Sequence record: OU509535.1 | DNA length: 64,000 nucleotides | Direction: 5' to 3' (one strand) | Shown here: one piece after another, positions 1 to 64,000 of the stretch | Layout of the letters: each line of letters begins with the position of its first letter | Numbering within the stretch: the first letter of the stretch is position 1 | Notes under the pieces: model-generated | What the model was told of the DNA's origin: nothing | Database searches by the model: none | Seen by the model: only the letters and a program-made list of their open reading frames with translations | Position numbers and translations under genes: made by a program

Positions 1-1
1 T

Positions 2-766
2 TCATCTTCTAATGAATACAAAATTGGTAATACATATAACAAAGATAACAAAACTTGTGTTTTTCTTGGTGAATCACGATTTATTACTGAAAATGGCACT
101 ATCATCAATGAAGACGATGAAAATACCAACCAGGTACCAAATGGTATCAGAATCACATCAAAAAATGGTAATGTTTACCAGAAAAAAGATGGTCAGTGGT
201 TTAACATTGAAACCAAAAAAGCACTGAATAGTTCAGCGGCACAGGGTGCAGAACGTAGTGCACAAAAAATGATTCAAATTCATAATTCAAATGAAGATAA
301 CATAAAAATTGGTAGTACTGTTACTTCTAAATCAAACAAAACCTATACTTATCTTGGTGGTGATCGTTTTATGGATGCTGGTGGTAGATTATTACCAAAA
401 AGTACTGCTCAAGCTTTAATTCAAAAACACAAAGATGAAAAAAGTTCTGGGAAAGAAGAAGATGAACAAAAAACTGGTTCATCCGATGATACCAGTACTA
501 ATACCACTGACAACACCAATACCACTGATAATACAAATAGTTCAGATGATACTTCTGGTGGTAATGGTGATACAGATAATCAAAGTTCTGATAATCCAAT
601 GCAAGAACTTGCTGATAAAATTAATGCATCTCCATATGCACGTAAAATTAAAGTTCTATTAACTCGTGCTGATAAAGTATCTTTGTTAGCCGCTGATATT
701 TTTCTTAGTGGGAAACGAGAAGAAGTTACACAATTTATCAAATCATTAAATAATAATAATGAATAA
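2..766 (+). CDS. 5'-truncated hypothetical protein with three short repeated beta-rich modules and an S/T/D/N-rich linker
   Basis: The frame of track ORF 269..766 is open back to base 2 (SSSNEYKIGNTYNKDNK...), so the real start lies before the window. Confidence 0.75.
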   Translation, partial: SSSNEYKIGNTYNKDNKTCVFLGESRFITENGTIINEDDENTNQVPNGIRITSKNGNVYQKKDGQWFNIETKKALNSSAAQGAERSAQKMIQIHNSNEDNIKIGSTVTSKSNKTYTYLGGDRFMDAGGRLLPKSTAQALIQKHKDEKSSGKEEDEQKTGSSDDTSTNTTDNTNTTDNTNSSDDTSGGNGDTDNQSSDNPMQELADKINASPYARKIKVLLTRADKVSLLAADIFLSGKREEVTQFIKSLNNNNE

Positions 767-784
767 TTAAAAGGATTTATTGAA

Positions 785-1699
785 ATGTCTAAAAAAATTA
801 ACGAAGCACAAGTTAAGATTGATATCATGAACTTAAATAGTTCAGATCTATCAACACTTGCTCGAATGATGGAACTTGCTGGACAAGCCGAACAAGGTGC
901 AGTTCCAAGTACATATAGTTCTATTGGTGTACCAGGTAGTATTGCAGGTGCAGTCGATTCTATGGGTAATACTGAACCATCTGAAGTTGAAGTAGGTTAT
1001 GATGTTGATTCTGAACCAGATGTAAGTTCTTCTCTGGAAGTGGGTTCTGAGCCTGATGTTGATCCACTACAAAGTTCAATTGAAGAACTTGGCGGTATGA
1101 CTGATTTTGGTGCACAAGATGATGAACTAACTGATATCGACGTGGTAGAATCTGAAGAAATTGAAGACGAAGATGATATGATTGAAGAAGAGTTAAAACG
1201 TATGACTCAGTTATCTGGTATTGTCACTGAAGATGAAGATGTTGAAGTCGATTCCGATGATGATGATGACAAAGATGAATCAGATGATGATGTAGATCTC
1301 GATGAATCTCGCATTATTCCAGATCTAAGTCTAGAAGAAGATACCAGTGATGTTACTGAGTATGGTCCTTTTGATTCTGAACAAGATGCTATCCGTGATG
1401 CAAAATGGAAGACTAATGGAGAACTGGGTGATAACTTCAACGTAGATCAAAAAGAAGATGGTCATTTCTACTGGAGTCGTGTGATGCAAGAACAAGCGTT
1501 TAGTACTGAAGCAGATCCTGAATTAGTAGATACAGATGGTATTCAATATTCACGTCACCGTATGAAACCAAAATTTAATGGTGCTGCTCTCGGTGATAAC
1601 CCACTTCGTGAAGAAGAGCAAGAAGACGAAGAAACCGTTGATGATATCTTTGAAAGTCTACAAAAACGCTACACTGCTTTTGTTGGAGGTAAAAAATAA
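785..1699 (+). CDS. highly acidic hypothetical protein, possible internal head/prohead-core protein
   Basis: 304-aa ORF with AAGGA SD upstream. D/E-rich, with two RMxxL(A/S)G motifs and several hydrophobic-x-E sites. Confidence 0.8.
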   Translation: MSKKINEAQVKIDIMNLNSSDLSTLARMMELAGQAEQGAVPSTYSSIGVPGSIAGAVDSMGNTEPSEVEVGYDVDSEPDVSSSLEVGSEPDVDPLQSSIEELGGMTDFGAQDDELTDIDVVESEEIEDEDDMIEEELKRMTQLSGIVTEDEDVEVDSDDDDDKDESDDDVDLDESRIIPDLSLEEDTSDVTEYGPFDSEQDAIRDAKWKTNGELGDNFNVDQKEDGHFYWSRVMQEQAFSTEADPELVDTDGIQYSRHRMKPKFNGAALGDNPLREEEQEDEETVDDIFESLQKRYTAFVGGKK

Positions 1700-2103
1700 T
1701 GTTTGATTATCGTAAACTAATGGAAGCACTTGATGCTATTGAAAATGGTGAAGACGTGCAACAGGACAGTGCTCCAGCAGCGAAAGAGGATGTGGTGGGG
1801 CATCTCAAGGATATCACCAATTCAATTATCGACATTCTTGATAAACTACAAAGTGGTGATGCCGATATGAATGAGGTTTGTAAAGATTTGCAAAAAGCTA
1901 GTGACATTCTGTCAGCATTGGCATATAATGATTCTACTGATTCAGATGAAGAATCTGATACAACTGATGATACCAGTACTGATGAAGTAACAGAAGATGT
2001 TGGTGTCGATGGTTATGAACCAACAGTGGATAATCAAGAACACCGTTCTTATAAAGAGAAAAGTGCACCATCATATAGTTCTCGCCAAGGCTTTACTGGT
2101 TAA
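1699..2103 (+). CDS. acidic hypothetical protein, translationally coupled to upstream gene
   Basis: 134 aa; TAATG stop/start overlap and GGAGG SD. Confidence 0.8.
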   Translation: MFDYRKLMEALDAIENGEDVQQDSAPAAKEDVVGHLKDITNSIIDILDKLQSGDADMNEVCKDLQKASDILSALAYNDSTDSDEESDTTDDTSTDEVTEDVGVDGYEPTVDNQEHRSYKEKSAPSYSSRQGFTG

Positions 2104-2115
2104 GTGATATGATGT

Positions 2116-2493
2116 ATGATGCCACGAGTTACCGACAGTACAAATTATCAGCTTGATGTACTTAATAAAGTTAAAGATGTTCATGAGTTAGAAGCTGATA
2201 TCACTGATAGAATGCTACTAAGAAGCATATTTAACAATTACAGAAGTGGTGCTGGGTTAAGATTAAGCAAGTTTGGATATGAAATTTGTACAGAAAATAA
2301 TCTTTACGAATTTACAAAAATCCCCTTGCAACGAGAAATAAAAAGCTCTATAATCTTTACTGCGTTGGACAGAATATGTGTTAGTCCTTATTACTCTGAT
2401 GGATGTTACATTTATTTGTCTGATGGTATGGTAGTTACTGAATTGACTTTTTGCTGTGATGATTTTAAAATACTTTTTGAAATGCACATGTAA
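2116..2493 (+). CDS. hypothetical protein
   Basis: 125-aa ORF in operon orientation with natural composition. Confidence 0.65.
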   Translation: MMPRVTDSTNYQLDVLNKVKDVHELEADITDRMLLRSIFNNYRSGAGLRLSKFGYEICTENNLYEFTKIPLQREIKSSIIFTALDRICVSPYYSDGCYIYLSDGMVVTELTFCCDDFKILFEMHM

Positions 2494-2524
2494 AAAACAC
2501 TTCGAAAAAAATTAAAAAAAATGT

Positions 2525-2552
2525 TTGACAAAGCTGATTAATGTGATATAAT
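2525..2552 (+). promoter_or_regulatory. sigma70-type early promoter with extended -10
   Basis: TTGACA-N16-TATAAT with TG one base before the -10. Confidence 0.8.
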
Positions 2553-2764
2553 GCTCAGCATAAAGACAAACAACATCAACGAATTTAATGATTGAATAGT
2601 TGATGAAATGTCATCATAATTAATGATGTACCTTTTAAGTACCAAGGATGAATTACTAAGTTAGGACTGCTAAGTTAAAAATAAAAACTTTCAGTCCTTT
2701 ACTTTTGCTTACGGAAAAGCTATCATATAAACGTAACGATTTCTTAAACCAAAAGGAAAATACA

Positions 2765-4099
2765 ATGTCTAAAGCTGATCAAAACGATATCCTGAACGTA
2801 ACTCTGACCCCAAAGAAAGCAAAAATGGCAATTGCTATTGCTGATAAAATCCAAGATTCTCTGATGATTTGGGGTTCCCCTGGTATCGGTAAATCTGCTA
2901 TCGCACGTCAGTACGCTGATGAACAGTACCCGCTGCGTAAGGATAATGTTGGTAAACTCGAATTCATGCGTCAACAAGTTGAAGTTGCCGATGATTCCGA
3001 AAAAGCACAACTGCAACGCGAACTGGAAGCATTTGAAGCCAAACTGATTGACCAGGATTCAAACTTCATCGACTTCCGCCTGTCACAAATTGAACCATCT
3101 GATCTCCGTGGTATTCCAGTACCAGAGAAAGTATATAAAGATGATAAAGGTAATATTCTGGCTGAATCTGACCTGGATCAAGTTAATAACTACATCGCAG
3201 AAACTGCTGTTGTGTGGGCTGCACCAAAAGTACTGAAACTTCCAGAAGACTGGAAAGGTGTTATCCTGTTTGATGAGATTAACTCTGCTATGCCAATTGT
3301 ACAGGCTGCGTCTTATCAGCTAATTCTCGACCGCTGTGTTGGAGAAATGAAACTACCGAAGACCGCTATGGTACTTGCAGCAGGGAACCGCGAAACTGAT
3401 GGTGGTGTAACATTCGCACTGGCGACCCCACTGCGTGACCGTATGACCCATATTGAGATGGTACCATATCATCAGGATTGGATTGACGATTACGCAATTA
3501 GTAAGCGTGTTAACCCAGCAACTGTTGCGTTTATCAACAACACTGGTGCTAAGTACTTTAACACACTGTCGCCAAATGATCCGTCTCATAGTGGTGGTAC
3601 CTCTCCACGTTCATGGGAAACCGTAGCTCGCTACGAAGATCTGAAAAAACAGGGTGCGATTGATAAAGAAGTTTTCCGTGCACTGATTGCTGGTCGTGTT
3701 GGTGATGGTATTGCAACCGAGTACATCGAATATGTCGAAAACGTATCTAAACTACCAGATACCATGGCTATTCTGAATGGTGAGATTACCGAAATGGACT
3801 CTTCACTGGATATTTCAGCGAACTACTTTGTTTCACTGAACCTGGTGTATAAGATCATCGATCTGTACTCAGAAAAACAGGCTAAACGCCTGTCTGACAA
3901 AGAGTGGGGTCGTCTGGTGAACAATTTCATCCTGTTCCTGGATCACAACTTCAGTAACTGTCAAGATGAACTGTCTGTAATGGCGATTCGTACAATCACC
4001 AAAGCAAACGTCACTGTGAAATTTGCTGATGCTCCAGCGTTCCGTGACTTTGTTAAGAAGTATGAACAACTGGTTCGTGCAGCACGCTCTCTTGGTTAA
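2765..4099 (+). CDS. MoxR-like AAA+ ATPase
   Basis: Walker A WGSPGIGKS, Walker B ILFDEIN, LAAGN sensor, LRDRM arginine finger and SPRSW. Start moved to ATG 2765, which has an AAGGA SD. Confidence 0.9.
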   Translation: MSKADQNDILNVTLTPKKAKMAIAIADKIQDSLMIWGSPGIGKSAIARQYADEQYPLRKDNVGKLEFMRQQVEVADDSEKAQLQRELEAFEAKLIDQDSNFIDFRLSQIEPSDLRGIPVPEKVYKDDKGNILAESDLDQVNNYIAETAVVWAAPKVLKLPEDWKGVILFDEINSAMPIVQAASYQLILDRCVGEMKLPKTAMVLAAGNRETDGGVTFALATPLRDRMTHIEMVPYHQDWIDDYAISKRVNPATVAFINNTGAKYFNTLSPNDPSHSGGTSPRSWETVARYEDLKKQGAIDKEVFRALIAGRVGDGIATEYIEYVENVSKLPDTMAILNGEITEMDSSLDISANYFVSLNLVYKIIDLYSEKQAKRLSDKEWGRLVNNFILFLDHNFSNCQDELSVMAIRTITKANVTVKFADAPAFRDFVKKYEQLVRAARSLG

Positions 4100-4123
4100 T
4101 AAAAAGTTGAAATAGTACTTTAC

Positions 4124-4155
4124 AATAAGGATACCAAATGGTATCCTTATTTTTA
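4124..4155 (+). terminator. intrinsic terminator between AAA and vWA genes
   Basis: AATAAGGATACC-AAAT-GGTATCCTTATT hairpin followed by a T run. Confidence 0.7.
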
Positions 4156-4192
4156 TCAAGAGGAAAGTGTTTTAATATACAAAGGGGTAATT

Positions 4193-5581
4193 ATGTCTGA
4201 TTTTAAATTTGAAGAACCGAGTGTAGAATTGCAACGAGAGTGTCAGAACCGTATGATCATTGCTCGTACTGCACTGATGTTGACTCATCCGTTTTTCGGT
4301 GTTCTTGCATCCCGCCTTCGTCCGGTAGCCAATAATACATGGTGCCGCACTATGGCTGTTGATGGTAAACATCTTTTCTATAACGTTGAATTCGTTATGG
4401 GTGTTCAAGATCCAGCAAAAAAAGATATGTACAAAGAAGCAATTCGTGAAAAACTACCAGATGTTACAGAAGAGCAACTGGAAGCAATGACGAATGGATT
4501 AACGAATGAAAACATCATTGCAGTTATTTGTCATGAAATTCTGCACTGTGCATATGATCATTTCCTGCGTCGAGGTATGCGTGATCCAAGACGTTTTAAC
4601 CGTGCTGCTGACTATGCAATCAACCAAATCATTGATCGTGATGGTATTGGTAAACTACCTGATGGTTGTCTGCTGGATAAGAAGTTTGAAAACATGACCG
4701 CTGAAGAAATCTATCTTCTACTGGAAGAAGAAGAGCAGCAGGGTCAAGGTCAAGGTCAACAACAACAGCAGGGTGGTTCAGGGGATGGTCAGGGTCAATC
4801 CAGGGGTACTATGGGTGATTTGGCTAATGGTAGTCCAAAGGGTTCTACTATTGACCAGCACGACGTACCACAAGATGGTGAGAATGGTTCTGATGAAGAA
4901 ACTCGTAAAGGTTATATGGATGATTTCAAACAAGCAATGATGAATGCTGCTCGTGCTGGTGGTACACCCGCTGAAATCGCTCGTATGATTAAGAACTTCA
5001 AAGAACCAAAAATTGACTGGCGTTCTAAACTACAGCGTACTCTGCGTAGCTGGCTGAAATCCGATGCTACTTATCAGACTCCTTCTCGTCGTTCGTGGAG
5101 TACTGGTTTTGGTGCCAAGGGTTCATTCTATGGTTCTCCTATCTATCCGGGTATGAAACCAGATGAAGATATTGATATCGCAATTGCACTAGATGCATCC
5201 GGTTCAATTTCTGAAGATATGCTACGTGATTTCATCGGGGAAGTACTTGGTATTACCAAACAGTTTAAACAATTCAAAATTCGTATCATGACTTTTGATA
5301 CCCAAGTTTATACGGTTAAAGACTATAAAACAGGAGAAGAGAAAAAAATTCTTGAATATCCAATTTATGGTGGTGGTGGTACTGATTTCGATGCAGTTTG
5401 GGAACATATGAAACAAGACAATTATGTTCCTAAACAACTGATCATGTTTACCGATGGTGAACCATGGCAATCATGGGGTGATCCAAACTATTGCAAAACT
5501 CTTTTTGTGATTCATAGTAATCCTAACAAAGAAGCACCATTTGGTGAAACAGTACATTACGAGTACGAGAAAAAACGTTAA
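4193..5581 (+). CDS. zincin-like metallopeptidase fused to a vWA domain (partner of the MoxR ATPase)
   Basis: HEILH..H zinc motif, Q/G-rich linker, MIDAS motif LDASGS...GGGTDF...FTDG. Confidence 0.9.
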   Translation: MSDFKFEEPSVELQRECQNRMIIARTALMLTHPFFGVLASRLRPVANNTWCRTMAVDGKHLFYNVEFVMGVQDPAKKDMYKEAIREKLPDVTEEQLEAMTNGLTNENIIAVICHEILHCAYDHFLRRGMRDPRRFNRAADYAINQIIDRDGIGKLPDGCLLDKKFENMTAEEIYLLLEEEEQQGQGQGQQQQQGGSGDGQGQSRGTMGDLANGSPKGSTIDQHDVPQDGENGSDEETRKGYMDDFKQAMMNAARAGGTPAEIARMIKNFKEPKIDWRSKLQRTLRSWLKSDATYQTPSRRSWSTGFGAKGSFYGSPIYPGMKPDEDIDIAIALDASGSISEDMLRDFIGEVLGITKQFKQFKIRIMTFDTQVYTVKDYKTGEEKKILEYPIYGGGGTDFDAVWEHMKQDNYVPKQLIMFTDGEPWQSWGDPNYCKTLFVIHSNPNKEAPFGETVHYEYEKKR

Positions 5582-5588
5582 TAAACAA

Positions 5589-5624
5589 AAAGACGGACTT
5601 TTTAATGTCCGTCTTTATTTTTTT
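5589..5624 (+). terminator. intrinsic terminator
   Basis: AAAGACGGAC/GTCCGTCTTT stem plus T tract. Confidence 0.8.
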
Positions 5625-5651
5625 GAACAAAATAAATATTCCTGATATAAT
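5623..5651 (+). promoter_or_regulatory. sigma70-type early promoter
   Basis: TTGAAC-N17-TATAAT with extended TG. Confidence 0.7.
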
Positions 5652-5687
5652 TATTATGGAAAATCACATTTACAAGGAAAGTGTATT

Positions 5688-5909
5688 ATGGAAAATGAAA
5701 ATATCCAACTTGAACTAGTTGATCTAATCAATGCAGCAAAAATTATGGAACACGCAATTAAACTAAATGTCTTCACCGTAGAAGAACTAGTTTCTGTTGC
5801 TCCAGTAGTATCTAAATTTATCAAATTCGCTAATAATGCACTACAAGACTCTCAGAACCAGGATTCTGAAAATTCAGAAACCACAGAAAGTGGTGACGTA
5901 AATGAGTAA
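5688..5909 (+). CDS. small hypothetical protein
   Basis: 73 aa with AAGGA SD; overlaps the next gene. Confidence 0.75.
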   Translation: MENENIQLELVDLINAAKIMEHAIKLNVFTVEELVSVAPVVSKFIKFANNALQDSQNQDSENSETTESGDVNE

Positions 5910-6552
5910 TGTAGTACGTCATAAAGGCGTGATGCGAAATACTGGTTCACGTGTGTTCGTTGTTTTTCGTGAACTACCAGGTGAACCAGAATATTGTCTG
6001 GTTGTATTTCAAGATTCTCTACCAGAAGTATATACTTGGGCCGTTCGTGATCTAGTTTCAGGCCCAGGGCAAAATAGTACTGAATTACATGAAATCATGA
6101 ATGCAGTTGGTGTTCTTGATGGTCGTAAAATGCTGAATGTATTACATGAAGGTAAGTACTTACGTAAAGTTCGTACTGCTGATGTGGATATGCATACTGG
6201 AGGAAATAACATTATTCCTCTTAATGTTCTTAATGAACGATTCAGTGCTAATCTTACCGAAGAATCAAAAATCAAAGATTACAACCCCTTTAATCCTGAA
6301 ATGCAGGATACCAAAATCGAGGAAATGACTATTGTTTCTGAACTGATCAAAGAAGCTCAGAAATATGAAAAACTTTCTAAAGATTACTACGAGCGTCTTT
6401 ATAACCTTGAACCTTCTATGCGTCCACAGGGTGAAGTTAAAGAAAGTGAAGGTTTCTTTAGTATAGAATTTCCTAACGATATTTCACAAACTAAAGCAAT
6501 TGAAAAACTGAAAAAAGTATTCTTGGAGCGTAAAAATAATGCCAACGATTAG
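5902..6552 (+). CDS. hypothetical protein
   Basis: 216-aa ORF coupled to its neighbours. Confidence 0.8.
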   Translation: MSNVVRHKGVMRNTGSRVFVVFRELPGEPEYCLVVFQDSLPEVYTWAVRDLVSGPGQNSTELHEIMNAVGVLDGRKMLNVLHEGKYLRKVRTADVDMHTGGNNIIPLNVLNERFSANLTEESKIKDYNPFNPEMQDTKIEEMTIVSELIKEAQKYEKLSKDYYERLYNLEPSMRPQGEVKESEGFFSIEFPNDISQTKAIEKLKKVFLERKNNAND

Positions 6553-6844
6553 TATAGAAGAAATTATTCTTATGCTAAAAGAAGAAAGGCAAAAACAAAT
6601 TCATAGTCCAAATACTTTAGGTGATACAAATAAAACAAAAAATGACTGGACTGCATTATGTGCTTACTATTTGTTTGAAGGAGCAAGTAGACCAGATAAA
6701 CATGTATCATTTGATGAATTCAGAACATCATTGATTAAAGCAGGTGCTGTTATTATTGCAGCACTTGAAACGAGTTTCGCTTTAGAAGATGAAAAACTAA
6801 AAGACTTGATGAATAAGCTTGAGAATAATCATGACGAAGAATGA
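6539..6844 (+). CDS. small all-alpha protein, possibly MazG-like NTP pyrophosphatase fold
   Basis: KEERQKQ...DW...FRTSLIKAGAVIIAALE resembles phage MazG-like families, but no clear EExxE motif. Confidence 0.4.
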   Translation: MPTISIEEIILMLKEERQKQIHSPNTLGDTNKTKNDWTALCAYYLFEGASRPDKHVSFDEFRTSLIKAGAVIIAALETSFALEDEKLKDLMNKLENNHDEE

Positions 6845-7421
6845 ACTTGATTCTTGGATCAGGTGTCAGACTAATACATTTTATAGTGGCGGAGCAGCAG
6901 GTGCTGACCGCCTTTTTACTTTATATGCAATTGAAAACGGTTTTGAATGTATCAATTTCTCTTTCAGTAAACATGTACATTATGTACCAGAAGAAACTGT
7001 ACTGAGAATACCAGCAGATATATTAGGTGACAATGAAATATATAATGAATTAGTTAGAGCATCCAGAAATTTATCGAAGAAAGTCCCACAAAAAAATACA
7101 TACGTATATAACTTATTAGCTCGCAATAGCTATCAAATATTCAATACTGAACGTATATATTGTATTTCTACTTTAGTTTCTCCTAATACAGTTAGTGGTG
7201 GTACATCATGGGCTGTACAAATGTTGATTAATAAAGAAGAACACCCAGAAATATATTTGTACGACTATTATGATAAATGCGTATATTCATACGATTCAGT
7301 ACTGAAACAATTCACTGAAGTATTTTTTGTTCCTACCCCTCATGGAAACTGGACTGGAATAGGATCAAGAAATGCAGAACCAAAACATTTAGAACATTTT
7401 AAAACATTTTTCAAGGATTAA
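6831..7421 (+). CDS. stand-alone SLOG-superfamily nucleotide-binding protein
   Basis: N-terminal SGGAAGAD loop, later SGGTSWAV and TGIGSR motifs. Start at ATG 6831. Confidence 0.7.
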   Translation: MTKNELDSWIRCQTNTFYSGGAAGADRLFTLYAIENGFECINFSFSKHVHYVPEETVLRIPADILGDNEIYNELVRASRNLSKKVPQKNTYVYNLLARNSYQIFNTERIYCISTLVSPNTVSGGTSWAVQMLINKEEHPEIYLYDYYDKCVYSYDSVLKQFTEVFFVPTPHGNWTGIGSRNAEPKHLEHFKTFFKD

Positions 7422-7423
7422 AA

Positions 7424-8353
7424 ATGAAACAACTATTAGACTTATATGACAAAATCTTGAAAGAAGGAGTACAAAGTACAGACCGAACTGGGGTTGGTAC
7501 TATTAAACTCGTAGGTCAACAAATGCGATTTGATCTAAATGAAGGCTTTCCAGCCGTAACAACTAAACGTCTTGCGTGGAAGGCGATGTTATCAGAACTA
7601 CTGTGGTTCATTGAAGGTTCCCATGATGAACGTCGTTTGTGTGAAATTCTTCATGGTACTCGTGACTGGAGTAAAAAAACAATCTGGACAGATAATTATC
7701 TCAAACAAGGTGTAGATCTTGGATATAGTGACGGTAATCTTGGTCCAGTATATGGTAAACAATGGAGAGATTGGGTAGATTATAAATTTAGTTCTGATCC
7801 AAATGAAATTCAATTATTAAAAGATAAAGGTTATAAAGTATTAGATTATACCGGCTCGCATGGTGTTGTAATGCGTCGCAGTACTGATCAACTCATGAAA
7901 GTTATTGATGGTCTAAAAAATGATCCATATGGACGCCGACATATTCTAAGTGCATGGAATGTTGGTGAGCTTGATGATATGGCTCTTCAACCATGTCATA
8001 GTTTTGTTCAATGGGTAGTTAGTGATAATAAACTAAGTTGTATTCTGACCCAACGCTCAGCAGATACATTCTTGGGAGTTCCACTGAATATCACATCATA
8101 TTCAGTACTCACCCATATGATAGCACAAATTACTGGATTAGAAGTTGGTGAATTTATCTGGAACGGTGGAGATTGTCATATTTACTTGAATCATATCGAA
8201 CAAGTAAAAGAACAATTATCACGAGATACAAAAGAATTACCAAAATTGTGGATAGACCCAACAGTTACAGATATTACAAAATTTACAATGGATTCTGTTA
8301 AATTGATTGGATATGATCCACATCCAGTAATCAAAGCACCAATGGCAGTATAA
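7424..8353 (+). CDS. thyA: thymidylate synthase ThyA
   Basis: DRTGVGT, ELLWFI, LGPVYGKQWR, catalytic LQPCH, QRSADTFLGVPLN, DCHIYLNH, IKAPMAV terminus. Confidence 0.98.
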   Translation: MKQLLDLYDKILKEGVQSTDRTGVGTIKLVGQQMRFDLNEGFPAVTTKRLAWKAMLSELLWFIEGSHDERRLCEILHGTRDWSKKTIWTDNYLKQGVDLGYSDGNLGPVYGKQWRDWVDYKFSSDPNEIQLLKDKGYKVLDYTGSHGVVMRRSTDQLMKVIDGLKNDPYGRRHILSAWNVGELDDMALQPCHSFVQWVVSDNKLSCILTQRSADTFLGVPLNITSYSVLTHMIAQITGLEVGEFIWNGGDCHIYLNHIEQVKEQLSRDTKELPKLWIDPTVTDITKFTMDSVKLIGYDPHPVIKAPMAV

Positions 8354-8356
8354 TAT

Positions 8357-8386
8357 AAAAGGGAGACATTAAGTCTCCCTTTTTTT
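8357..8386. terminator. bidirectional terminator between convergent genes
   Basis: AAAAGGGAGAC-ATTAA-GTCTCCCTTTT. Confidence 0.85.
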
Positions 8387-9917
8387 ATACACCAACAACA
8401 CAACGACCAATGAATCTCATATCAGGTTCCATTGGAACTTGTAGTTTTACTTTATCTAGTTCAATTGACATATTTTCTACTGCAACATTTTCATAAAACC
8501 CAGATGACATAAGTTCTTGTACTTGTACTGATTTTGGTTCATCTACTGTAATAACCAATTCATAATTAATACCATCACTGGAAGGTACCCATGAAGATAT
8601 ATCAGAAATGTCTATTGTTTGAGAACCACTAATACGTTTCCATTTACCATTAATTTTTTGAATTAATGTATTAAAACTAGGAGAAAAAGCTAACATACCA
8701 TTTTCACCTAAAGTATTATTAGATGCATCAATAAATGGTGGTCTAAACCCAATCTCAGTTAATTTGGTTTCCCCATTATAACCATCCACAGTCGGACTTT
8801 GTGGGAAAAATAAAATTTCTGTATTTTTCCAACGCTGCACTTCTTTTGATAAGGCCGTGGCCGAGAATTCACCAGTTACCGAACCCCTGTGATATAAACC
8901 AGTGCTACTATCAGACCATTTACTTGGGTCTATTCCGGGGTTTGTGGTTGGATCATATGGTTTGCTGTTAAATGTAATCGAAGGTTTATCGACGGTACCA
9001 TATGTTGCTGCAAAACGTCCTTCAGCTTCTGAAATACCATCATCATACATTGCATCTCCGGTTCTACGTAAACCATCTAAACCATATAAATCAAGTACAG
9101 ATTGTACATCGGAAACTGAAGTTGGGAATTGTCGTCCATATGAATTCACTAGTTTATTATCAAATGTAACACTAGTGGCTGCAATACGGGTAGCATACTG
9201 ACGAAGACTTTGCCATTTGGTACCAGTACTAATGATCCAGTCACTATCACGTAAGCCTGGGTCATAACTAGCATTACCAACCTCGAATTGTTCTGTTAGA
9301 TCTGGGTCTGATGTTAATGATATAAGACCTTCATGACCAGTAGTTGGGATTTGATCTACATTAAATCTTGCATAAGCAGAGGTAACTGATTTAGAACCAT
9401 TACCATCTGTGGTAAAATAATATTTAATTTCCAACCAGTCACCCTCACCTGATGGGTTGGTTGGTGTGAATATAACTGGTGATGTTGAAGGATTTGTAGT
9501 ACTCATGTGAGTAGTAGCTAGATCAACAATACCACGAGTTACGTAATAATCACCTGAATTGGTTGAGTCCGTTGGTGGTAGATTATCGTAAACCGAAATT
9601 TCTGATGGTGGATCTACATCATCGGTATTTGGATTAAAAGTACCTTTATATGTCATACCATTCAATAATGTATCTGGTAAATTTGCAATTGAAATTTTAC
9701 CATTAGCATCTAATTGAACAAAACGTCGATATTCTACTGTATCATCTAATAATTGTAATGTACCTTCAAAAGCTTCCCATTCACTATTATAACGAATCAT
9801 TCCCGGACGTTTAATGTCATTTGGTGGATTTTTCAATAGTGCTTTTGGTAATTCCAAGAAACCATTAGTACTATCGATAATAACACCAGAATCACCACGT
9901 ATTCTATATATACTCAT
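8385..9917 (-). CDS. putative virion structural (fibre/baseplate-associated) protein
   Basis: 510 aa, T/S/D/G-rich; N-terminal LELP...RPGMIRYN...FEG motif seen in phage fibre proteins; late-type promoter upstream. Confidence 0.6.
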   Translation of the reverse strand: MSIYRIRGDSGVIIDSTNGFLELPKALLKNPPNDIKRPGMIRYNSEWEAFEGTLQLLDDTVEYRRFVQLDANGKISIANLPDTLLNGMTYKGTFNPNTDDVDPPSEISVYDNLPPTDSTNSGDYYVTRGIVDLATTHMSTTNPSTSPVIFTPTNPSGEGDWLEIKYYFTTDGNGSKSVTSAYARFNVDQIPTTGHEGLISLTSDPDLTEQFEVGNASYDPGLRDSDWIISTGTKWQSLRQYATRIAATSVTFDNKLVNSYGRQFPTSVSDVQSVLDLYGLDGLRRTGDAMYDDGISEAEGRFAATYGTVDKPSITFNSKPYDPTTNPGIDPSKWSDSSTGLYHRGSVTGEFSATALSKEVQRWKNTEILFFPQSPTVDGYNGETKLTEIGFRPPFIDASNNTLGENGMLAFSPSFNTLIQKINGKWKRISGSQTIDISDISSWVPSSDGINYELVITVDEPKSVQVQELMSSGFYENVAVENMSIELDKVKLQVPMEPDMRFIGRCVVGV

Positions 9918-10080
9918 TTATATATTTCCTCAATAAGTAATATTGTATATGGTATTTATTTTTCGATAATAAAAAAGTTATTCTTGAAATTATATGTTTA
10001 CACACAAACTACGGTACTTTTTCCATGAACAATATATTCTTTATTTTTAATAAATTATTATATCAAAATCTTGAACCGCA

Positions 10081-10428
10081 TTATACAGATGGTATACTAA
10101 TAAGAGGTTTCCATACACCGCTGTCTTTGATAAAAATATTAACGATGTTGGTTGTATCAATTTGGTAATATACATTACCATCTTCACCTGTACTGGAATC
10201 TGGAATATCAGTTCCTCGTAATATAGTACTGTTTAATTTAGTATTAAGATGGTTTAATGTAACCAGATGTTGATCTTTGGTAGGTTCACCAGCTTCCACT
10301 GGCAATAATAGTGTGCCTTCGTAATTATAAATTTTTACATCGGTACCATCTGTACTTAATTTTGCACCATTTTTACCAAGAACAAAATCCTTCTTCATAG
10401 TCCCTTCTAAGTTAGAAAAAATTGCCAT
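10081..10428 (-). CDS. putative virion structural protein
   Basis: 115 aa; C-terminal GTDIPDSSTGEDGNVYY...W knob module. Confidence 0.6.
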   Translation of the reverse strand: MAIFSNLEGTMKKDFVLGKNGAKLSTDGTDVKIYNYEGTLLLPVEAGEPTKDQHLVTLNHLNTKLNSTILRGTDIPDSSTGEDGNVYYQIDTTNIVNIFIKDSGVWKPLISIPSV

Positions 10429-10440
10429 TATAAAATCTCC

Positions 10441-11556
10441 TTAGATATTGTCGCTAATAGGCAGAGTTGGTGCTTGCCATGATAGTGTACAAATAATTGT
10501 CATATTACCATATGAACTTAAATTAACTGATTCATTAAAAATACAAGAAATTATTTCGTATTTATCAGAAACAGTGTGATTTGTTTCATTGATTACATAT
10601 CTACTTTGCATTGATATATCAAAATAATCATAACCAGCAATAACAGTACCACCAATATCCTCATTTGCTTCCCCACTGAAACGAATTTTCATATCAGTTA
10701 CTGGTGGTTCATACCCCTGTGTTACATTTACTTCGATATTAGTGACAAGATATCCAGCAGGACAAGTACCAATAACCAGTACTGTATTAGTGTATGAATG
10801 ATCGATAGTGTTCACTATAACAACTATATCCTTACCGGCATCTCCTTTATCACCCTTCTCACCTTGCAAGCCTTCTTTACCACGAAATTCAATGCCAGTG
10901 CTCCATTCTTTTTGTACTGGATCTGTATTTTCCACAATATCTACATAATATAATTTACCATCACTTGTGTTATAGAAACAATAATCTTCTGGAAGATTAG
11001 TAATATCAGGGAAAGTGCTTCCGGTACTATCAATGTGGAATCTACCGCGTGGACCTACTTCACCCCTGAAGCTAATACCGCTCGACCACGTTTGAGTACT
11101 GGAATCATAAAAATAAAGTTTTCCATCATTGGTATTATAGAAAGTATAACCATCAAATAAACCAGAAGTAGGGAATACCGTACCAGAACTATCTATATGG
11201 AATGGTTTACCCTGTTCACCTTGCTCACCTTTTCCAAATTCAACCGAATTCCATGTACTTGACTTACCTGGATTTGAAGTTTTAAAATACAAAACACTTG
11301 TGGAATTTGCTAAGCTCAGATAGCTCCACCCAATAGTTTTATCTGTATTAAAATCACTGTCAGGTATTTCAAAACCAATTTCGTTTGGATAAAAATTACT
11401 TCCATCAGAACCGTCATGACCAACAACCAGACCTAAATCTTCAATGGTATTATCTGCATAAGTTACAATCAAATGACCATCTGTGCTGATTTTCATACTT
11501 TTAATACCAGAATTATTACATGAGCAATTGGACCCATTATTAAATGAAATTGTCAT
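10441..11556 (-). CDS. collagen-repeat fibre-like virion protein
   Basis: G-X-Y tracts (GEQGEQG, GEVGPRG, GKEGLQGEKGDKGDAG) separating repeated FHIDSxG...FYNTxDGKLY...W modules. Confidence 0.75.
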   Translation of the reverse strand: MTISFNNGSNCSCNNSGIKSMKISTDGHLIVTYADNTIEDLGLVVGHDGSDGSNFYPNEIGFEIPDSDFNTDKTIGWSYLSLANSTSVLYFKTSNPGKSSTWNSVEFGKGEQGEQGKPFHIDSSGTVFPTSGLFDGYTFYNTNDGKLYFYDSSTQTWSSGISFRGEVGPRGRFHIDSTGSTFPDITNLPEDYCFYNTSDGKLYYVDIVENTDPVQKEWSTGIEFRGKEGLQGEKGDKGDAGKDIVVIVNTIDHSYTNTVLVIGTCPAGYLVTNIEVNVTQGYEPPVTDMKIRFSGEANEDIGGTVIAGYDYFDISMQSRYVINETNHTVSDKYEIISCIFNESVNLSSYGNMTIICTLSWQAPTLPISDNI

Positions 11557-11588
11557 ATTTATATCCTTTAATGAATATCATCTAGAAA

Positions 11589-11639
11589 TATTTATCCAGT
11601 ACTATACTCTTTTGGTTAGTATATAAAGCACAATAAATA
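11589..11639. promoter_or_regulatory. divergent T4-late-like promoters
   Basis: GATAAATA on - (11589-11596) and AATAAATA on + (11632-11639) between divergent structural genes. Confidence 0.5.
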
Positions 11640-11672
11640 AGTTAAAGTTCATAATAAAAGGGCTTAACGATT

Positions 11673-12170
11673 ATGGCATTACGTTCAAAAAATTTTCTAT
11701 TCAACAGAAAAGACAGAGATGGAGAATATAAAGATTTTCCAAATAGTGATGTGTGGTATCCAAACAATGTAGATTATTACTGGGATGAGCAATCAACTCC
11801 AATGGCAAGTGGTGGATATTATGGAAGTACTACAGGTTTGCACACAATTTCTTTTACACTACGCGAATTTACTGGAAGAATTTATGTACTTGCTACACTA
11901 GCAAGCAACCCCACAGATCAAGACTGGTTTCCAATTAAATTTAAAGAAAGTTGTAAATATTATCTTGAATTTACGGATATGTCGGTTTATAACCCAATTA
12001 CCGCAGAAATAAACCGCGAACGTGGTACAACTGGTACTTTTGCTGAAACATTAACTGGTAATTTTACATACATTAAAATTGGTATTGATAGAGATTATAT
12101 CAGTGAAAATCCAAGTGATATACAAAAAGGTGCAGTAGGGTACTTAGAATCTATATTAATTAATTTTTAA
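11673..12170 (+). CDS. putative virion structural protein
   Basis: 165-aa beta-rich ORF starting a late operon. Confidence 0.65.
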   Translation: MALRSKNFLFNRKDRDGEYKDFPNSDVWYPNNVDYYWDEQSTPMASGGYYGSTTGLHTISFTLREFTGRIYVLATLASNPTDQDWFPIKFKESCKYYLEFTDMSVYNPITAEINRERGTTGTFAETLTGNFTYIKIGIDRDYISENPSDIQKGAVGYLESILINF

Positions 12171-12180
12171 GGAATAAGAA

Positions 12181-12786
12181 ATGCTACACAAAGAACAACC
12201 AAAATTATTTGTAAAAGGACATGTATTAATAACTGATATCACGGATCCAAATAATGTTATTACAGTTTTAGATCGTAGTAATGCGATTCACAGTGAAAAT
12301 ATGTCATATGCAATAGCGAATTCATTATCATATGTTCAAGATAGTACTGGGGTTCCTATTGGATCTATTAGTTCTATGCATTTTGGTAACGGTGGTAGTA
12401 CTATCATCGGTACTGGACGTATTTTATATAAGCAGCCAAGAGTAACATCTTTTGGTGGATTATATTCAGAAACTTATAAAAAAAATATTAATGCCAGAAT
12501 TAATCCTGGAATTGATGAACAGTACAACTATATTAGTACTGTTCATATCCCAGGTCAATCATACTCAGATGTTGTATGTATTTGTACTCTAGGTTTAGGT
12601 GAACCAGTTGATCAAAACGCAAGTAGTAGTAATGATTTAGATGGTACCTATGTATTTGATGAATTAGGTCTGTATACTGATGGTGATAGTGGTTCACCAC
12701 TGTCTCATATTATTTTCCACCCAGTGGAAAAATCAGCCAACCGTGTTTTGCAAATTAAATACACTGTACGCATTCAATTACAATAA
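12181..12786 (+). CDS. putative baseplate/tail-fibre attachment protein
   Basis: 201 aa; the FDELGLYT...FHPVEKSANRVLQIKY pattern resembles fibre-attachment domains. Confidence 0.55.
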   Translation: MLHKEQPKLFVKGHVLITDITDPNNVITVLDRSNAIHSENMSYAIANSLSYVQDSTGVPIGSISSMHFGNGGSTIIGTGRILYKQPRVTSFGGLYSETYKKNINARINPGIDEQYNYISTVHIPGQSYSDVVCICTLGLGEPVDQNASSSNDLDGTYVFDELGLYTDGDSGSPLSHIIFHPVEKSANRVLQIKYTVRIQLQ

Positions 12787-12799
12787 TAAGAGGTATATA

Positions 12800-13912
12800 A
12801 TGGCAACGGTTAATTATGTAATCAAAAGAAGTGATGGTACTACATATGCTACCATCCCCAACGATGTTATACTAGGTCCAAATCAACCTGGTAGCAACCC
12901 AGTACCTCTTAATTTTGTAGGAAGGAATAAGGTTGGATATGGTCAGGCATCAAACGAAAACTTTCTACACTTAGTTGAAAACTTCACAAGTTCAAATGCA
13001 CCTTATGGTAACGTTAAAGGGCAATTATGGTATAAATCCACTGGTAGTACACCGGGTGAATTTCTTTTAGCATTACAGGATAATGCTCAACAACCCGTAG
13101 ATACTGCAACAGAAGGACAATGGGCTTCTATACCAATGATTACATTGTTTAATACCATACCAGATGGTACTAACAGTGTGATGGGTAGAATGATCCTCAC
13201 CAATAATGGTGATACTCTTCGTGTTCTTATGAAAAATAAAGAATGGAGGGAAGTTTTAACTCGTAAACCACAAGCAAAGGAATATGAAGCACTGCTTGAT
13301 ATTAATTATGATAGTTCAGTAAATTATATTGAATTCACACAAACTAACAGTACTAAACCTATTGCTTATTTTAATACTGGTGGTGATATGAGCATTGACT
13401 CAAATGGTTGGGCTAGTTTTGAAACAGGCAATGGTGTGTTCCAATTTGGAACTAACTATTTTTATGAAATGAAAATAATGTTCAGGGAAGTTTCGATGGA
13501 TAGTGGCTCATTATTATCTGTCCCTTCTAACTACAAAACGTGGAAAATTAATGGTAGCTTTTATGTTGATAATAAAGGAACCATTACACCGGGTTCTGTT
13601 CCGTGCAGTGATTTACCAGATCCACGTCGTATTGCAAGTTTGGAAACTATTAAAGATGTAATCACCAGTGCTACACTACAAAATGACTGGGACGTTAGTA
13701 TGGTAATTAATGATATAGATTCATCCATTCCTAACCCTACTGGGGTTACTAAAGCAGCATATGAACAATGGGTTATTAATTCACTTAATAGTAGCAAAAC
13801 ACTAGGTTTTAGAGTAGATGGTACTGTATCAGGATTAAGTACTGGACAAACTGTAAAAATTCAACCTAACATTTCAATTAAAATTCTTGGGATCCCGGCA
13901 CTCGGTGTATAA
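12800..13912 (+). CDS. putative tail fibre/baseplate structural protein
   Basis: Start moved to ATG 12800 (AAGAGG SD). LNFVGRNKVGYG...NENFLHLVENF N-terminal motif is typical of large-myovirus fibre proteins. Confidence 0.65.
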   Translation: MATVNYVIKRSDGTTYATIPNDVILGPNQPGSNPVPLNFVGRNKVGYGQASNENFLHLVENFTSSNAPYGNVKGQLWYKSTGSTPGEFLLALQDNAQQPVDTATEGQWASIPMITLFNTIPDGTNSVMGRMILTNNGDTLRVLMKNKEWREVLTRKPQAKEYEALLDINYDSSVNYIEFTQTNSTKPIAYFNTGGDMSIDSNGWASFETGNGVFQFGTNYFYEMKIMFREVSMDSGSLLSVPSNYKTWKINGSFYVDNKGTITPGSVPCSDLPDPRRIASLETIKDVITSATLQNDWDVSMVINDIDSSIPNPTGVTKAAYEQWVINSLNSSKTLGFRVDGTVSGLSTGQTVKIQPNISIKILGIPALGV

Positions 13913-13920
13913 CAAAAATA

Positions 13921-13948
13921 AAAAAGGAGCCGATTGGCTCCTTTTTTT
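13921..13948. terminator. bidirectional terminator
   Basis: AAAAAGGAGCC-GATT-GGCTCCTTTTT. Confidence 0.85.
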
Positions 13949-13949
13949 G

Positions 13950-14423
13950 TTAAAAATATGGTTCACTATTTAAACTGTTGACAAACACAGTCCCTTTCTT
14001 TATACTTTCATACAGAGATTTAAAATCCTTCATTAAATTTTCATTAAGTAGTGTGCTTTTAGCACCAGGATGTAATCTTAGACTTTTATACGAACCAATT
14101 TCTACCCAAGAATATCCAGAGCTTTCATGATTCAGTACAGGAATAAATTCATTTTCAACTACTATAACAAATGAATAATATTTGAATTTACCATTTTTAG
14201 TACTGAATACATCAAAAGGTATAATATCTTCAATATCGGGAACAGAATTACCTAATTCTTCTTGTATTTCTCTGTACAATGCTTGTAATGGTGTTTCATT
14301 ATTTTGAAGTTTTCCTCCTACAAATCCCCAGTTATTACTATAGGTAGCACTTTCCGAACGTAAATTGAGCATCATTCTTCCTGTATTCTTGGATAGGAAT
14401 ATAGCACCAACTGCTTCATTCAT
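13950..14423 (-). CDS. Nudix hydrolase
   Basis: Nudix box GGKLQNNETPLQALYREIQEELG. Confidence 0.92.
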   Translation of the reverse strand: MNEAVGAIFLSKNTGRMMLNLRSESATYSNNWGFVGGKLQNNETPLQALYREIQEELGNSVPDIEDIIPFDVFSTKNGKFKYYSFVIVVENEFIPVLNHESSGYSWVEIGSYKSLRLHPGAKSTLLNENLMKDFKSLYESIKKGTVFVNSLNSEPYF

Positions 14424-14435
14424 AGAAACTCCTCG

Positions 14436-15761
14436 TTAGTTTTTATCACGAAATGTAATACGCCAATAACCAGCAGTGTATTTTGGTTTAACCGATCTAG
14501 ACCAACCCAAACGCTTATTATATTTGTAATAATGAGTGTCATCTCTGTTATAGATATAATTTGATACAGTTTCTGGATCAATCAAATCTGCACCTGTGTT
14601 GGTTATTTTAAATAGCATATTAGGTTCGATTGTTGTATCTTTGTATTGAATAGAACATTTTGAATTATTGACATAATATTGTTCTGGTATAGCATTATTT
14701 AGTTCAGAAATTTTAGATACTAATTTGATAATATTAAAATTCGTACTATACTGTAAAGGATCAATTTCAACTGTTAACTTATTTGCATCATCACCACTAC
14801 CAATAGATGTTACTATCCCCTTTAATGGGTTAGTTTCTTCGATTGCAGTTTGGAATCTTATGGTGATTTCTTTATCTTCATAATCTGGATCTAAATACTG
14901 GAAATATTTTTTCCATGAATAAATCCCACCAGTATCTGCTTTTGGACTTCCTGATTGAGATATTAAAGTAATTTCAAAAATATTATCCGTTTGTTCTTCA
15001 GTACCTATACCCAAATTCTTTGGCGTAAAAACATCAACGATTGGATCTTCAAAATCAAAGTTCATATCCTTTTCAGGAACATATGTTGTCATATTAGTGT
15101 TTATTTGGTTAATTAGTTTTGGTTTTTCAACCTTAGCAGGTAAAGAAAACCATATAGTAGTTTCGAATTTAAATACTGCAATATCCAAATCAGTATCATT
15201 ACCCTGTGGTACACCCCTTGTACTAAATGTTGTATCTACCAATTCCACATTTTCAATACTAGTCCAATCAAGTGGGTTATTGGACATTTGCATTTGTACG
15301 CTTGGTGCAAAGAGTGTACAAATTTGTTCCCACAATTCCATTTTAGCTTGCAATTGTGTAGTCCATATGTTAAGATTGAATACAAATTTATATGGTACTG
15401 GATTGTGTCGTGTAACTTTGTATATTTTATCGATTTCGTGTATATAATTACCATTATCATCAGTTTTATTAGTTGCGAATACTGAAATATCATCTGCATT
15501 AGAACGCGTTGATTTTCTATCCACATTTAAGCTTTCTACACTGATAGTCATAATAGGTGCTGAATTTATGATATTTTCACTACCACTATTAATAATATAG
15601 GCAGCCATTTTTGAAATATCTGCATAACGAACCGGAACTTCTCGGTATCGTGGTTTGCCTTCATCATCAACACCATTTTGTACAGTAAAACCGCTGAATA
15701 AACGAATAAGATGAGTTAATTCTCTATGAAATTGTCCATCATAATAATAATCTAGTTTCAT
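14436..15761 (-). CDS. gp15-like tail completion/sheath terminator protein with C-terminal extension
   Basis: MKLDYYYDGQF...REVPVRY...PVPYKFVFNLNIWT...ELWEQI pattern and position next to the neck gene. Confidence 0.6.
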   Translation of the reverse strand: MKLDYYYDGQFHRELTHLIRLFSGFTVQNGVDDEGKPRYREVPVRYADISKMAAYIINSGSENIINSAPIMTISVESLNVDRKSTRSNADDISVFATNKTDDNGNYIHEIDKIYKVTRHNPVPYKFVFNLNIWTTQLQAKMELWEQICTLFAPSVQMQMSNNPLDWTSIENVELVDTTFSTRGVPQGNDTDLDIAVFKFETTIWFSLPAKVEKPKLINQINTNMTTYVPEKDMNFDFEDPIVDVFTPKNLGIGTEEQTDNIFEITLISQSGSPKADTGGIYSWKKYFQYLDPDYEDKEITIRFQTAIEETNPLKGIVTSIGSGDDANKLTVEIDPLQYSTNFNIIKLVSKISELNNAIPEQYYVNNSKCSIQYKDTTIEPNMLFKITNTGADLIDPETVSNYIYNRDDTHYYKYNKRLGWSRSVKPKYTAGYWRITFRDKN

Positions 15762-15763
15762 TG

Positions 15764-17227
15764 TTATTCTTTCCTATATTTTGGTGTACTTGCAATATCA
15801 TGCAATGGCATTCTATCTGAACTGTTGACGAAATTTACAAGTTCTGGGTCTGAACCTAACCATGGAATTCTGTTACCATAATCGAATACTACCCATGATT
15901 GACTGTCGGCATTGTATTTCCAACATGTGACCGGATTATAATCAGTTCTGAAAAAATATTCTCCATCAGTTGGTGTAGATGGAAACTCGGTACCTTCTGG
16001 TACAGAACCCCTTTGTGGTGGAATTTCCGGTCTGTAGTTATTAGGATCATCAATAATATCATTAATATTAGAAGTATTGAAATTAAATTTTCCTGGGAAA
16101 TTAGATGGAATAATCCACGAATCATCTTTGTACTGATATACTTGTGAATCACTGTATTTTACATAAAACTCTATGTTATTCTTAGGTTGTTTATCTTCCT
16201 TACTATATTCAACATCACATAGCAACCAACTATTACTTGAGTTATCGTACTGGTACAATGAAAAACCACTTACATTAGTACTATCTTCTTTAAAGAAGAA
16301 ATCACCATCAGTTGGATTGGATGGGAAGTTAATATCATACCCAGTACTGACAACATTCCACACATCATCAACATTCTCTTTAAGTACAGGTTTAGTCTTT
16401 TTAAGATATAGCATATTATTAGCTGGTTCTTCTGGGAAGTCATATCCATTTAGCATACTTTTAGATAGGTCTACATAGTCAATTCGTGGATCATAAAACT
16501 GTTCATTATCAAAATTGAGATAAGGTACATCATTTTCAGCTATTGTGATTATTTTATTCATTATATCCATTTCATTTTGATAATTACTGTTGTTATTACC
16601 ATTACCGTTGCCATTATTTGGATCATCTGGGTTATCTGGATAACTATTGTTTTGTAGTAAATCTGAGTATTCAGGTGAATCAGTAATGGGTTTGACTCGA
16701 ATTTTCCATATATGAGCTTGCCACGTAGCAGAATATCCTTCATATGTTTTAAAAGCATCCTGTACTACATAAAAACGGTTTATACCACTATCTTTACCAA
16801 TAACATCGAAATCACGTAAATTTGGTAGTTCAATAACATCACCCGGAAGAATCTTTCTTCCTAAACGTTTCATCATATCGTTATAATGAACAGTTATATC
16901 CATTGTATTAAAATCAAAAAACAGGCCAGGGAGTTTCATGTCGGGAGTTGCTTCTTGCACTTGATAGACACATGAAAATGTGATAGCCTCTAGATTATAT
17001 TTTCTATTCGAGGTGTCACCAAAAACCCAATCGCTAACACTGTTGATATCAAAGCTTGACTCTGAACTGGAAGTTGTTGTATAATCACCAGTACTGGACG
17101 TTGGTTTTTCACCACAGTACGCGTAAAGCCACATGTCAACGCCACCTATGTTGTATTGTTCGGCAATGGCAGAATCAATAAAAGAGTAATCATTCGTTCT
17201 GCCTTTTTTCCACATCTTATAAGCCAT
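15764..17227 (-). CDS. gp14-like neck/head-completion protein with appended knob modules
   Basis: N-half has the neck-like pattern (GGVDMWLY...LPGDVIELPNL...WQAHIWKIRVKP); C-half has repeated FPxxPxDG modules. Confidence 0.55.
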   Translation of the reverse strand: MAYKMWKKGRTNDYSFIDSAIAEQYNIGGVDMWLYAYCGEKPTSSTGDYTTTSSSESSFDINSVSDWVFGDTSNRKYNLEAITFSCVYQVQEATPDMKLPGLFFDFNTMDITVHYNDMMKRLGRKILPGDVIELPNLRDFDVIGKDSGINRFYVVQDAFKTYEGYSATWQAHIWKIRVKPITDSPEYSDLLQNNSYPDNPDDPNNGNGNGNNNSNYQNEMDIMNKIITIAENDVPYLNFDNEQFYDPRIDYVDLSKSMLNGYDFPEEPANNMLYLKKTKPVLKENVDDVWNVVSTGYDINFPSNPTDGDFFFKEDSTNVSGFSLYQYDNSSNSWLLCDVEYSKEDKQPKNNIEFYVKYSDSQVYQYKDDSWIIPSNFPGKFNFNTSNINDIIDDPNNYRPEIPPQRGSVPEGTEFPSTPTDGEYFFRTDYNPVTCWKYNADSQSWVVFDYGNRIPWLGSDPELVNFVNSSDRMPLHDIASTPKYRKE

Positions 17228-17281
17228 TTGAATTCTCCAAATGCATTTTTTATATAGTATTTAGAGAAGATAAAAAAAGAG

Positions 17282-17311
17282 TTGACATTGCAATTTAATT
17301 TCTGATATAAT
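17282..17311 (+). promoter_or_regulatory. strong sigma70-type promoter for the Clp ATPase
   Basis: TTGACA-N18-TATAAT with extended TG. Confidence 0.8.
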
Positions 17312-17358
17312 GTAATCATAGTTCAATACAAAAGAGACATTTTACAAAAGGAAAATCA

Positions 17359-19668
17359 ATGAATCTACAAAAACTATTTAAAGTAAGCGATGATCTGGCA
17401 ACTTCTCTTGGTCATACATATCTTACTATTGACCATATTAGTGCTACACTTCTTGAAGTTGATAGTATTGTAGAACTATTCAATACCATGAATATTGATA
17501 CAAATAAACTTCACAGTCGTGTAATGAATTTTCTGAAAAGTACTGAATATCCAAATCAACCGGCTAGTATGTCAGCTAATGGGACTAACAGTAGTTCTTT
17601 GTTGGTAAATCGCGTATTCAATGAACTGTCAAAAAAATCAGTTATTGAACAACTTAAACGTGATGATTTTACAATTGATTCATACTTTGTACTATTTGAA
17701 TGCTTGTCTTTCCCTAATACAGCACTAGAAGCTGCGTTAAAAGAAGAAGGAGTGTCTCGCACTGAAGCAGCACGTGCATTACAAAAACATGTGGCGAAAA
17801 TCGATAGTTCCATCAATCTACAAAGTATTGCTGAAGATCCTAATTCATCAGATAAGAAAGCGACGGCGGGTCAAATGAATGCAATTAAACAAAAAACTCT
17901 AGAAGATTTTACTGTAAACCTGACTAAACTTGCACAGGAAGGTAAACTTGACCCAATGATCGGTCGCCAAAAAGAACTTCAATCACTAATTGAAGTAATG
18001 GCACGTAAAAACAAAAAGAATGCTATTCTTACTGGTGATGCCGGAGTCGGTAAAACTCAGATCGTCGATGGTTTTGCACAAGCCATTGCTGATGGTGACG
18101 TACCTGACTATCTGAAAGGTGTTGAGGTATTATCTCTTAACGTTTCTGCTGTAACTGCTGGTACAAAATACCGTGGTGAATTCGAAGAACGCATGGAAGG
18201 TATTATTAAAGAACTTAAAAAACGAGAAAATGTAATTTTGTTCATTGATGAAGTACATATTATGATGGGTGCTGGTGGTAGTAGTACTGGTTCGATGGAT
18301 ATGAGCAATATCATGAAACCTGCACTTTCACGTGGTGATATTCGTGTTATCGGTGCAACAACTTATGAGGAATATCGCCAGAACATTGAAAAAGATGCTG
18401 CATTTTCCCGCCGCTTCACTAAAATTGATGTAGTTGAACCTAGTATTGACGAAACACGTGAAATTATTAATGGACTGAAAGGTACTTATGAAAAATATCA
18501 CAACGTAACATTCAGTACTGAAACAATTAACTCAATTATTAATCTGAGTTCTAAATTTTTACAAAATAAAAAGTTTCCAGATAAAGCAATTGATCTGATG
18601 GATAGTGCTGCTGCTAAAATTCGTTCAGAAAAACGTTCAGATCTAAAAGTGACAGTACGTGATATTGAAGAAGTTGTGTCCAGAATCACAAACCTTGATA
18701 TTAGTGTTATTTCTTGTACTGAAAGTGAACGCATGAATAATCTACCAGATGTTCTACGTTCGCGTGTATTTGGTCAAGATGAAGCAATTGAAAAATTGGT
18801 CGATAACGTTATGGTTGCACGTGCTGGGCTACGTGATAAATCAAGTGTTCAGGGTGCTTTCATGTTTGTTGGACCATCTGGTACTGGTAAAACTGAAATC
18901 ACAAAAGCACTTGCTGAAGCAATGGGTTCTGAGCTAATTCGTTTTGATATGTCAGAGTTTTCGCAAGACCACACTGTATCTAAACTTATTGGTTCACCTC
19001 CTGGATATGTAGGACATGAAACAGGCAATGGTCAGCTTCTTGATAAAGTTGAACAATTCCCTAATGCAGTACTTCTACTGGATGAAATTGAAAAAGCACA
19101 TCCAAAAGTACTGCTGACATTCCTACAAGTATTGGATGAAGGGCGTTTGACTGGTTCACAAGGAAAAACAGTTTACTTTAATAATATTACTGTTATTATG
19201 ACTACAAACCTTGGAGCAGCAGATTCCAATAAACGTAGTATCGGTGTAAGTACAGTGGATTCTGCACAAGAAAAAGCTATTAAAGCATTTTTACCACCAG
19301 AATTCATCAATCGCATTGATAGTATTGTTAAATTCAATGAACTATCATCAGAAGCAATTGATAGTGTAATTGACAAGTTTATGGGGGCATTGCGTGAACA
19401 AGTTAAAGAACGTGGAATTGAAGTGGTACTGACCAAACGTGCACGAGAATATCTTGCAGAGAATGGTGTTCAGAACGGCATGGGTGCTCGTCCAATGAAA
19501 CGTTTGATTGAGCAATGCATTCGTGTACCTTTGGCAAAAGAAATGCTTCTAGGCTCTCTGGTGAACGGTGGTAAGGTAACGTTTGATGTGATTGATGGTA
19601 AGATTGCAATTAAACAAAAAGTTAAAAAATCCACAAAGGAAATTGATTCAGCAGAATTAGAGGCGTAA
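17359..19668 (+). CDS. clpA: ClpA-like double-AAA+ chaperone/unfoldase
   Basis: Clp N-domain; NBD1 GDAGVGKT, KYRGEFEER, LFIDEVH; NBD2 GPSGTGKT, GSPPGYVG, LLDEIEKAH, GARPM. At 769 aa there is no ClpB-type middle domain. Confidence 0.92.
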   Translation: MNLQKLFKVSDDLATSLGHTYLTIDHISATLLEVDSIVELFNTMNIDTNKLHSRVMNFLKSTEYPNQPASMSANGTNSSSLLVNRVFNELSKKSVIEQLKRDDFTIDSYFVLFECLSFPNTALEAALKEEGVSRTEAARALQKHVAKIDSSINLQSIAEDPNSSDKKATAGQMNAIKQKTLEDFTVNLTKLAQEGKLDPMIGRQKELQSLIEVMARKNKKNAILTGDAGVGKTQIVDGFAQAIADGDVPDYLKGVEVLSLNVSAVTAGTKYRGEFEERMEGIIKELKKRENVILFIDEVHIMMGAGGSSTGSMDMSNIMKPALSRGDIRVIGATTYEEYRQNIEKDAAFSRRFTKIDVVEPSIDETREIINGLKGTYEKYHNVTFSTETINSIINLSSKFLQNKKFPDKAIDLMDSAAAKIRSEKRSDLKVTVRDIEEVVSRITNLDISVISCTESERMNNLPDVLRSRVFGQDEAIEKLVDNVMVARAGLRDKSSVQGAFMFVGPSGTGKTEITKALAEAMGSELIRFDMSEFSQDHTVSKLIGSPPGYVGHETGNGQLLDKVEQFPNAVLLLDEIEKAHPKVLLTFLQVLDEGRLTGSQGKTVYFNNITVIMTTNLGAADSNKRSIGVSTVDSAQEKAIKAFLPPEFINRIDSIVKFNELSSEAIDSVIDKFMGALREQVKERGIEVVLTKRAREYLAENGVQNGMGARPMKRLIEQCIRVPLAKEMLLGSLVNGGKVTFDVIDGKIAIKQKVKKSTKEIDSAELEA

Positions 19669-19672
19669 AAAC

Positions 19673-19702
19673 AAAAGGAGAGCTTTTATGCTCTCCTTTT
19701 TT
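19673..19702. terminator. bidirectional terminator
   Basis: AAAAGGAGAGC-TTTTAT-GCTCTCCTTTT. Confidence 0.85.
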
Positions 19703-19703
19703 A

Positions 19704-22700
19704 TTATATAACATTTAACAAGTTATTGAGTACCAAACCGTCAATTTTCAATGAATTAGCATACACACTTACATCAATTGGTTTGTAATAATTTTTATAA
19801 ACACTAAAATTAAGTTCAACACCAAGATTGATACCAGTGAATGTATATGTTTCACCTTTAGCAAAATAGTGTTCAGCACTATACATATCTGAACGAAGGA
19901 TATTGTTATTATTTCTCACATGAACTTTTTCATATCCAAGTACTATAATATCATCATAACTAGTACTACCAGTAATGATATTATCCTTAACACTATATGT
20001 ACCAACTGAAACTGGCTCCACCACATAAGTGGTATTTTCATTCTCAACTTTAGTAACACTGGTTACTGTACAAGTTGTATCACCGATATACACTTTATCT
20101 GTTAAATCATATGAGTAAGTCCATCTTACACCATCGAACACAGGTTTAATATCATCGACGTCATATTCATATACAGTAAACTCTAAACTTTCTGGAGTTC
20201 CAATACGAACCAGTTCATCTAATGTACCAACACCGGTATTTGGCATGAAATATCCACTATCAACCACACCATCAGAAGTTTCAACTAACTCATTAGAGAT
20301 TAGCCAAACATCCAAATCTAATGGATCTATTTCATCCGTGTAATCACCATTATTCAAAGAAATATCATAGAATACATCATAGTCCATAACATCAACTCTG
20401 TAATTTCTTATACTTTCATACAACAAATCACCATTGTTATTGAACTCATGGTCTGCAAAACTTCTAATACGAATAACATTTATACTTGTTTTTGTATAAG
20501 GTTCACCAGTATTATTAGTGGTTAAATTATTAAACTCAAGTTTATTTCCATTTGAATCAACCAAAGAATAAACTCCGTTATTAAGCTCAACTTCAAACAT
20601 AATAGGTCGATCATTCTCTTTGATTTTATCAGTACTGAGAATAAGTTCATGAGTAAAGTTCTGGTATCTGTAATAATCATCACCATCTGGGGTAAACACC
20701 ATAACTTTATCACCACTATTGAGATTACTATTTTTCATCAAGAATTCAGTACTGCTTATAATACTATCAATAGTACTGATATAATTATAAGAGTCTTTCT
20801 TAATTACTGTGCGGTTTACATAGTTTTGTACCAGACTATATGGAGGAATGCTCACAATAGCTTCTGTACGCTTGTATGGATTGAGAACAACAAAACCCTC
20901 TATCTGGAATCGACTAAAGTCTTTAATCTGCTGTAGAGATGTAGAATCGTTACTATAGCCATCTACTGTAAAACGCATTTGTGAAATAGCATTAGCACTT
21001 GGGTTCAACTCGGAAATATCAATGAAAACTGATTCAGTCAAATCACCTTCGTAGCTCAGTGCGACAGTTTTATATTGAGATTCCAAACCTAAATTATCAT
21101 AAGCATTCATATCATTATAATACTTCTGCCCCTTGATTCCCTCAAGTACAACCATGTAGTCACTGTACATTGGATTATTATCATCCATTTCCAGATCATC
21201 CATATCAATCTCAACTGCTGTAACTACTGAACCATCAGTAATGAAAAGATCTTCCATATATTCATCAATGCTACGATCATCAGGAATACTAACATAACTA
21301 CCGTTAATATTAAATCTAATATATTTTCTCGGGATCATTACAAATGCCTGAATATCCATTGATTTACGATTACTATTCAGAATATCCTCTGCATATGCAT
21401 AAGGATCATCACTGTCTTTATCAAACGTGTTACGAATAGCAGTTAGTACATGAATAGCATCTTTGTAATAACGACCCTGAGAATCAATATCATATTTGAA
21501 ACAATAGATACCGTATTCAATTTCCATTACGCTTCTGATGGTTTCTTCATCAGCATCTGGTGTTTCTTCCAAAATAAGTTCTCTATAATGGGCGAATAAA
21601 TCCTCACTAATTTCAAAATATCCCATGTTAAAGTCAGAACTTGAACTAAAACCAAAAGGCAATCTCGTATTCGGATTATCATTGTAAATTTCACCACTCA
21701 GACCACAACCAATGGTATCATGGATTACATCTGAACTCATTGAACTATAAAGTTTTAATCTATTACTCAATGTATTATATTGTGAATACATTCTAACATC
21801 TTGTGTTAAGTTAGAAGTACTATACAATTCAGAAGTGATTCTGTCTAAATCAGAAGTGAAACTTTCAGTTCTTTCAGCATCATCAACGTTCAATTTATAC
21901 CATGCATTGATAGCATCAACTAAATCCAGACTTGTATCAAAATCAGAATATAGTTCAAACATATCAACAGAAATCTGAGTATAAATTTCATCTACCTCAA
22001 CAACTGGTAGTGTATACTTGAAACGCTGGATTTCATAGTACTGTACATTATCATCAGAATTACTTACATACTTAGCATTGTTCTCTTCCAGACTTGTAAC
22101 ATCATATAAATCACTATCAGGCTGGCATTGAACATTATCAAATTGCATTGAGATATCAATTTCCTGGAATTTTCTATCTGGGTAAACGAAGTCGTTTGGT
22201 ATTGAACCAACTACCACCCATTGTCCAGTACTTTCATTATATTCAGCATATTCATAATCCCAAATATCAGATTGTGTTTTAACCCAAATTGTACCGTTAT
22301 ATTCATAACCATTTGGATCTAAATCATTACAAACACCATAAACATAATCAGTGTCGGATGTTTTCTGTTCAATTTGAGAACGAATTTTAGTCCTGTACGG
22401 TTTAACTTCATTGAAATATTCAATAATCTGATTAATCAATTCGTCATTAGTGTAATTTTGTTTAAGTGATTGTTCTAACCCAACAATATAAATGTATGAA
22501 GTTTTGAATACCCAATCAACCACACCCTGTTCAACGTGTACATATTTAACCATGTCAAATACAATATTACTTTGAGCTAAATCGAATGAATTTTTGATTA
22601 AATCTAATGCACTTCTTACATTAATTTCCTTGTTGCTTAAAGAACCATCACTGTTATAAACTTCATACCCATCATATAAAGATGAATTAAGAGCAATTGT

Positions 22701-25700
22701 GCTGTTTTGACGCCCAATAGCATTCCAGAATACAGTATTACGTGATGATGTTTTCACATACATTGTCCAACCATCTGAATCAGTGATTCGAATAACATCA
22801 CCAACTTGATAGTTTTTGGTATTAGCTATATCCAGGCTGGCTTCCTGTGTATAATCAGTATTTTCATCATACCCATCACTATACCAGTCAGCATATTCCC
22901 AGTACTGGGTCATGTCAAGAGAAGTACCAAGTGATTCAACATAATCACTCTGTTTAATCATACTATGTTGTCCTTCACCTAGACCTTCCAGTGTGATTGT
23001 TGATGGATTAGCATCAGTACTCTTTGTAGTCATGAATCTTATATAACCATTACTATCGTAGTGGACGAAATATACTGAAGTTGTATCTAGCGGGGATGGT
23101 AATACACCAGTACTACTCAAAATTACTGCATCGTTTTCATCGAATTTATCAAAATCAGTTGAGACAACAAATTCGTTATTGTATGCCAGAACTCTGAATG
23201 TAACTGAATTTTCATTCACCTCAGTAGTTTTAACATTGAAAACTTCACTCATTAATACCGTATCAGTTATGATATTTTGTGTTTTGTAATAATTATTTGC
23301 ACTATCTACAAACGTTCTGCGAGCTTCAATCAAATCCATAAACCAGGTTTTAGATGAACCCAACCCTAATTCTACATCAGGATAAACAATTTCATTTACT
23401 ACACCACTCTTCGTGGTTTCGTGTCCTTTCAGTGAATTCCACAGAGAATTCCATATATCTGAATTGAAATTGTAGCTATCTCCTTCTTTACATAGCTGAT
23501 ATTGTTCATGTTTAATAATATCAACACTATCTTCATGATAAGAAACTGTCAAAATGCTGGTATCATCAGTAATTTCATATTGCATATTACTAAGAATGAA
23601 TGAATTCTCGTTAATTGGTGCAAACCAAGGAACGTCCAGTAAATGTGGATCTTTAATAATACGTGCAATATCAGTACATGATTTACTTCTGGTGTTAATT
23701 GGTGGTACATAAATTGTATCTCTTACCCAGAAATAATAATACGTAACATATGAATCAGTTGTTTCATCATACTCAATGAATGAAGTATAATTATCCATGA
23801 TTGCAGTACCAGAAGGTATATACATAGTGTTATTTTTATTATTTTTAGTTTGTTCCTGACAGTATTTGTCCCAATTATATGGCTGTACTGGAGATTTAAC
23901 CCACTCAAGAACATTAATATCACTATGTGGTAGCAATCTACCCCAGTTATAACGACGATATTCATTTGTAGCATCTTCATCAATGTCACCATTCTCATCC
24001 AGTACTGGGCGAGTGTAATCCAAATAAAATGCAGTACTGGTGTCCCACCATACTTGACCAACTTTCTCAGAACCCCATGCTTGAATAGTTTCTCCATTGC
24101 TATTGTACTGAGCAGGGTCTACTGGAGAGATATAAGATACATCTTTCATTGCAGTCCCAGGTAAAACACCATTAATTGGGTCAAATATATTAAGATATAA
24201 TTCAGTAATGTTTGTTTTTGAATTATAAGTAGATGGTCTATCAAATAAAGTACTATCTGGAACATCAAAACTGTATTTTTTATCAATATATGCCTGGCGT
24301 TCGGTTGTATCACTGAATCTGGATGTATATTTGTACAGTTTTGGTCTTGTATCTGGATCAGTGAAATTAATTGTGATACTTGTATCAAACGGAACAACAA
24401 TTTTAGTTTTATCATCACCTGCCGTGAAATATTGACTTTCTACTGTTAATGCATCTGGCATAAAATATGTATCATCAACAAAATAATAATAATCACCATC
24501 ATCTAATGGAGCTTCGGCATCTAATTGAACAGTACAGTACTGTTCAGCATAAGTATCAGTATTTTCAATTGGAGTAATTGATAACATAGATACACCAGTA
24601 TCAACTAAATCAAAAATGTTCCATTCCTGATTCATATCAACGAACATCCACACTGAATCTGGATTTTCACCATTATTTTTAATATAATTCATGCGGTCTT
24701 CATATGAATCCTGATAAGTCCATGTAGTATAAGATACTTCATTTAAATTAACTGGGCCAATATCAGGTAAATGGATATTATCACTCTTTCCTGAACGCAT
24801 CGGAAAGCGGAATTTACCTTTAGGACGAGTAATCCATCTGGAATCTTCACCTTGTGAACCATAATAAACTATTTCAGTACTACTTGTACTTGTATTAACA
24901 TCTTTATTAAACGTAACCAGTTGTGGTTCTTGTTTAAAATCACTGTTAATTAATTGAAATTGTAAATTTTTCTTGGCATTAACGTTTCCATAAGTACCAA
25001 CTTTAAAAGCCCACTCTTGTAGTGCTTTATATTCATCAGTATTATATGATTTAGATACACGAAGAACGCGTTCCATTACCAAATTAGAGCCTTTATCTCT
25101 AATAAAACCACGATAAAAATCAACACGGTTGGGATTATTAGTGATCATTTGCTGTAAGTAATCACGAGTTTGATATCCAATAACATGAGTACTTAGATCA
25201 TACAGTTGAACATCAGAAACAGGATCATTTGAATCATAATAATGTTGGAAATTAGTAACTAATGTTTCAAATGATGGTAATGTACCAGCTTCAAGAATTA
25301 TAAATCCGGGTGCTTGTAGGCGACCAACCCAGCTATCAGTGATATAACCGTACATTTTCACCAATTCCTGAATAGAACCGAATGTAGGTTGATAAATGCT
25401 ATCACCAAAAATAGTTTTATCATCAAATACCACTGCATGTTCCCATGAACATACACCTAAACGAACCAACGCCATGCGTTTATCGACATCTTCATTAACT
25501 CTAACAGTGAAAACATTACCAATTCTTGATGTTTCAACTTCATATGGGTAGATACCACTGTTATCATCGTCCAACAGACTCCAGACACCACCATTTGTTT
25601 CACTAATACTTTGTACTGAGCCAAAATAAGTTCCGAATTTGGCATTTTTAGAGCTTGGTGTACATGAAATGTAATCACCAATGGTTAAATCTGTGGTACT

Positions 25701-28700
25701 CCATTGTAAAAAGTACTTAGCAATAGTAGACCAGTCCTGTTGTACCCCAGTGTCATCAACATCTTCAAAAATCCATCCATGTTCAACAAGATATTGACCA
25801 TATCCACACAGGAATGTATAAACATCCTGGAATGTGTTAAGAATAGATCCATATTCAAGCGTATCATCTTCTTTCCATTCCATATAATGAACAACAGTGC
25901 GATTTCCTTCAGTTACGGTTACTTTTTTACCATTTTTAACTGGTAATTTATAAGTAAACGTAGCATTAACCAAATCATAACCTTTAATAATATAATTACT
26001 ACCATTGAAAGTGATTTTAACTGCACTAAGAACTTCATTTTTGATATTATTAGAGCGTACCAGTCCGATTGTTTGGTTTTCTTGTGAAATTAAACCAAAC
26101 GATTCAGATGTAAATGTTAATTCATTGCTCTTTGTAAATCCACCAAGCTTGTGTGCAATACTTATGTATGAAGTTCTAACTAAATCACCATATTTTGAAG
26201 TAATATTCTTACTTTGATAGGTTAAGTAGTTACTAACAGCCATTTGATAACCAAGAACACGAGTATTATTCTCACCATGAACCACCGTATCTGAATTAAA
26301 ATTCAGTCTAGTTCTGGTTTCTTTGTACTGCAATTGTAAACCACCAGTTTTTACAGTTTTTAGTGTATCATTTAGTGTATCCCAGAAATAATTACAGAAT
26401 TGTGCTGGTTTTGCACGATATATCTGCATCATTACATCATAACTAAACATTGCGTTATTCATATAGGTGAATTCATTGTCACCCATATCACCATAAGACC
26501 ATGGTGCACTGCGTTCTTTGATCGTACCTTTTACTAAACCAAGAACGTCAGGTTGAATATAATCAACGGTACAAATTTCTTTACCATTAGTTGAATATTC
26601 ACCGGTTTTAGTAATTACAAATGGTTGAGTACCAAAACGCTTGTACTTATCATGCTGTCCCTTACGATCTCCATATAAAATGGTACCAGTACTGGCATCA
26701 CCTTTAACACCATTAACATCCCAAAGACCACTTGGTACTAATTCACCACTTTCATTAACAACCAATGCTTCATATACATATAAAATGTCATCTTCATTCG
26801 TGCCTACCTGAACTTCAGTTGGTTCATATTCCTGATTCCACCAGGTTGGACGAACACCAAAGCCAAACATTTCCCATGGATGAGTTGCAGGGCGATAAGT
26901 ACCGAATTGATCAGTATAAATGGCACGCCAAGAACCACGGGCAGGAAAATCGGTAATTACACCATTAACTGTATAATAGGTACCACTATAATTCCACGTC
27001 ATCCAGTTTTGTTGGTCATAATTATGAGTAGTACTGTCAATTCCGTTAGTTGCAATGAAATTAATATATCCACGTAGTAATAATTCATCACGTTCTTCTG
27101 CACTATACTCAGTATCCCTGTAATATGGTGTTGGAAACAGGTCTGAACTATCAAGTTCAGGTTGATAATCTTCATCTTTGAATGTATTATCAATGCTGTT
27201 GTAAATTCTTGTCTCAAGTTCATAGATAACATCATCCATTTTATCTACACCGTTAATAACTCGATAAGATTTGGTAATTTCACCAGTATGGCGAATGTTA
27301 TATGGTACTTGTTTTGATGCCGCAGTCAGATATACAGTTTTTTCTGGTTTATGTACTTTAAGAACACCCATAAATTGTGGTGTAGGTGGAATAAAAGTAC
27401 GAATTGTAGTTGTAGTACTCCCTACGCCATCGTAATAGAACGCAAAAGTAGAATCTTTACCAACATTGATGTTACTCAAAATAGTATCACAAATATCACT
27501 ACTTGAAGTGCTTAAAAATTTACTTGGGTCTTCTTTATACATATTAAGCATGTAGTTTTCAAATCTGTTATTAAAACGAAGATATTCACCTTGTAAAAAC
27601 ATTAATGCTTCAAAAAGATCAATATCACTATTAGCAGTATGTGCCATTAGTGGAAGTAGTGATCCTTCGTTTTGAATAATTTTAGTACCAACAGCGTTAT
27701 CAACTAACCCTTGTTCAAGACGTTCTTCATAATCATTGATATTATCCACGGCACCAGATGTGATATTTTTTTGTACAATTTCCTGAAAATGTAAAGTATA
27801 ATTACTTTGATCAATATAAGAAATATTATCACTATATGGGTTATTTTGTAAATTTACTGGAATTTCATAACTACCAAGATCGGTATCTGGTACTTCAGTA
27901 CTACTATAAGTTCTGATTTGAATCACACTTTCAGAGTCCAAATCAACAGAGTCACCAATGGTGATGCTTTGTACTTTACCATTAGACACATTTCTTGTAT
28001 AATCTTCAACTACAACACCATTGACCTGAATTTCAATGATATCTGAACTTCCATCAATGACTTTTTGTGCCAGTTCATAACTGCGGTTATACAATTCACT
28101 CTGAATACCTTCAGTGTTTACCATATGCCAGTCATAATAAGTTTCAGATTCTTCTTTGTAGTATTGATAGGTTGCATTGGTTTCAATAACATATGCATAC
28201 ATACCATCAATGGCTTGACTGGAAAAGCTTTCCATTTCATATACAGTACTGAACACTCTGTACATATCAGTGCGTTCAATTTGAGGTGTTTGTTTTACAA
28301 ATTGTTTAGAAAATTCAGTACTACGAACCCAGTCAGTTTTTAATACACTATCTTCATCACCAATGATATTGTAATAATAAAATCCTGGGATTTCTTTAGT
28401 TTCACCCGAACTGATGTATTCATAACGAGTACTTTCAATAAAATTTTCGTATATATAATAATTATAATCACCCAATTCTACATTATATCCATAATAACTA
28501 TCAACTTTATAGTTGTAGTTAATTTTTAGTCCAAACAGAGAAGAACCACTGAATGTACTTGACGGATATACAGTACTATCTTGTAATTTTACACCATTTC
28601 GATCATATAACTGGAAAAGAGGGAATGCATTTGTTCCATTCTTTTTCTGAGTTGCAATCCAGTTATGCCCATTCCAGTACATAGTGGTATTTCCATAAAC

Positions 28701-29672
28701 TTTACCACTTTTAATTAATACAACATCACCATCAAGTGGTTCACCACTTACACGTTCTGGTGTTTCTTCATCTGGGTCTAATGCTAAACCATAAACGCGA
28801 GTACCATCCTGCATTTGGTTGATGTATACTTTATAAATTCTGTTATTTTCACCACTGTTACCAATGCTGGTAAAAAGAATACGCATTCCGTCTAATGGGA
28901 TTTGTCCATCAATACGAATACCCTGATTAATATCTTTTTGTGCGATATCTTCTGGTTTTAATGAATCACTTAGTAGATCCACCACACCACGGAACTGTGT
29001 ACCAAAATTCATTAGTTCGATATCTTTGTTATATTCAATAATTGGTACTTGTGCACGTACAAAACGATTATCATATGATAATTCATCATTCAGTACTGAA
29101 CCATCTGGTAAAGTATCACCAATGGTATACCAGAAGTTTTGTAATGACCATAAGTTTCCGTTTTTAGCATTACGTTGCATTACAACATAATCAGGACTAG
29201 CGATACCATATTCATTTTCAGTATCCCAAAGATATGAACTAAAATTAATCATTTTATTTGGATTAATTGGTGGAGTCCATGAATAAATTCTTGAATTAAA
29301 CAGTCGGCTTTGATTATCAGTAATTGCACCATAATGATTCATATAAGAAACCAGATCATCATAGAATTCAATACTACGAATACTTTGATCTACATTACGG
29401 GAGACATAAGCTGGAGATAACTGATATGCTTGGCGTGGTTGTGTTGATTCATTAACGAAAATCTTGCCACTCGCTGCTGGAGAACCCATATCACCAAGAT
29501 ACCCATCAACTATTTTTTGTTCAGTGGGATTAAAGAATTGTTGAATAACATCATCACATACCTTTTGGATATCTTCCAAGCCTTGCATCCATTCTGGTAA
29601 TCTCTTAATGAACAACTTTTGTTGTACTGCTTCAGCCGTTTTTGTTGGTTGAAACTTAAAATCATTAGCCAT
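19704..29672 (-). CDS. giant (~3,320 aa) baseplate wedge-like virion protein (gp7 position)
   Basis: Uninterrupted ~10-kb ORF directly after the gp6-like gene; probable start MANDF at 29672 behind a GGAG SD. Confidence 0.75.
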   Translation of the reverse strand: MANDFKFQPTKTAEAVQQKLFIKRLPEWMQGLEDIQKVCDDVIQQFFNPTEQKIVDGYLGDMGSPAASGKIFVNESTQPRQAYQLSPAYVSRNVDQSIRSIEFYDDLVSYMNHYGAITDNQSRLFNSRIYSWTPPINPNKMINFSSYLWDTENEYGIASPDYVVMQRNAKNGNLWSLQNFWYTIGDTLPDGSVLNDELSYDNRFVRAQVPIIEYNKDIELMNFGTQFRGVVDLLSDSLKPEDIAQKDINQGIRIDGQIPLDGMRILFTSIGNSGENNRIYKVYINQMQDGTRVYGLALDPDEETPERVSGEPLDGDVVLIKSGKVYGNTTMYWNGHNWIATQKKNGTNAFPLFQLYDRNGVKLQDSTVYPSSTFSGSSLFGLKINYNYKVDSYYGYNVELGDYNYYIYENFIESTRYEYISSGETKEIPGFYYYNIIGDEDSVLKTDWVRSTEFSKQFVKQTPQIERTDMYRVFSTVYEMESFSSQAIDGMYAYVIETNATYQYYKEESETYYDWHMVNTEGIQSELYNRSYELAQKVIDGSSDIIEIQVNGVVVEDYTRNVSNGKVQSITIGDSVDLDSESVIQIRTYSSTEVPDTDLGSYEIPVNLQNNPYSDNISYIDQSNYTLHFQEIVQKNITSGAVDNINDYEERLEQGLVDNAVGTKIIQNEGSLLPLMAHTANSDIDLFEALMFLQGEYLRFNNRFENYMLNMYKEDPSKFLSTSSSDICDTILSNINVGKDSTFAFYYDGVGSTTTTIRTFIPPTPQFMGVLKVHKPEKTVYLTAASKQVPYNIRHTGEITKSYRVINGVDKMDDVIYELETRIYNSIDNTFKDEDYQPELDSSDLFPTPYYRDTEYSAEERDELLLRGYINFIATNGIDSTTHNYDQQNWMTWNYSGTYYTVNGVITDFPARGSWRAIYTDQFGTYRPATHPWEMFGFGVRPTWWNQEYEPTEVQVGTNEDDILYVYEALVVNESGELVPSGLWDVNGVKGDASTGTILYGDRKGQHDKYKRFGTQPFVITKTGEYSTNGKEICTVDYIQPDVLGLVKGTIKERSAPWSYGDMGDNEFTYMNNAMFSYDVMMQIYRAKPAQFCNYFWDTLNDTLKTVKTGGLQLQYKETRTRLNFNSDTVVHGENNTRVLGYQMAVSNYLTYQSKNITSKYGDLVRTSYISIAHKLGGFTKSNELTFTSESFGLISQENQTIGLVRSNNIKNEVLSAVKITFNGSNYIIKGYDLVNATFTYKLPVKNGKKVTVTEGNRTVVHYMEWKEDDTLEYGSILNTFQDVYTFLCGYGQYLVEHGWIFEDVDDTGVQQDWSTIAKYFLQWSTTDLTIGDYISCTPSSKNAKFGTYFGSVQSISETNGGVWSLLDDDNSGIYPYEVETSRIGNVFTVRVNEDVDKRMALVRLGVCSWEHAVVFDDKTIFGDSIYQPTFGSIQELVKMYGYITDSWVGRLQAPGFIILEAGTLPSFETLVTNFQHYYDSNDPVSDVQLYDLSTHVIGYQTRDYLQQMITNNPNRVDFYRGFIRDKGSNLVMERVLRVSKSYNTDEYKALQEWAFKVGTYGNVNAKKNLQFQLINSDFKQEPQLVTFNKDVNTSTSSTEIVYYGSQGEDSRWITRPKGKFRFPMRSGKSDNIHLPDIGPVNLNEVSYTTWTYQDSYEDRMNYIKNNGENPDSVWMFVDMNQEWNIFDLVDTGVSMLSITPIENTDTYAEQYCTVQLDAEAPLDDGDYYYFVDDTYFMPDALTVESQYFTAGDDKTKIVVPFDTSITINFTDPDTRPKLYKYTSRFSDTTERQAYIDKKYSFDVPDSTLFDRPSTYNSKTNITELYLNIFDPINGVLPGTAMKDVSYISPVDPAQYNSNGETIQAWGSEKVGQVWWDTSTAFYLDYTRPVLDENGDIDEDATNEYRRYNWGRLLPHSDINVLEWVKSPVQPYNWDKYCQEQTKNNKNNTMYIPSGTAIMDNYTSFIEYDETTDSYVTYYYFWVRDTIYVPPINTRSKSCTDIARIIKDPHLLDVPWFAPINENSFILSNMQYEITDDTSILTVSYHEDSVDIIKHEQYQLCKEGDSYNFNSDIWNSLWNSLKGHETTKSGVVNEIVYPDVELGLGSSKTWFMDLIEARRTFVDSANNYYKTQNIITDTVLMSEVFNVKTTEVNENSVTFRVLAYNNEFVVSTDFDKFDENDAVILSSTGVLPSPLDTTSVYFVHYDSNGYIRFMTTKSTDANPSTITLEGLGEGQHSMIKQSDYVESLGTSLDMTQYWEYADWYSDGYDENTDYTQEASLDIANTKNYQVGDVIRITDSDGWTMYVKTSSRNTVFWNAIGRQNSTIALNSSLYDGYEVYNSDGSLSNKEINVRSALDLIKNSFDLAQSNIVFDMVKYVHVEQGVVDWVFKTSYIYIVGLEQSLKQNYTNDELINQIIEYFNEVKPYRTKIRSQIEQKTSDTDYVYGVCNDLDPNGYEYNGTIWVKTQSDIWDYEYAEYNESTGQWVVVGSIPNDFVYPDRKFQEIDISMQFDNVQCQPDSDLYDVTSLEENNAKYVSNSDDNVQYYEIQRFKYTLPVVEVDEIYTQISVDMFELYSDFDTSLDLVDAINAWYKLNVDDAERTESFTSDLDRITSELYSTSNLTQDVRMYSQYNTLSNRLKLYSSMSSDVIHDTIGCGLSGEIYNDNPNTRLPFGFSSSSDFNMGYFEISEDLFAHYRELILEETPDADEETIRSVMEIEYGIYCFKYDIDSQGRYYKDAIHVLTAIRNTFDKDSDDPYAYAEDILNSNRKSMDIQAFVMIPRKYIRFNINGSYVSIPDDRSIDEYMEDLFITDGSVVTAVEIDMDDLEMDDNNPMYSDYMVVLEGIKGQKYYNDMNAYDNLGLESQYKTVALSYEGDLTESVFIDISELNPSANAISQMRFTVDGYSNDSTSLQQIKDFSRFQIEGFVVLNPYKRTEAIVSIPPYSLVQNYVNRTVIKKDSYNYISTIDSIISSTEFLMKNSNLNSGDKVMVFTPDGDDYYRYQNFTHELILSTDKIKENDRPIMFEVELNNGVYSLVDSNGNKLEFNNLTTNNTGEPYTKTSINVIRIRSFADHEFNNNGDLLYESIRNYRVDVMDYDVFYDISLNNGDYTDEIDPLDLDVWLISNELVETSDGVVDSGYFMPNTGVGTLDELVRIGTPESLEFTVYEYDVDDIKPVFDGVRWTYSYDLTDKVYIGDTTCTVTSVTKVENENTTYVVEPVSVGTYSVKDNIITGSTSYDDIIVLGYEKVHVRNNNNILRSDMYSAEHYFAKGETYTFTGINLGVELNFSVYKNYYKPIDVSVYANSLKIDGLVLNNLLNVI

Positions 29673-29722
29673 GTTTAGCTCCATAAATTCTTTCTTATAT
29701 CATATGTTTTTATTTATTACAT

Positions 29723-29748
29723 AAAAAGGCGTCCACTGGGGACGCCTT
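29723..29748 (-). terminator. terminator after the gp6-like gene
   Basis: AAGGCGTCC/GGACGCCTT stem with U tract on -; late-like AATAAATA follows on - at 29711-29718. Confidence 0.7.
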
Positions 29749-29751
29749 AAA

Positions 29752-32700
29752 TTATGAACCAATATTGATATTAGTCTTAGCAAGGGATTTGACAATTTGT
29801 ACATTATCAACTGTTGCAGTACTAATAAAAATCTGATCACTTTGAGATGGTATTTCAAATAAAGAACCAAATTTAGAATCTGGATTTTGTGATACAATAA
29901 CGATTGTACTAATATATCTACCTAAATTACTTTGAATATAAGTACACAAATCAGTATAATAAAAACTTTCACCAAAGTCCCAGTTATCTATACTGAAGTA
30001 TTCATTACAAAGAGAAATAACATTTTGTCTTATTTCATCATCACTCATAGTAGTATTTGGTAGTGGTACCACTTTGAAATCAGCCCTGTATGATTCATCT
30101 GCACTATCACCAAATAAAGGAAGATATCTTGCACTGTGCCAAATTAAACTATCACTGATTACACTCCTTAACTCAACATCGCTAAATGTTTGTTTAAGTT
30201 CAACTGAAGTTGGTGGTTTAGGAATAGTACCACTTGCACCATTCTTAATCCACAATTGTACTTCATCATGATAAGATGTTGTTAATACATACATATCAAT
30301 TAGGTTAGTTTTACTTGGATCTATGCGATTATCATCTGGTGCATAATGTTTCCAGTGGAAATATACACCGCTTCTTGCACCAACTTTAACATCGTATTGA
30401 GTACTTACATCATCATATCCATAATAACTGAGTTTTTGGTTTTCATCAACATCGGATGAACCGTTATTCATAATAGCTCTATAAAACGCAGTTTCTGGTG
30501 TAATAGCCGAAGTATCATCAGATGAAGTCATATTTGTAATTAAATTATTAAGACGATCATTGTTATTTCCCACATTTTGTTCAATGAAGTAATAATTATC
30601 ATTGTACGCAAATCCAATAACAAAACCTGAACCTTTATTGAACAAATCACTCAATAAGGTACTTCTGATTTCCACGTTTCTGGTAAATTCTTTTCGTTTA
30701 TATGCATTGGTTTCTGCTAATGCATCAGAATTAGTATATTTCCATGAAGAATCTAATAAAGTAAAATCATCATCTGGTAAATTTAATGCTTCTACTGTGA
30801 AATCTTCATTTTGCTGGAATATCAAAATTGCACCATATTTTTTGAGATCAGTTGATTCCCAGGCCGGTACTATATTACTGAATTGATTTGGCTCAAGTGG
30901 GATACCATTGGTATCTATTTTAGTACTACTGATAACTACACGAGAACCATCTATATAACCATTATCCTGTTCAATATTATCAATAATCTGGAACTGGATA
31001 TCACTAGACAGACCCAAATTACTGGTATCAGTAGTATTTGAACTTAAAATTGTTATTTTATCGTTCTGTACTGTACCACTGTTGATATCATTAATTTTAT
31101 TTGGGTTAACAAAATAAAAACGAACTTTAGAACCACCAACGAAGATATATTCAATACCATTTGATTCAAAACTCCATGATTCAGATGTGTACTTGATATT
31201 AACCATTACTGGAACAGTAATACCCTGATATGAGATTTCTTCTTCATCAGTACTGATTTCAACTGGAACCCAGCGTGAAATAGATGTATCATAAATGAGT
31301 ACAAAATCCGTTTTTTTATCCAGTTCAGCGGAAATAGATTGAATTTCGACTGAATTGAAACTAATTCGGTAAGGTTTGATATATTCCTGAATATACATAG
31401 ATGTAGGAACAGTAGTACTTAAAATATAATACCCATTCTCAAGGACATTAGTGATACTACTCCATATCGTCGTGTTTCCATCAGTGAATAAAATTAAAGT
31501 ACCAACTTGGTAATCATACAAGGTCTTTCCTGTACTATCAAGTATTTTACCATATGTATTGTTTGTATAATTTGAATTATATTCAGGAGTCCAGATATTT
31601 CTCAATTCAAGTGTGACAGTATTACTTGGATATGATTGATATTTCTGTATAACTGCATTTTCACCAATTAATGGTTGGATACTATCAACTACTATACTTG
31701 CATTTGGTTTAGATGTTGGCAATGATACTGTATTTTTATAAGTAACTTTATCTTTATACATACTACCATCATCACTGAATACATCAGTGTTTTGATATTT
31801 CCCGGTTGGGTCATTAATGTCAATGAATCGTGACTGACCACTATATATTCGGTTAATAGCTTTTGCTTTTTGAACCAAATTACCCTGACTTAATGGTGCA
31901 ATATCATAATCCTCACCATTGACAAATCGGTTTTGGGTGTAATATAATTGTGGAGCACGAGCTTTAATCTGTTCCAGAGTTTCAGCACTTTGTGCACGAC
32001 TACTTTCGTACTGTAATGTAAATTTAACTTCAAGGATACTCTGTTCGTAGTTTGATTGTGCATTAGTTCTGTACTGATATTTTATACTTTTATTTTGGAT
32101 ATCAGTTGTTTTAATACTGTATGTCATCCCATTACTAACACGATACCACGTTCTGAATGTTCCACGTGGAACAACACCACTTCTTGAATCAGGAAACTTA
32201 ATACTAATTTGATCATTATCACGCGTGGTTACAGCGAAAATAGTTTGTTTTTTTCTGTCTACACTGTTATAAGCAACACTTTCCATTGCAGGAACTTTAG
32301 TCCATTTGGTTCTTACTAAACCGTCCTGATTAATTTCTTGTACCCAAACATCTGTTTCATTAATATTATTAACATTAATATCCTGTAAACGGTTTTCAAT
32401 ACTCACACTATAATCGAAGTCTTGTTTAGAAAGTGTGCCTTGTTTGAAATAAACGAAAAATCCAGTATTGATTGAATTAAAACCATTACCATCATTCTGA
32501 TAAATGATATATTTTTGTTCTTGTGGTTCAGGATGACGTTCATCGACACCAGAAGAGCTAATATCAGGGTTTACTACTTCAAATTTCATACTTTCACCAT
32601 TTACGTTTGCACTAAATGGGATAGCTGGTGATTGCATTTGATTAGTATTCATTTTATACAAATGAGTACTCAGCCCATTCACATTAGTTTTCTTAACTGG

Positions 32701-33216
32701 ATTACCAAACTGGTTGGTACTCACAAAAACATTGTTCATAACCAGAATAAAGTTCTCGTACCAGTTAGGATCAGTAGGGTCATTCCATCTAATCGTTTTA
32801 TCTTTAAGTGATTTATTAAAACTATTTCGTACATCCTGGTTTGTTTTTATTTCAGTGACTTTAGCTAATGCACGACCTGGATATGAACGTCTTGGAGCAT
32901 AAGAGATCATTTTAGCAAGTTTAAGTACAGAAGCCCTGCGGGTTGCAGTATCCATAAAGTTTTCACGAGTGTTCATGTCCATACGAAATGCAAGGTTTTG
33001 ACCAAGCATGGCAATCGTGTCCAGAATGAATAAAAATTCATCATTTGCAATCCAGTCATTGAATGTATCAGGATAGTTAGTACTAAGATAGTCAACCATA
33101 CTTTGACGTATACTATCGAAATCATATGAATTCAATGAAATTTGATAAAAACTTTCATATATTTGCGACCAGTCTTCACCAGCGTATAAATTAGATTGTC
33201 TTCTTTGCTGAGACAT
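29752..33216 (-). CDS. gp6: gp6-like baseplate wedge subunit
   Basis: YDFDSIRQSMVDYL...DWI...ENFMDTATRRASVLKLAKMISY; QNRFVNGEDY motif. Confidence 0.85.
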   Translation of the reverse strand: MSQQRRQSNLYAGEDWSQIYESFYQISLNSYDFDSIRQSMVDYLSTNYPDTFNDWIANDEFLFILDTIAMLGQNLAFRMDMNTRENFMDTATRRASVLKLAKMISYAPRRSYPGRALAKVTEIKTNQDVRNSFNKSLKDKTIRWNDPTDPNWYENFILVMNNVFVSTNQFGNPVKKTNVNGLSTHLYKMNTNQMQSPAIPFSANVNGESMKFEVVNPDISSSGVDERHPEPQEQKYIIYQNDGNGFNSINTGFFVYFKQGTLSKQDFDYSVSIENRLQDINVNNINETDVWVQEINQDGLVRTKWTKVPAMESVAYNSVDRKKQTIFAVTTRDNDQISIKFPDSRSGVVPRGTFRTWYRVSNGMTYSIKTTDIQNKSIKYQYRTNAQSNYEQSILEVKFTLQYESSRAQSAETLEQIKARAPQLYYTQNRFVNGEDYDIAPLSQGNLVQKAKAINRIYSGQSRFIDINDPTGKYQNTDVFSDDGSMYKDKVTYKNTVSLPTSKPNASIVVDSIQPLIGENAVIQKYQSYPSNTVTLELRNIWTPEYNSNYTNNTYGKILDSTGKTLYDYQVGTLILFTDGNTTIWSSITNVLENGYYILSTTVPTSMYIQEYIKPYRISFNSVEIQSISAELDKKTDFVLIYDTSISRWVPVEISTDEEEISYQGITVPVMVNIKYTSESWSFESNGIEYIFVGGSKVRFYFVNPNKINDINSGTVQNDKITILSSNTTDTSNLGLSSDIQFQIIDNIEQDNGYIDGSRVVISSTKIDTNGIPLEPNQFSNIVPAWESTDLKKYGAILIFQQNEDFTVEALNLPDDDFTLLDSSWKYTNSDALAETNAYKRKEFTRNVEIRSTLLSDLFNKGSGFVIGFAYNDNYYFIEQNVGNNNDRLNNLITNMTSSDDTSAITPETAFYRAIMNNGSSDVDENQKLSYYGYDDVSTQYDVKVGARSGVYFHWKHYAPDDNRIDPSKTNLIDMYVLTTSYHDEVQLWIKNGASGTIPKPPTSVELKQTFSDVELRSVISDSLIWHSARYLPLFGDSADESYRADFKVVPLPNTTMSDDEIRQNVISLCNEYFSIDNWDFGESFYYTDLCTYIQSNLGRYISTIVIVSQNPDSKFGSLFEIPSQSDQIFISTATVDNVQIVKSLAKTNINIGS

Positions 33217-33419
33217 ATATGTTATTCCTTTAAAATTATGTTGAATGTATTTTTAAAGTGCTGTATAAGTACTGAAATATGATTTTCATCATATCTAATT
33301 CTCAATAGTCATTCTTTATACACGTAATTATGTTTTCTAATGATTCATTATTACTTTGGTATTGTAAATTGATTCATTTAACCATATAAAATACTATCCA
33401 GTACTATATTCTATGAAGA

Positions 33420-33427
33420 TATTTATA
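33420..33427 (-). promoter_or_regulatory. T4-type late promoter TATAAATA
   Basis: Exact TATAAATA on - right after a terminator, upstream of the gp6-like gene. Confidence 0.65.
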
Positions 33428-33434
33428 AAATAAT

Positions 33435-33457
33435 AAAGGCTCCATATCGGAGCCTTT
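33435..33457 (-). terminator. terminator after gp25
   Basis: AAAGGCTCC-ATATC-GGAGCCTTT hairpin. Confidence 0.65.
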
Positions 33458-33464
33458 AATGTTA

Positions 33465-33854
33465 TTATGAAACAACATAAGATGACATTTTATCAGTGTT
33501 TCTGTTATCAAATACCATACGAAGAGTTTCAACTGAATTTAGAATTACATACTTCAGTTGTAATTCAACTACATAACCGTAATCAATTTTTTCGGCTGCA
33601 ATATTCAATAGTTCAACTCTTGGTTCTTCATACACAATTCTCCTACAGTCAGCTTCAATAAGATTGAGTGTGTTGTAGCTATCCAGTGAGAAGATTAAAT
33701 CCCAACCAATAAACCCGTAGTTAGCATCAAATGCTCTCTCTCCTTTTCTGGTATTGAAGTGATTGAGAAGGTCTTGACGAATCAATTCTTCATTGTATAA
33801 TGTTTTTGTTCTACCCTGTGATGGAGTAGAAAATCCTTTAAAAACAACAGCCAT
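33465..33854 (-). CDS. gp25: gp25-like baseplate wedge protein
   Basis: FKGFST...IRQDLLNHFNTRKGER...YG...YEEPRVEL. Confidence 0.9.
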   Translation of the reverse strand: MAVVFKGFSTPSQGRTKTLYNEELIRQDLLNHFNTRKGERAFDANYGFIGWDLIFSLDSYNTLNLIEADCRRIVYEEPRVELLNIAAEKIDYGYVVELQLKYVILNSVETLRMVFDNRNTDKMSSYVVS

Positions 33855-33868
33855 ATATTAATTTCCTG

Positions 33869-34357
33869 TTATGCAGCAGATTCGACGATTTTAGCCATTT
33901 TATCTGCACGAGATGTAGTTTGACGATACCACAGTGAATCACGCATTTGACGTCCTGCTTCTTTATAATCAGCACGACCTAAAGCAGCAAGTGCTTTTTT
34001 GAAGTTAAGCACTTTTGATTTACCCATTTGAAATACCATTAGCCATAGAACACGCTGTACGCTCTCTGGAGCAGTCATACCGAATTGTTGATAGATTGCC
34101 TTAGCATCATTGTATGCTTGTTTAGCGTCCTTCAGGAGCAGTGCATCAGCCTCTTTTTCAGTTAGTCCGTTTTTAAAGTTCTCACCTTTTAAAACCAGAT
34201 GACCATAACCAATAGTATCTAGACCTAAACTGTCTTTGTATACCCAGAATTTGTTATTTTTAAAATAACCAAGTTTAGACTGATACGCGATAGTACCTTC
34301 AAACTCTTTGACTTCAGTAAAAAACTGTTTATCATCACTAGAAATAGACCAGCCCAT
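33869..34357 (-). CDS. GH24 (T4-type) lysozyme/endolysin
   Basis: EFEG...YKDSLGLDTIGYGHL...MVFQMG...DSLWYRQTTSRA. Confidence 0.92.
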   Translation of the reverse strand: MGWSISSDDKQFFTEVKEFEGTIAYQSKLGYFKNNKFWVYKDSLGLDTIGYGHLVLKGENFKNGLTEKEADALLLKDAKQAYNDAKAIYQQFGMTAPESVQRVLWLMVFQMGKSKVLNFKKALAALGRADYKEAGRQMRDSLWYRQTTSRADKMAKIVESAA

Positions 34358-34384
34358 ATTTTTACCTCTTTTACTTAAATTTAC

Positions 34385-34413
34385 TTGACTTTGTATTTAT
34401 ATTAGAGTATATT
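34385..34413 (+). promoter_or_regulatory. sigma70-type promoter for the two-gene island
   Basis: TTGACT-N17-TATATT. Confidence 0.55.
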
Positions 34414-34467
34414 TGTGTAGTAAAAATATTTGAATACTAAAAGTTGTTAATTATTTAAGGTGTTTAA

Positions 34468-34890
34468 ATGAGATATGATGTTATAAATGATGTTAGATCT
34501 GTTTCTGTGGTTAATAAAAAGTACTTCTATAAACCAAAAGGTAAAAACAATAAGAAGTATGAAACCATGATTGATGAATACGGAACAGAAGTGATTTGTA
34601 GTGATGTACCACTTGATTTACCAGAATTATCATATGAATACAATTCTTCAATTGAATACAATGGTGTTGAATTTATTTATAGAACGTATATTCGTGATAA
34701 TTATGAAATAGAAGATGATGTAATATACAGACGTATGACAGATTACACTGAAATGGATGAAGATGAGCTATTCCAGTACTCATTGGTATTCGAGAATGAT
34801 AATTTTTCATTTCATGATGCAGTTAAAATACAAAAATGGTTAATTATGAGATATCGTGTTGTTAATACCACGATTAATGTGGATTTATAA
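34468..34890 (+). CDS. hypothetical protein
   Basis: 140 aa with AAGG SD; antisense to the baseplate operon. Confidence 0.75.
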   Translation: MRYDVINDVRSVSVVNKKYFYKPKGKNNKKYETMIDEYGTEVICSDVPLDLPELSYEYNSSIEYNGVEFIYRTYIRDNYEIEDDVIYRRMTDYTEMDEDELFQYSLVFENDNFSFHDAVKIQKWLIMRYRVVNTTINVDL

Positions 34891-34901
34891 GAGAGATTAT
34901 A

Positions 34902-35360
34902 ATGCCTGGAAAACCAGAGAATATTTATGACAATACAGAATTAACCATTATACTGAAAAATGTAAACAATTACAAGAATCTAAGTCCAGAAGCAAGGGAG
35001 ATATTCAAAGAAACGAATATCAAGTACAAACCGAGCGGTGCTGAAAGACCCTATGATATGGATCATATTTACTATATGATTAGAGTTCTAACTGAGGTGT
35101 CACTTGATTCAGTACGAAAGAGTTTAATTCTAAGGACAGGTGTCGTATTATCTAACAAGTCAATACAAAGATATAAGCGTGTTGTAATAGAAGTATCAAA
35201 AGCATTGTTATGTACACACAGAAATGGTATTGCTTTGCATATCAAAAAAGAAGAAGGAAAACACTATTTGACAGATCAACAAAGTTCCAGATTGAACACT
35301 TTAAGGAAAAAGGGTGTCCCTATTGAGGACATGATAAATTATCTACAGAAACTGCTCTAG
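34902..35360 (+). CDS. basic hypothetical protein, candidate DNA-binding/initiator protein
   Basis: 152 aa, K/R-rich; its stop codon abuts the first 36-bp repeat. Function is inferred from context only. Confidence 0.6.
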   Translation: MPGKPENIYDNTELTIILKNVNNYKNLSPEAREIFKETNIKYKPSGAERPYDMDHIYYMIRVLTEVSLDSVRKSLILRTGVVLSNKSIQRYKRVVIEVSKALLCTHRNGIALHIKKEEGKHYLTDQQSSRLNTLRKKGVPIEDMINYLQKLL

Positions 35361-35479
35361 CCCAGTATTCATGCGGGTTGTAGGAATTAGGGACACCTTT
35401 TTGTGTGTTTTTTTGGTGCAGTGTCCCTAATTCAGACCAAGAACCCAGTATTCATGCGGGTTGTAGGAATTAGGGACAC
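35361..35479. repeat. two perfect 36-bp direct repeats with an inverted half-site between them
   Basis: CCCAGTATTCATGCGGGTTGTAGGAATTAGGGACAC at 35361-35396 and 35444-35479; GTGTCCCTAATTC at 35421-35433. Confidence 0.97.
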
Positions 35480-35775
35480 TCTATTATTAAATTCATACTT
35501 TTTCCTGTCCTTAATTCAATAGGTCGCTACGCTCAAATATTGATCTTCGTCACTCCGTTCCTCGATCAATATTAAAATCGGCAATTTGCGTTTTGTTCTC
35601 GATTCGCAAGCGAACCAATCACAAACCCGCAGCGAATTGCGAATCTCCATTCGGTCAGTCAGCAATACTGCTTTTGGGAGAAAGCAACTCTCGGAGTGAT
35701 GAAAAACGAATTCCATTCTCCTCATGAAAAACCAACGAATAGTCGGTTCTGTTGAATTACTTGAATTATAATTGT

Positions 35776-36082
35776 CTGTATTCACTTCTAAGGAGTTTTA
35801 TACACTTCCTTAGTGGTTCTATGTCTTAAACAAGAAAACACATCAGAATGCGATACAGGAATTCTCGTAGCTATTATCAAAGCAGTTACTATCCATTGTA
35901 ATATCTGCTCCATTAAAAGGACGCCCAATTCAGTACTGAAAAACTTTTGTGAGTAAGTCATTTCAAACTGATTAATTTAAGGACACCCATTCAAATTAGC
36001 TGTATTCACTTCTAAGGAGTTTTATACACTTCCTTAGTGGTTCTATGTCTTAAACAAGAAAACACATCAGAATGCGATACAG
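35776..36082. repeat. two perfect 83-bp direct repeats
   Basis: CTGTATTCACTTCTAAGGAG...GAATGCGATACAG at 35776-35858 and 36000-36082. Confidence 0.97.
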
Positions 36083-36141
36083 AGCGTTTTATGTGGTGTT
36101 ACAGAAATAACAAAAGGAGCACATGGCTCCCTTTGTTATTA

Positions 36142-38802
36142 TTACTGACATGCCTCAAGACGACGTGCCATAAACTCGGCACGTCTTGTTGTTTGTCCAT
36201 ACCATGCAGAGTTGCGAATGTGTGCTGCTGCCAGGCGATAGTTTCCCTGTGCCATGGCACCAAGCATACCAGTAAATTGTTGTACACCCCATTTACCCAT
36301 CTGGAATACCATCTCGACTAGTACAAGTTGAGCCATATATGGGGTTTTCATCTTATAAGATGCATAGATAGAACTGGCATCGTTAATTGCCTTTGTACTA
36401 TCACGAACCAACATTGCATCAGCTTGTTCTTCAGTAATACCTGAACTGAAGTTTTCACCACGTAATACTAGGTGTCCATAACCAATAGTTGGGAACCCTC
36501 TACTATCAGTATAAGTCCAGAATTTATCATTTCTAAAGTACCCTTTTGCTTGTTGATATTGTTTAGTACCTTCAAACTCTTTGAGTTCTGGCATTAATGT
36601 AGAATCACCTGGTTTGATTTGCCAATCCACCGCAGTTTTATCTACTGTACCAATATTCATTTCTTGTGGGGAGTAATTAACCACTGTACTGCTTTTTGAT
36701 GTTCTTGGTCGTCTAACCGGAACATGACGAGACCCACGTTGTGCATAACCAGAACCAATTGTTTGTATCTTGGTACTAACAACCAGTTCATTACTATCAT
36801 TACCAGACACCACCACTGTGTTAGATGATGTTTCTTTGGTAGCTTTACCTTGTATTAGTGTTTTATTTGCACATTCTGAACCCGTACCAGTTTGGGTAGC
36901 ATAGAATAGACCAGGATCTACTGTACCACTAAAACCATATAAATTGGCTGAATCGACGCGAACTTCAAATTTCAAAATACCACTTGCAGTACCAATTTCT
37001 TGTCCTTTTTGTACTACATCTTTACTATACAATGAAGTTTTCAAACCATAAAATACTGATTTATACCCAGAATTATGTACAATATACACTGCATTATTAT
37101 ATATACCAACTGTACCGGCATCAGGTGCAACTACAGTAGAATTACATTGTATTTCCCAGCCATTATGATCTGTTGTACTTCCTTTATTGTCAGTTATATT
37201 TTTACCCCAATACCCGTACTGACGAATAATACCATTACATGGCATTAACATGTGAAGACCTTCATATGTTTGGGAATAACCATTCATACCAGTATCAGTC
37301 ATTAAATCTTGTGTCTGCACTTGAGATGTTTCTGGGGCGTATGAGATGAACTGTACGGCCTCCTGTTGTTGAGCCTGTACCAACTGTGGCTGGACGTCAT
37401 TCGCAGGTTGTGGATGTACTGGTGCCGTAGTTGAACCACTTCCTGAACCATTGTAACCTGTATCTACTGTACTACCATGATTTGATGCATCCTGCCAGTT
37501 TGAAATATTATGAATATGTTCATTAAGTCCTGCATTTGGTGTTTTAAAGTCCGGTGCCATAAATTCAGCAGTACCCTTATTACCTGAAGCATCAACTGTA
37601 AGATTCTGCCCACCACCACTGATATTAGTGGATGAATCACCGATGATGTTAGCAGTTGAACCTTTCATGGAAACATTACTACCAGCAGTCACATCAGTAC
37701 TACTACCGCTTTGTAAACGTAAAGAAGCAGCCGTCACCAATCGTAAATCTGCACCACTATTGATAACTACTTGTCCTTCTATTTTAGAATCCAATGAACC
37801 AAGTAATTCAAGTTTAGTATTACCACTAATACGAGCATTAAGATCCTGTCCAGTTTCTATATTACATGATCTACCAGAAACCATATTAATATCCTGACCA
37901 GCACGAATGTTAATATTTTTATCGCAGTGAATATTAATATCTCCATCACCGGTAAATGATATACGAGCAGTACCATCACGATTGATTAATAAAATATCAC
38001 CAGTTGCCTCAGATAACATCAACTGAGCACCACTACGAGTACGCAAAACAATACCTTCATTGGTTCTTGCTCCCACCCTGGTATCATTCACTGGGTTATT
38101 GAATTGTGTATCCTGATAAGTATCTGGATCATCATCCCATGAAGGAACATTAAGTTCATCATCGGTATATCCATCATCTAGTACAAAACTATTACCCCTT
38201 GGTGTACTCATACCATATACTGTACTAATCATTTGTCTGGTACTACTTCTGTTAGCTACACCAGCTTCTTTGTCGTATAAAAGGTTTTGTTTTTTTAAAC
38301 CTTCAACGATAGGAACATTGACATATTTTTCATTTTGATCAGTACTGATGGTATTTCTGTCATAATCGGTAACTGGTAATGGAGAATCTGTACCACTATA
38401 TTGTGATGTAGTGGAAGTTGCCATACCTGGAACCATTGTGTTCATTCGTTGTTCGTATATACAACCAATCCAGTAAGCTTCATGTGATCTACCCTGAATG
38501 AATATAACAATTACTGGACAGCCTACATCGGGAGGTACCGCCCAGAATCCATAACCTTTTGGATACTGACCGTATGCATCAGCACTCGGTACACCTGGGG
38601 TTTTACCTGCAAATGGAGACATATAAGAACATTCAATCCATGATTTCTTATCGTCTCGTTCACTTTGTGAACCCTGAACCCATACTTTAATTTTACCACT
38701 CATAGTAGGATCTCGGTTGTCCATAACAATCGCTACCTGTGGATAAGCTGGGTCAAAACGACCCAACTGTTCTTTTGCATACTGTTTACTTGTATCTACC
38801 AT
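36142..38802 (-). CDS. gp5: gp5-like central spike: OB-fold, beta-helix, HxH tip, degenerate M23-like domain, C-terminal GH24 lysozyme
   Basis: AIVMDNRDPTMSGKIKVWV (OB fold), 8-residue beta-helix periodicity, EHIH tip, C-terminal YTDSRGFPTIGYGHL...MVFQMG. Confidence 0.85.
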   Translation of the reverse strand: MVDTSKQYAKEQLGRFDPAYPQVAIVMDNRDPTMSGKIKVWVQGSQSERDDKKSWIECSYMSPFAGKTPGVPSADAYGQYPKGYGFWAVPPDVGCPVIVIFIQGRSHEAYWIGCIYEQRMNTMVPGMATSTTSQYSGTDSPLPVTDYDRNTISTDQNEKYVNVPIVEGLKKQNLLYDKEAGVANRSSTRQMISTVYGMSTPRGNSFVLDDGYTDDELNVPSWDDDPDTYQDTQFNNPVNDTRVGARTNEGIVLRTRSGAQLMLSEATGDILLINRDGTARISFTGDGDINIHCDKNINIRAGQDINMVSGRSCNIETGQDLNARISGNTKLELLGSLDSKIEGQVVINSGADLRLVTAASLRLQSGSSTDVTAGSNVSMKGSTANIIGDSSTNISGGGQNLTVDASGNKGTAEFMAPDFKTPNAGLNEHIHNISNWQDASNHGSTVDTGYNGSGSGSTTAPVHPQPANDVQPQLVQAQQQEAVQFISYAPETSQVQTQDLMTDTGMNGYSQTYEGLHMLMPCNGIIRQYGYWGKNITDNKGSTTDHNGWEIQCNSTVVAPDAGTVGIYNNAVYIVHNSGYKSVFYGLKTSLYSKDVVQKGQEIGTASGILKFEVRVDSANLYGFSGTVDPGLFYATQTGTGSECANKTLIQGKATKETSSNTVVVSGNDSNELVVSTKIQTIGSGYAQRGSRHVPVRRPRTSKSSTVVNYSPQEMNIGTVDKTAVDWQIKPGDSTLMPELKEFEGTKQYQQAKGYFRNDKFWTYTDSRGFPTIGYGHLVLRGENFSSGITEEQADAMLVRDSTKAINDASSIYASYKMKTPYMAQLVLVEMVFQMGKWGVQQFTGMLGAMAQGNYRLAAAHIRNSAWYGQTTRRAEFMARRLEACQ

Positions 38803-38813
38803 TATTATTTCCT

Positions 38814-41147
38814 TTAATTGGTATCAGAATTAGAATTTGATGTAGAATCTGAACGTTTTAATGCACGAACTACTAATGCTGCCTGAAGTTGTTGTGTAAA
38901 TGAACCACCATTAGAGAACGTACTAACTACTTTATTAACTCTATAAAAAGAACTATTAAAAATTGTTGGGGTACTTACATCCAAAATACCGGTATTATCA
39001 TTAATAGAAACAACTGGTTTAATATTAAGTAAAAGATATGCTTCAGTATCCAGATAGTTAGCATAATAAAAATCATCAACATCCAATGATATTTCTTGTC
39101 CATCCTGAACAATTTGTTTAATGTATTTTAAAAAAGAATAATCACTCCATCCCAACCAGTAAGGATCTCCAACAACTTTCATGTCAAGATTCATTAGAAA
39201 AGGGCGAACATAATAATTATCACGCATGTTACGCCTAACCATTTCTTCTGAACTACTATTATCATTAACGGAAGCACTTGTGGTAGTGTAGTTATTCTCT
39301 GCTTCAGTAGGAACTGCGTAAATTAAATTATCACGAGTGGTAATATTACCAGTATCGCTTCCAGTACCACTGTGCTCAGATGAAACGTTGTCATTGTAAT
39401 CTTCTACGTATTCTCGGTTAACTTGAACTTTGAAGTTATTAAGTTCATCCTGTTCTTCTTGTGCTCCAACTTTTTGTAATGGAATAAGTGATTCATTAAC
39501 TTTTTTAACGAATTGTTTTTGTTCATCTGTTAATACAGTACCAAGTTTTTCTTTTGTTTTTAAATCATAAGCAACTTCCCATGCATCCGGTAGTGTTTTG
39601 TACTGAACACCGTCCAGTATAAACGGAGTACTGGCATGAGTACCACCAATATTTTTAGTGTCTTGTATTGGTGTGGGGTTACGTGTTGTAGCAACAAAAA
39701 ACTGTTGATCGAATTTTAAATCTAAATTTAAAATTTCCTGGTTAAGACCCGTAAAATGATAATTATAAGTTTTGGCTTTTATTTTTGTTTTGTTATCACT
39801 TGGATCTATATATTTCTTAGCCTCATTAAAAAATGTTTCAAAATTAAATCTTTCTTTTTCCAAATCTTTCTCATGAACAATATCACCGAGTTTATATGGT
39901 AAAATATTAAAAATAACTTTATATACAGTAGTATTTCGATATGGATCAAACCCCACATATTCCTGTACTGGAATGATATTAACAAATTGACGAACACTTT
40001 GTACATCTGCTGGATTACCACAGTTATCAAGTACATCATCGATTATTCTTGAAATTGGTGTACTGGCATTCCATGACAAATACTTTGAACCTTGTTGACC
40101 TGTACTTGTCTTACCTACTTCGGAACTTTGTTTAGAATCATAATTGATATATAAATCTTTAAGAGAAGGAGTGACTCTTAATTCAAAGAATTTTTGATCA
40201 GAAAGTTCACTAAACAATGGGACAAGATAACCATATTGTCTCATTGACATTTCATTTAATTTATCTTCTAAATCAGCACATAATTCGTCAAAATATGCAG
40301 CAGTGCAGTTATATTGTTCTTTTAGTGTCCATGAATTATTATCAATTAAACTTCTTGTGTTAGCCACTAATTGCATATTGTATTTCATTACGCTACCAGT
40401 TTGAGAAGCCTGTGCCAGTACTTTAATCATACGAACCGACCATTTTCTGGTAATATCAGGAATAACTGTTGGTGCTCCATCTTTATATCCAATAAATTTT
40501 AATTCGAGAATAAGAGGTACATCACCAAATTTCTTATAGCCAAGTTTGTTGCTTAATACAATTAATGTATCATATAAACTCATACTATTATTTTCAGTAA
40601 CAGAAATTTCATATGTATTAGAGCTATAGCAAGTGGTCAAACCGGGAGAAGCCGGAACTGCGTTAGTAATTTTAACATCAGTAATACTATAATTAGATGT
40701 AACACCACTTTCAGCAATAATATATTCTTGTGATTCCCAGTTTGGCTCTTTGTTAAACATTTTGAAATCATCCGGTGATAATGCATAAAGGGAAAAATGC
40801 CATGTGTAATTATCATACTGTAATAGAACATTTTCATAATTAACTACATAGTCATTAAAATCTTTTCCATAAAATACACCATCTAATGGTCTATCAGTGC
40901 CATTATTTTCTGGTTGTGGGTTAGCCGCAAATTTGTTATTACTAATAGCACTAACATCATTTTTTAAAGAATTTACTTTATTTTGTAATATAGAAGAAAT
41001 GTCTTTTGTAGCACTACTTTCGGATGTTGTAGTACTTGTTGAGTTTGATACACTGCTTGTAGTACTACTTGATGCTGTTTTAGCTTGTTCTACATCATCA
41101 GCAAATGTTTGTGCCTGTTTTACTAGATTACTTAAATTGAATGCCAT
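38814..41147 (-). CDS. baseplate hub protein (gp27-like)
   Basis: 777 aa immediately upstream of the spike; C-terminal MKVVGDPYWL...YRVNKVVSTFSNGGSFTQQL pattern. Confidence 0.65.
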   Translation of the reverse strand: MAFNLSNLVKQAQTFADDVEQAKTASSSTTSSVSNSTSTTTSESSATKDISSILQNKVNSLKNDVSAISNNKFAANPQPENNGTDRPLDGVFYGKDFNDYVVNYENVLLQYDNYTWHFSLYALSPDDFKMFNKEPNWESQEYIIAESGVTSNYSITDVKITNAVPASPGLTTCYSSNTYEISVTENNSMSLYDTLIVLSNKLGYKKFGDVPLILELKFIGYKDGAPTVIPDITRKWSVRMIKVLAQASQTGSVMKYNMQLVANTRSLIDNNSWTLKEQYNCTAAYFDELCADLEDKLNEMSMRQYGYLVPLFSELSDQKFFELRVTPSLKDLYINYDSKQSSEVGKTSTGQQGSKYLSWNASTPISRIIDDVLDNCGNPADVQSVRQFVNIIPVQEYVGFDPYRNTTVYKVIFNILPYKLGDIVHEKDLEKERFNFETFFNEAKKYIDPSDNKTKIKAKTYNYHFTGLNQEILNLDLKFDQQFFVATTRNPTPIQDTKNIGGTHASTPFILDGVQYKTLPDAWEVAYDLKTKEKLGTVLTDEQKQFVKKVNESLIPLQKVGAQEEQDELNNFKVQVNREYVEDYNDNVSSEHSGTGSDTGNITTRDNLIYAVPTEAENNYTTTSASVNDNSSSEEMVRRNMRDNYYVRPFLMNLDMKVVGDPYWLGWSDYSFLKYIKQIVQDGQEISLDVDDFYYANYLDTEAYLLLNIKPVVSINDNTGILDVSTPTIFNSSFYRVNKVVSTFSNGGSFTQQLQAALVVRALKRSDSTSNSNSDTN

Positions 41148-41156
41148 AATAACCTC

Positions 41157-41483
41157 TTATTGGACGTTTCTCGAAGTCCCAAGATACGTTTGAATTCTTT
41201 GTGGTGTGGGTACTTTAATAACTAAACCACTTTTAAAATTATAAATTGGATCTTCACCTAATAAATCTGGATTAAGAAGTGCAAAAATATAATACAAACG
41301 TTCATTGCCGTATAATTCATATGATAATCTCCACGGCTGTTCATCGTATTTGGCAGGAATTTCGTAATCCTGATCACTATCTGCCGCCACCATATCTCTT
41401 GGTAAATTATAATCCAGATACCACGTCTTTTCAGTCTTTGCGTATGGAGAAAATTGACTTGGGCTTGCATTAGAATTTGACAT
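41157..41483 (-). CDS. gp53: gp53-like (LysM-type) baseplate wedge protein
   Basis: YDEQPWRLSYELYGNERLYYIFALLNP...FKSGLVIKVP. Confidence 0.8.
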   Translation of the reverse strand: MSNSNASPSQFSPYAKTEKTWYLDYNLPRDMVAADSDQDYEIPAKYDEQPWRLSYELYGNERLYYIFALLNPDLLGEDPIYNFKSGLVIKVPTPQRIQTYLGTSRNVQ

Positions 41484-42214
41484 TAAATAAATCCTCCTTT
41501 GCGTAATAAGTCTCCACGCTTAAATGAATTGAGATTGAAATTCTTGGTAACATAATCCGATGTGGGTTGCTCTTCTAATTGGATAGTTACAGGGACTTTG
41601 TGTGGAACCCATACTTCGTTTTGTTGATTCATATAACCATTACTTCTTAATTGATCAAAAAAAGTTCTGGTATCCGCATCACTTAAATTAAATGTAGTAG
41701 TGCTACTATCAACTGGAACCTGAATATAATCAACATCGTTGGTTAAAGAAAAATTATAACTTTTTAAAATAACAGGAATATCATTATATACATATCTTCC
41801 ATAAGCACTTAGTAGTAAAATCGGTGGAGGTGCACCAGCAACAGCATAATCGTTATTACTACTCATAGCAGCCTGTCTACCAAAATCCATCAATGATACG
41901 CTTCTTATGAAATGCATACATGCTAAAGTATACAGTGCTTCTGTTGGTGTATTACTAATGAATTCACCTTGAATATTAAAAATAGTATTAGATGTGTTTT
42001 TATAATTATTATAATTTGAATTCGAATGCACTGGTGATTGTGTTTCATAAACTACCGAACGTTGTTCTGTAATAGTTGGGGTAACATTCCATACTAAACC
42101 ATTAGAACTTCTAAGAAAGGATAGTAACGTTGGTTTGGAAGCATCTCCGTAATCACCGTATACATAATTCGCACCCGCATCTTTTGGTCTTAATCTTACA
42201 CGGCGGTCAATCAT
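41483..42214 (-). CDS. tail tube initiator/baseplate-tube junction protein
   Basis: TPTI...GAPPPILLLSAYG...IPVILKSY tube-like pattern directly upstream of the LysM gene. Confidence 0.65.
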   Translation of the reverse strand: MIDRRVRLRPKDAGANYVYGDYGDASKPTLLSFLRSSNGLVWNVTPTITEQRSVVYETQSPVHSNSNYNNYKNTSNTIFNIQGEFISNTPTEALYTLACMHFIRSVSLMDFGRQAAMSSNNDYAVAGAPPPILLLSAYGRYVYNDIPVILKSYNFSLTNDVDYIQVPVDSSTTTFNLSDADTRTFFDQLRSNGYMNQQNEVWVPHKVPVTIQLEEQPTSDYVTKNFNLNSFKRGDLLRKGGFI

Positions 42215-42243
42215 TTTTTATTTCTCCATTAGGACATTTATAA

Positions 42244-42282
42244 TATTTATATTTGAATAAAAACTATTTTTTGTACTATAAT
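42244..42282. promoter_or_regulatory. back-to-back late promoter (-) and sigma70-type promoter (+)
   Basis: TATAAATA on - at 42244-42251; TTGAAT-N18-TATAAT on + at 42253-42282. Confidence 0.65.
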
Positions 42283-42331
42283 ATATACAATGATCCATAT
42301 TATGGACAACGTGCAATCAAAGGATTTGTAA

Positions 42332-43201
42332 ATGACACGCCCACGCAGAAAAAAATATCTCAATAATGCAGATCTATTGAGAGAAATTCAAAAAAGTAAA
42401 ATGACATATTGTTCTGTAATAGATCCTATATACAATATGTATGATTTCATTGTTTTTGATGAATCAGAAATCGATGAAGAGATTCTACAAAAAGCAAAAA
42501 CTGCAAGAATCAAACGTCTAAATAATGAAATCCTCGAAAATACAAGGAATGTTCTGAATTGTGGAACTAAAAAGGCTCGAGAACATTGCATTGAACAGGA
42601 TTTATTCTTAAAAGATGTACCAGATGATGAAGTTGTTATTAGAGTAATCACAAATGAACACATTCCAGAAGGAACACGTACAAATTTCGAAGCATTTAAG
42701 CAATATATTATCAGTACTGATGGTGAATTGATTGAAGTTGCTAGAAGTCACTGGAAAGGTGATTTTGAAACCGGAGAATTCACTGTTAATGGTGGTAAGT
42801 TAACTAATGAGCTTGGTAAAATGTTCATTAAGCTGGTTGAAGAGATTTCACATAAAGCTAATTTTAGAAATTATACATACTTAGATGAAATGCAAGGTGA
42901 AGCACGAATTCAGTTGGTAAAAAATGCTCTACTTTTCAAAGAAAGTATGTTGTACAAAAAAGATAAACCTACTAATCAACTAAATCCATTTTCTTATTAT
43001 ACAAGTTTCGTAACTAATTCGTTTCGTTCTGTTCTTAATAGTGAAAAAACGGTTCGTAATATCCGAGATGATTTATTAGAAATAAACGGTTTCACTCCAT
43101 CTCACACACGTCAATTGGAAATTGAAGTACAAATGATTGAACGAAAGAAAGAAGAAGAACAAGAAGAGAAAGATATCGATGAAAACCGACATTTTATTTG
43201 A
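42332..43201 (+). CDS. gp55: gp55-like late-transcription sigma factor
   Basis: KYLNNADLLREI...LGKMFIKL...NFRNYTYLDEM...NPFSYYTSFVTNSF...EK...IRDDLL. Confidence 0.85.
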   Translation: MTRPRRKKYLNNADLLREIQKSKMTYCSVIDPIYNMYDFIVFDESEIDEEILQKAKTARIKRLNNEILENTRNVLNCGTKKAREHCIEQDLFLKDVPDDEVVIRVITNEHIPEGTRTNFEAFKQYIISTDGELIEVARSHWKGDFETGEFTVNGGKLTNELGKMFIKLVEEISHKANFRNYTYLDEMQGEARIQLVKNALLFKESMLYKKDKPTNQLNPFSYYTSFVTNSFRSVLNSEKTVRNIRDDLLEINGFTPSHTRQLEIEVQMIERKKEEEQEEKDIDENRHFI

Positions 43202-44219
43202 TAAAGCGATAACATTCACTGATATTCATTTCGGAATGAAGAATAACAGTAAACAACACAATGAAGATTGTGTTAATTTTGTCAAATTCATGATTGAAGA
43301 AGCAAAAAAGAACGAAATAAGAGTTGCTATTTTTATGGGTGACTATTTTCACAACAGAAGTAATATTAATATTCAAACACTTAATTACGGTCTTGAAGTT
43401 CTTCAGATGCTTAATGATAATTTTGATAAAGTTTACTTTCTTGTTGGCAATCATGATATGTATCACAAAAATAAACGAGATATAACCAGCATTAATATGG
43501 CTAAAGTATACAATAATATTGTATTCATTAATGAAATTACAACAATTAAAGATTGTACTTTTATACCGTTTATGATTGATGATGAATATAAACAATTACC
43601 ACATATTAAATCCAAATATGTTTTTGGGCATCTTGAATTGCCTGGATATTTGTTGAATAAAATGGTAGAAATGCCTGATTGTGGAAAAGAGAATGAAGAT
43701 TCTTTTAGTTCATGTGAATATGTTTTTAGTGGACACTTTCATAAACGTCAGGCTAAATTAACCAGACATGGTACTAAAATTGTATACACTGGAAACTGTT
43801 TCCCTCATAACTTTTCTGATACATGGGATGATGCTCGTGGTGTTATGATTCTTGAACACGGAAAAGAGCCACAATTTAAAGCATGGGAACATGCACCTAA
43901 ATACAGAACATTCACCTTATCCGAATTTTTGTCTAACCCACAGTATTACGCTCAAGATGATACTATCAACAAAGTGTTAATTGATGTTAATATCAGTACT
44001 GATGAAATTAGTTTCATTCGTGAAATATTCAGTTCTCAATATAATATCAGAGAATTTAATGCTGTTGCTAATAAACAAAATATAAAAGAATTACTTGAAT
44101 CTGAACAGGAATTCGAAAATACAGAATCAGTCGATGAAATTGTAATTCAACAAATTATGGAACTTGATAGTACAATGTTCGATAAATCACTACTTATACA
44201 AATATATAATTCTTTATAA
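43179..44219 (+). CDS. gp47: gp47/Mre11-like recombination nuclease subunit
   Basis: Phosphoesterase motifs TDIH, GDYFH, GNHD, GHL and SGHFH; start at ATG 43179. Confidence 0.93.
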   Translation: MKTDILFDKAITFTDIHFGMKNNSKQHNEDCVNFVKFMIEEAKKNEIRVAIFMGDYFHNRSNINIQTLNYGLEVLQMLNDNFDKVYFLVGNHDMYHKNKRDITSINMAKVYNNIVFINEITTIKDCTFIPFMIDDEYKQLPHIKSKYVFGHLELPGYLLNKMVEMPDCGKENEDSFSSCEYVFSGHFHKRQAKLTRHGTKIVYTGNCFPHNFSDTWDDARGVMILEHGKEPQFKAWEHAPKYRTFTLSEFLSNPQYYAQDDTINKVLIDVNISTDEISFIREIFSSQYNIREFNAVANKQNIKELLESEQEFENTESVDEIVIQQIMELDSTMFDKSLLIQIYNSL

Positions 44220-44228
44220 GGAAATAAA

Positions 44229-46373
44229 GTGTTAACATTTAAACGTATTACTATGCGAAATTTTTTCTCCTTTGGTAATGCACCACAAACAATTGATCTA
44301 GATAGTTCAGATATTACACTTGTTCTTGGTCAAAATAATGATGCAGTTATTGAAGGAAATGATAGTTCAGGAAGAAGAAATGGTGTTGGTAAATCCGCTA
44401 TTATTCAGGGAATTGTTTTTGGTTTGTACGGAAAAAGTATTGCAAATGAAATTAAAATTCCCAATTTAGTGAATAAAATAAACGGAAAGAACTGTGAAGT
44501 AAAAATTGAATTTGAAAAAGATGGAATTTCTTATATTGTAGAACGTGGGCGTAATCCTGCGTTTTTTAATTTCATCAAACTCAGTGATGATCAAATAAAT
44601 GACGAAAGTCGTGGTGAAAAGAAAGATACACAAGAAGATTTAAATGAAATTTTGGGTATTTCACAATTTCTGTTTGAACACATTGTAGTACTGAATGCTA
44701 ATGTCGAACCTTTTCTTTCTATGTCTGCACAAAAACAACGTGATATGATCGAAGAACTTCTCGGTATTACACAATTAACCGAAAAAGCACAGCTTCTTAA
44801 AGATATGCAAAAGGAAACTAAGCGTTTAGCAGAGCAAGAACGTTTTAAAAATGAAACTATACAAGCAAGTAATGAACGAATTCAAAAAAGTATAGAAACT
44901 CTTCAGGAACAGGCAAATAAATTCGAAATTGACAAGTCAAACCGAATCAGTGAACTAGAAAAACAGATTGAAACCTATTCTGTTCTAAATTTCGAAGAAC
45001 TATATGAACAAGCCAATATAAAAGAAGAATCATTAATTCATAATGCTAAGAAATCCAATTTAGAAAATCGCGTATCTGATTTAGTACTTAAATATGAATC
45101 GTATAAACGAGATATTGAACATAATAAAGCAATACTAAAGATTAATATCGAACGCCTTCAACAAGTTGACATTGTAAGTGAATTAAAGAATCATGAAGAA
45201 CTTGAATTGTGGAAACAACTTGAATCTATACTAAAAGAGAACATAACACAAAAGAATTATAAAGAACAAAAAATAAATTTATTAAAAAGTACGTTACAAA
45301 GTTCTAAATCTTCTCTTGAATTGGAAAAAAACAAACTAGATGTGGTACTGAATAGCAAATGCCCACTGTGTAAATCAAGTCTAGAGCATAATGAGCATAG
45401 TTCTGATATTAAATCAAAAATTCTGAAAACGATTACTGATATTGAGAACTCTATATTAAGTACTGAATATGATATTAGTATACTTTATGAAGAAGTTGAT
45501 TCAATTGACGTGTTTGATATGCCCCCTAAGCCTGAAACTGTGTATAATACACTGACTGAAGCACAAATGCATGAGCATAAGTTACAGGAGTTAATTAAAC
45601 AGTACGAAATTGATCAAATCAATATTTTTGAATCAGAATTAATGTCATCATATGAAGAATTAAATTCTTTTGAACTAAAAGATGTACCAGATGCACTAAC
45701 CAAGACTGAAGTTCGTGAACTGGAACTTGCTTATGATTCATTAAAACAACAATTACAACGAGAATTTAGTACAGTAAACACATATATTAGTCAAATTAAC
45801 ACACTTCAGAATGAATCCATTGTCGTGGTTAATTATGACTCTTATAATGAACTGGATAAGCTACAAAATCATCAAGATTTTATGGTTAAACTTCTTCTCA
45901 ATAAAGATTCATACTTGAGAAAACGTATCATCGAACAAAATATTTCATTTTTAAACAACAGACTTCAGTACTATATTGATATGTGTGGTTCAGAGCACAA
46001 TGTTAAGTTCTTGACTGATTTGAGTGTTGAAATTGAAAAGAATGACCAGTACTTTGACTATAAACAGCTTAGTCGCGGTGAACGTACTCGTGTTAATATC
46101 GCACTGTCTTGTGCCTTCAGGGATACATATGAATCATTATATCAAAATATCAATTTAATTTGTTGTGATGAGGCATTAGAAACTGGCTTGGATGCTAGTG
46201 GTGTATTGAGAGCATGGATGATATTTCAGGACATGGCATCAATCAGAAATAAAAATGTCTTTGTTATTTCACACAGAGATGAACTTATTTCAAAAACCGA
46301 AAATATCATGAAAGTTACTAAAGAGGATGGATTCAGTACTGTTCAGTACTGTACATTAGACGATATATATTAA
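44229..46373 (+). CDS. gp46: gp46/Rad50-like SMC ATPase subunit
   Basis: GTG start, NGVGKS P-loop, coiled coil with CPLC hook, LSRGE signature, CCDE Walker B, ISH. Confidence 0.93.
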   Translation: MLTFKRITMRNFFSFGNAPQTIDLDSSDITLVLGQNNDAVIEGNDSSGRRNGVGKSAIIQGIVFGLYGKSIANEIKIPNLVNKINGKNCEVKIEFEKDGISYIVERGRNPAFFNFIKLSDDQINDESRGEKKDTQEDLNEILGISQFLFEHIVVLNANVEPFLSMSAQKQRDMIEELLGITQLTEKAQLLKDMQKETKRLAEQERFKNETIQASNERIQKSIETLQEQANKFEIDKSNRISELEKQIETYSVLNFEELYEQANIKEESLIHNAKKSNLENRVSDLVLKYESYKRDIEHNKAILKINIERLQQVDIVSELKNHEELELWKQLESILKENITQKNYKEQKINLLKSTLQSSKSSLELEKNKLDVVLNSKCPLCKSSLEHNEHSSDIKSKILKTITDIENSILSTEYDISILYEEVDSIDVFDMPPKPETVYNTLTEAQMHEHKLQELIKQYEIDQINIFESELMSSYEELNSFELKDVPDALTKTEVRELELAYDSLKQQLQREFSTVNTYISQINTLQNESIVVVNYDSYNELDKLQNHQDFMVKLLLNKDSYLRKRIIEQNISFLNNRLQYYIDMCGSEHNVKFLTDLSVEIEKNDQYFDYKQLSRGERTRVNIALSCAFRDTYESLYQNINLICCDEALETGLDASGVLRAWMIFQDMASIRNKNVFVISHRDELISKTENIMKVTKEDGFSTVQYCTLDDIY

Positions 46374-46403
46374 AAAAGGGGAGCATATTAGCTCCCCTTT
46401 TTT
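46372..46403. terminator. bidirectional terminator
   Basis: A6-GGGGAGC-ATATTA-GCTCCCC-T6. Confidence 0.85.
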
Positions 46404-47419
46404 ATTATTGTCATAATTTCATTCAAAGATGTAGGTGATACGGTTTCGGTCCACCCATCACCGAATAATTCTTTTGTTAAGTGTCTTGCTTTTATGGTTC
46501 TTTTTATTTCTTTTTCTATGTTAAATGCATCATTACAATTTTCATATACTTTGTGGTATACAACATTCAATTTGTACTTACATTTATTTTTATATGAACC
46601 CATTCTGTGTTTGATATTCTTTGTTATACCGAATTTATAACCAACTATATTATTATAATCATCAGATACTTCTAAAATGTATATACCTGAACTAAAATCA
46701 GAAGATTTATAACCATTTTTGTAACTAACAGAATTACACAAAGGACACCCTTTATCTCGCATAAAATTGTCATATGTCATAGACCATGTATAATTGCATT
46801 TACAAGTTAAAATGACTTTACTAAAAACACCATTAAAGTTCTTTTCATCTATTAATTCAAATTTAATGCCAGTTTCTTTGCTTTTAATTTTTAAATTCTC
46901 ATTTAATTCATTTATACTGTATTTGTGAGTACCTGAACATTTCAAACAACCAATATTATTACTGAAAAATGAGTCATAAGTGGTAGTATTCCATTCGTAT
47001 GCTTCAGAATGTTTAGTATTGTCATTGCATTTTAGTTTTAAATATGTTTTTGTTTTATTATATTCATCAAAACCGAGGAATTCCAGTGTCCCACCTCGTT
47101 TAATGCATTCATTTTCCACATTTTGAATTAAAATTTCAGGTGTTAACTTATTCAATGAAGGCTTTCTGAACTTTTTTGATTCTATATTTCTCAGATATCT
47201 ATATAATTTGTTAATTCTGTAATTATTATAAGTTATATTATCATGTGTTATTGAAGTAAGTGTATTATTACCTAACCATTTTTCTTCAATAATGAATCCA
47301 TTGAATTTTATATTAAATTTGGATAACCTTTTCGATAAATCGTTGAAATATTCCAATGGAGTTCTGGAATTATAGTTAATGTGAACTAAAATAATATCAT
47401 CTGGTAAAGATATTATCAT
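46388..47419 (-). CDS. zinc-finger-repeat protein with C-terminal GIY-YIG-like domain (putative homing endonuclease)
   Basis: C..CxxC modules; C-terminal GIYIL...YKFGIT...R...E...GWTE. Confidence 0.75.
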   Translation of the reverse strand: MIISLPDDIILVHINYNSRTPLEYFNDLSKRLSKFNIKFNGFIIEEKWLGNNTLTSITHDNITYNNYRINKLYRYLRNIESKKFRKPSLNKLTPEILIQNVENECIKRGGTLEFLGFDEYNKTKTYLKLKCNDNTKHSEAYEWNTTTYDSFFSNNIGCLKCSGTHKYSINELNENLKIKSKETGIKFELIDEKNFNGVFSKVILTCKCNYTWSMTYDNFMRDKGCPLCNSVSYKNGYKSSDFSSGIYILEVSDDYNNIVGYKFGITKNIKHRMGSYKNKCKYKLNVVYHKVYENCNDAFNIEKEIKRTIKARHLTKELFGDGWTETVSPTSLNEIMTIIKKGS

Positions 47420-47910
47420 TTTTGATCTCTTTTTATATCATTCATATTCAATTTACCACTTTGTATTAGCTTTCTGGCTTGTTTAGAACGTTCTTTGATG
47501 TTACTACCTGGTACTAACCCAAAATCACTAAGAATTTCACTCTGTTGGTTTGCTGGAAGTCGTTTGAAGCGATTTACATCAACGGTAAGTGCCGTGTGAT
47601 GAATAACTTGTTCATCTGGTGAAACAGAATCGTGGTATTCCAGATAATCTGCTAAATTTCTCAATACTTCGTATAACGGTTTATCTGTTAAATGTTTACA
47701 ATATCGGTGGAAGCTATTATAAACTTTACCTTCGAACGCATTCACCTCATTTTGTAATACTCCCCTACAACTCTGTGTATCATAATGTCTGTGATCAAGA
47801 ACGGGTCTTATTATTTTAATTCCAATAATTGGATCAATGCCATTTTGTTCCTTCAGTTTTCCATTTCTATATTTGGCAGCTTCATTGCTATTTTTTAATC
47901 TACGTTTCAT
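47416..47910 (-). CDS. gp49: endonuclease VII (gp49)-like Holliday junction resolvase
   Basis: VLDHRH...RGVL...NAFEGKV...LRNLADYLE. Confidence 0.8.
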   Translation of the reverse strand: MKRRLKNSNEAAKYRNGKLKEQNGIDPIIGIKIIRPVLDHRHYDTQSCRGVLQNEVNAFEGKVYNSFHRYCKHLTDKPLYEVLRNLADYLEYHDSVSPDEQVIHHTALTVDVNRFKRLPANQQSEILSDFGLVPGSNIKERSKQARKLIQSGKLNMNDIKRDQK

Positions 47911-48035
47911 GATATAATCTCTAATATTATATATCTAATAAATTTATTTACTTCAATAAATACCTATGTAAATAATCTTTCTGTATAATGCATAATTCAA
48001 TACATAATTTCTTGATACGTTGGGTACAGAATAAC

Positions 48036-48073
48036 AAAATAGGTCAGTACTGAAAAGTACTGACCTATTTTTT
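48036..48073. terminator. 16-bp-stem bidirectional terminator built from two AGTACT sites
   Basis: AAAATAGGTCAGTACT-GAAA-AGTACTGACCTATTTT. Confidence 0.85.
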
Positions 48074-48080
48074 TCTGATT

Positions 48081-48296
48081 TTATCGCCCCTCATTTTGTT
48101 TACGGACTTTCTTGTTGTATGCTTTAACCATCAAGTCTCGTTCAGTTACTGGCATATTAAGTAACATTTCATACGAGGTATTATCAATATATACAGCAGC
48201 TTCCATTAATGCTTGTTTAATTTCTTGCTGATTAAACTCTATGTCTCGTATGTATTTTTCTATTTCAGTTGCCTCTAACTGGAGAAGCTGAGATCG
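48081..48296 (-). CDS. gp51-like segment not in the ORF track; likely C-terminal extension of the gp26-like protein by -1 frameshift
   Basis: The -1 frame reads RSQLLQLEATEIEKYIRDIEFNQQEIKQALMEAAVYIDNTSYEMLLNMPVTERDLMVKAYNKKVRKQNEGR*. Its first ATG is only at 48206 and has no evident SD. Confidence 0.65.
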   Translation of the reverse strand, partial: RSQLLQLEATEIEKYIRDIEFNQQEIKQALMEAAVYIDNTSYEMLLNMPVTERDLMVKAYNKKVRKQNEGR

Positions 48297-49135
48297 AAAA
48301 AACGGGTAATATCATACACCAAATCTTCAATAACCCATTCATGATTACATTCACTACATTCAACCTGCATCGTGTGTTCAACACCAGTATTTTGCATTGT
48401 GTTGATTTCATCCTGAATAGTTTTAAGAACGTCTTTTGACTGATCTCCTACCCATTCTGAAATAAATTCTCGTTCAGTCACTTCATCCCCGTCTGGAGTG
48501 ATAATTTTAGAGATACTATAAACGATACCGTCGAAGTTAATTTTAGTGATAGGTTCAAAAATATCAGAAATGAATAGTTTTGCTCGGTCTTCATCACTTA
48601 ACGACTCATCTAAATCGAGATATTTGGATTTGGACTGAATATTGAACATTCGCTCATTTATATCACATTGTTCTTTCCATGTAAGTGGTTTAAGTTCAAT
48701 ACTTAATCCATTATTTAAAACTACAGTAGGGATTTCTTTAATATATTTTACTGTATTCAATAGCACATTCAAATCACGTTCGATACGACCTTCATGGTCA
48801 CATTCGGGACATTTTACATTAATATCATAAGTATATTCTTTGGTTGCAACTTTAATTGCAATAAGCAGTTGTTCGATATCATTGATGTATAATTCATCTG
48901 CATTAAGGACGTTCGGGCAGCAATTTTCAATAACTCGTGATACCGCATCCCCGGACATAAGCATATCAGGAGTATTCAGTACTATTTCATCACGAGCACT
49001 GCGAGCACACACCCCAACTTTAATACCTTTATTTCCTAATACACCATCGGGATATTTAATTACATCATTTGAAATAAGTTTAGCACTAAGTACTTCAATT
49101 TTTGTGTACTTGGCTAGTGGGTTCATCTTACTCAT
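48275..49135 (-). CDS. gp26-like baseplate hub/tail assembly protein
   Basis: MNPLAKY...SARDEIVLNTPDMLMSG...DIEQLLIAIKVAT...CPEC...CSEC; start at ATG 49135 behind a GGAG SD. Confidence 0.8.
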   Translation of the reverse strand: MSKMNPLAKYTKIEVLSAKLISNDVIKYPDGVLGNKGIKVGVCARSARDEIVLNTPDMLMSGDAVSRVIENCCPNVLNADELYINDIEQLLIAIKVATKEYTYDINVKCPECDHEGRIERDLNVLLNTVKYIKEIPTVVLNNGLSIELKPLTWKEQCDINERMFNIQSKSKYLDLDESLSDEDRAKLFISDIFEPITKINFDGIVYSISKIITPDGDEVTEREFISEWVGDQSKDVLKTIQDEINTMQNTGVEHTMQVECSECNHEWVIEDLVYDITRFFDLSFSS

Positions 49136-49177
49136 AAAGACTCCAATCAATGAACAAAATAAATAATCTATATGACA

Positions 49178-49189
49178 TATTTATAAATG
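49178..49189. promoter_or_regulatory. overlapping divergent late promoters
   Basis: TATAAATA on - (49178-49185) overlaps TATAAATG on + (49182-49189). Confidence 0.55.
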
Positions 49190-49205
49190 TTTAAAAGGAT
49201 AAAAA

Positions 49206-51368
49206 ATGGCTGGTACAAGTACGGATTATCTATTACAACAATTGTTAACCAGTAATGAAAAAGCTAATGATAATTTATCTGCGATGAGAGATTTATTATC
49301 AGAAAATTTGAAAAAAAACGGTTCAAATAATAACAATAATAATAATCCAGGAAACGGAAATAATAGAAGAAAGAAAGAAAAGATATCATTAAATGATGCT
49401 TTAAAAAATATATCCAGAGATGTTAGTGGATTTAGTAGAACTCTCATTAACGGTAGTGCGGATGTTGGAACTGTTACGAATTCGCTTGGTACCGGAATGA
49501 GTAGTGTAATCGGTACATTAGGAAAGGCTGTTCCAGCTATTAGTGGTGTAACTACTGCATTCCAGTTACTAATTGAAGCAGGACTATCTGTTTATAATTA
49601 TCTAAATCAACAACTGGAAATGTATAATAAAATTAATTCCAGTGGTGTTAGTTTATCAAATGGTATGAACTCTATTCGTACTGGTAGTGCTAATGCGTTA
49701 ATGAGTATGGACAAATTCGGTAATTCCGTAGTAAAACATGCTGGTGTTATTGCACAATTAAATGGTATATACGGTGATGGTGTTAAGGAATATGGTGATT
49801 TGCTTGGAACATTACAATTAGCACAGGATAAAATAGGTATATATGGTGTATCACAGGAACAAATGGCAGACTTAACCGCGAGGAATATTAAATTCCAGAA
49901 ACAATTTGGTGGTGCAGAATTAATTAGACAAACTAACCAGGAAAAAAGCACACAAGAATTTATTAAAAATATGACATCTTTTAGTAAATCAATGGGTGAA
50001 TCAGTTGATGCAATTTTAAAGAAAACTCAGGATTTTGATAATTCACTTGATGCTCGTGGTTTAGAAGCTGCATTGGAAAACTGGGCTGGATTAAGTAATA
50101 AAGCTGCTACATTAACTACTGATGCATTTATTCAAGCCGCTGCTGGTATGGGCGATGCAGGAAAATCTTTTTTTAAAATAATTTCATCACAAGCTGTCAC
50201 TGGTGCATTACCCACTGAATATATGACTGGTGTTATTGCAGAATTTGCCGAAGAAAACAAAAAAATGTTTATGGGTGGTATTACTGATGCAAAGGAAATA
50301 CGCTCAGCTAACATCAAATGGGTTAGAATGCATAAAGATCAGATTAAGCGTGACATGATGAACCAGATACAACTTGGAAACATCGAAGCTGCTAACTTCA
50401 ACCGAAATCTTCTTGATCTGGAAGCGTCTGCAAATGATCCAAAAAATGGACCAAAACAACGTTTAGAGGAATTAACTAATAGATTTAATAATTGGATTAG
50501 TAATACATTTATAAAGCCATTTAATCTTTTAATGGATGCTGGGGTTACATGGTTATTAGATATTTCAGATCAAACAACATCATTTAACCAATTTATATCT
50601 ACTGTATTCAGTCAGGGAATCGACAAAATAATGAGTATGGTAACTAACTTTTTTAAGAACTTTCCAGTACTTAGTGATATAGGAAAAACTTTATTCGGTG
50701 ATTCTTATAATACATTGGTTGATAATGTTGGTGGTTTTATTGGTAATTTAGTAAAAATACCTATACAACTGATATCAGTTGTAACAGATATATGGAATGG
50801 TAATTTAGCTGGTGCAAGGGAAACTGTACAAAATGCAATTGCTTCATTTAAACAGAATTTCTTGGGTATGTGGGAAGGTATAAAAGATATCAAATTCAGT
50901 TTCAGTGACGTTAAAGACCGCTTGGTTAATATTGTAGAAACACTAAAAAATAAATTAATTAATGCATTTGACATTCTTAAATATGTTTTCGGTGTCAGTG
51001 ATGAAATGCCAAAAACTGAAAATACAAAAACACCAAGTGCTGAAAAACCAAAAAATGAAAACATAAATACACCCAGTAACAGTAAACCGACTGTTAATGA
51101 TAATAACAGAAAACAACCACAAGTTGATCAAAATGCTTCTAATTATACCCCACCAACTCGTGTGGATGAAGCTCAAGATAATTACAAAAAATCTCCTGAT
51201 GATGAAAAAGTTGATAATAATTTACAACCAGTAAATTACGATGAATCAATGGTTGAATTATTAGGACGTGTAACATCTGCGTTAGAAAAAGCTAACGAAT
51301 ACAATGTACAGAATTCAAATTATCTTAGAACTATATCTGATAATACTCAAATACAACGTAATAGTTAA
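49206..51368 (+). CDS. putative tape measure protein (gp29-like)
   Basis: 720 aa, helical, A/G/S-rich with aromatic periodicity and a low-complexity C-terminal region. Confidence 0.7.
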   Translation: MAGTSTDYLLQQLLTSNEKANDNLSAMRDLLSENLKKNGSNNNNNNNPGNGNNRRKKEKISLNDALKNISRDVSGFSRTLINGSADVGTVTNSLGTGMSSVIGTLGKAVPAISGVTTAFQLLIEAGLSVYNYLNQQLEMYNKINSSGVSLSNGMNSIRTGSANALMSMDKFGNSVVKHAGVIAQLNGIYGDGVKEYGDLLGTLQLAQDKIGIYGVSQEQMADLTARNIKFQKQFGGAELIRQTNQEKSTQEFIKNMTSFSKSMGESVDAILKKTQDFDNSLDARGLEAALENWAGLSNKAATLTTDAFIQAAAGMGDAGKSFFKIISSQAVTGALPTEYMTGVIAEFAEENKKMFMGGITDAKEIRSANIKWVRMHKDQIKRDMMNQIQLGNIEAANFNRNLLDLEASANDPKNGPKQRLEELTNRFNNWISNTFIKPFNLLMDAGVTWLLDISDQTTSFNQFISTVFSQGIDKIMSMVTNFFKNFPVLSDIGKTLFGDSYNTLVDNVGGFIGNLVKIPIQLISVVTDIWNGNLAGARETVQNAIASFKQNFLGMWEGIKDIKFSFSDVKDRLVNIVETLKNKLINAFDILKYVFGVSDEMPKTENTKTPSAEKPKNENINTPSNSKPTVNDNNRKQPQVDQNASNYTPPTRVDEAQDNYKKSPDDEKVDNNLQPVNYDESMVELLGRVTSALEKANEYNVQNSNYLRTISDNTQIQRNS

Positions 51369-51380
51369 GGAAGTTAATAA

Positions 51381-53114
51381 ATGTCATGGAAACGTCACAT
51401 GAGTACTGCTCGACCACGAGTATCAGTACAAAAAAATACAAGTTCAGATAAAGCGGCAGGAAGCAAGTCAAATTTTGCTTCTTATCTTCCACAAGTATAT
51501 CAAGGATTACCAAATCGAACTGATCGATATCGACAATATGAAGAAATGGATCAAGATCCTGAAATCAGAACTGCATTGAATATCATTGCTGATTTCTGTA
51601 CTCAGAGTGATGTTGATTTTGGATTACCTTACAAAATTAAGTACAAAGATAATATCGGTGATACTGAAGTTACTACAATCGAAGACCGCCTGGATGCATG
51701 GACTGACCAGAATGATTTTAAAATCAGAATGTATGAAATTGTACGCGGTTTGTTGAAATATGGTGATCAATTTTTTATTCGTGATCCAGAAACTTATGAT
51801 TGGTACTGGGTTGATCCTAGTAATGTTGAACAGGTATTTGTAAACCAAGCAACAGGTAAAAACCCTGTAGTTTATTATATCAGGGATGTATCTTTGAATC
51901 TAAAAGATAAAGTACTTAGTAATGTACATATTGGATTTAACCAAAGTGCTTATACTGGTGCTGCACCTAATTTACTTGGTTCTAATTCATCCGCTGCATC
52001 AGTTGGTGGATTGGCTGGTATTACAAGTTCTGGCTCTTCTGGTTCATCAGATCCATTTAATACAAGTGGTAGAATGGATGTATTACCAGTTGCTGCTGAA
52101 CACGTCATTCATTTTAGTCTAAACACAGGACAAGATGGTGTGTGGCCATTTGGTACCAGTATTCTGGAAAATGTTTTTAAAACATATAAGCAAAAATCAC
52201 TTCTTGAAGACAGTATTATTATATATCGAGTACAACGTGCACCTGAACGCAGGGTATTCCGTATTGATGTAGGTGATATGCAAACTCATCAGGCAATGGC
52301 TTATGTTGAACGTTTTAAAAATGAAATTCATCAACGAAGAATCCCTTCAAATAAAGGAGGAAGTACTTCAATGATGGATGCAGCATATAACCCATTAAGT
52401 ATTTTAGAAGATTACTACTTCCCACAAACTGCTGATGGTCGTGGTTCATCCGTTGATACATTACCAGGTGGCGACAATCTTGGGCAGATTGATGATTTGA
52501 GATACTTTAATAATAAACTTATTAGGGGATTACAAATTCCTTCATCATATCTACCACAAGGTCCAGATGATGGGGGTGTTTCATTATTTGGTGATGGTGC
52601 AACTCAGGCAATGGCAAGTGAAATTCGTTTTAATAATGAATGTATGCGTTATCAACGTCTGGTAGCAAAAGTATTCGATGCTGAATTTAAACGATTTATG
52701 TTACATAACGGTTATAACATAAGTACTGCATCATTTGAGGTAGTATTGAATGCTCCAATTAACCTTGCAACTTATCGTAGAGCGGAATTGGATGCTAAAT
52801 TGATTACTACTTACTTACCTCTTAATGATTTACCATATATGGCAAAACAAACCATTCTACAAAAAATGGGCTTTGAACAGAAAGATATTGTACAGAATGA
52901 AGAATTACTTCGTCAGGAACTTGGTATGGATATTAACACCGCTAATAGTACTGAACAAGCATCACTTCAATCAGTCGGTATTGAAGCACCAAATAATTCT
53001 GAACAAGATCTCGGTGTAGATGAAAATGGTGAGTTAGAAAGTGCAGATAAAGAATATCAGGATTCACAAGAAACATCAAATTTTAACCCAAATGGTTTAG
53101 GTGATTCTTTTTAA
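51381..53114 (+). CDS. gp20: portal protein
   Basis: LLEDSIIIYRVQRAPERRVFRIDVG...EDYYFP...GRGSSVDTLPGG. Confidence 0.96.
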   Translation: MSWKRHMSTARPRVSVQKNTSSDKAAGSKSNFASYLPQVYQGLPNRTDRYRQYEEMDQDPEIRTALNIIADFCTQSDVDFGLPYKIKYKDNIGDTEVTTIEDRLDAWTDQNDFKIRMYEIVRGLLKYGDQFFIRDPETYDWYWVDPSNVEQVFVNQATGKNPVVYYIRDVSLNLKDKVLSNVHIGFNQSAYTGAAPNLLGSNSSAASVGGLAGITSSGSSGSSDPFNTSGRMDVLPVAAEHVIHFSLNTGQDGVWPFGTSILENVFKTYKQKSLLEDSIIIYRVQRAPERRVFRIDVGDMQTHQAMAYVERFKNEIHQRRIPSNKGGSTSMMDAAYNPLSILEDYYFPQTADGRGSSVDTLPGGDNLGQIDDLRYFNNKLIRGLQIPSSYLPQGPDDGGVSLFGDGATQAMASEIRFNNECMRYQRLVAKVFDAEFKRFMLHNGYNISTASFEVVLNAPINLATYRRAELDAKLITTYLPLNDLPYMAKQTILQKMGFEQKDIVQNEELLRQELGMDINTANSTEQASLQSVGIEAPNNSEQDLGVDENGELESADKEYQDSQETSNFNPNGLGDSF

Positions 53115-53147
53115 AAATAAATAAAAGAGTACAAAAGGAATACTATC

Positions 53148-53378
53148 ATGCTTTTTAAAGATATTTTTGAGAGTACCAATGATTCAATGTACGATCCAGA
53201 AGACGATAAAAGTGTATATAAAATTACAGATACTCGCAAACCAAAATTAACTTTGCAGGCTCTGAATAATCTACGCAAGTACAGAGAATTTAAAGCTAAA
53301 GAAGACCAAAACCGAGATGCAAATGTAGCTGCTCTGTATAAATCTTCTCATGCTGCACCGAATAACGGTGAAATGTAA
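53148..53378 (+). CDS. small head-region protein
   Basis: 76 aa between portal and prohead genes; AAGGA SD. Confidence 0.7.
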   Translation: MLFKDIFESTNDSMYDPEDDKSVYKITDTRKPKLTLQALNNLRKYREFKAKEDQNRDANVAALYKSSHAAPNNGEM

Positions 53379-53474
53379 TATATAAAAATGGCATTTTTTA
53401 AGCTCTTTTAATAATGCCATTTTTCATTAAACTAAATACTACATATTAATGATTAAAATCATTAGGAGAATATA

Positions 53475-54257
53475 ATGGCTAATCTAAAACTACTACAAGA
53501 AGCGATTCAGGCTTTTGCAAATGGCGAGCAAGAAGTCGCGGATACTAAAATGCGTCAATATTTCATTGAAGCTGCAAGTGATATTAATAAAAAACTTGAA
53601 GAAGAAATGGAAGACGAAACTGACGAAACTGACGATGAAGTAATGGAAGACTTCTCTATGTCTCCATCTCAAGATCTGAATACCGATGTACAATACCCAA
53701 TGGAAGAAGCTGAAGAAGAACCAACTGACGTTGAAGTTGATTTCCAAGCTGATGATGAAGGTGCAGATGATTCTGCTGAAGCAGAACTACCAAGTGCTGA
53801 TCAATGGGCTGATATTCAGGATGCATATCGCGGTCTACAGAAAATGTTTGATGAAATCGCTGGCTCTGATGAAATTGAGCTAGGTGACGAAGAAGAACCT
53901 ACTGAAGACGGTTTCGAAGATGTTTCTTTTGGTGACGAAAAAGTTGGTGAATCTTATAAAATGAAAGATGCTCCAAGTGTAGATAAAACTGAAAAACCAG
54001 GAGTTAACAAAAAGTCTCCAATTGCTTCTACTGCTAAGTCTCCAGTACAAGGTGTTGAACCAATTAAAACTGGTAAAAACACCACTCCAGTAGTTGATGA
54101 TACTTTTGACGGTGCTGATGCTGAATCTTTCACTATCCCACGTGATAATGACAATGTTCTTAATAAAGCAACTGATGCAATGAAAGATGCTAAGCAACCA
54201 AAAAATACCGCTACTAAAGCTAGTTCAGTACTACCTAAAAAAGCACCTAAACTATAA
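53475..54257 (+). CDS. acidic prohead core-like protein
   Basis: 260 aa with acidic N-half and basic C-half; lies in the gp67/68 position upstream of the protease; AGGAG SD. Confidence 0.7.
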   Translation: MANLKLLQEAIQAFANGEQEVADTKMRQYFIEAASDINKKLEEEMEDETDETDDEVMEDFSMSPSQDLNTDVQYPMEEAEEEPTDVEVDFQADDEGADDSAEAELPSADQWADIQDAYRGLQKMFDEIAGSDEIELGDEEEPTEDGFEDVSFGDEKVGESYKMKDAPSVDKTEKPGVNKKSPIASTAKSPVQGVEPIKTGKNTTPVVDDTFDGADAESFTIPRDNDNVLNKATDAMKDAKQPKNTATKASSVLPKKAPKL

Positions 54258-54281
54258 TCATAAAAGGGAGATCATTTAAAT

Positions 54282-54902
54282 ATGAGTATGCTACGTGAAT
54301 GGTCTTCATTCGAGGATTCTAAAGTACTAACTGAATACAGAGATAATGGTGTAGGTGGTAAAGATTGTTATCTGCGTGGAATTGCTATTCAGGCAGATAA
54401 AAGAAATCACAACGAACGTGTATATCCACTGAACGAAATTACTAAAGCAGTCCAAAACATGCAACAGCGTATTGCCAGTACTGGTGGTATTGCTGTTGAA
54501 TGTGATCACCCAGAATCATTGAACATTAATATGGATCGTGTTGCTGGTATGATTACTAAAGTGTGGATGGAAGGTTCTAATGGTATGGCTGAAATTAAAC
54601 TATTCAATACTGATCATGGAAAAAATATTCGTGCGATGATTGAAGGTGGTCTTCGTCCTGGTGTTAGTTCACGTGGCTCTGGTAATGTTGATTATAATGG
54701 TGTTGTTAGTGATTTCGAAATTGTTACTATTGATATTGTAGCTCAACCTAGTGCTCCTGATGCTTATCCAATGGCAGTATTTGAGTCTCTTAATAATAAG
54801 TATGGATATGGACAAACGCAGAAACCTGTTAATGAATCAAAGTCAGTTTCTAAAAATATGGATTCTGAAATCTATGATTTTTTCAAGAAATTAAAAGGTT
54901 AA
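54282..54902 (+). CDS. gp21: prohead protease
   Basis: NHNERVYP, ECDHP (catalytic His), GVSSRGSG (catalytic Ser), DIVAQPSAPDAYP. Confidence 0.95.
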   Translation: MSMLREWSSFEDSKVLTEYRDNGVGGKDCYLRGIAIQADKRNHNERVYPLNEITKAVQNMQQRIASTGGIAVECDHPESLNINMDRVAGMITKVWMEGSNGMAEIKLFNTDHGKNIRAMIEGGLRPGVSSRGSGNVDYNGVVSDFEIVTIDIVAQPSAPDAYPMAVFESLNNKYGYGQTQKPVNESKSVSKNMDSEIYDFFKKLKG

Positions 54903-54946
54903 TATTTTTATAAACATAAATATTTGTATATTAAAGGAGATGTAAA

Positions 54947-56059
54947 ATGACTAAATTGGAAAAGCTTCTAAAAGAATCATCCCTTTCTGATGAAGCAAAA
55001 CAACTCATCCAGGAAGCATGGAATGAAGAAAAAAATAATCTAGCCGCAGAAATGCGTCAGGAAATGAAAGAACGTTATAAACAAGATCTTGCTGAACTAA
55101 CTGAAGGTCTTGATCAGATGATGAGTACTGTTATCGCTGAAGAAATGAATGCGGTATATGATGAAAAACGCAAACTCGTTGAAGATCGCGTAACTCTTCG
55201 TAAAACTCTGAGTAATTTCTCTGGTTTTGCTAATTCAGTACTAGCTGAAGAAGTGAAACAAATGCGTAATGAACGTAAACTTATTAAAGAAAGTATGAAT
55301 AAATTCGTCAATTTCTCTAATAACATTCTTGCAGAAGAACTTAAAGAATTCCACGTTGAAAAACGTCAACTGGTAGAAAGTCGTGTTAAATTGCTTGCTG
55401 AAGGTTCTAAAAAAATCAATGAAGCTCGTGATAATTTTATTAAACGTACTTCCGAGAGTGCTGCAAAATATATTACGGAAACTACACAGAAACATCTTAG
55501 TGCACTAAAACAGGATATCGCTGAAGCTAAGCAAAATACTTTCGGGCGTAAACTATATGAAGCATTTTCTAATGAATTTTATTCACAACAATTCAATGAA
55601 AATGTCCTACTACGTTCACTGAATGAATCTCTGAAAACTAAAGAAGATGAAATTGTTCAAGTTAAACAGGCTCTTTCAGAAAGTACCAAAGCAGTTAAAG
55701 AAGTTCAACATAAACTTCGTGTTATGGAAGACACTCAAGCACGAAACGCAATTATCTCTGAACTAACTAAACCGCTTAATGTACAACAAAAACAAATTAT
55801 GGAATCACTTCTGGCTACTTCTCCAACTGAAAAGCTAAAAGACGATTTCAATAAGTACCACAAGTCAGTACTAAATGGTACTAAAGTAACAGAATCTGTA
55901 AAAGACGTTCAACCTAAAAAGAAAACTCTTTCTGAAGGTTCAGTTGTTACTGGCAATCGCCAACAAGCAAAAGTTATCGTTGAAAATTCAGAAATTGATG
56001 AAGACGATATGAAGTACCTCGAAGAACTATCTATTCTAAGTGGTATTATTAAAAAGTAA
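54947..56059 (+). CDS. gp22: prohead scaffolding protein
   Basis: Long coiled coil between protease and capsid genes. Confidence 0.88.
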   Translation: MTKLEKLLKESSLSDEAKQLIQEAWNEEKNNLAAEMRQEMKERYKQDLAELTEGLDQMMSTVIAEEMNAVYDEKRKLVEDRVTLRKTLSNFSGFANSVLAEEVKQMRNERKLIKESMNKFVNFSNNILAEELKEFHVEKRQLVESRVKLLAEGSKKINEARDNFIKRTSESAAKYITETTQKHLSALKQDIAEAKQNTFGRKLYEAFSNEFYSQQFNENVLLRSLNESLKTKEDEIVQVKQALSESTKAVKEVQHKLRVMEDTQARNAIISELTKPLNVQQKQIMESLLATSPTEKLKDDFNKYHKSVLNGTKVTESVKDVQPKKKTLSEGSVVTGNRQQAKVIVENSEIDEDDMKYLEELSILSGIIKK

Positions 56060-56097
56060 TATTTTTAACGCATATTTTAACCACCTTTTTCAGTACT

Positions 56098-56105
56098 GAT
56101 AAATA
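56098..56105 (+). promoter_or_regulatory. late promoter of the major capsid gene
   Basis: GATAAATA about 50 nt upstream of the ATG, directly preceded by AGTACT. Confidence 0.55.
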
Positions 56106-56154
56106 ACTTTATATTGAAAAAGATTTTAATAAAATTATCTAAAGGAGACTTTAA

Positions 56155-57336
56155 ATGTCTAATAAACTACTAACTGAATCTCAATGGGCCGTGACCAAAG
56201 AACGTATTACCGAAGGTCTAAAAGGCAGTCGTAAACGTGTGATGGATATTACTATGGATAACTATCGTCGTGAGCGTGCACTATTTGAATCTGCTACTGC
56301 TGGTGCAACCACTGCTGGTAACATTGCTTCTGTTAACAAAGTAATTCTACCAATCATGCGTCGTGTAATGCCAACCGTTATCGCTAACGAAATTATTGGT
56401 GTACAACCAATGACTGGTCCATACTGCCAGATTCATACTCTACGTGTTCAATATGCAACCAATGCTCCAGGTGTTGCTGCTGGTGAAGAAGCTCTATCTC
56501 CATACAAAATCGCCAAATCTTATACTGGTGAACTGAATTCTGATAACACTAGCCCACAAGCCGCTCCTACTTCTCAACTAGAAGGTACTATGGGTCGTCA
56601 GGTAAACATCAACATTCTACGTGAAATCGTTGAAGCCAAATCCCGCCGTCTCTCCGCTCGTTGGACTGTTGAATCTATGCAAGATGCACAATCTCAACAC
56701 GGTGTTGATATTGAAGCTGAACTGGTTAACGCAATTGCTCAAGAAATTACTGTAGAAATCGACCAAGAACTACTTTCTCGTCTACGTGCACTACCTGGTG
56801 CTCCAGCAGTGACCTATGACCAAACCAAAGTAACTGGTGTTGCTACTTTTATTGCTGATGAACACGCTTCTCTGGCAATTCTAATCAACCGTCAGGCAAA
56901 CGAAATTGCTCGTCGTACCAAACGTGGTGCAGCTAACTGGGCTGTTGTTTCTCCAGAAGCACTATCTATTATTCAGTCTGCAACTACTTCTAGTTTTGCA
57001 CGTAGTACTGAAGGTACTTTCGAAGCACCAACTAACGTTAAATTTGCTGGTACTCTAAACGGTACTATGCGTATCTACGTTGATACCTATGCTTCTGATC
57101 TGGAAGATATCCTGATTGGTTATAAAGGTGCTAACGAAACTGATGCTGGTGCATTCTATTGCCCATACGTTCCACTGATGGCTACCGGTACTGTAATGGA
57201 TCCAAATACCTCCGAGCTAGTGACTTCCTTCCTGACTCGTTACGGTTATCTGGAATTCGTGGATTCATCCTCTTCCTTTGCAAACTCAGCCGATTACTTC
57301 AGCAAAATTGCTGTTCGTAACGTTACTTTCATGTAA
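56155..57336 (+). CDS. gp23: major capsid protein
   Basis: IIGVQPMTGP, VEAKSRRLSARWTVE, EITVEIDQE, IGYKG...AFYCPYVPL, TRYG. Confidence 0.97.
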   Translation: MSNKLLTESQWAVTKERITEGLKGSRKRVMDITMDNYRRERALFESATAGATTAGNIASVNKVILPIMRRVMPTVIANEIIGVQPMTGPYCQIHTLRVQYATNAPGVAAGEEALSPYKIAKSYTGELNSDNTSPQAAPTSQLEGTMGRQVNINILREIVEAKSRRLSARWTVESMQDAQSQHGVDIEAELVNAIAQEITVEIDQELLSRLRALPGAPAVTYDQTKVTGVATFIADEHASLAILINRQANEIARRTKRGAANWAVVSPEALSIIQSATTSSFARSTEGTFEAPTNVKFAGTLNGTMRIYVDTYASDLEDILIGYKGANETDAGAFYCPYVPLMATGTVMDPNTSELVTSFLTRYGYLEFVDSSSSFANSADYFSKIAVRNVTFM

Positions 57337-57379
57337 TAAAATAAAAAAACTAAAAATAATATAAAATATTGTATTTTTT

Positions 57380-57409
57380 ATGGGACTTCACTTTGAAGTC
57401 CCATTTTTT
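57380..57409 (+). terminator. terminator after the capsid gene
   Basis: ATGGGACTTCA-CTT-TGAAGTCCCAT plus T run. Confidence 0.85.
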
Positions 57410-57451
57410 ATAGCATTAAATTGTTGAACAAAGTAACAAGGATGTTTTATA

Positions 57452-58678
57452 ATGATGACATTTGATGAAGTGCATGAACAATTTATTAAAATTGGTAATA
57501 AGAGAGAACCATCTTATTTTAAAAAAATAATTTTAAAAGAAATTGAAATGTATAATTTAAATTATGAATTTATTGGGTTTAATATTAATTCTATTATTGA
57601 ATTTAAAGGAGCAAGAACGAAGTTAGTACTAAAATGTCCAGTACATGGTATTTTTTCTGATTGTACTTTCAATAATTTTACAAAATCTAATGCACAGGGT
57701 CGCCGCTGTCCAGAATGTTCTAAAGAATCTAAAGCTTTGAAACAACGTTGTTGTACTGAAGAATTTATTGAAAAATGTAAAAGAGTACATAATGATTTTT
57801 ATGATTACAGTAAGACTATATACGGAAAAAATGCTCATGAACACGTTGTTGTTACCTGTAAATTACCAAATCATGGAGATTTCAAAATACGTCCTTCATG
57901 TCATTATAATAAAGCACAAGGTTGTCCTATATGTGCAAAAGAAAAAAGAAAAATTGATGAACAGGATATAATAACCAGATTAAATGAAATACATAATAAT
58001 CACTTTGGATTTGATAAATTCGTATATAATGGATCGGAAAATAAATCTATAGTAACTTGTTTAGTGCATAATAAAAATTATGAAGTTAAAGTTGGGAGTT
58101 TACTTTATGATCATGGCTGTGCATTGTGTTCAACAAGAGCAAAACACACAAAAGAATCATTCATATCGATGGCAGTACTGAAACATGGTAATGTGTATGA
58201 TTACAGTAAAGTACAATATGTAGATTTATTCACTAAAGTTGAAGTTGTTTGTAATAAAGATAATCATGGTTCATTCTTTATTACTCCAACAAGTCATATA
58301 CATGGTTTAAAACCAAATGCATGTCCAAAATGTTCAAAATATGGATTTCAACCAAATAAACCTGGATTCTTTTATATTCAAAAAATAACTAATTCATGTA
58401 AAGAAGTTATATCTTATAAGTACGGTATTACATGTGATTTAATAAGACGATTGAATGAGCATAACAGAAATTCTATATATGTGCATGAATATATTTTTCA
58501 TGAATACTTTGATAATGGGTATGAAGCAATTGAACTTGAAAAGCTTATAAAAAAATCAATTCCTTCTTGGTATTTGAATTCTAATGAATTTGGTGATGGT
58601 TTCACTGAAACATACGATCCTAAATACCACAAAGATGTTATTAATATAATCAAAAAACAACAAAGGAGAAATCCATGA
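57452..58678 (+). CDS. zinc-finger-repeat protein with C-terminal GIY-YIG-like domain (putative homing endonuclease)
   Basis: Four C..H...CxxC modules, then GFFYIQ...YKYGIT...R...E...GFTETY. Confidence 0.8.
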   Translation: MMTFDEVHEQFIKIGNKREPSYFKKIILKEIEMYNLNYEFIGFNINSIIEFKGARTKLVLKCPVHGIFSDCTFNNFTKSNAQGRRCPECSKESKALKQRCCTEEFIEKCKRVHNDFYDYSKTIYGKNAHEHVVVTCKLPNHGDFKIRPSCHYNKAQGCPICAKEKRKIDEQDIITRLNEIHNNHFGFDKFVYNGSENKSIVTCLVHNKNYEVKVGSLLYDHGCALCSTRAKHTKESFISMAVLKHGNVYDYSKVQYVDLFTKVEVVCNKDNHGSFFITPTSHIHGLKPNACPKCSKYGFQPNKPGFFYIQKITNSCKEVISYKYGITCDLIRRLNEHNRNSIYVHEYIFHEYFDNGYEAIELEKLIKKSIPSWYLNSNEFGDGFTETYDPKYHKDVINIIKKQQRRNP

Positions 58679-59028
58679 AAACTGTAGTAGTATTCAAAAC
58701 AATTAAAGAAGAATACATAAAAAGCTCAGTATCTAATATGAAAACGTTTGTTCCACAAGGAACACTTGTTGCATTTGATGAGAATGATTCAATACTGTAT
58801 TATTCGGATGATAGATTAGAATTCAGTGCAGAAAAATTTATAGATATTGCAATGATAGTTGATACTGAAGAAATGGAATACTCAGAGTACATGAAAAAGT
58901 ACAAAGATTACCTTATGAAGTTTCATGGTAATGCACCTGTGATTAAATTGCATGAATCCAGTGAATTCTCCCCACATAACCCGTTTCAACGTTTGGTTGA
59001 TCTGGGTGTGTCCTTCAAACTTTTCTGA
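58675..59028 (+). CDS. hypothetical protein
   Basis: 117 aa; ATGA overlap and AAGGAG SD. Confidence 0.75.
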   Translation: MKTVVVFKTIKEEYIKSSVSNMKTFVPQGTLVAFDENDSILYYSDDRLEFSAEKFIDIAMIVDTEEMEYSEYMKKYKDYLMKFHGNAPVIKLHESSEFSPHNPFQRLVDLGVSFKLF

Positions 59029-59053
59029 ACAAAAATTACCCATATGATATAAT
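59025..59053 (+). promoter_or_regulatory. sigma70-type promoter
   Basis: CTGAAC-N17-TATAAT with extended TG. Confidence 0.55.
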
Positions 59054-59088
59054 TTGCGAGAATAAAATTAAAAAAAAGGAAATTTTAT

Positions 59089-59823
59089 ATGGGTACTTAT
59101 ATACTAAAACATACGTTGTTTGATAATCAGATAAACAAAGGATATACTTATCTTCCATCTTGTATCATTGAACTTTATAAAGAAACAGAAAATAATTCAT
59201 TTCTGAGTATTCGTTATCAGGGAAAATATGATAATAAGGTAAAAATAAAAAATGAACTGATTATTGATGATTTAATTAAACAAAACATCATTACACAAGA
59301 TATTCTATCTGAACTGTTTATTGACAGATTTTTATTGAATGCATCCAAAACATTATCATCCTCAGTCAAGTCTATACTGAACACCGATAACAGAACTATT
59401 TGTATTAACCCGTTTCTGGTGAAAGAGTTTTTGAAATACAAAAAACAATATAACATTGATATTAATAATACGATACTTAATAATGCAATGCTTGAAAATG
59501 TTAAGTATGAATTCATGGAAGTGGTAACGTATAACAATTCACATGTAGGTAAAACTGCAAAACAAATTAGCAAAACTTCTGAAGAAAAACGATTCACATC
59601 TTTACTTGATGATAATTTTATTGATTACGATGGAATAGAAAAATATCTACCTTTAGTGTTTGATGTATTCAAATTTTCATTATCTGATAATGAATTCACC
59701 TCAAACGGTAGATTGAAACATAATGGATATTATTATTCTAATAAAGCCAGAGTTATCAAATTCAGGATTAATGATGATTCATCCATTGAATATGTCAAAT
59801 TATCAAATGAAGAAATTAAATAG
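59089..59823 (+). CDS. hypothetical protein
   Basis: 244 aa with AAGGA SD. Confidence 0.75.
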   Translation: MGTYILKHTLFDNQINKGYTYLPSCIIELYKETENNSFLSIRYQGKYDNKVKIKNELIIDDLIKQNIITQDILSELFIDRFLLNASKTLSSSVKSILNTDNRTICINPFLVKEFLKYKKQYNIDINNTILNNAMLENVKYEFMEVVTYNNSHVGKTAKQISKTSEEKRFTSLLDDNFIDYDGIEKYLPLVFDVFKFSLSDNEFTSNGRLKHNGYYYSNKARVIKFRINDDSSIEYVKLSNEEIK

Positions 59824-59836
59824 ATTAATATCTTGT

Positions 59837-59844
59837 TATAAATA
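59837..59844 (+). promoter_or_regulatory. T4-type late promoter TATAAATA
   Basis: Exact match upstream of the tail fibre gene. Confidence 0.65.
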
Positions 59845-59875
59845 ATTAATATACATATCGAAAAGGATTTTAATA

Positions 59876-61663
59876 ATGAGTATTAGTTTTAATCACCCCC
59901 AGAATACTATAACTAGTACTGGAAATTCTGGATCATTAAATCTAGTGGTTCTTGGTGGTTCTCCTACAAACCCAAGACCAATACGTTTTAATTCTTCATC
60001 CGTTATTATGCCTGTGCAATCACTACCCACAGGTGAAGCTGGTGCTATTGTTTTTGACAAAAGCACAAAAACCATGAAATATCATGATGGCTCTAACTGG
60101 GTTGAATTATTAAGTGCTTCCGATGTTGTAGCACCTCTTAATGTTCAAATCAATAACATTATCAATTCAATGGGAACAAAAATTGATACTGTTAATTATT
60201 CAAGTTCTGCAATACCGATGGCTAGTATTAGTGGTACTAATTTGAATATAGTATTTCCTAATTCCAATCCAACTGTTGGAAGCACTGGATTATATACCAG
60301 TGCAAAAACTGGCAGTATTATGTACTATAGTTTAGCGTCAGGCCAAACATATGCCAGTATTCGTGAACAAATGTCAGGAAAAACCAACGGACAAAGCGGT
60401 AGAACTGGTTCTCAAACTTCTCCATGGTTGACTTCAGATGGGTGGTGCCTGGCTGATGGTATGTGGTGGACGTGGCAAGGCGAGAATGGTACAGTACTGA
60501 AACAAACACCAAACCTGAACCAAAGTGCCTATTTTAAGGGTTTATCTTCTGGTGGTATTACAAAAACTGATTCACCAATTGGACAAAGTGGTTCTCTTGA
60601 TACCTATACATTCACAATCCCAGATCATTATCACGGTGTAGGCCAAATGAATGGAAATTCTGGACCTACTGGTGACGATGGTTCATTTATATTTGGAAGA
60701 TCTTGGAATGATGGAAATTCATATAGAGGACTTACTATTACTGGAGATCTCAACCGACGTGAAGAACGTTCGATTAATGGGAGTGATCCAAATATTGCAT
60801 TGAGTACAACGAATTCTATTTATTTAAATGCATCTCAACGCACAATTTCACACTCACATAACTTACAGAACTTCGACGTGGCACACTTCAATGTTGCAGT
60901 ACTGTACAATATTGCTGAACCAAGTTTGGCATTATCAGAAAGTGTAGCAAATGCAAAGTTCGTACTAAAATCCGGTGATACTATGACTGGCAACTTGAAT
61001 GTAGCCAACACTCTTAGAATCGCAGGTAATAGTACCAACATTCAGTTATATTTTACCAACTCTACTTTATCTGAAAGAGCAGCAATTTATCACCAAAGTA
61101 CAACAAATACATTAAGACTGCGTTCAAATGGTGGTTCTGAAGTATATATTAATGGTGATGGTTCTCTGTATGTTCCAGGTTCTACAACCGTTACTGGTAA
61201 TTTTGTATCACAAGGTTCCGCAACTGTTTCTGGTAACATTATATCACAGGGTTCTGCAACAGTTTCTGGTAACATTACATCACAAGGTTCCGCAACTGTT
61301 TCTGGTAACATTACATCACAAGGTAGAAATGTAGTAAGAGCTATTAATGGGATAACTGCTGATGGTAATGGAAACTTAAATGTAACGAATTCTAGTGGTA
61401 CTACTTCCGGCTGGCATAAAGATGAAGGTACCGGTATTATCACACAATGGGGTTACATCCAAAGTACTGGTAATGATATCCATGTAAACTTTCCACGAAC
61501 TTTCAGTTCAGCATGTTACTGTGTAACATTGGGTCAAATTTTCAACTCTCATGCTGACCAAGGACGAACTGCACGTTTATTAGCACCTGCGTCAGTTTCT
61601 GGATTTGATTTTTATATCGGTTCATCAGAAACTGGGTGTTACTGGCAAGCAATCGGTCGATAA
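59876..61663 (+). CDS. tail fibre protein
   Basis: G/S/T/N-rich; KFVLKSGDTMTGNL motif and C-terminal GWHKD..TGIITQWG domain typical of fibre tips. Confidence 0.8.
   Translation: MSISFNHPQNTITSTGNSGSLNLVVLGGSPTNPRPIRFNSSSVIMPVQSLPTGEAGAIVFDKSTKTMKYHDGSNWVELLSASDVVAPLNVQINNIINSMGTKIDTVNYSSSAIPMASISGTNLNIVFPNSNPTVGSTGLYTSAKTGSIMYYSLASGQTYASIREQMSGKTNGQSGRTGSQTSPWLTSDGWCLADGMWWTWQGENGTVLKQTPNLNQSAYFKGLSSGGITKTDSPIGQSGSLDTYTFTIPDHYHGVGQMNGNSGPTGDDGSFIFGRSWNDGNSYRGLTITGDLNRREERSINGSDPNIALSTTNSIYLNASQRTISHSHNLQNFDVAHFNVAVLYNIAEPSLALSESVANAKFVLKSGDTMTGNLNVANTLRIAGNSTNIQLYFTNSTLSERAAIYHQSTTNTLRLRSNGGSEVYINGDGSLYVPGSTTVTGNFVSQGSATVSGNIISQGSATVSGNITSQGSATVSGNITSQGRNVVRAINGITADGNGNLNVTNSSGTTSGWHKDEGTGIITQWGYIQSTGNDIHVNFPRTFSSACYCVTLGQIFNSHADQGRTARLLAPASVSGFDFYIGSSETGCYWQAIGR
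61208..61324 (+). repeat. in-frame 36-bp tandem repeat (about 3.25 units; SQGSATVSGNI[I/T])
   Basis: Units start at 61208, 61244 and 61280, with a partial unit at 61316. Confidence 0.95.
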
Positions 61664-61670
61664 TTTTTTT

Positions 61671-61700
61671 TTGAACGAAAATAACATATAACGATATAAT
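61671..61700 (+). promoter_or_regulatory. sigma70-type promoter
   Basis: TTGAAC-N18-TATAAT. Confidence 0.65.
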
Positions 61701-61762
61701 TAAAGCATCTGACACACAGTCAGGTGCTTTTTATATAATAATGACAAAGAAGGAAATTAATT

Positions 61763-62056
61763 ATGGCTAAACATGAAGACAAAGTACAAATTGAAGATCT
61801 AAATAATGAACAACGCAAACGTCTTAGTGACGGTCTGAACAATGCAGTAGTTCAACTTACTTTTATTGATGATACCAAAGCCTCACTGAAAGATTTTATT
61901 GATTCACTGGCTGACGAACTCGGTATCGATGCGAGTGATATCAAACAAGCCGCTAATACTATCTATAAACAAAACTTCTTCGATAAATCCAGTAAGCATG
62001 ATAAAATCGAAACTATTCTAAGTATTACTGGTAATCTTCCACAAGCCGACGATTAA
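61763..62056 (+). CDS. T4 DsbA-like dsDNA-binding protein
   Basis: 97-aa helical protein; LKDFI...ADELGID...IYKQNF pattern resembles T4 DsbA; lies beside the polymerase. Confidence 0.6.
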   Translation: MAKHEDKVQIEDLNNEQRKRLSDGLNNAVVQLTFIDDTKASLKDFIDSLADELGIDASDIKQAANTIYKQNFFDKSSKHDKIETILSITGNLPQADD

Positions 62057-62068
62057 TACATTATAAAT

Positions 62069-62095
62069 AAAAGCCTCCTTTTCTGGAGGCTTTTT
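62069..62095 (+). terminator. intrinsic terminator
   Basis: AAAAGCCTCC-TTTTCT-GGAGGCTTTTT. Confidence 0.8.
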
Positions 62096-62131
62096 CTATC
62101 TGTTAAGTGCAATTAAAAATAAGGAAATTTA

Positions 62132-64000
62132 ATGTATATTGATGCATATATGGAACGAAAACGTAGTGGTGATGTGTTGCACGTAGTAGAACGAAAAAAT
62201 GGAAAGCGTATTCTACGAGAATTACAACCACTATATGAGTATTATGTAGAAAATGTTAATGGTAATCACAAAACCATTTATGGTACTAAAGCAGAAAAAC
62301 TGGAATTCGATACTGCATCTGAACTAAAACGAAGTATAGAAAAAAATGTAGCAAATGGAATCAGAACATTTGAAGGTAAATTCAATGTTGTATTCAAAAC
62401 ACTTGCTCAATATTATATGGGTACTGAATCACCAGATTTAAACATTGTATTCTTCGATATAGAAACTGATTTTCATAAGAAATTTGGTTATGCATCTCCA
62501 TCTAATCCCTTTAATCGTGTAACAGCCATTTCATTATATCAGTCATGGACAGGTAAAGATTATGTACTTACCCTTGCTCCAGAAGATATGACAACAACAG
62601 AAGCACAGGATATTGTCAATAAACTAAATGCGGAAACTAATGATCCAAATTCAAGTGTAATTCTTTATACTGATGAAAAGGAAATGTTCATGGATTTCTT
62701 TAGTCTAATTGATGATAGTGATGTATTATCTGGATGGAATAGTGAATTTTTTGATATTCCTTACATGATTAACAGAACCAAAATTATCTTCAATGAAGCC
62801 ATGACTGCTCGTTGGTGTTTATGGAATAAAAAACCAATTGCACGTGAAGCGGATAACTTTGGTAAATTGGTACAGACATATGATTTGGTTGGTCGAGTTC
62901 ATCTTGATTATCTTGCTCTTTATAAGAAACACGCCGCTCAGGTAGAGCAATCGTATAAACTTGATTATATCGCAGAAAAAATCACAAAAGAAAATAAAGT
63001 ACAGTACGAAGGATCTCTGGATAAATTATATAGAGAAGATTATATGACTTTCCTTCGATATTCTAAACAGGATAGTATTCTTCTCAAAAAAATCGATTCT
63101 ATTCTTGACTATATTAGTCTGCATAACCGACTGGCACATAAAGAATGTGTTCTCATCAAAACTACTATGGGTTCAGTAGCACTGATTGACACTTCAATTA
63201 TCAATCTAGCACACAAACGTGGTGAAGTAGTATTTGATAAAAAAGAAGAGGTTGAAATTGATCCAGAACTTGAGTACTATGATGGATACGATGATGATGA
63301 AGACAATAATGATTCAAAACTCAGTGCAAAAGCAGCAGGTGCATGGGTACAAGATCCAATATTAGGATTAGTTGAATACTTAGGTTGTACTGACTTTAAC
63401 TCACTTTACCCAACTGTACTTCGAACTCTAGGAATGAGTACTGAATGTATTCTTGGGCAAATTAGACAAGATTATACAGAAAAATACTTAGAAGAACGTA
63501 TATCTGAACAAAAAGCAAAGTCTAAATCAAAATCATTTGAACCGGAGTGGACAGCAGCATGGCATGGTTTATTCGCCGCTGTGGAGTTTACGATGGTACA
63601 TGAAAGAAGTGAAAAACTACTGACTATTGATTTAGAAGATGGCAGTTCTTTCCAGGCAACTGGTTCACAGTTATATGATATTATATTCAGTCCAGAAAGT
63701 ACTATTGTACTTAGTGCAAATGGAACACTATTTGATAAATCAAAATATGGTGTTATTCCAGATATCCTAACGCAATGGTATTCTGAGCGTAAAGCCCAGC
63801 AAAAAATGGTAATTGATTATAAACATATGGCTTCAGATGGTTGGGAAATCCCATCACCTGATATTGTTCAAAATATGTTTTCACAATTCAGTACTAAATC
63901 ATACTATAAAACAAACCTTCATGAAGAAGATCCAGTATATCTTCTACGTAAAGCTATAGGTGATAATAATCTTGAAGAAATTGCTCGTATTATTGTAGAA
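62132..64000 (+). CDS. gp43: family B DNA polymerase (gp43-like), 3'-truncated by the window end
   Basis: Hand translation from ATG 62132: ExoI FFDIET, ExoII SGWNSEFFDIPY, SYKLDYIA, polymerase region II DFNSLYP. Absent from the ORF track because there is no stop in the window. Confidence 0.95.
   Translation, partial: MYIDAYMERKRSGDVLHVVERKNGKRILRELQPLYEYYVENVNGNHKTIYGTKAEKLEFDTASELKRSIEKNVANGIRTFEGKFNVVFKTLAQYYMGTESPDLNIVFFDIETDFHKKFGYASPSNPFNRVTAISLYQSWTGKDYVLTLAPEDMTTTEAQDIVNKLNAETNDPNSSVILYTDEKEMFMDFFSLIDDSDVLSGWNSEFFDIPYMINRTKIIFNEAMTARWCLWNKKPIAREADNFGKLVQTYDLVGRVHLDYLALYKKHAAQVEQSYKLDYIAEKITKENKVQYEGSLDKLYREDYMTFLRYSKQDSILLKKIDSILDYISLHNRLAHKECVLIKTTMGSVALIDTSIINLAHKRGEVVFDKKEEVEIDPELEYYDGYDDDEDNNDSKLSAKAAGAWVQDPILGLVEYLGCTDFNSLYPTVLRTLGMSTECILGQIRQDYTEKYLEERISEQKAKSKSKSFEPEWTAAWHGLFAAVEFTMVHERSEKLLTIDLEDGSSFQATGSQLYDIIFSPESTIVLSANGTLFDKSKYGVIPDILTQWYSERKAQQKMVIDYKHMASDGWEIPSPDIVQNMFSQFSTKSYYKTNLHEEDPVYLLRKAIGDNNLEEIARIIVE

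Follow-up and report, generated by a model that had tools for sequence, protein, structure and literature searches.

Clade-wide over-representation of the palindrome AGTACT in RaK2-type jumbo phages

HIP1 (GCGATCGC) of cyanobacteria overlaps known methylation sites, whereas no AGTACT methylation was found in two members of the phage clade considered here. Both words are short perfect palindromes, many-fold over-represented clade-wide and present within genes in all frames as well as between genes; codon usage explains neither, nor is a function known for either (PMC5861425). HIP1 is, however, enriched 15-300x compared with 5-8x for the phage hexamer and ~45-80x for its octamer form, HIP1 sites are positionally conserved while AGTACT sites turn over, and the carrier is a chromosome rather than a lytic phage genome. 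Chi (GCTGGTGG) and the further crossover-hotspot or “self” octamers that RecBCD/AddAB read are likewise over-represented and scattered through genes, and provide our working model for AGTACT, in which each copy would bring a small benefit and all together would label DNA as “own” to a DNA-processing machine. Chi is nevertheless an asymmetric, strand-biased word with a single reading direction, whereas AGTACT is palindromic and without orientation, and we know of no cognate helicase-nuclease for it. Biased processes can also generate an excess, as with DUS/USS, spread by uptake bias, and with the CCWGG-related words of E. coli, skewed by VSP repair; copies turn over there as they do for AGTACT, but the responsible machinery is known in those cases (uptake receptor; Vsr plus Dcm), whereas AGTACT has no known mechanism, no detected methylation and no depletion of neighbouring words. 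The SlmA-binding sequence of E. coli, GTGAGTACTCAC, is likewise palindromic, is recognized by a dimer and has the identical central hexamer, although the phage sites disfavour the flanks on which SlmA depends. Nick-associated motifs (WACTRTGAC in Pseudomonas tf/Rembedalsseter; T5) are clade-conserved phage words enriched irrespective of sequence similarity, like AGTACT, but they lack its symmetry, occur on one strand only and number about a dozen copies rather than hundreds. ScaI-type enzymes exist, and restriction-site avoidance is strong in AGTACT-rich genomes, where GCGC is absent and 23-30 of the 64 hexameric palindromes are missing (some of them lineage-specific, e.g. CTTAAG and GGTACC); the AGTACT excess runs opposite to it, even though outgroups avoid AGTACT.

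The window analyzed here, 64,000 nucleotides of record OU509535.1, derives from a Klebsiella RaK2/K64-1-type jumbo phage (Table 1). An exact count gave 119 AGTACT against 21.9 expected from base composition, so that the excess is stronger than in the preliminary description, whose count of ~105 was too low; all the individual coordinates it named are real sites. The expectation was 16.5 in an order-1 Markov model, 32.9 in order 2 and 60, only half of the count, in order 3. A maximal-order model built on AGTAC, GTACT and GTAC alone comes close to the count, at 111, because these sub-words are themselves enriched. GTAC occurred 435 times (200 expected), RGTACY 212 times (50 expected, 4.2x) and YGTACR 49 times (50 expected, 1.0x). 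In the k-mer ranking AGTACT led the 6-bp palindromes by a wide margin, and CAGTACTG was the top-enriched 8-mer (29 copies versus 0.6 expected, or 2.9 under order-2 Markov), with 11 of the 29 extending to TCAGTACTGA. Near-cognate words showed graded enrichment, the one-step neighbors AGCACT, AGTGCT, GGTACT and AGTACC being enriched 2-4x. In the flanks C at -1 and G at +6 were favored, G at -1 was disfavored and no information remained beyond +/-2; the word has RGTACY as its core, a disfavored G just outside and CAGTACTG as its best form. This flank preference is symmetric and the same in RaK2, 121Q, Kaldavass and XaC1 (G at -1, 0.06-0.09 versus 0.17), as one conserved dimeric reader would give. 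Spacing was near Poisson and slightly even (mean 539 bp, CV 0.84, variance/mean per 2 kb of 0.54).

Table 1. AGTACT sites and associated elements in the window.
Feature	Positions	Strand	Span or context
Dispersed AGTACT (119)	314, 401, 494, 1502, 1975, 3229, 3552, 4114, 5099, 5242, 6076, 6155, 7298, 7880, 8104, 9225, 9498, 9867, 10225, 10778, 11095, 11598, 11826, 12343, 12397, 12535, 13349, 13838, 14199, 16277, 16343, 17090, 17539, 18283, 18514, 19068, 19107, 19939, 19962, 20631, 20748, 20772, 21816, 22037, 22227, 22901, 23016, 23109, 24001, 24033, 24249, 24536, 24876, 25188, 25712, 26688, 27030, 27414, 27897, 28245, 28317, 28428, 28572, 29092, 29818, 30400, 30922, 31249, 31414, 32665, 33079, 33268, 33400, 34520, 34775, 35932, 37696, 38341, 39627, 40417, 41031, 41061, 42713, 43995, 44687, 45083, 45459, 45967, 46048, 46335, 46345, 48046, 48056, 48978, 49089, 50666, 51402, 51911, 52362, 52722, 52947, 54227, 54323, 54477, 55124, 55237, 55867, 56092, 57004, 57625, 58174, 59915, 60493, 60898, 61463, 63273, 63437, 63698, 63890	no strand	1..64000
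8-bp palindrome CAGTACTG (29 copies)	starts 1974, 7297, 7879, 10777, 16342, 17089, 18513, 20630, 20747, 22900, 24000, 24032, 24535, 26687, 28244, 29091, 31248, 35931, 38340, 42712, 43994, 46334, 46344, 48045, 54476, 56091, 58173, 60492, 60897	no strand	1974..60904
Intergenic AGTACT (n=7)	4114, 11598, 33268, 33400, 48046, 48056, 56092		
Intergenic AGTACT	4114..4119	no strand	just upstream of terminator hairpin
AGTACTGG-ATAAATA	11589..11603	-	upstream of gene 10441-11556
Two intergenic AGTACT (33268, 33400)	33268..33405	no strand	leader of baseplate-wedge gene 29752-33216, minus strand
Tandem TTCAGTACTG TTCAGTACTG	46332..46351	+	3' end of gp46-like (Rad50-type) gene
Hairpin, perfect 16-bp stem, AGTACT in both arms	48036..48071	no strand	
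CAGTACTG abutting ATAAATA late-promoter-like box	56091..56105	+	upstream of major capsid gene (start 56155)

Several local arrangements singled out in the preliminary description were recovered. The tandem pair (46335/46345) is present and faces the 3' end of a homing-endonuclease-like gene on the minus strand (46388-47419) that itself contains zero AGTACT. The motif in both arms of a terminator (48046/48056) corresponds to a hairpin (dG -23.1 kcal/mol, z = -6.9; 0/200 shuffles fold as well) followed by TTTTGTTATT on the - strand and, on the + strand, by a run of T, a predicted intrinsic-terminator-like element between EndoVII and baseplate-hub genes. The intergenic assignments hold for 11598, 33268, 33400 and 56092 but not for 35932, which lies inside a 58-aa ORF (ORF077w in the RaK2 annotation). 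Adjacency to a late promoter is likewise real at 56092 and, on the minus strand, at 11598, using the ATAAATA late-promoter consensus of the clade (PMC5259590); such abutment nevertheless concerns only 2 of 16 late-promoter-like boxes, and no evidence was obtained for a role of AGTACT in recombination or at late promoters.

The excess characterizes a clade of T4-related jumbo phages comprising Alcyoneusvirus (RaK2/K64-1), Asteriusvirus (121Q), Mimasvirus (GAP32/CBB/Kaldavass), Eneladusvirus, 7t3-like phages, Hallingskeid and XaC1. All loci sampled from RaK2, 121Q, GAP32, CBB, fHe-Yen9-04, 7t3, XaC1, Kaldavass and Hallingskeid held 67-126 AGTACT per 42-50 kb (99 in 42 kb for Kaldavass, 112 in 42 kb for Hallingskeid) compared with 0-8 in outgroups, the strongest excess being that of a Xanthomonas phage. 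Over the 261 kb sampled from the clade the density was ~2.3 per kb, i.e. one site every ~450 bases, which extrapolates to about 800 per genome. A Vibrio relative showed no enrichment, and AGTACT was depleted in both related and unrelated phages, namely PA5oct (1 observed/14 expected), XacN1 (0/~10), Atu_ph07 (3/~13) and T4 (4/~17), in agreement with the earlier remark that phages usually avoid palindromes. A search of the literature found no previous report of AGTACT over-representation, so that the clade-wide excess has apparently gone unreported until now.

Sequence comparison shows little constraint on individual sites. Aligned genes of the window and 121Q contained 70 and 68 AGTACT, respectively, with 19 positions in common, while four-fold sites were 0.489 identical versus 0.431 expected at saturation. 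Conservation across genera was 27% against a background of 16%, conserved Ser-Thr dipeptides used AGTACT in 16/29 cases in the window and 21/29 in 121Q, and among four 98-99% identical genomes 14 of 94 AGTACT columns were polymorphic versus 17.6% for all hexamers. Since density is the same in lineages with nearly saturated synonymous sites while sites turn over, the excess reflects not the conservation of particular sites but a maintained equilibrium, in which each potential site is under weak and continuous pressure.

An origin of the excess as a coding by-product (codon, codon-pair or dipeptide preference, phage tRNAs), as an RNA-level motif or through avoidance of many other palindromes is highly improbable. 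AGT and ACT are preferred codons, 75 of the 112 coding sites are in AGT|ACT phase and many other palindromes are indeed absent, but this explanation is already refuted by the shuffles. Synonymous shuffling within genes, the check by which the preliminary description could have been refuted, did not remove the excess; it gave 39.6 +/- 5.5 AGTACT against 109 in CDS (z = 12.6) and 2.4 CAGTACTG against 27, and the excess also survived codon-order shuffles. All three codon phases are used, as the preliminary description had stated (checked against ORF starts: 401 AGT|ACT Ser-Thr, 3229 A|GTA|CT Val-Leu, 3552 AG|TAC|T), with observed/expected values of 75/29.7, 12/2.2 and 25/8.5 in the synonymous shuffles, and noncoding DNA held 7 sites versus 0.86 expected (~8x; maximum of 2000 shuffles, 5). 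The perfect palindrome out to 8 bp, the symmetric flanks and the order-3 Markov shortfall also speak against this origin, as does PA5oct, which has 1 site at similar GC and ACT usage (AGT 0.20 versus 0.36) and writes Ser-Thr as AGT-ACT in 1 of 82 cases. In the clade this spelling accounts for 45-72% of Ser-Thr versus 15-21% expected from codon usage (log odds 1.4-2.6), and Ser-Thr dipeptides themselves occur at 1.15-1.93x expectation while Thr-Ser is at ~1.0; the pressure suffices to increase Ser-Thr counts and so distorts proteins. The excess resides in the double-stranded DNA and cannot be ascribed to codons, peptides or RNA, which supports the earlier suggestion of a HIP1-like over-representation; it is genome-wide, and coding cannot explain it.

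The same description suggested a phage methyltransferase acting at this word. For such a HIP1-like model, in which the excess would be tied to modification of AGTACT by a methyltransferase or by another base-modifying enzyme such as the Mom-like protein, we found no support, and we regard it as unlikely. RaK2 does encode a Dam-family methyltransferase (PF05869), a small C5 methyltransferase and a Mom-like protein, but the Mom consensus of Mu, S-A-S-N-Y, does not fit CAGTA. Although RaK2 DNA reportedly resists many restriction enzymes (PMC3622015), nanopore methylomes (native versus amplified) of two AGTACT-rich members, Kaldavass and Hallingskeid, list only GATC, CCWGG and TGCAT (PMC11780129). 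Published methyltransferase counts moreover vary within the clade (2-4) while enrichment is uniform, and the C5 family is widespread outside it, with homologues in rV5-like phages, ICP1 and many others. Hijacking of SlmA, whereby phage sites would activate or titrate the host nucleoid-occlusion factor and block cell division, is very improbable and already largely refuted. The SlmA box consensus is centered on AGTACT, and binding needs a purine at position 3 in addition to G1 and T2 (PMC3020112); one perfect box-like 12-mer lies at 6152; phage sites, however, prefer C and avoid G where SlmA needs a purine, sites with <=2 flank mismatches to the box number 21 versus 49 expected (five loci), and a Xanthomonas phage shows the largest excess. 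The main rival to a dimeric protein is “molecular drive”, a possible but doubtful explanation in which clade-specific, sequence-specific repair, nicking or gene conversion would push near-cognates to AGTACT during heavy T4-like recombination, so that the word accumulates without serving the phage. Site turnover with short-term polymorphism at background and an equal equilibrium density in all lineages accord with it, and by the HIP1 criterion weak site constraint is also expected from continual replenishment by biased repair (PMC5861425). The excess further peaks where constraint is weakest (noncoding DNA; early small ORFs, 2.5 AGTACT per kb), density is lower in exchangeable depolymerase genes and zero in one homing-endonuclease-like gene, and the phage genomes carry a full recombination set as well as genes for several homing-endonuclease-like proteins with a CapR domain. 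Against drive, the one-step neighbors are not drained, neither a mismatch-specific (Vsr-like) nuclease nor cognate methylation is known for AGTACT, and the process must overcome protein-level selection to make extra Ser-Thr dipeptides.

The best reading, to which we assign a probability of roughly 40%, is that AGTACT provides many interchangeable recognition sites for a putative clade-specific dimeric DNA protein; the alternative raised in the preliminary description, a DNA-binding protein marking or organizing the genome at this word, is now the leading idea. The pressure would be selection for sites of a two-fold symmetric DNA-binding or DNA-processing protein, perhaps acquired on the stem of the clade, with each site adding slightly to a genome-wide function on phage DNA such as replication, recombination, compaction or protection. 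A scan of nuclease-like and methyltransferase genes gave no lead to a candidate reader. GCGC was absent from all AGTACT-rich loci sampled and occurred 26-342 times in every outgroup, a co-occurrence with AGTACT excess that rests on a single evolutionary origin and counts as one observation. As the clade is purged of GCGC, which is very common in hosts where AGTACT is rare (E. coli K-12 per 50 kb, observed/expected: GCGC 342/215, AGTACT 3/11.6), a self/foreign word pair is tentatively proposed: GCGC may be a “foreign” word, e.g. a phage nuclease target, and AGTACT a “self” word serving as landing or protection site, which together would discriminate unmodified phage DNA from host DNA. The two features point to sequence-based marking of phage DNA by the putative reader. 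In the exchangeable depolymerase genes ORF525-529 AGTACT density is only 0.65 per kb, yet GCGC is already absent.

The AGTACT palindrome occurred 119 times in the window, with 21.9 copies expected from base composition (GC content 33.8%), 16.5 from an order-1 Markov model, 32.9 from order 2 and 60 from order 3; the maximal-order model alone, which already includes the enriched sub-words, predicted 111. The excess noted in the preliminary description therefore stands, with its count of about 105 being too low, and the individual sites, codon phases, tandem pair, hairpin and two promoter-adjacent copies named there were all correct on rechecking. AGTACT was by far the most enriched 6-bp palindrome of the window, followed by GGTACC at 2.8x, and its 8-bp palindromic form CAGTACTG was the most enriched 8-mer, with 29 copies for 0.6 expected. 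Across the 119 sites, C was found at position -1 in 55 and G at +6 in 60, with a weak T/A preference at -2/+7; since the flanking information lies at -1 and +6 only, the full word is CAGTACTG, and the sequence reads identically on both strands over these 8 bp. The enrichment was graded, with RGTACY at 212 copies (50 expected), YGTACR at expectation (49 vs 50) and the one-step neighbours of AGTACT enriched 2-4x rather than drained.

A codon, dipeptide or tRNA cause was ruled out by shuffles of synonymous codons and of codon order, as well as by the excess out of frame and in noncoding DNA. Shuffling synonymous codons within each gene gave 39.6 +/- 5.5 copies vs 109 in CDS (z = 12.6), so that the excess persisted under the model that might have removed it, and left 2.4 copies of CAGTACTG vs 27 observed. 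With the corrected gene list and shuffles by phase, 112 of the 119 sites lay in genes and the excess was found as AGT|ACT (75 vs 29.7 expected), as xAG|TAC|T (12 vs 2.2) and as xxA|GTA|CT (25 vs 8.5), while the 3.2 kb of noncoding DNA carried 7 copies vs 0.86 expected, the highest of 2000 shuffles being 5. Ser-Thr dipeptides were themselves over-represented (1.40x the expected number in the window, rising to 1.93x in the early region of RaK2, with Thr-Ser at 1.0), and AGT-ACT encoded 45-72% of Ser-Thr in the clade vs 15-21% expected from codon usage. The pressure for AGTACT thus extends to the protein level, which shows that the composition of viral proteins can be measurably shifted by a word in the DNA.

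The window matched positions 186001-250000 of OU509535.1 (Klebsiella pneumoniae phage) at 100% identity, the Klebsiella jumbo phages KP13-7, Muenster, RCIP0023, K64-1 and RaK2 (genus Alcyoneusvirus) at 99.2-99.5% and Escherichia phages 121Q and PBECO4 at about 73%; its T4-like structural and recombination genes include those for baseplate, a gp55-like sigma factor, gp46/47, EndoVII, portal and major capsid. The excess was shared by nine related phages (RaK2, 121Q, GAP32, fHe-Yen9-04, CBB, 7t3, XaC1, Kaldavass and Hallingskeid), with 67-126 copies per 42-50 kb for about 14-17 expected. Over the same length, the outgroups were poor in the word, with 1 copy in PA5oct (portal 43% identical; 14 expected), 0 in XacN1 (about 10), 3 in Atu_ph07 (about 13), 8 in Vibrio 2.275.O and 4 in T4 (about 17), and the E. 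coli K-12 host sample carried 3 (11.6 expected). Avoidance of AGTACT is the normal state, and the clade reversed it. The preference at position -1 (C favoured, G disfavoured) was common to RaK2, 121Q, Kaldavass and XaC1, and these shared flank preferences argue for one conserved reader.

A second word followed the same boundary. GCGC was absent from every AGTACT-rich locus (28-52 expected per locus; 0 vs 52 in the window) and from all 261 kb of RaK2-type sequence, which holds about 590 AGTACT, and was present at 26-342 copies in each of the PA5oct, XacN1, Atu_ph07, Vibrio 2.275.O, T4 and E. coli samples. The AGTACT/GCGC co-occurrence has a single origin. The GCGC-free phages infect Klebsiella, Escherichia, Cronobacter, Yersinia, Pectobacterium, Salmonella, Erwinia and Xanthomonas, and absence across such varied hosts suggests a cause intrinsic to the phage, which might be a phage nuclease directed against host DNA. 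Other palindromes were missing lineage by lineage, such as CTTAAG (0 for 22 expected) in the Klebsiella phage alone, GGTACC in 121Q, XaC1 and Kaldavass (16 copies in the window) and GATATC in Kaldavass alone, with 23-30 of the 64 six-base palindromes absent on comparing the window with three AGTACT-rich loci (L004, L009 and L012); this looks like ordinary avoidance of host restriction.

Individual sites turned over. Codon alignment of 23 orthologues (69% nucleotide identity) placed 70 AGTACT in the window and 68 in 121Q, with 19 positions in common, a sharing of 27% vs 16% for hexamers generally; four-fold sites were near saturation (0.489 identical vs 0.431 expected). Where Ser-Thr was conserved in both genomes, AGTACT was used in 16/29 cases in one and 21/29 in the other, and jointly in 13 vs 11.6 if independent. 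Conservation was low for Ser-Thr dipeptides (26% vs 48% for dipeptides overall), so new sites appear where the protein tolerates them. Among four strains 98-99% identical, 14 of 94 site columns were polymorphic (14.9% vs 17.6% for all hexamers), and purifying selection on the sites was not detectable; when polarized by the minority allele, 8 columns looked like losses, 4 like gains and 2 were ambiguous, numbers too small to tell from balance. The excess thus appears to be an equilibrium in the statistical sense, maintained by weak per-site pressure (log odds 1.4-2.6), rather than a collection of functional positions that are conserved one by one.

The spread of sites was near Poisson in the 40-64 kb stretches analysed, and slightly more even than random in the window (CV 0.84; variance/mean per 2 kb 0.54, with 0.8-1.5 in relatives), so clustering and regular spacing were both rejected. 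Density was 1.9/kb in the late-gene window and 2.3-2.5/kb in replication and early regions. The capsule-depolymerase/tail-fibre genes ORF525-529 of RaK2 carried only 0.65/kb, about 4-fold below the rest of the genome, which would fit a slower gain of AGTACT by modules for host range that are exchangeable; these genes are already AT-rich and free of GCGC.

Several known systems were compared with this pattern. Among the genes of RaK2 are those for a C5 methylase (PF00145), a Dam-family enzyme (PF05869) and a Mom-like protein, and RaK2 DNA reportedly withstands many restriction enzymes (PMC3622015). The methyltransferase link proposed in the preliminary description was nevertheless unsupported by the literature on two AGTACT-rich members of the clade other than the window's own phage, Kaldavass and Hallingskeid, in which nanopore comparison of native and amplified DNA gave GATC, CCWGG and TGCAT as the sole motifs (PMC11780129); homologues of the C5 methylase occur in the clade and also in rV5-like phages, ICP1 and many others, the family being widespread outside the clade. 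The E. coli SlmA nucleoid-occlusion box GTGAGTACTCAC contains AGTACT (PMC3020112), but with a 12-bp criterion (G1, T2, purine 3, A4 and G5 in each half) a reading of the sites as SlmA boxes was rejected, as position 3 prefers C and avoids G, near-matches numbered 21 vs 49 expected and one perfect box was found in 64 kb. A late-promoter element was discounted, with AGTACT abutting only 2 of 16 ATAAATA boxes, as were host gyrase sites, the published gyrase motif being about 130 bp long and degenerate with no fixed hexamer. A dispersed repeat of the REP/MITE type did not agree with information near zero beyond -2/+7 and flanks that are not conserved, nor a Chi-like asymmetric word with strand bias with the self-complementarity of AGTACT. 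Compensation for avoided palindromes was rejected on the order-3 Markov expectation and the lack of such an effect in PA5oct, and an origin of GTAC by double deamination of methylated GCGC on the grounds that the missing GCGC (about 52) cannot account for so many surplus GTAC (about 235) and that methylation would not direct the second step any longer.

The perfect two-fold symmetry to 8 bp, graded near-cognate enrichment, conserved flank rule and sharp phylogenetic onset together point to a clade-specific protein that would read AGTACT in duplex DNA as a dimer. No candidate for it emerged when ORFs of methyltransferase-like, nuclease-like and early-region type were scanned with Pfam, which returned only Dam, C5-methylase, Mom, CapR/treble-clef homing-endonuclease-like, PD-(D/E)XK and sigma-70 matches. 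Such a reader could act in two ways, between which the data do not decide. The sites may be selected, many being interchangeable and each of small benefit, a reading that we favour with a probability of roughly 0.4 because the pressure overrides protein composition, because no methylation/mismatch-repair pair is known for AGTACT and because the complete loss of GCGC, extremely frequent in hosts, looks like a functional self/non-self device. Alternatively, a biased repair or conversion activity of the reader would replenish the sites, a reading to which we give less weight; the one-step neighbours of the word are enriched and not drained, which counts against such a drive.

If the sites are selected, a further and more doubtful step would be a two-word code, established in the stem lineage of the clade, that tells phage DNA from host DNA. 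GCGC, absolutely barred in the phage and abundant in hosts, would be the target of a phage-encoded nuclease against host DNA, and AGTACT, at about 800 copies per genome and rare in hosts, would be where a dimeric protein of the phage lands or gives protection, with the code strong enough to reshape the phage proteome through extra Ser-Thr dipeptides. Since the two words became paired only once and the scans revealed no reader, the functional part of this scheme is one that we infer. RaK2-like jumbo phages are not known to have hypermodified bases or a phage nucleus; should the GCGC link prove causal, it would show by what means large, unmodified phage genomes are distinguished from host DNA, with a bearing on host-DNA degradation, anti-defence strategies and jumbo-phage engineering.

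Over-represented palindromes are, as far as we know, rare, the classic case being cyanobacterial HIP1, which has gone unexplained for decades. HIP1 is the closest known phenomenon, as AGTACT is likewise a palindrome in excess over composition, Markov and codon-preserving models, is carried in all reading frames and intergenic DNA, and is clade-wide but scarce in relatives. It differs from HIP1 in its carrier (a lytic phage), in degree, in showing little positional conservation on the criterion of Xu et al. 2018, and in the lack of associated methylation in the two clade members with published methylomes. Neither the AGTACT excess nor the GCGC absence was mentioned in full-text literature searches or in the RaK2 and CBB genome papers. 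AGTACT would be a second, independent case of a highly iterated palindrome and experimentally far more tractable than HIP1, given lytic carriers that grow on E. coli K-12 and other laboratory hosts, a sharp on/off boundary suited to gene-content comparison, and published virion proteomes and methylomes for clade members. The AGTACT-rich, GCGC-free and AT-rich signature may also serve as a simple metagenome classifier for the clade.

Coordinates of features in the window and in loci of related phages (L002 and L017, RaK2; L004, 121Q)
Feature	Location	Strand	Remark
Perfect match to degenerate SlmA-box consensus (GTAAGTACTTAC)	window 6152-6163		single; within a gene
E. coli Chi octamer GCTGGTGG	window 377, 4955, 18271	+	0.15 expected; 0 on - strand
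Thymidylate synthase gene	window 7424-8353		unsplit, as in RaK2
Thymidylate synthase gene, comparison loci (RCIP0023 and KP13-7)	L019:6799-8352; L020:6395-8352		
3327-aa single ORF	window 19704-29684	-	27 AGTACT; virion structural protein in relatives
Homing-endonuclease-like gene	window 46388-47419	-	zero AGTACT; between gp46 and EndoVII; flanked by tandem AGTACT pair
Paralogous 'endonuclease' genes, RaK2	L002:8257-9405; L017:254-1078; L017:7226-8251		
ORF525-529, RaK2	L017:23764-34605		
Unannotated gap, 121Q	L004:43502-44337		about 0.8 kb; EndoVII to baseplate-hub
Counterpart of 121Q gap	window 47911-48274		364 unrelated bases; AGTACT-armed hairpin within

The related words CTGGTGGT and TGCTGGTG were enriched along with the Chi octamer, the copies of which may simply reflect Gly/Leu/Val codon runs. 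The 121Q gap, in which relatives have no ORF longer than 45 aa, had nucleotide-level counterparts in XaC1 (75% over 212 nt, E = 2e-29) and in Kaldavass (78% over 181 nt), a conservation above that of many coding regions, and may hold an unknown RNA or a replication element; Rfam searches gave no matches on the window and, on the 121Q gap, nothing beyond one below threshold and at chance level. Among the 'endonuclease' genes of RaK2-type phages, the three scanned (ORF115, ORF488 and ORF499) each had a CapR-homology DNA-binding domain, with a homing-endonuclease-like treble-clef zinc finger in ORF115 and ORF499, and the window copy is tied to them by the common RB49ORF239c annotation alone. In KP13-7 the annotated thymidylate synthase gene is longer by about 600 bp, and in RCIP0023 it is split by an intron with an 'intron-associated endonuclease'.

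Follow-up and report, generated by a model that had tools for sequence, protein, structure and literature searches.

Introduction

In SaPI/PICI satellites, the rep-ori module places the origin immediately 3′ of the initiator gene, with two sets of sites flanking an AT-rich stretch. Protein and site specificities are matched within each of these integrase-bearing satellites, and the SaPI Rep is a large helicase-type protein. Plasmids of the R1 and pMV158 type control their copy number with a small repressor that accompanies an initiator and a counter-transcript RNA. PLE, a satellite of Vibrio cholerae, has an initiator, RepA, without helicase and primase, carries its iterons in the noncoding region NCR3, and replicates with a borrowed replisome (PMC7145576). 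In these semi-palindromic iterons, inverted sub-repeats surround a poly-A/T tract (PMC7145576).

Here, we report a previously undescribed three-part cassette consisting of a gene for a basic protein (ORF075), an array of what appear to be the protein’s own sites, and a conserved structured element, linked as a portable unit that a lytic jumbo phage shares with integrative elements. The cassette resembles PLE in several respects: a large serine recombinase integrates PLE (PMC7145576) and most of the cassette-bearing elements, the putative initiator has neither helicase nor primase, the replisome would be borrowed, and both have semi-palindromic repeats with inverted sub-repeats around an A/T tract. 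It differs from PLE in that PLE RepA has a RepA_N fold while ORF075 has no RepA_N or other PDB match, and in that the cassette array follows the gene, overlaps its stop codon, and has a conserved structured element attached. With SaPI/PICI modules the cassette shares sites located 3′ of the gene, an AT stretch, matched specificity, and integrase-bearing carriers; however, ORF075 is only 152 aa long and without an enzymatic motif, and the cassette sites occur in both orientations. The succession of a small upstream gene, a binding-protein gene, and a downstream cis site at five island loci, together with a structured RNA on the opposite strand, recalls R1 and pMV158, yet the cassette shows no homology to those proteins or RNAs, its RNA lies beyond the gene rather than over the leader, and the phage copy lacks the small upstream gene.

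An island inserted between lysozyme and spike genes

The window, i.e., the whole 64,000-nt stretch of record OU509535.1 analyzed here, comes from a RaK2-group Klebsiella jumbo phage (Alcyoneusvirus) with ~98.8% identity to RaK2 and K64-1. The cassette lies in an island found in 8/8 RaK2-group genomes compared, whose plus strand carries ORF074, ORF075, and then a noncoding stretch:

33869–34357, minus strand: stand-alone lysozyme gene, flanking the island
34358–36141, no strand: island (insertion) of 1.8 kb between the lysozyme gene and the gp5-like spike gene
34385–34413, plus strand: promoter-like site upstream of ORF074 (consensus scan, 10/12 matches)
34468–34890, plus strand: ORF074, 140 aa, matching only PHROGs of unknown function
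34902–35360, plus strand: ORF075, 152 aa, pI 9.6, proposed site-binding protein
35361–36141: noncoding stretch of 781 nt
36142–38802, minus strand: gp5-like spike gene, flanking the island

Phage 121Q of E. coli has no such island, and its lysozyme and spike genes are separated by a gap of 36 bp; since these genes abut in 121Q, the 1.8-kb island is an insertion. That it splits the lysozyme from the spike gene, both on the minus strand, had been noticed in a first-pass annotation of this DNA and is confirmed. The same annotation gave the island its own promoter: a plus-strand site with 10/12 consensus matches is present, but such sites are not more numerous than in shuffled sequences. It had further proposed cumulative GC skew as a check for a replication origin, and the skew change at the island merely tracks the coding strand.

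Both island ORFs are intact and nearly invariant across the 8 RaK2-group genomes: ORF074, a 91-aa relative of which is encoded in one enterobacterial island (L014; homologous and comparison loci are numbered in this way), displays 0 variable codons, and ORF075 displays 6, of which 4 are synonymous and 2 non-synonymous. Within the repeat array, 3 of 157 nt vary, and variability among the RaK2 relatives is highest toward the distal end of the noncoding stretch. One 224-bp repeat period of this region is missing from phage Muenster, the expected outcome of recombination between the two copies of a 94-nt direct repeat.

The stand-alone lysozyme (33869–34357, minus) and the C-terminal domain of the spike (36142–38802, minus) are visibly paralogous in their translations, so that the island sits between two related lysozyme-coding stretches. 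In phage 121Q, an HNH endonuclease gene is inserted between gp25-like and gp6-like baseplate genes (L003 5231–5995); together with the RaK2 island, this indicates that the baseplate cluster accepts insertions in both phage groups.

A repeat array begins at the ORF075 stop codon

Directly after the ORF075 stop lies the perfect 36-bp direct repeat reported earlier, with copies that are 100% identical and start 83 bp apart; its first 24 nt occur 2 times in the window versus 0.00 expected. The array and its surroundings are as follows:

35314–35322, minus strand: partial site copy of 9 nt, inside the last ORF075 codons
35361–35396, plus strand: 36-bp repeat, copy 1, with a 13-bp core site at 35384–35396
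35397–35420, no strand: T-rich tract between convergent core sites, as read from the sequence
35421–35433, minus strand: inverted exact copy of the 13-bp core, from repeat and motif scans
35444–35479, plus strand: 36-bp repeat, copy 2, with its core at 35467–35479, the last forward site
35480–35498, no strand: AT-rich box directly 3′ of the last forward site
35505–35517, minus strand: degenerate inverted core copy with 2 mismatches

The 13-bp core GAATTAGGGACAC is exact at 35384 (+), 35467 (+), and 35421–35433 (−), the last as previously claimed. Window-wide, the core has 4 matches with ≤2 mismatches versus 1.1 expected, and all 4 are within 134 bp. The degenerate copies listed in the first-pass annotation fared unevenly: the one placed at 35506–35517 is real, with 2 mismatches and inverted (35505–35517), while the one at 35974–35986 has 3 mismatches and does not rise above chance. 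The copy proposed at the ORF end, with a span of 35314–35324, survives as a 9-nt inverted match at 35314–35322, which belongs to a 15-nt arm 93% complementary to 35388–35402 (inverted repeat I5). The CCC-N11-GGG feature is present as a small hairpin within each 36-mer. The AT box occupies the same position at every homologous locus examined.

ORF075 founds a family of basic proteins without a known domain

The 152-aa basic ORF itself (34902–35360, plus) was correctly called, yet not its “orphan” label: a full HMMER scan yielded 15 distant homologs at 26–37% identity, which were aligned with ORF075 (alignment A1). A word-based search for relatives returned only the phage’s own cluster. A later profile search extended the family to 38 homolog clusters, all named just “hypothetical protein”, from Pantoea, Enterobacter, Serratia, Edwardsiella, Yersinia, Cronobacter, and E. 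coli hosts. The family is mostly basic (pI 8.5–9.8 in 14/16 proteins), and the sole invariant residue of the homolog alignment is N11. Among isolated phages, it is confined to the RaK2 group; no homolog was found in the plasmid collection, and complete E. coli genomes gave no DNA match.

No Pfam domain was detected in ORF075 or any homolog, PHROG searches gave weak matches to families of unknown function only, and a profile search of the PDB with the ORF075 family returned only designed helical repeats. With A1 as input, AlphaFold2 predicted an all-helical ORF075 at a pLDDT of 91.6 (39 from the single sequence). This model had no significant Foldseek neighbor in the PDB (best E = 0.15), and its relatives in BFVD were uncharacterized phage proteins only. 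The suggested check for helix-turn-helix (HTH) or initiator folds thus came back without an initiator family or fold (RepA_N, Rep_3, helicase/primase types). No recognizable DNA-binding domain (HTH, ribbon-helix-helix, winged helix) was detected in ORF075 either, the sole DNA-binding hints being weak POU-like matches (5wc9 and 7u0g, probability 0.08–0.18).

Array position is constant and motif class follows the protein

Every homolog for which downstream sequence is available is followed by 180–860 nt of noncoding DNA with a common layout. The array starts at or over the homolog’s stop codon and comprises 3–8 copies of a locus-specific motif of 9–13 nt, in both orientations, with A/T tracts often separating the site clusters. 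The last forward copy is followed, 0–4 nt on, by an AT-rich box (~16–19 bp and -10-like, after the last site in all loci) and then by the conserved element. Arrays thus occupy the same position at unrelated loci whose proteins are 25–49% identical, while their motifs differ:

L009: AATTAGGGCAAC
L012 and L017: AATTAGGGTAAC
L016: ATTCTGGTAAC
L014: ATTCTCATAAT
L041 and L048: ATAACCGTAAC
L032 and L036: ATCTTGCGAC
L038: CATCTTTCCGAC

Overall, at least 10 motif classes could be distinguished, and the nearest protein relative shares the class in 17/20 cases. The window, L009, and L012 retain a AATTAGGG core despite a protein identity of only 32–39%. Motif class tracks protein relatedness, as would be expected if a DNA-binding protein recognized cognate sites, but not if the repeats were mere terminator hairpins. 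The earlier proposal that the adjacent protein recognizes the repeats as its cognate sites therefore gains support from comparative sequence data, the arrays keeping their position while the motif changes with the protein, and we infer that ORF075 probably binds these sites.

The conserved element and the distal noncoding DNA

Beyond the array, the noncoding stretch of the island includes a conserved element that exists in two forms, type 1 (as in the window) and type 2:

35518–35670, no strand: conserved noncoding element, type 1, from local alignment to L021, L016, and L017
35537–35545 and 35564–35572: arms of a hairpin with a 9-bp stem in the type-1 element
35765–35858, no strand: 94-nt direct repeat, copy 1, in the distal noncoding part
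35989–36082, no strand: 94-nt direct repeat, copy 2, 96% identical to copy 1
36106–36140, no strand: hairpin 3′ of the gp5-like gene (inverted repeat I7), terminator-like and usable on either strand

The type-1 element was recognized by local alignment against shuffles (A2), with z = 15.4, 12.3, and 7.8 for 35518–35670 versus L021, L016, and L017, i.e., loci whose proteins are only 25–33% identical to ORF075; nhmmer searches from three loci did not reach the window’s element. Its hairpin stem differs between loci, with arms that are still complementary. The two strands of type 1 are alike once composition is controlled. None of the RaK2-group SNPs in 35505–35760 are compensatory; the minus strand folds 10–14 kcal/mol better, with similar composition-controlled z-scores.

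Type 2 is the commoner and best-sampled form. A 24-nt type-2 pattern retrieved 19 loci from viral and metagenome collections, and among the 15 loci with at least 700 nt of upstream sequence, 13 encode a homolog ending 224–324 nt upstream. A pattern scan of the genome collection gave chance-level matches only. Read on the strand opposite the gene, type 2 forms two helices with strong covariation. In an alignment fitted to the model, from sequences selected by the 24-nt pattern, 94.5% of cells are paired versus 87.9% in shuffles (0/500 shuffles reach 94.5%), with 19 double-change pairs versus 4.3, and slid controls are 26–58% paired. G-U predominates in at least five pair columns on the opposite strand, columns that would be A-C on the other, and RNAalifold gives −30.6 kcal/mol for the strand opposite the gene versus −12.5 kcal/mol. 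Judged from these patterns, the type-2 element looks like a strand-specific RNA. The type-2 covariance model (R1) has no match in the window; homology of the two types is suggested by their tandem occurrence in L025 and by shared loop and flank motifs seen by eye. Separately, the hairpin of the element is tandemly duplicated in L046, an IS (rve transposase) is inserted into the element at L033 10640–11850, and in the podovirus-like contig L013 the element (3996–4134) precedes the gene pair instead of following it, with its relative orientation retained.

Scans for known RNAs in the window yielded no tRNA and only a sub-threshold, terminator-like sraA match to Rfam 15 covariance models, and Rfam returned nothing relevant for six related loci. 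The hairpin at 36106–36140 is terminator-like by scan and corresponds to an annotated terminator in phage Muenster. Two minus-strand ORFs, ORF076w (35516–35785) and ORF077w (35788–35961), are hypothetical proteins in RaK2/K64-1 and probably not genes: in KP13-7 and phiKp_21, indels shift the reading frame of both, and neither has a family match, and we therefore treated them as noncoding.

Homologs sit at the edge of integrated elements

Outside the phage, the homologs sit 1–3 kb downstream of an integrase gene, at the edge of an inserted Enterobacterales element. The commonest integrase type is a large serine recombinase; an island of Yersinia enterocolitica has a tyrosine integrase instead, with the cassette between the integrase gene and a CI/Cro-like pair. 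HNH genes are frequent neighbors of the homologs, and variable cargo follows downstream, including restriction-like HNH, Mrr/LmuA-like proteins, LeoA/BC-like GTPases, and EAL proteins. In L039 and L025, genes for the terminase small and large subunits, portal, and major head protein follow within 4–9 kb, and no recognizable replication gene lies between them and the cassette. No relaxase or conjugation gene was found in any locus. PIME elements, also considered, are a different kind of island (bioRxiv 10.64898/2026.01.12.698999).

At five loci, a conserved co-oriented gene of 48–62 aa precedes the homolog, sometimes with an HNH gene in between:

L009, 2203–2349: small upstream gene
L013, 4798–4953: small upstream gene
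L014, 4285–4455: small upstream gene
L019, 4685–4873: small upstream gene
L022, 4052–4198: small upstream gene

Its product looks ribbon-helix-helix-like by sequence pattern, has no Pfam match, and has no copy in the window.

This context also bears on two readings offered in the first-pass annotation. A recombinase arm site is disfavored because the att junction of the islands lies beyond the integrase gene, 1–3 kb from the array, and a packaging locus is disfavored because the terminase genes of the islands are kilobases away from the cassette.

A possible origin-type module or regulatory switch

Among the possible roles of the cassette, we tentatively favor an origin-type module, i.e., an iteron array bound by its own origin protein in the manner of phage satellites, since the layout mirrors satellite replicons, the carriers show no other replication gene, and PLE offers a precedent for a small initiator without enzymatic activity. 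In such a module, ORF075 would be a sequence-specific DNA-binding protein with the 13-bp cores as its cognate sites, and the core sites, AT-rich box, and conserved element would act in cis as an origin-type cassette. ORF075 protein would occupy the site clusters on both sides of the A/T-rich stretch directly 3′ of its own gene, and this binding may open the DNA, or mark it, for a replisome provided by host or helper, in parallel to SaPI/PICI rep-ori and PLE RepA; the neighboring structured RNA could act as a primer or control RNA. The replication role is thus one we infer, as is a RaK2 copy that would have been captured from, or be common to, integrative satellite-like or prophage-like Enterobacterales elements.

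Several lines of evidence fit this origin-type module. Its layout is constant in every homolog locus with downstream sequence, the motif class co-varies with the protein (17/20), the element pattern alone finds a homolog upstream (13/15 loci), and the proteins are mostly basic (14/16). The carriers have an integrase (L039 and L025 also terminase, portal, and head genes) and no recognizable replication gene, leaving the cassette as the sole conserved replication candidate in its host elements, and PLE provides a described parallel (PMC7145576). Among the hallmarks of an iteron origin, clustered repeats beside the gene and a site sequence co-varying with the protein are thus present, whereas no known initiator family or fold was detected for ORF075. 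The AT box behind the last site could be an unwinding stretch or, just as well, a -10 box. Orientation and spacing of the sites are also irregular, in contrast to the phased direct iterons of classic origins, a -10-like box directly follows the last site, as it might an operator, and the conserved element resembles an RNA transcribed from the opposite strand. Among RaK2 relatives, the noncoding part varies more than the two ORFs, and the change in GC skew at the island only follows the coding strand. Finally, we know of no need for such an origin in a lytic jumbo phage, which also counts against an origin.

Some of these same features would be accounted for by a regulatory switch, which we regard as possible and nearly as likely, the two roles not being mutually exclusive. 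Here, ORF075 would be a transcription regulator and the array its operator set, possibly controlling a promoter in the AT box and/or blocking or terminating a convergent opposite-strand RNA that controls the element’s genes. The last forward site is 0–4 nt from the -10-like AT box in all motif classes, paired sites in the window yield strong hairpins, with T-runs next to them on both strands, and the small co-oriented gene ahead of the homolog in five loci looks ribbon-helix-helix-like by sequence pattern, with no Pfam match. The RNA-like covariation of type 2 points the same way (94.5% versus 87.9% paired, 19 versus 4.3 double changes), although its alignment was model-fitted and its sequences picked by the 24-nt pattern, as does the wealth of conserved G-U pairs on the opposite strand (RNAalifold, −30.6 versus −12.5 kcal/mol), although the type-1 strands of the window are equal once composition is controlled. 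However, neither an HTH nor another known DNA-binding domain was detected in ORF075, no promoter or terminator is definable for the proposed RNA, and the Yersinia island already holds a CI/Cro-like pair beside the cassette.

Three further explanations appear less probable. F-like oriT regions combine allele-specific sets of accessory protein and sites with a conserved strand-specific core beside them, which counts for a transfer or packaging site, oriT-like or pac/cos-like, with ORF075 as an accessory DNA-binding factor and a hairpin acting in single-stranded DNA. The small, integrase-bearing, cargo-rich islands would suit such a site, which we nonetheless consider unlikely: no locus holds a relaxase or conjugation gene, the terminase genes are 4–9 kb off and come with their own small subunit, the ≥5 G-U-dominated pair columns fit RNA better than DNA hairpins, and occurrence in a lytic jumbo phage speaks against oriT. 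A purely structural origin of the repeats, as long-stem bidirectional terminators or a recent local duplication without protein recognition, would be consistent with a region between convergent genes, with the hairpin formed by arms 35307–35322 and 35388–35402 with T-runs on both strands, and with the plus-strand RNA fold (z = −4.8). It seems improbable given that the core motif is kept in L009, L012, and L017 despite diverged flanks and proteins at ~30–39% identity, that the runs of direct copies in L014 cannot pair, and that motif class follows the protein. The 36-nt repeat length and the two direct copies with an 83-nt period are all that recalls a type III toxin-antitoxin-like repeat RNA or a mini CRISPR-like array, which we deem highly implausible: the repeats are downstream of the gene rather than upstream and include inverted copies, there are only two copies, the relatives repeat just a 9–13-nt core at irregular spacing, and PADLOC, Pfam, and Rfam gave no match.

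Broader reading and shared sequence words

A wider and more doubtful proposal is that the ORF075 family, its matched arrays (at least 10 specificities), and the structured RNA constitute the core replicon or switch of undescribed integrase-bearing Enterobacterales elements, of which RaK2-like phages carry a working copy. If so, some of these elements encode their own capsid and may be satellites, and the RaK2-like copy would be either the phage’s own origin or a means to interact with such elements. The enterobacterial islands with the cassette are unannotated, with “hypothetical protein” throughout, and the cassette could serve as a sequence marker for these cargo-carrying mobile islands, some with defence-like genes. 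It also offers a protein family whose natural DNA specificities are apparently numerous and whose fold, predicted with confidence, is unlike any solved structure, as well as a new structured-RNA candidate backed by covariation. By tying a lytic jumbo phage to integrative elements, it bears on the exchange of replication or control modules between phages and their parasites.

Under the core replicon or switch proposal, the word AGTACT would be a second signal common to phages and islands. AGTACT occurs 119 times in the window versus 23 expected, is nearly absent from the host flanks of the enterobacterial islands, and is also enriched in the 121Q locus (L003) and inside islands (L017, L025, L032, L036). 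For the palindrome CAGTACTG, the window has 29 occurrences versus 0.8 expected, mostly inside genes, for example at positions 7297, 18513, 29091, 35931, 48045, and 56091.

Follow-up and report, generated by a model that had tools for sequence, protein, structure and literature searches.

The question raised by this locus was whether a gene of the baseplate-hub assembly family ends where its reading frame closes, or whether a part of the ribosomes shifts into the -1 frame and continues for a further 71 codons. The gene lies on the minus strand of a stretch of 64,000 nucleotides from sequence record OU509535.1, the whole of which is referred to here as the window. The initial annotation had predicted a programmed -1 frameshift at this position, by which a gp26-like open reading frame (ORF) would be fused to a gp51-like ORF lacking an upstream start. 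A region of 1.5 kb was 100% identical to the Klebsiella phage assembly OU509535.1, which carries no annotation, and showed 99.2 to 99.9% identity to the phages Muenster, KP13-7, K64-1 and RaK2, which are members of the genus Alcyoneusvirus of about 346 kb. By this identity the source of the window is a Klebsiella jumbo phage of the RaK2/K64-1 type, a myovirus, in agreement with the earlier assumption of a jumbo phage. The features of the gene and its surroundings are the following, with coordinates given for the window.

49141 to 49185, minus strand: expression signals 5' of the ATG at 49135, consisting of TATAAATA at 49185-49178 and GGAG at 49144-49141 (direct reading).
48275 to 49135, minus strand: 0-frame gene of the short form, a baseplate-hub assembly protein of 286 aa, PF12322 (ORF, translation, Pfam, phrog_150, AlphaFold and BFVD).
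48296 to 48302, minus strand: slippery heptamer T TTT TTC, composed of the last base of the Arg278 codon and the codons for Phe279 and Phe280 (direct reading).
48275 to 48311, minus strand: stretch with both frames open, to which a shift would be confined, from past the -1-frame TGA at 48314-48312 to the 0-frame TAG.
48081 to 48296, minus strand: -1-frame extension of 71 codons plus the TAA at 48083-48081, the alpha-helical tail of the predicted long form (open frame, phrog_18291 and relatives).
48036 to 48071, no strand assigned: bidirectional terminator-like hairpin of 16 pairs, which begins 9 nt past the -1-frame TAA (folding).

The short-form ORF runs from the ATG at 49135 to the TAG at 48277-48275 and comprises 286 codons. 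Codons 278 to 280 read CGT TTT TTC and contain an in-frame heptamer of the type X XXY YYZ, and the 0-frame stop is reached six codons after it. The -1 frame is closed by the TGA at 48314-48312 and open from 48311. The overlap of the two frames spans 36 nt, and the heptamer lies inside it. The predicted sizes of the two products are, by arithmetic, 286 aa and 280 + 71 = 351 aa. The sequence anatomy described previously (heptamer, TGA, first start codon at 48206, TAA and products of 286 and about 351 aa) was confirmed in every detail by direct reading. The heptamer T TTT TTC occurred 31 times in the window as compared to 33 expected copies, and in such AT-rich DNA its presence by itself proves nothing. 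Chance does not account for a copy that lies within this 36-nt overlap and is conserved in every relative.

The short form matched the Pfam family PF12322 (T4_baseplate) with E=2e-20 and 73.8 bits over residues 59-272, the curated cut-off being 24.5, and phrog_150 'baseplate hub' with E=1.6e-30. An AlphaFold model of the short form reached a pLDDT of 89 and a pTM of 0.85, with the residues past Phe-Phe disordered. In BFVD, 67 matches were obtained at E<=0.001. Predicted structures of T4-like baseplate hub assembly proteins were matched down to E=1e-25, and those named 'Baseplate hub assembly protein, bacteriophage T4-like' had a TM of 0.86 and E=3e-22. In the PDB, neither the sequence nor the fold of the short form had a significant match. 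According to both HMM and predicted fold, the 286-aa protein belongs to the PF12322 family of T4 gp26 and gp51. A Pfam scan of the 30 ORFs of the window revealed this one member of PF12322 and no second one. A second PF12322 ORF was also not found in the remaining pieces of the identical phage genome, which were scanned with purpose-built HMMs. The reach of these HMMs is limited, as the one built from jumbo phages alone misses T4 gp26 and gp51, and a very divergent paralogue could escape the search. The phage seems to be without a gp26/gp51 gene pair, one family gene apparently yielding both forms.

The element TATAAATA upstream of the gene is the T4 late-promoter consensus and a putative promoter; the transcript of the gene is probably a late one. 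At the other end, the terminator sits past the -1 stop, which indicates that the transcription unit reaches beyond the -1 ORF and not just to the 0-frame stop. Without the -1 ORF, about 200 nt between the 0-frame stop and the terminator would be left unexplained. The tail encoded in this interval matched phrog_18291, a family of unassigned function, with E=5.5e-31; this was its only match in PHROGs, and none was obtained in Pfam or NCBIfam. The model of the tail (pLDDT 87) consisted of a long, a short and a long helix (residues 2-38, 42-46 and 52-69), and a Foldseek search of BFVD with this model gave no match.

For comparison with relatives, 17 diverse phage loci were fetched, some of them IMG/VR contigs. 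They included the phages 121Q, EJP2, A4, Munch, CBB, BF, GAP32, fHe-Yen9-04, XbC2, XaC1 and Vibrio 2.275.O as well as Agrobacterium phage Atu_ph07, Pseudomonas phage PA5oct and Xanthomonas phage XacN1. A scan of IMG/VR with the family alignment added 53 loci. Altogether 68 loci were evaluable, corresponding to 48 distinct junctions with protein identities to the window down to about 21%; when they were clustered at 70%, 50% and 35% protein identity, 28, 12 and 5 groups resulted, respectively. The in-frame heptamer was present in 68 of 68 loci, as TTTTTTC in 44 and as TTTTTTT in 4 of the 48 junctions. The codon before the heptamer ended in T in all junctions and occurred in eight variants (AAT, AGT, CAT, CTT, CGT, TAT, GCT and GGT). 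In all evaluated loci the 0-frame stop followed 1 to 11 codons past the heptamer, at a variable position, and a homologous -1 tail of 69 to 79 codons was found in all 68 loci, with tail HMM E values from 1e-8 to 1e-38. Tail residues 1, 4 and 5 were Arg in 41, Leu in 44 and Leu in 39 of the 48 junctions, respectively, which means that conservation begins at the junction, with the first -1 codon. When the tail of the window was used in tblastn, the alignment started from residue 1 in all 74 matching phage records.

The 0-frame proteins gave a complementary picture. Both Phe residues were invariant in 39 aligned homologues, and the 67 clusters of full-length homologues retrieved from 5.8 billion proteins were all 276-298 aa long and ended 1-15 residues past Phe-Phe. 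No in-frame fused homologue was detected among the 5.8 billion proteins, and from 1.84 billion representatives a profile of the tails retrieved only proteins of 41-67 aa and no in-frame fusion. To judge from these collections, an in-frame fused version seems not to exist. The heptamer and the -1 ORF are thus conserved in the related jumbo phages, and the comparative data provide strong support for a -1 shift that would join the gp26-like ORF to the startless ORF downstream, as had been predicted. The gene probably uses a conserved programmed -1 ribosomal frameshift. This is a known kind of recoding, here in a different protein family. We infer the ribosomal nature of the shift, as well as the ratio of the products and their functions.

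The type of heptamer is in keeping with programmed frameshifting. In E. coli, H_HH.U_UU.Y is one of the heptamer types with the highest efficiency of -1 shifting (Sharma et al., PMC4066793), and U_UU.U_UU.C shifts measurably without stimulators and is used in IS elements (PMC4066793). As the heptamer belongs to this efficient class, tandem slippage of two tRNA-Phe is plausible. The site resembles those of the IS3/IS1 transposases and of dnaX of E. coli in its X XXY YYZ heptamer, including U_UU.U_UU.C. These sites often have a downstream hairpin 5-9 nt away (PMC4066793), whereas strong downstream structure was seen only in some of the jumbo phage lineages. The hairpin of the window was the following.

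48271 to 48288, minus strand: weak hairpin of 6 bp, GCUUCU/AGAGGC, 7 nt past the heptamer, with a putative stimulatory role only (MFE fold).

The initial annotation had pointed to a different hairpin of 5 bp, CAGTT/AACTG. This hairpin exists at 48281-48266, 14 nt past the heptamer, but it overlaps the 6-bp hairpin, which is favoured over it in the minimum-free-energy fold. When unconstrained folding was compared against windows of the same gene, the 45-nt window past the heptamer ranked in the 23rd percentile, and neither hairpin was more stable than the controls; the CAGTT/AACTG hairpin is not supported as a stimulator. On inspection, no SD-like element was seen upstream of the heptamer. Among the relatives, the downstream window was in the most stable 5% of its own gene in 12 of 48 junctions versus 2.4 expected, with strong folds in Atu_ph07 (-16.6 kcal/mol), PA5oct (-13.8 kcal/mol) and several marine contigs (-12 to -17 kcal/mol). 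A stimulator may be present in some lineages.

A more specific proposal of the initial annotation was that the two products form a frameshifting tail assembly chaperone system of the lambda G/GT design, with the divergent neighbour as the tape measure gene. Such a pair would act on the neighbouring tape measure protein.

49206 to 51368, plus strand: divergent neighbour, virion structural protein of 720 aa (phrog_14121 'virion structural protein').

The G and GT proteins share their N-terminal part and differ through a -1 shift that takes place close to the 3' end of the gene (PMC5009743), and a conserved -1 frameshift in tail assembly chaperone genes was reported by Xu, Hendrix and Duda (2004; cited in PMC9024508). 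The gene studied here follows the same logic, as its heptamer is near the 3' end of a tail-assembly gene that would give a short and a C-terminally extended product, a likeness to lambda gpG/gpGT in anatomy and conservation only. In T4, gp26 and gp51 are counted among the hub assembly chaperones; gp51 is required for assembly without being part of the particle, and the tape measure gp29 is a component of the hub (PMC3004832). The neighbour would be a virion protein if its homologue is, as locus numbering suggests, CBB_251, which was represented by 29 peptides in the CBB virion proteome. The tail of RaK2 has a length of 128 nm, with which a protein of 720 aa is presumably compatible, as a rough estimate. 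However, neither the short form nor the tail matched a chaperone family in Pfam, PHROGs or NCBIfam, and the HK97 tail assembly chaperone 2ob9, although at rank 3 of the PDB fold search, was not significant (E=0.95, probability 0.16). No homology to lambda gpG/gpGT was detectable, the jumbo phage gene being a member of the T4-type hub-assembly family, and the gene is divergent from its neighbour instead of lying between the tube and tape-measure genes of one operon. The identity of the neighbour as a tape measure goes back to a similarity note of the RaK2 depositor; no match was found for this protein in Pfam or, by sequence, in the PDB, and no significant similarity to T4 gp29. In Atu_ph07, moreover, the hub gene gp686 and gp701, the protein annotated as tape measure, are not neighbours. 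Membership of the G/GT-type chaperone families is not supported, and a chaperone pair of this type acting on the neighbour is doubtful.

The second reading frame could also be reached during transcription, if an extra U in the T6/T7 run placed both parts in one frame in a fraction of the mRNAs. The conserved element is a homopolymer of six to seven T, and it is made longer by the base in front of it, a T in all cases; runs of seven identical bases are prone to transcriptional slippage (PMC4066793). The last base of the heptamer, however, was C in 44 of the 48 junctions, even though Phe is likewise encoded by TTT, with which the run would be longer, and this favours a ribosomal over a transcriptional mechanism. 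The T run was also always in the X XXY YYZ register. It is, in addition, short for transcriptional slippage, since the RNA polymerase of E. coli slips efficiently on runs of about 8-9 bases. Transcriptional slippage is an improbable explanation, though one that retains some weight beside ribosomal frameshifting.

Some way below it in probability stands a separate small gene of 41-69 aa with its own initiation or with termination-reinitiation, as GenBank annotates it. Gene callers predict such small ORFs, and in 121Q, XbC2, BF and Yen9-04 an ATG overlaps or adjoins the 0-frame stop, so that separate initiation would be possible in these phages. In the window, the first ATG, GTG or TTG of the -1 frame is at 48206, 30 codons into the tail, and no Shine-Dalgarno or GGAG-like motif was seen upstream of it. 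The tail frame of PA5oct has no start codon at all, and in 36 of the 48 junctions the first start codon was located at least 12 codons inside the conserved tail; it was within the initial 6 codons of the tail in 8 junctions and upstream of tail codon 1 in only 3. The heptamer is present throughout, the offset between the frames is -1 in every case, and conservation sets in with the opening -1 codon. A small gene with its own initiation is very difficult to bring into line with this pattern, and this explanation is very improbable. An error of sequencing in the homopolymer, or a pseudogene formed by a recent inactivating frameshift, might be suspected because indel errors typically fall in T runs such as the one at the break, and because the UNVERIFIED record CMSTMSU has the gene in two pieces with one extra break. 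Both were excluded by the comparative data, as the same arrangement occurred in 68 loci of independent isolates and metagenomes and in 67 protein clusters, with no in-frame version anywhere.

With a programmed -1 frameshift as the preferred reading, the two products can be compared to gp26 (208 aa) and gp51 (249 aa) of T4. These are encoded by divergently transcribed genes, and as both match PF12322 and phrog_150 they are paralogues. The profile match of gp26 extends to position 235 of 282 and that of gp51 to position 280 of 282. The C-terminus of gp26 is 3 residues past Phe-Phe, while gp51 has about 48 extra C-terminal residues, for which the precomputed annotation gives the newer Pfam family PF28602. 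The jumbo phage protein is like both T4 proteins in belonging to PF12322 by HMM and predicted fold and in having Phe-Phe at the end of the domain, and its short form, like gp26, ends soon after Phe-Phe (6 residues versus 3). From the profile reach and the ends of gp26 and gp51, the short form of the window corresponds to the gp26 architecture and the long form to the gp51 architecture. On the N-terminal side the jumbo phage protein is about 70-80 aa longer than its T4 counterparts, and the identity between them is below detection by BLASTP or phmmer. T4 differs from the jumbo phage in having two divergent paralogous genes and no frameshift, and it also makes an internal-start product, 26'. The Phe-Phe of T4 gene 26 is encoded in GAG TTC TTT, which is not slippery, there is no tail, and gene 25 follows directly; a codon-usage control on T4-type gene 26 loci comprised only two informative sequences.

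The similarity between the jumbo phage tail and the C-terminal part of gp51 was evaluated by hhalign. With 16 jumbo phage tails and 40 gp51 sequences, the last 30 columns of both profiles were aligned with a score of 24.1, P=0.002 and a probability of 13%. None of 300 column shuffles reached this score (mean 12.3, sd 2.2, maximum 19.9). Larger sets of 49 tails and 93 gp51 sequences gave a score of 22.8, which was reached by 1 of 200 shuffles. Over the tail/gp51 runs, P ranged from about 0.002 to 0.003 and the probability from 11 to 13%, so that the alignment is weak but collinear. In a global alignment, a Leu-Leu...Pro-acidic-Glu-Ile motif coincided at the start of the jumbo phage and gp51 tails. 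No significant BLASTP match was obtained between the tail and T4 gp51 or gp26, and PHROGs and BFVD gave no link between the tail and gp51. These alignments are suggestive of a relationship between the two tails. The earlier description of the tail as gp51-like is accordingly borne out in part: gp51 consists of a PF12322 domain with a C-terminal tail, to which the jumbo phage tail aligns collinearly, but the alignment is weak.

In the mechanism proposed here, ribosomes translating the probably late mRNA of the PF12322 gene would carry tRNA-Phe on UUU-UUC (codons 279-280) and could slip back by one base onto U-UUU-UU. Without slippage, a ribosome would meet the stop six codons later and release the 286-aa short form, while those that slip would translate 71 more codons and produce the 351-aa long form, with a body of 280 residues and an alpha-helical tail. 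The short form would correspond to T4 gp26 and the long form to T4 gp51. One recoded gene would then supply both hub-assembly factors, which T4 encodes as paralogous genes.

Slippage was not annotated in any of roughly 20 annotated GenBank records inspected. At the position of the tail, these records carry nothing, a short ORF whose ATG is internal, or in some cases an ORF of the other strand, so that the extension is indeed invisible to standard annotation, as the initial annotation had stated. No earlier description of the frameshift was found in the searchable literature, which covered few subscription journals and does not prove novelty. The long product is unreported in the published phage proteomes surveyed, and a homologue of the hub-assembly gene is not listed in the accessible part of the CBB virion table. 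Every inspected record is wrong or silent at the recoded gene, across the whole jumbo phage clade. The hosts of the phages in this clade comprise Klebsiella, Escherichia, Salmonella, Erwinia, Yersinia, Serratia, Cronobacter and Pectobacterium as well as Xanthomonas, Vibrio, Agrobacterium and Pseudomonas, and many environmental contigs also belong to it.

A wider interpretation is put forward tentatively and has a somewhat less than even chance of being correct. The PF12322 proteins may be the counterpart of the G/GT principle in the T4 superfamily, in that a short form and a rarer, helical-tailed long form would always be needed for hub or tail initiation, provided by a -1 frameshift in RaK2-like phages and by gene duplication (genes 26 and 51) in T4. 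If true, it would account for the small, 'catalytic' amounts in which gp51 acts and for its absence from virions. Apart from this interpretation, the frameshift links genes 26 and 51 of T4, both enigmatic for a long time, as a short and a long version that go back to a single ancestral design, and it suggests that contractile-tail phages of the T4 lineage also use the two-product logic of lambda-like tail assembly. The recoded gene thereby offers a concrete and testable handle on the role of gp51.

A possible expression signal lies 43 nt 5' of the start codon of the gp26-like gene, in a 70-nt intergenic region flanked by divergent genes:

Window 49178-49185, minus strand: TATAAATA.

This sequence matches the T4 late-promoter consensus, and the match suggests late expression of the gp26-like gene.

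Downstream of the slippery heptamer, the two alternative hairpins (window 48296-48266, minus strand) have bases in common, and a pseudoknot could be drawn from them in which the loop of the first hairpin pairs with the directly adjacent 3' sequence. Such a pseudoknot looks sterically unlikely because it would have no connecting loop, and the arrangement was not conserved in phage 121Q.

In the record of phage Muenster a 39-aa ORF is annotated on the opposite strand over the region of the tail, the -1-frame extension (2670-2789 of region L003, corresponding to window positions of about 48111-48230). This ORF is most likely a spurious call, made most likely because the frameshift was not recognised. 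The record of Escherichia phage CMSTMSU (L021), which bears the label UNVERIFIED, shows the family gene split in two pieces, with one frame break beyond the conserved one; the additional break is probably an assembly or sequencing error. The homologue of Yersinia phage fHe-Yen9-04 (L013 1501-2376) carries the RefSeq name 'Lead, cadmium, zinc and mercury transporting ATPase', an evident mis-annotation. It probably arose from the CxxC zinc-ribbon motifs, which probably also account for the name 'ribosomal protein S27E' given to some JGI copies.

Two other ORFs of the window were recorded:

Window 46388-47419, minus strand: 343-aa ORF that combines T5orf172/MUG113 with a zinc finger of the treble-clef type (DUF4379).
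Window 19704-29684, minus strand: a very large, 3326-aa ORF within the structural region.

The 343-aa ORF, located between the EndoVII-like and gp46-like genes, looks like a homing-endonuclease-type insertion, and 121Q has no gene at the matching position. DUF4379 also occurs in a second ORF of the window.

In 121Q (L002 3825-3835) an ATG in the tail frame overlaps the stop codon of the gp26-like frame (TAATG), and similar sites are present in XbC2, BF and fHe-Yen9-04; the window phage has CAG at this site. The tail could be made by both slippage and reinitiation in 121Q, XbC2, BF and fHe-Yen9-04.
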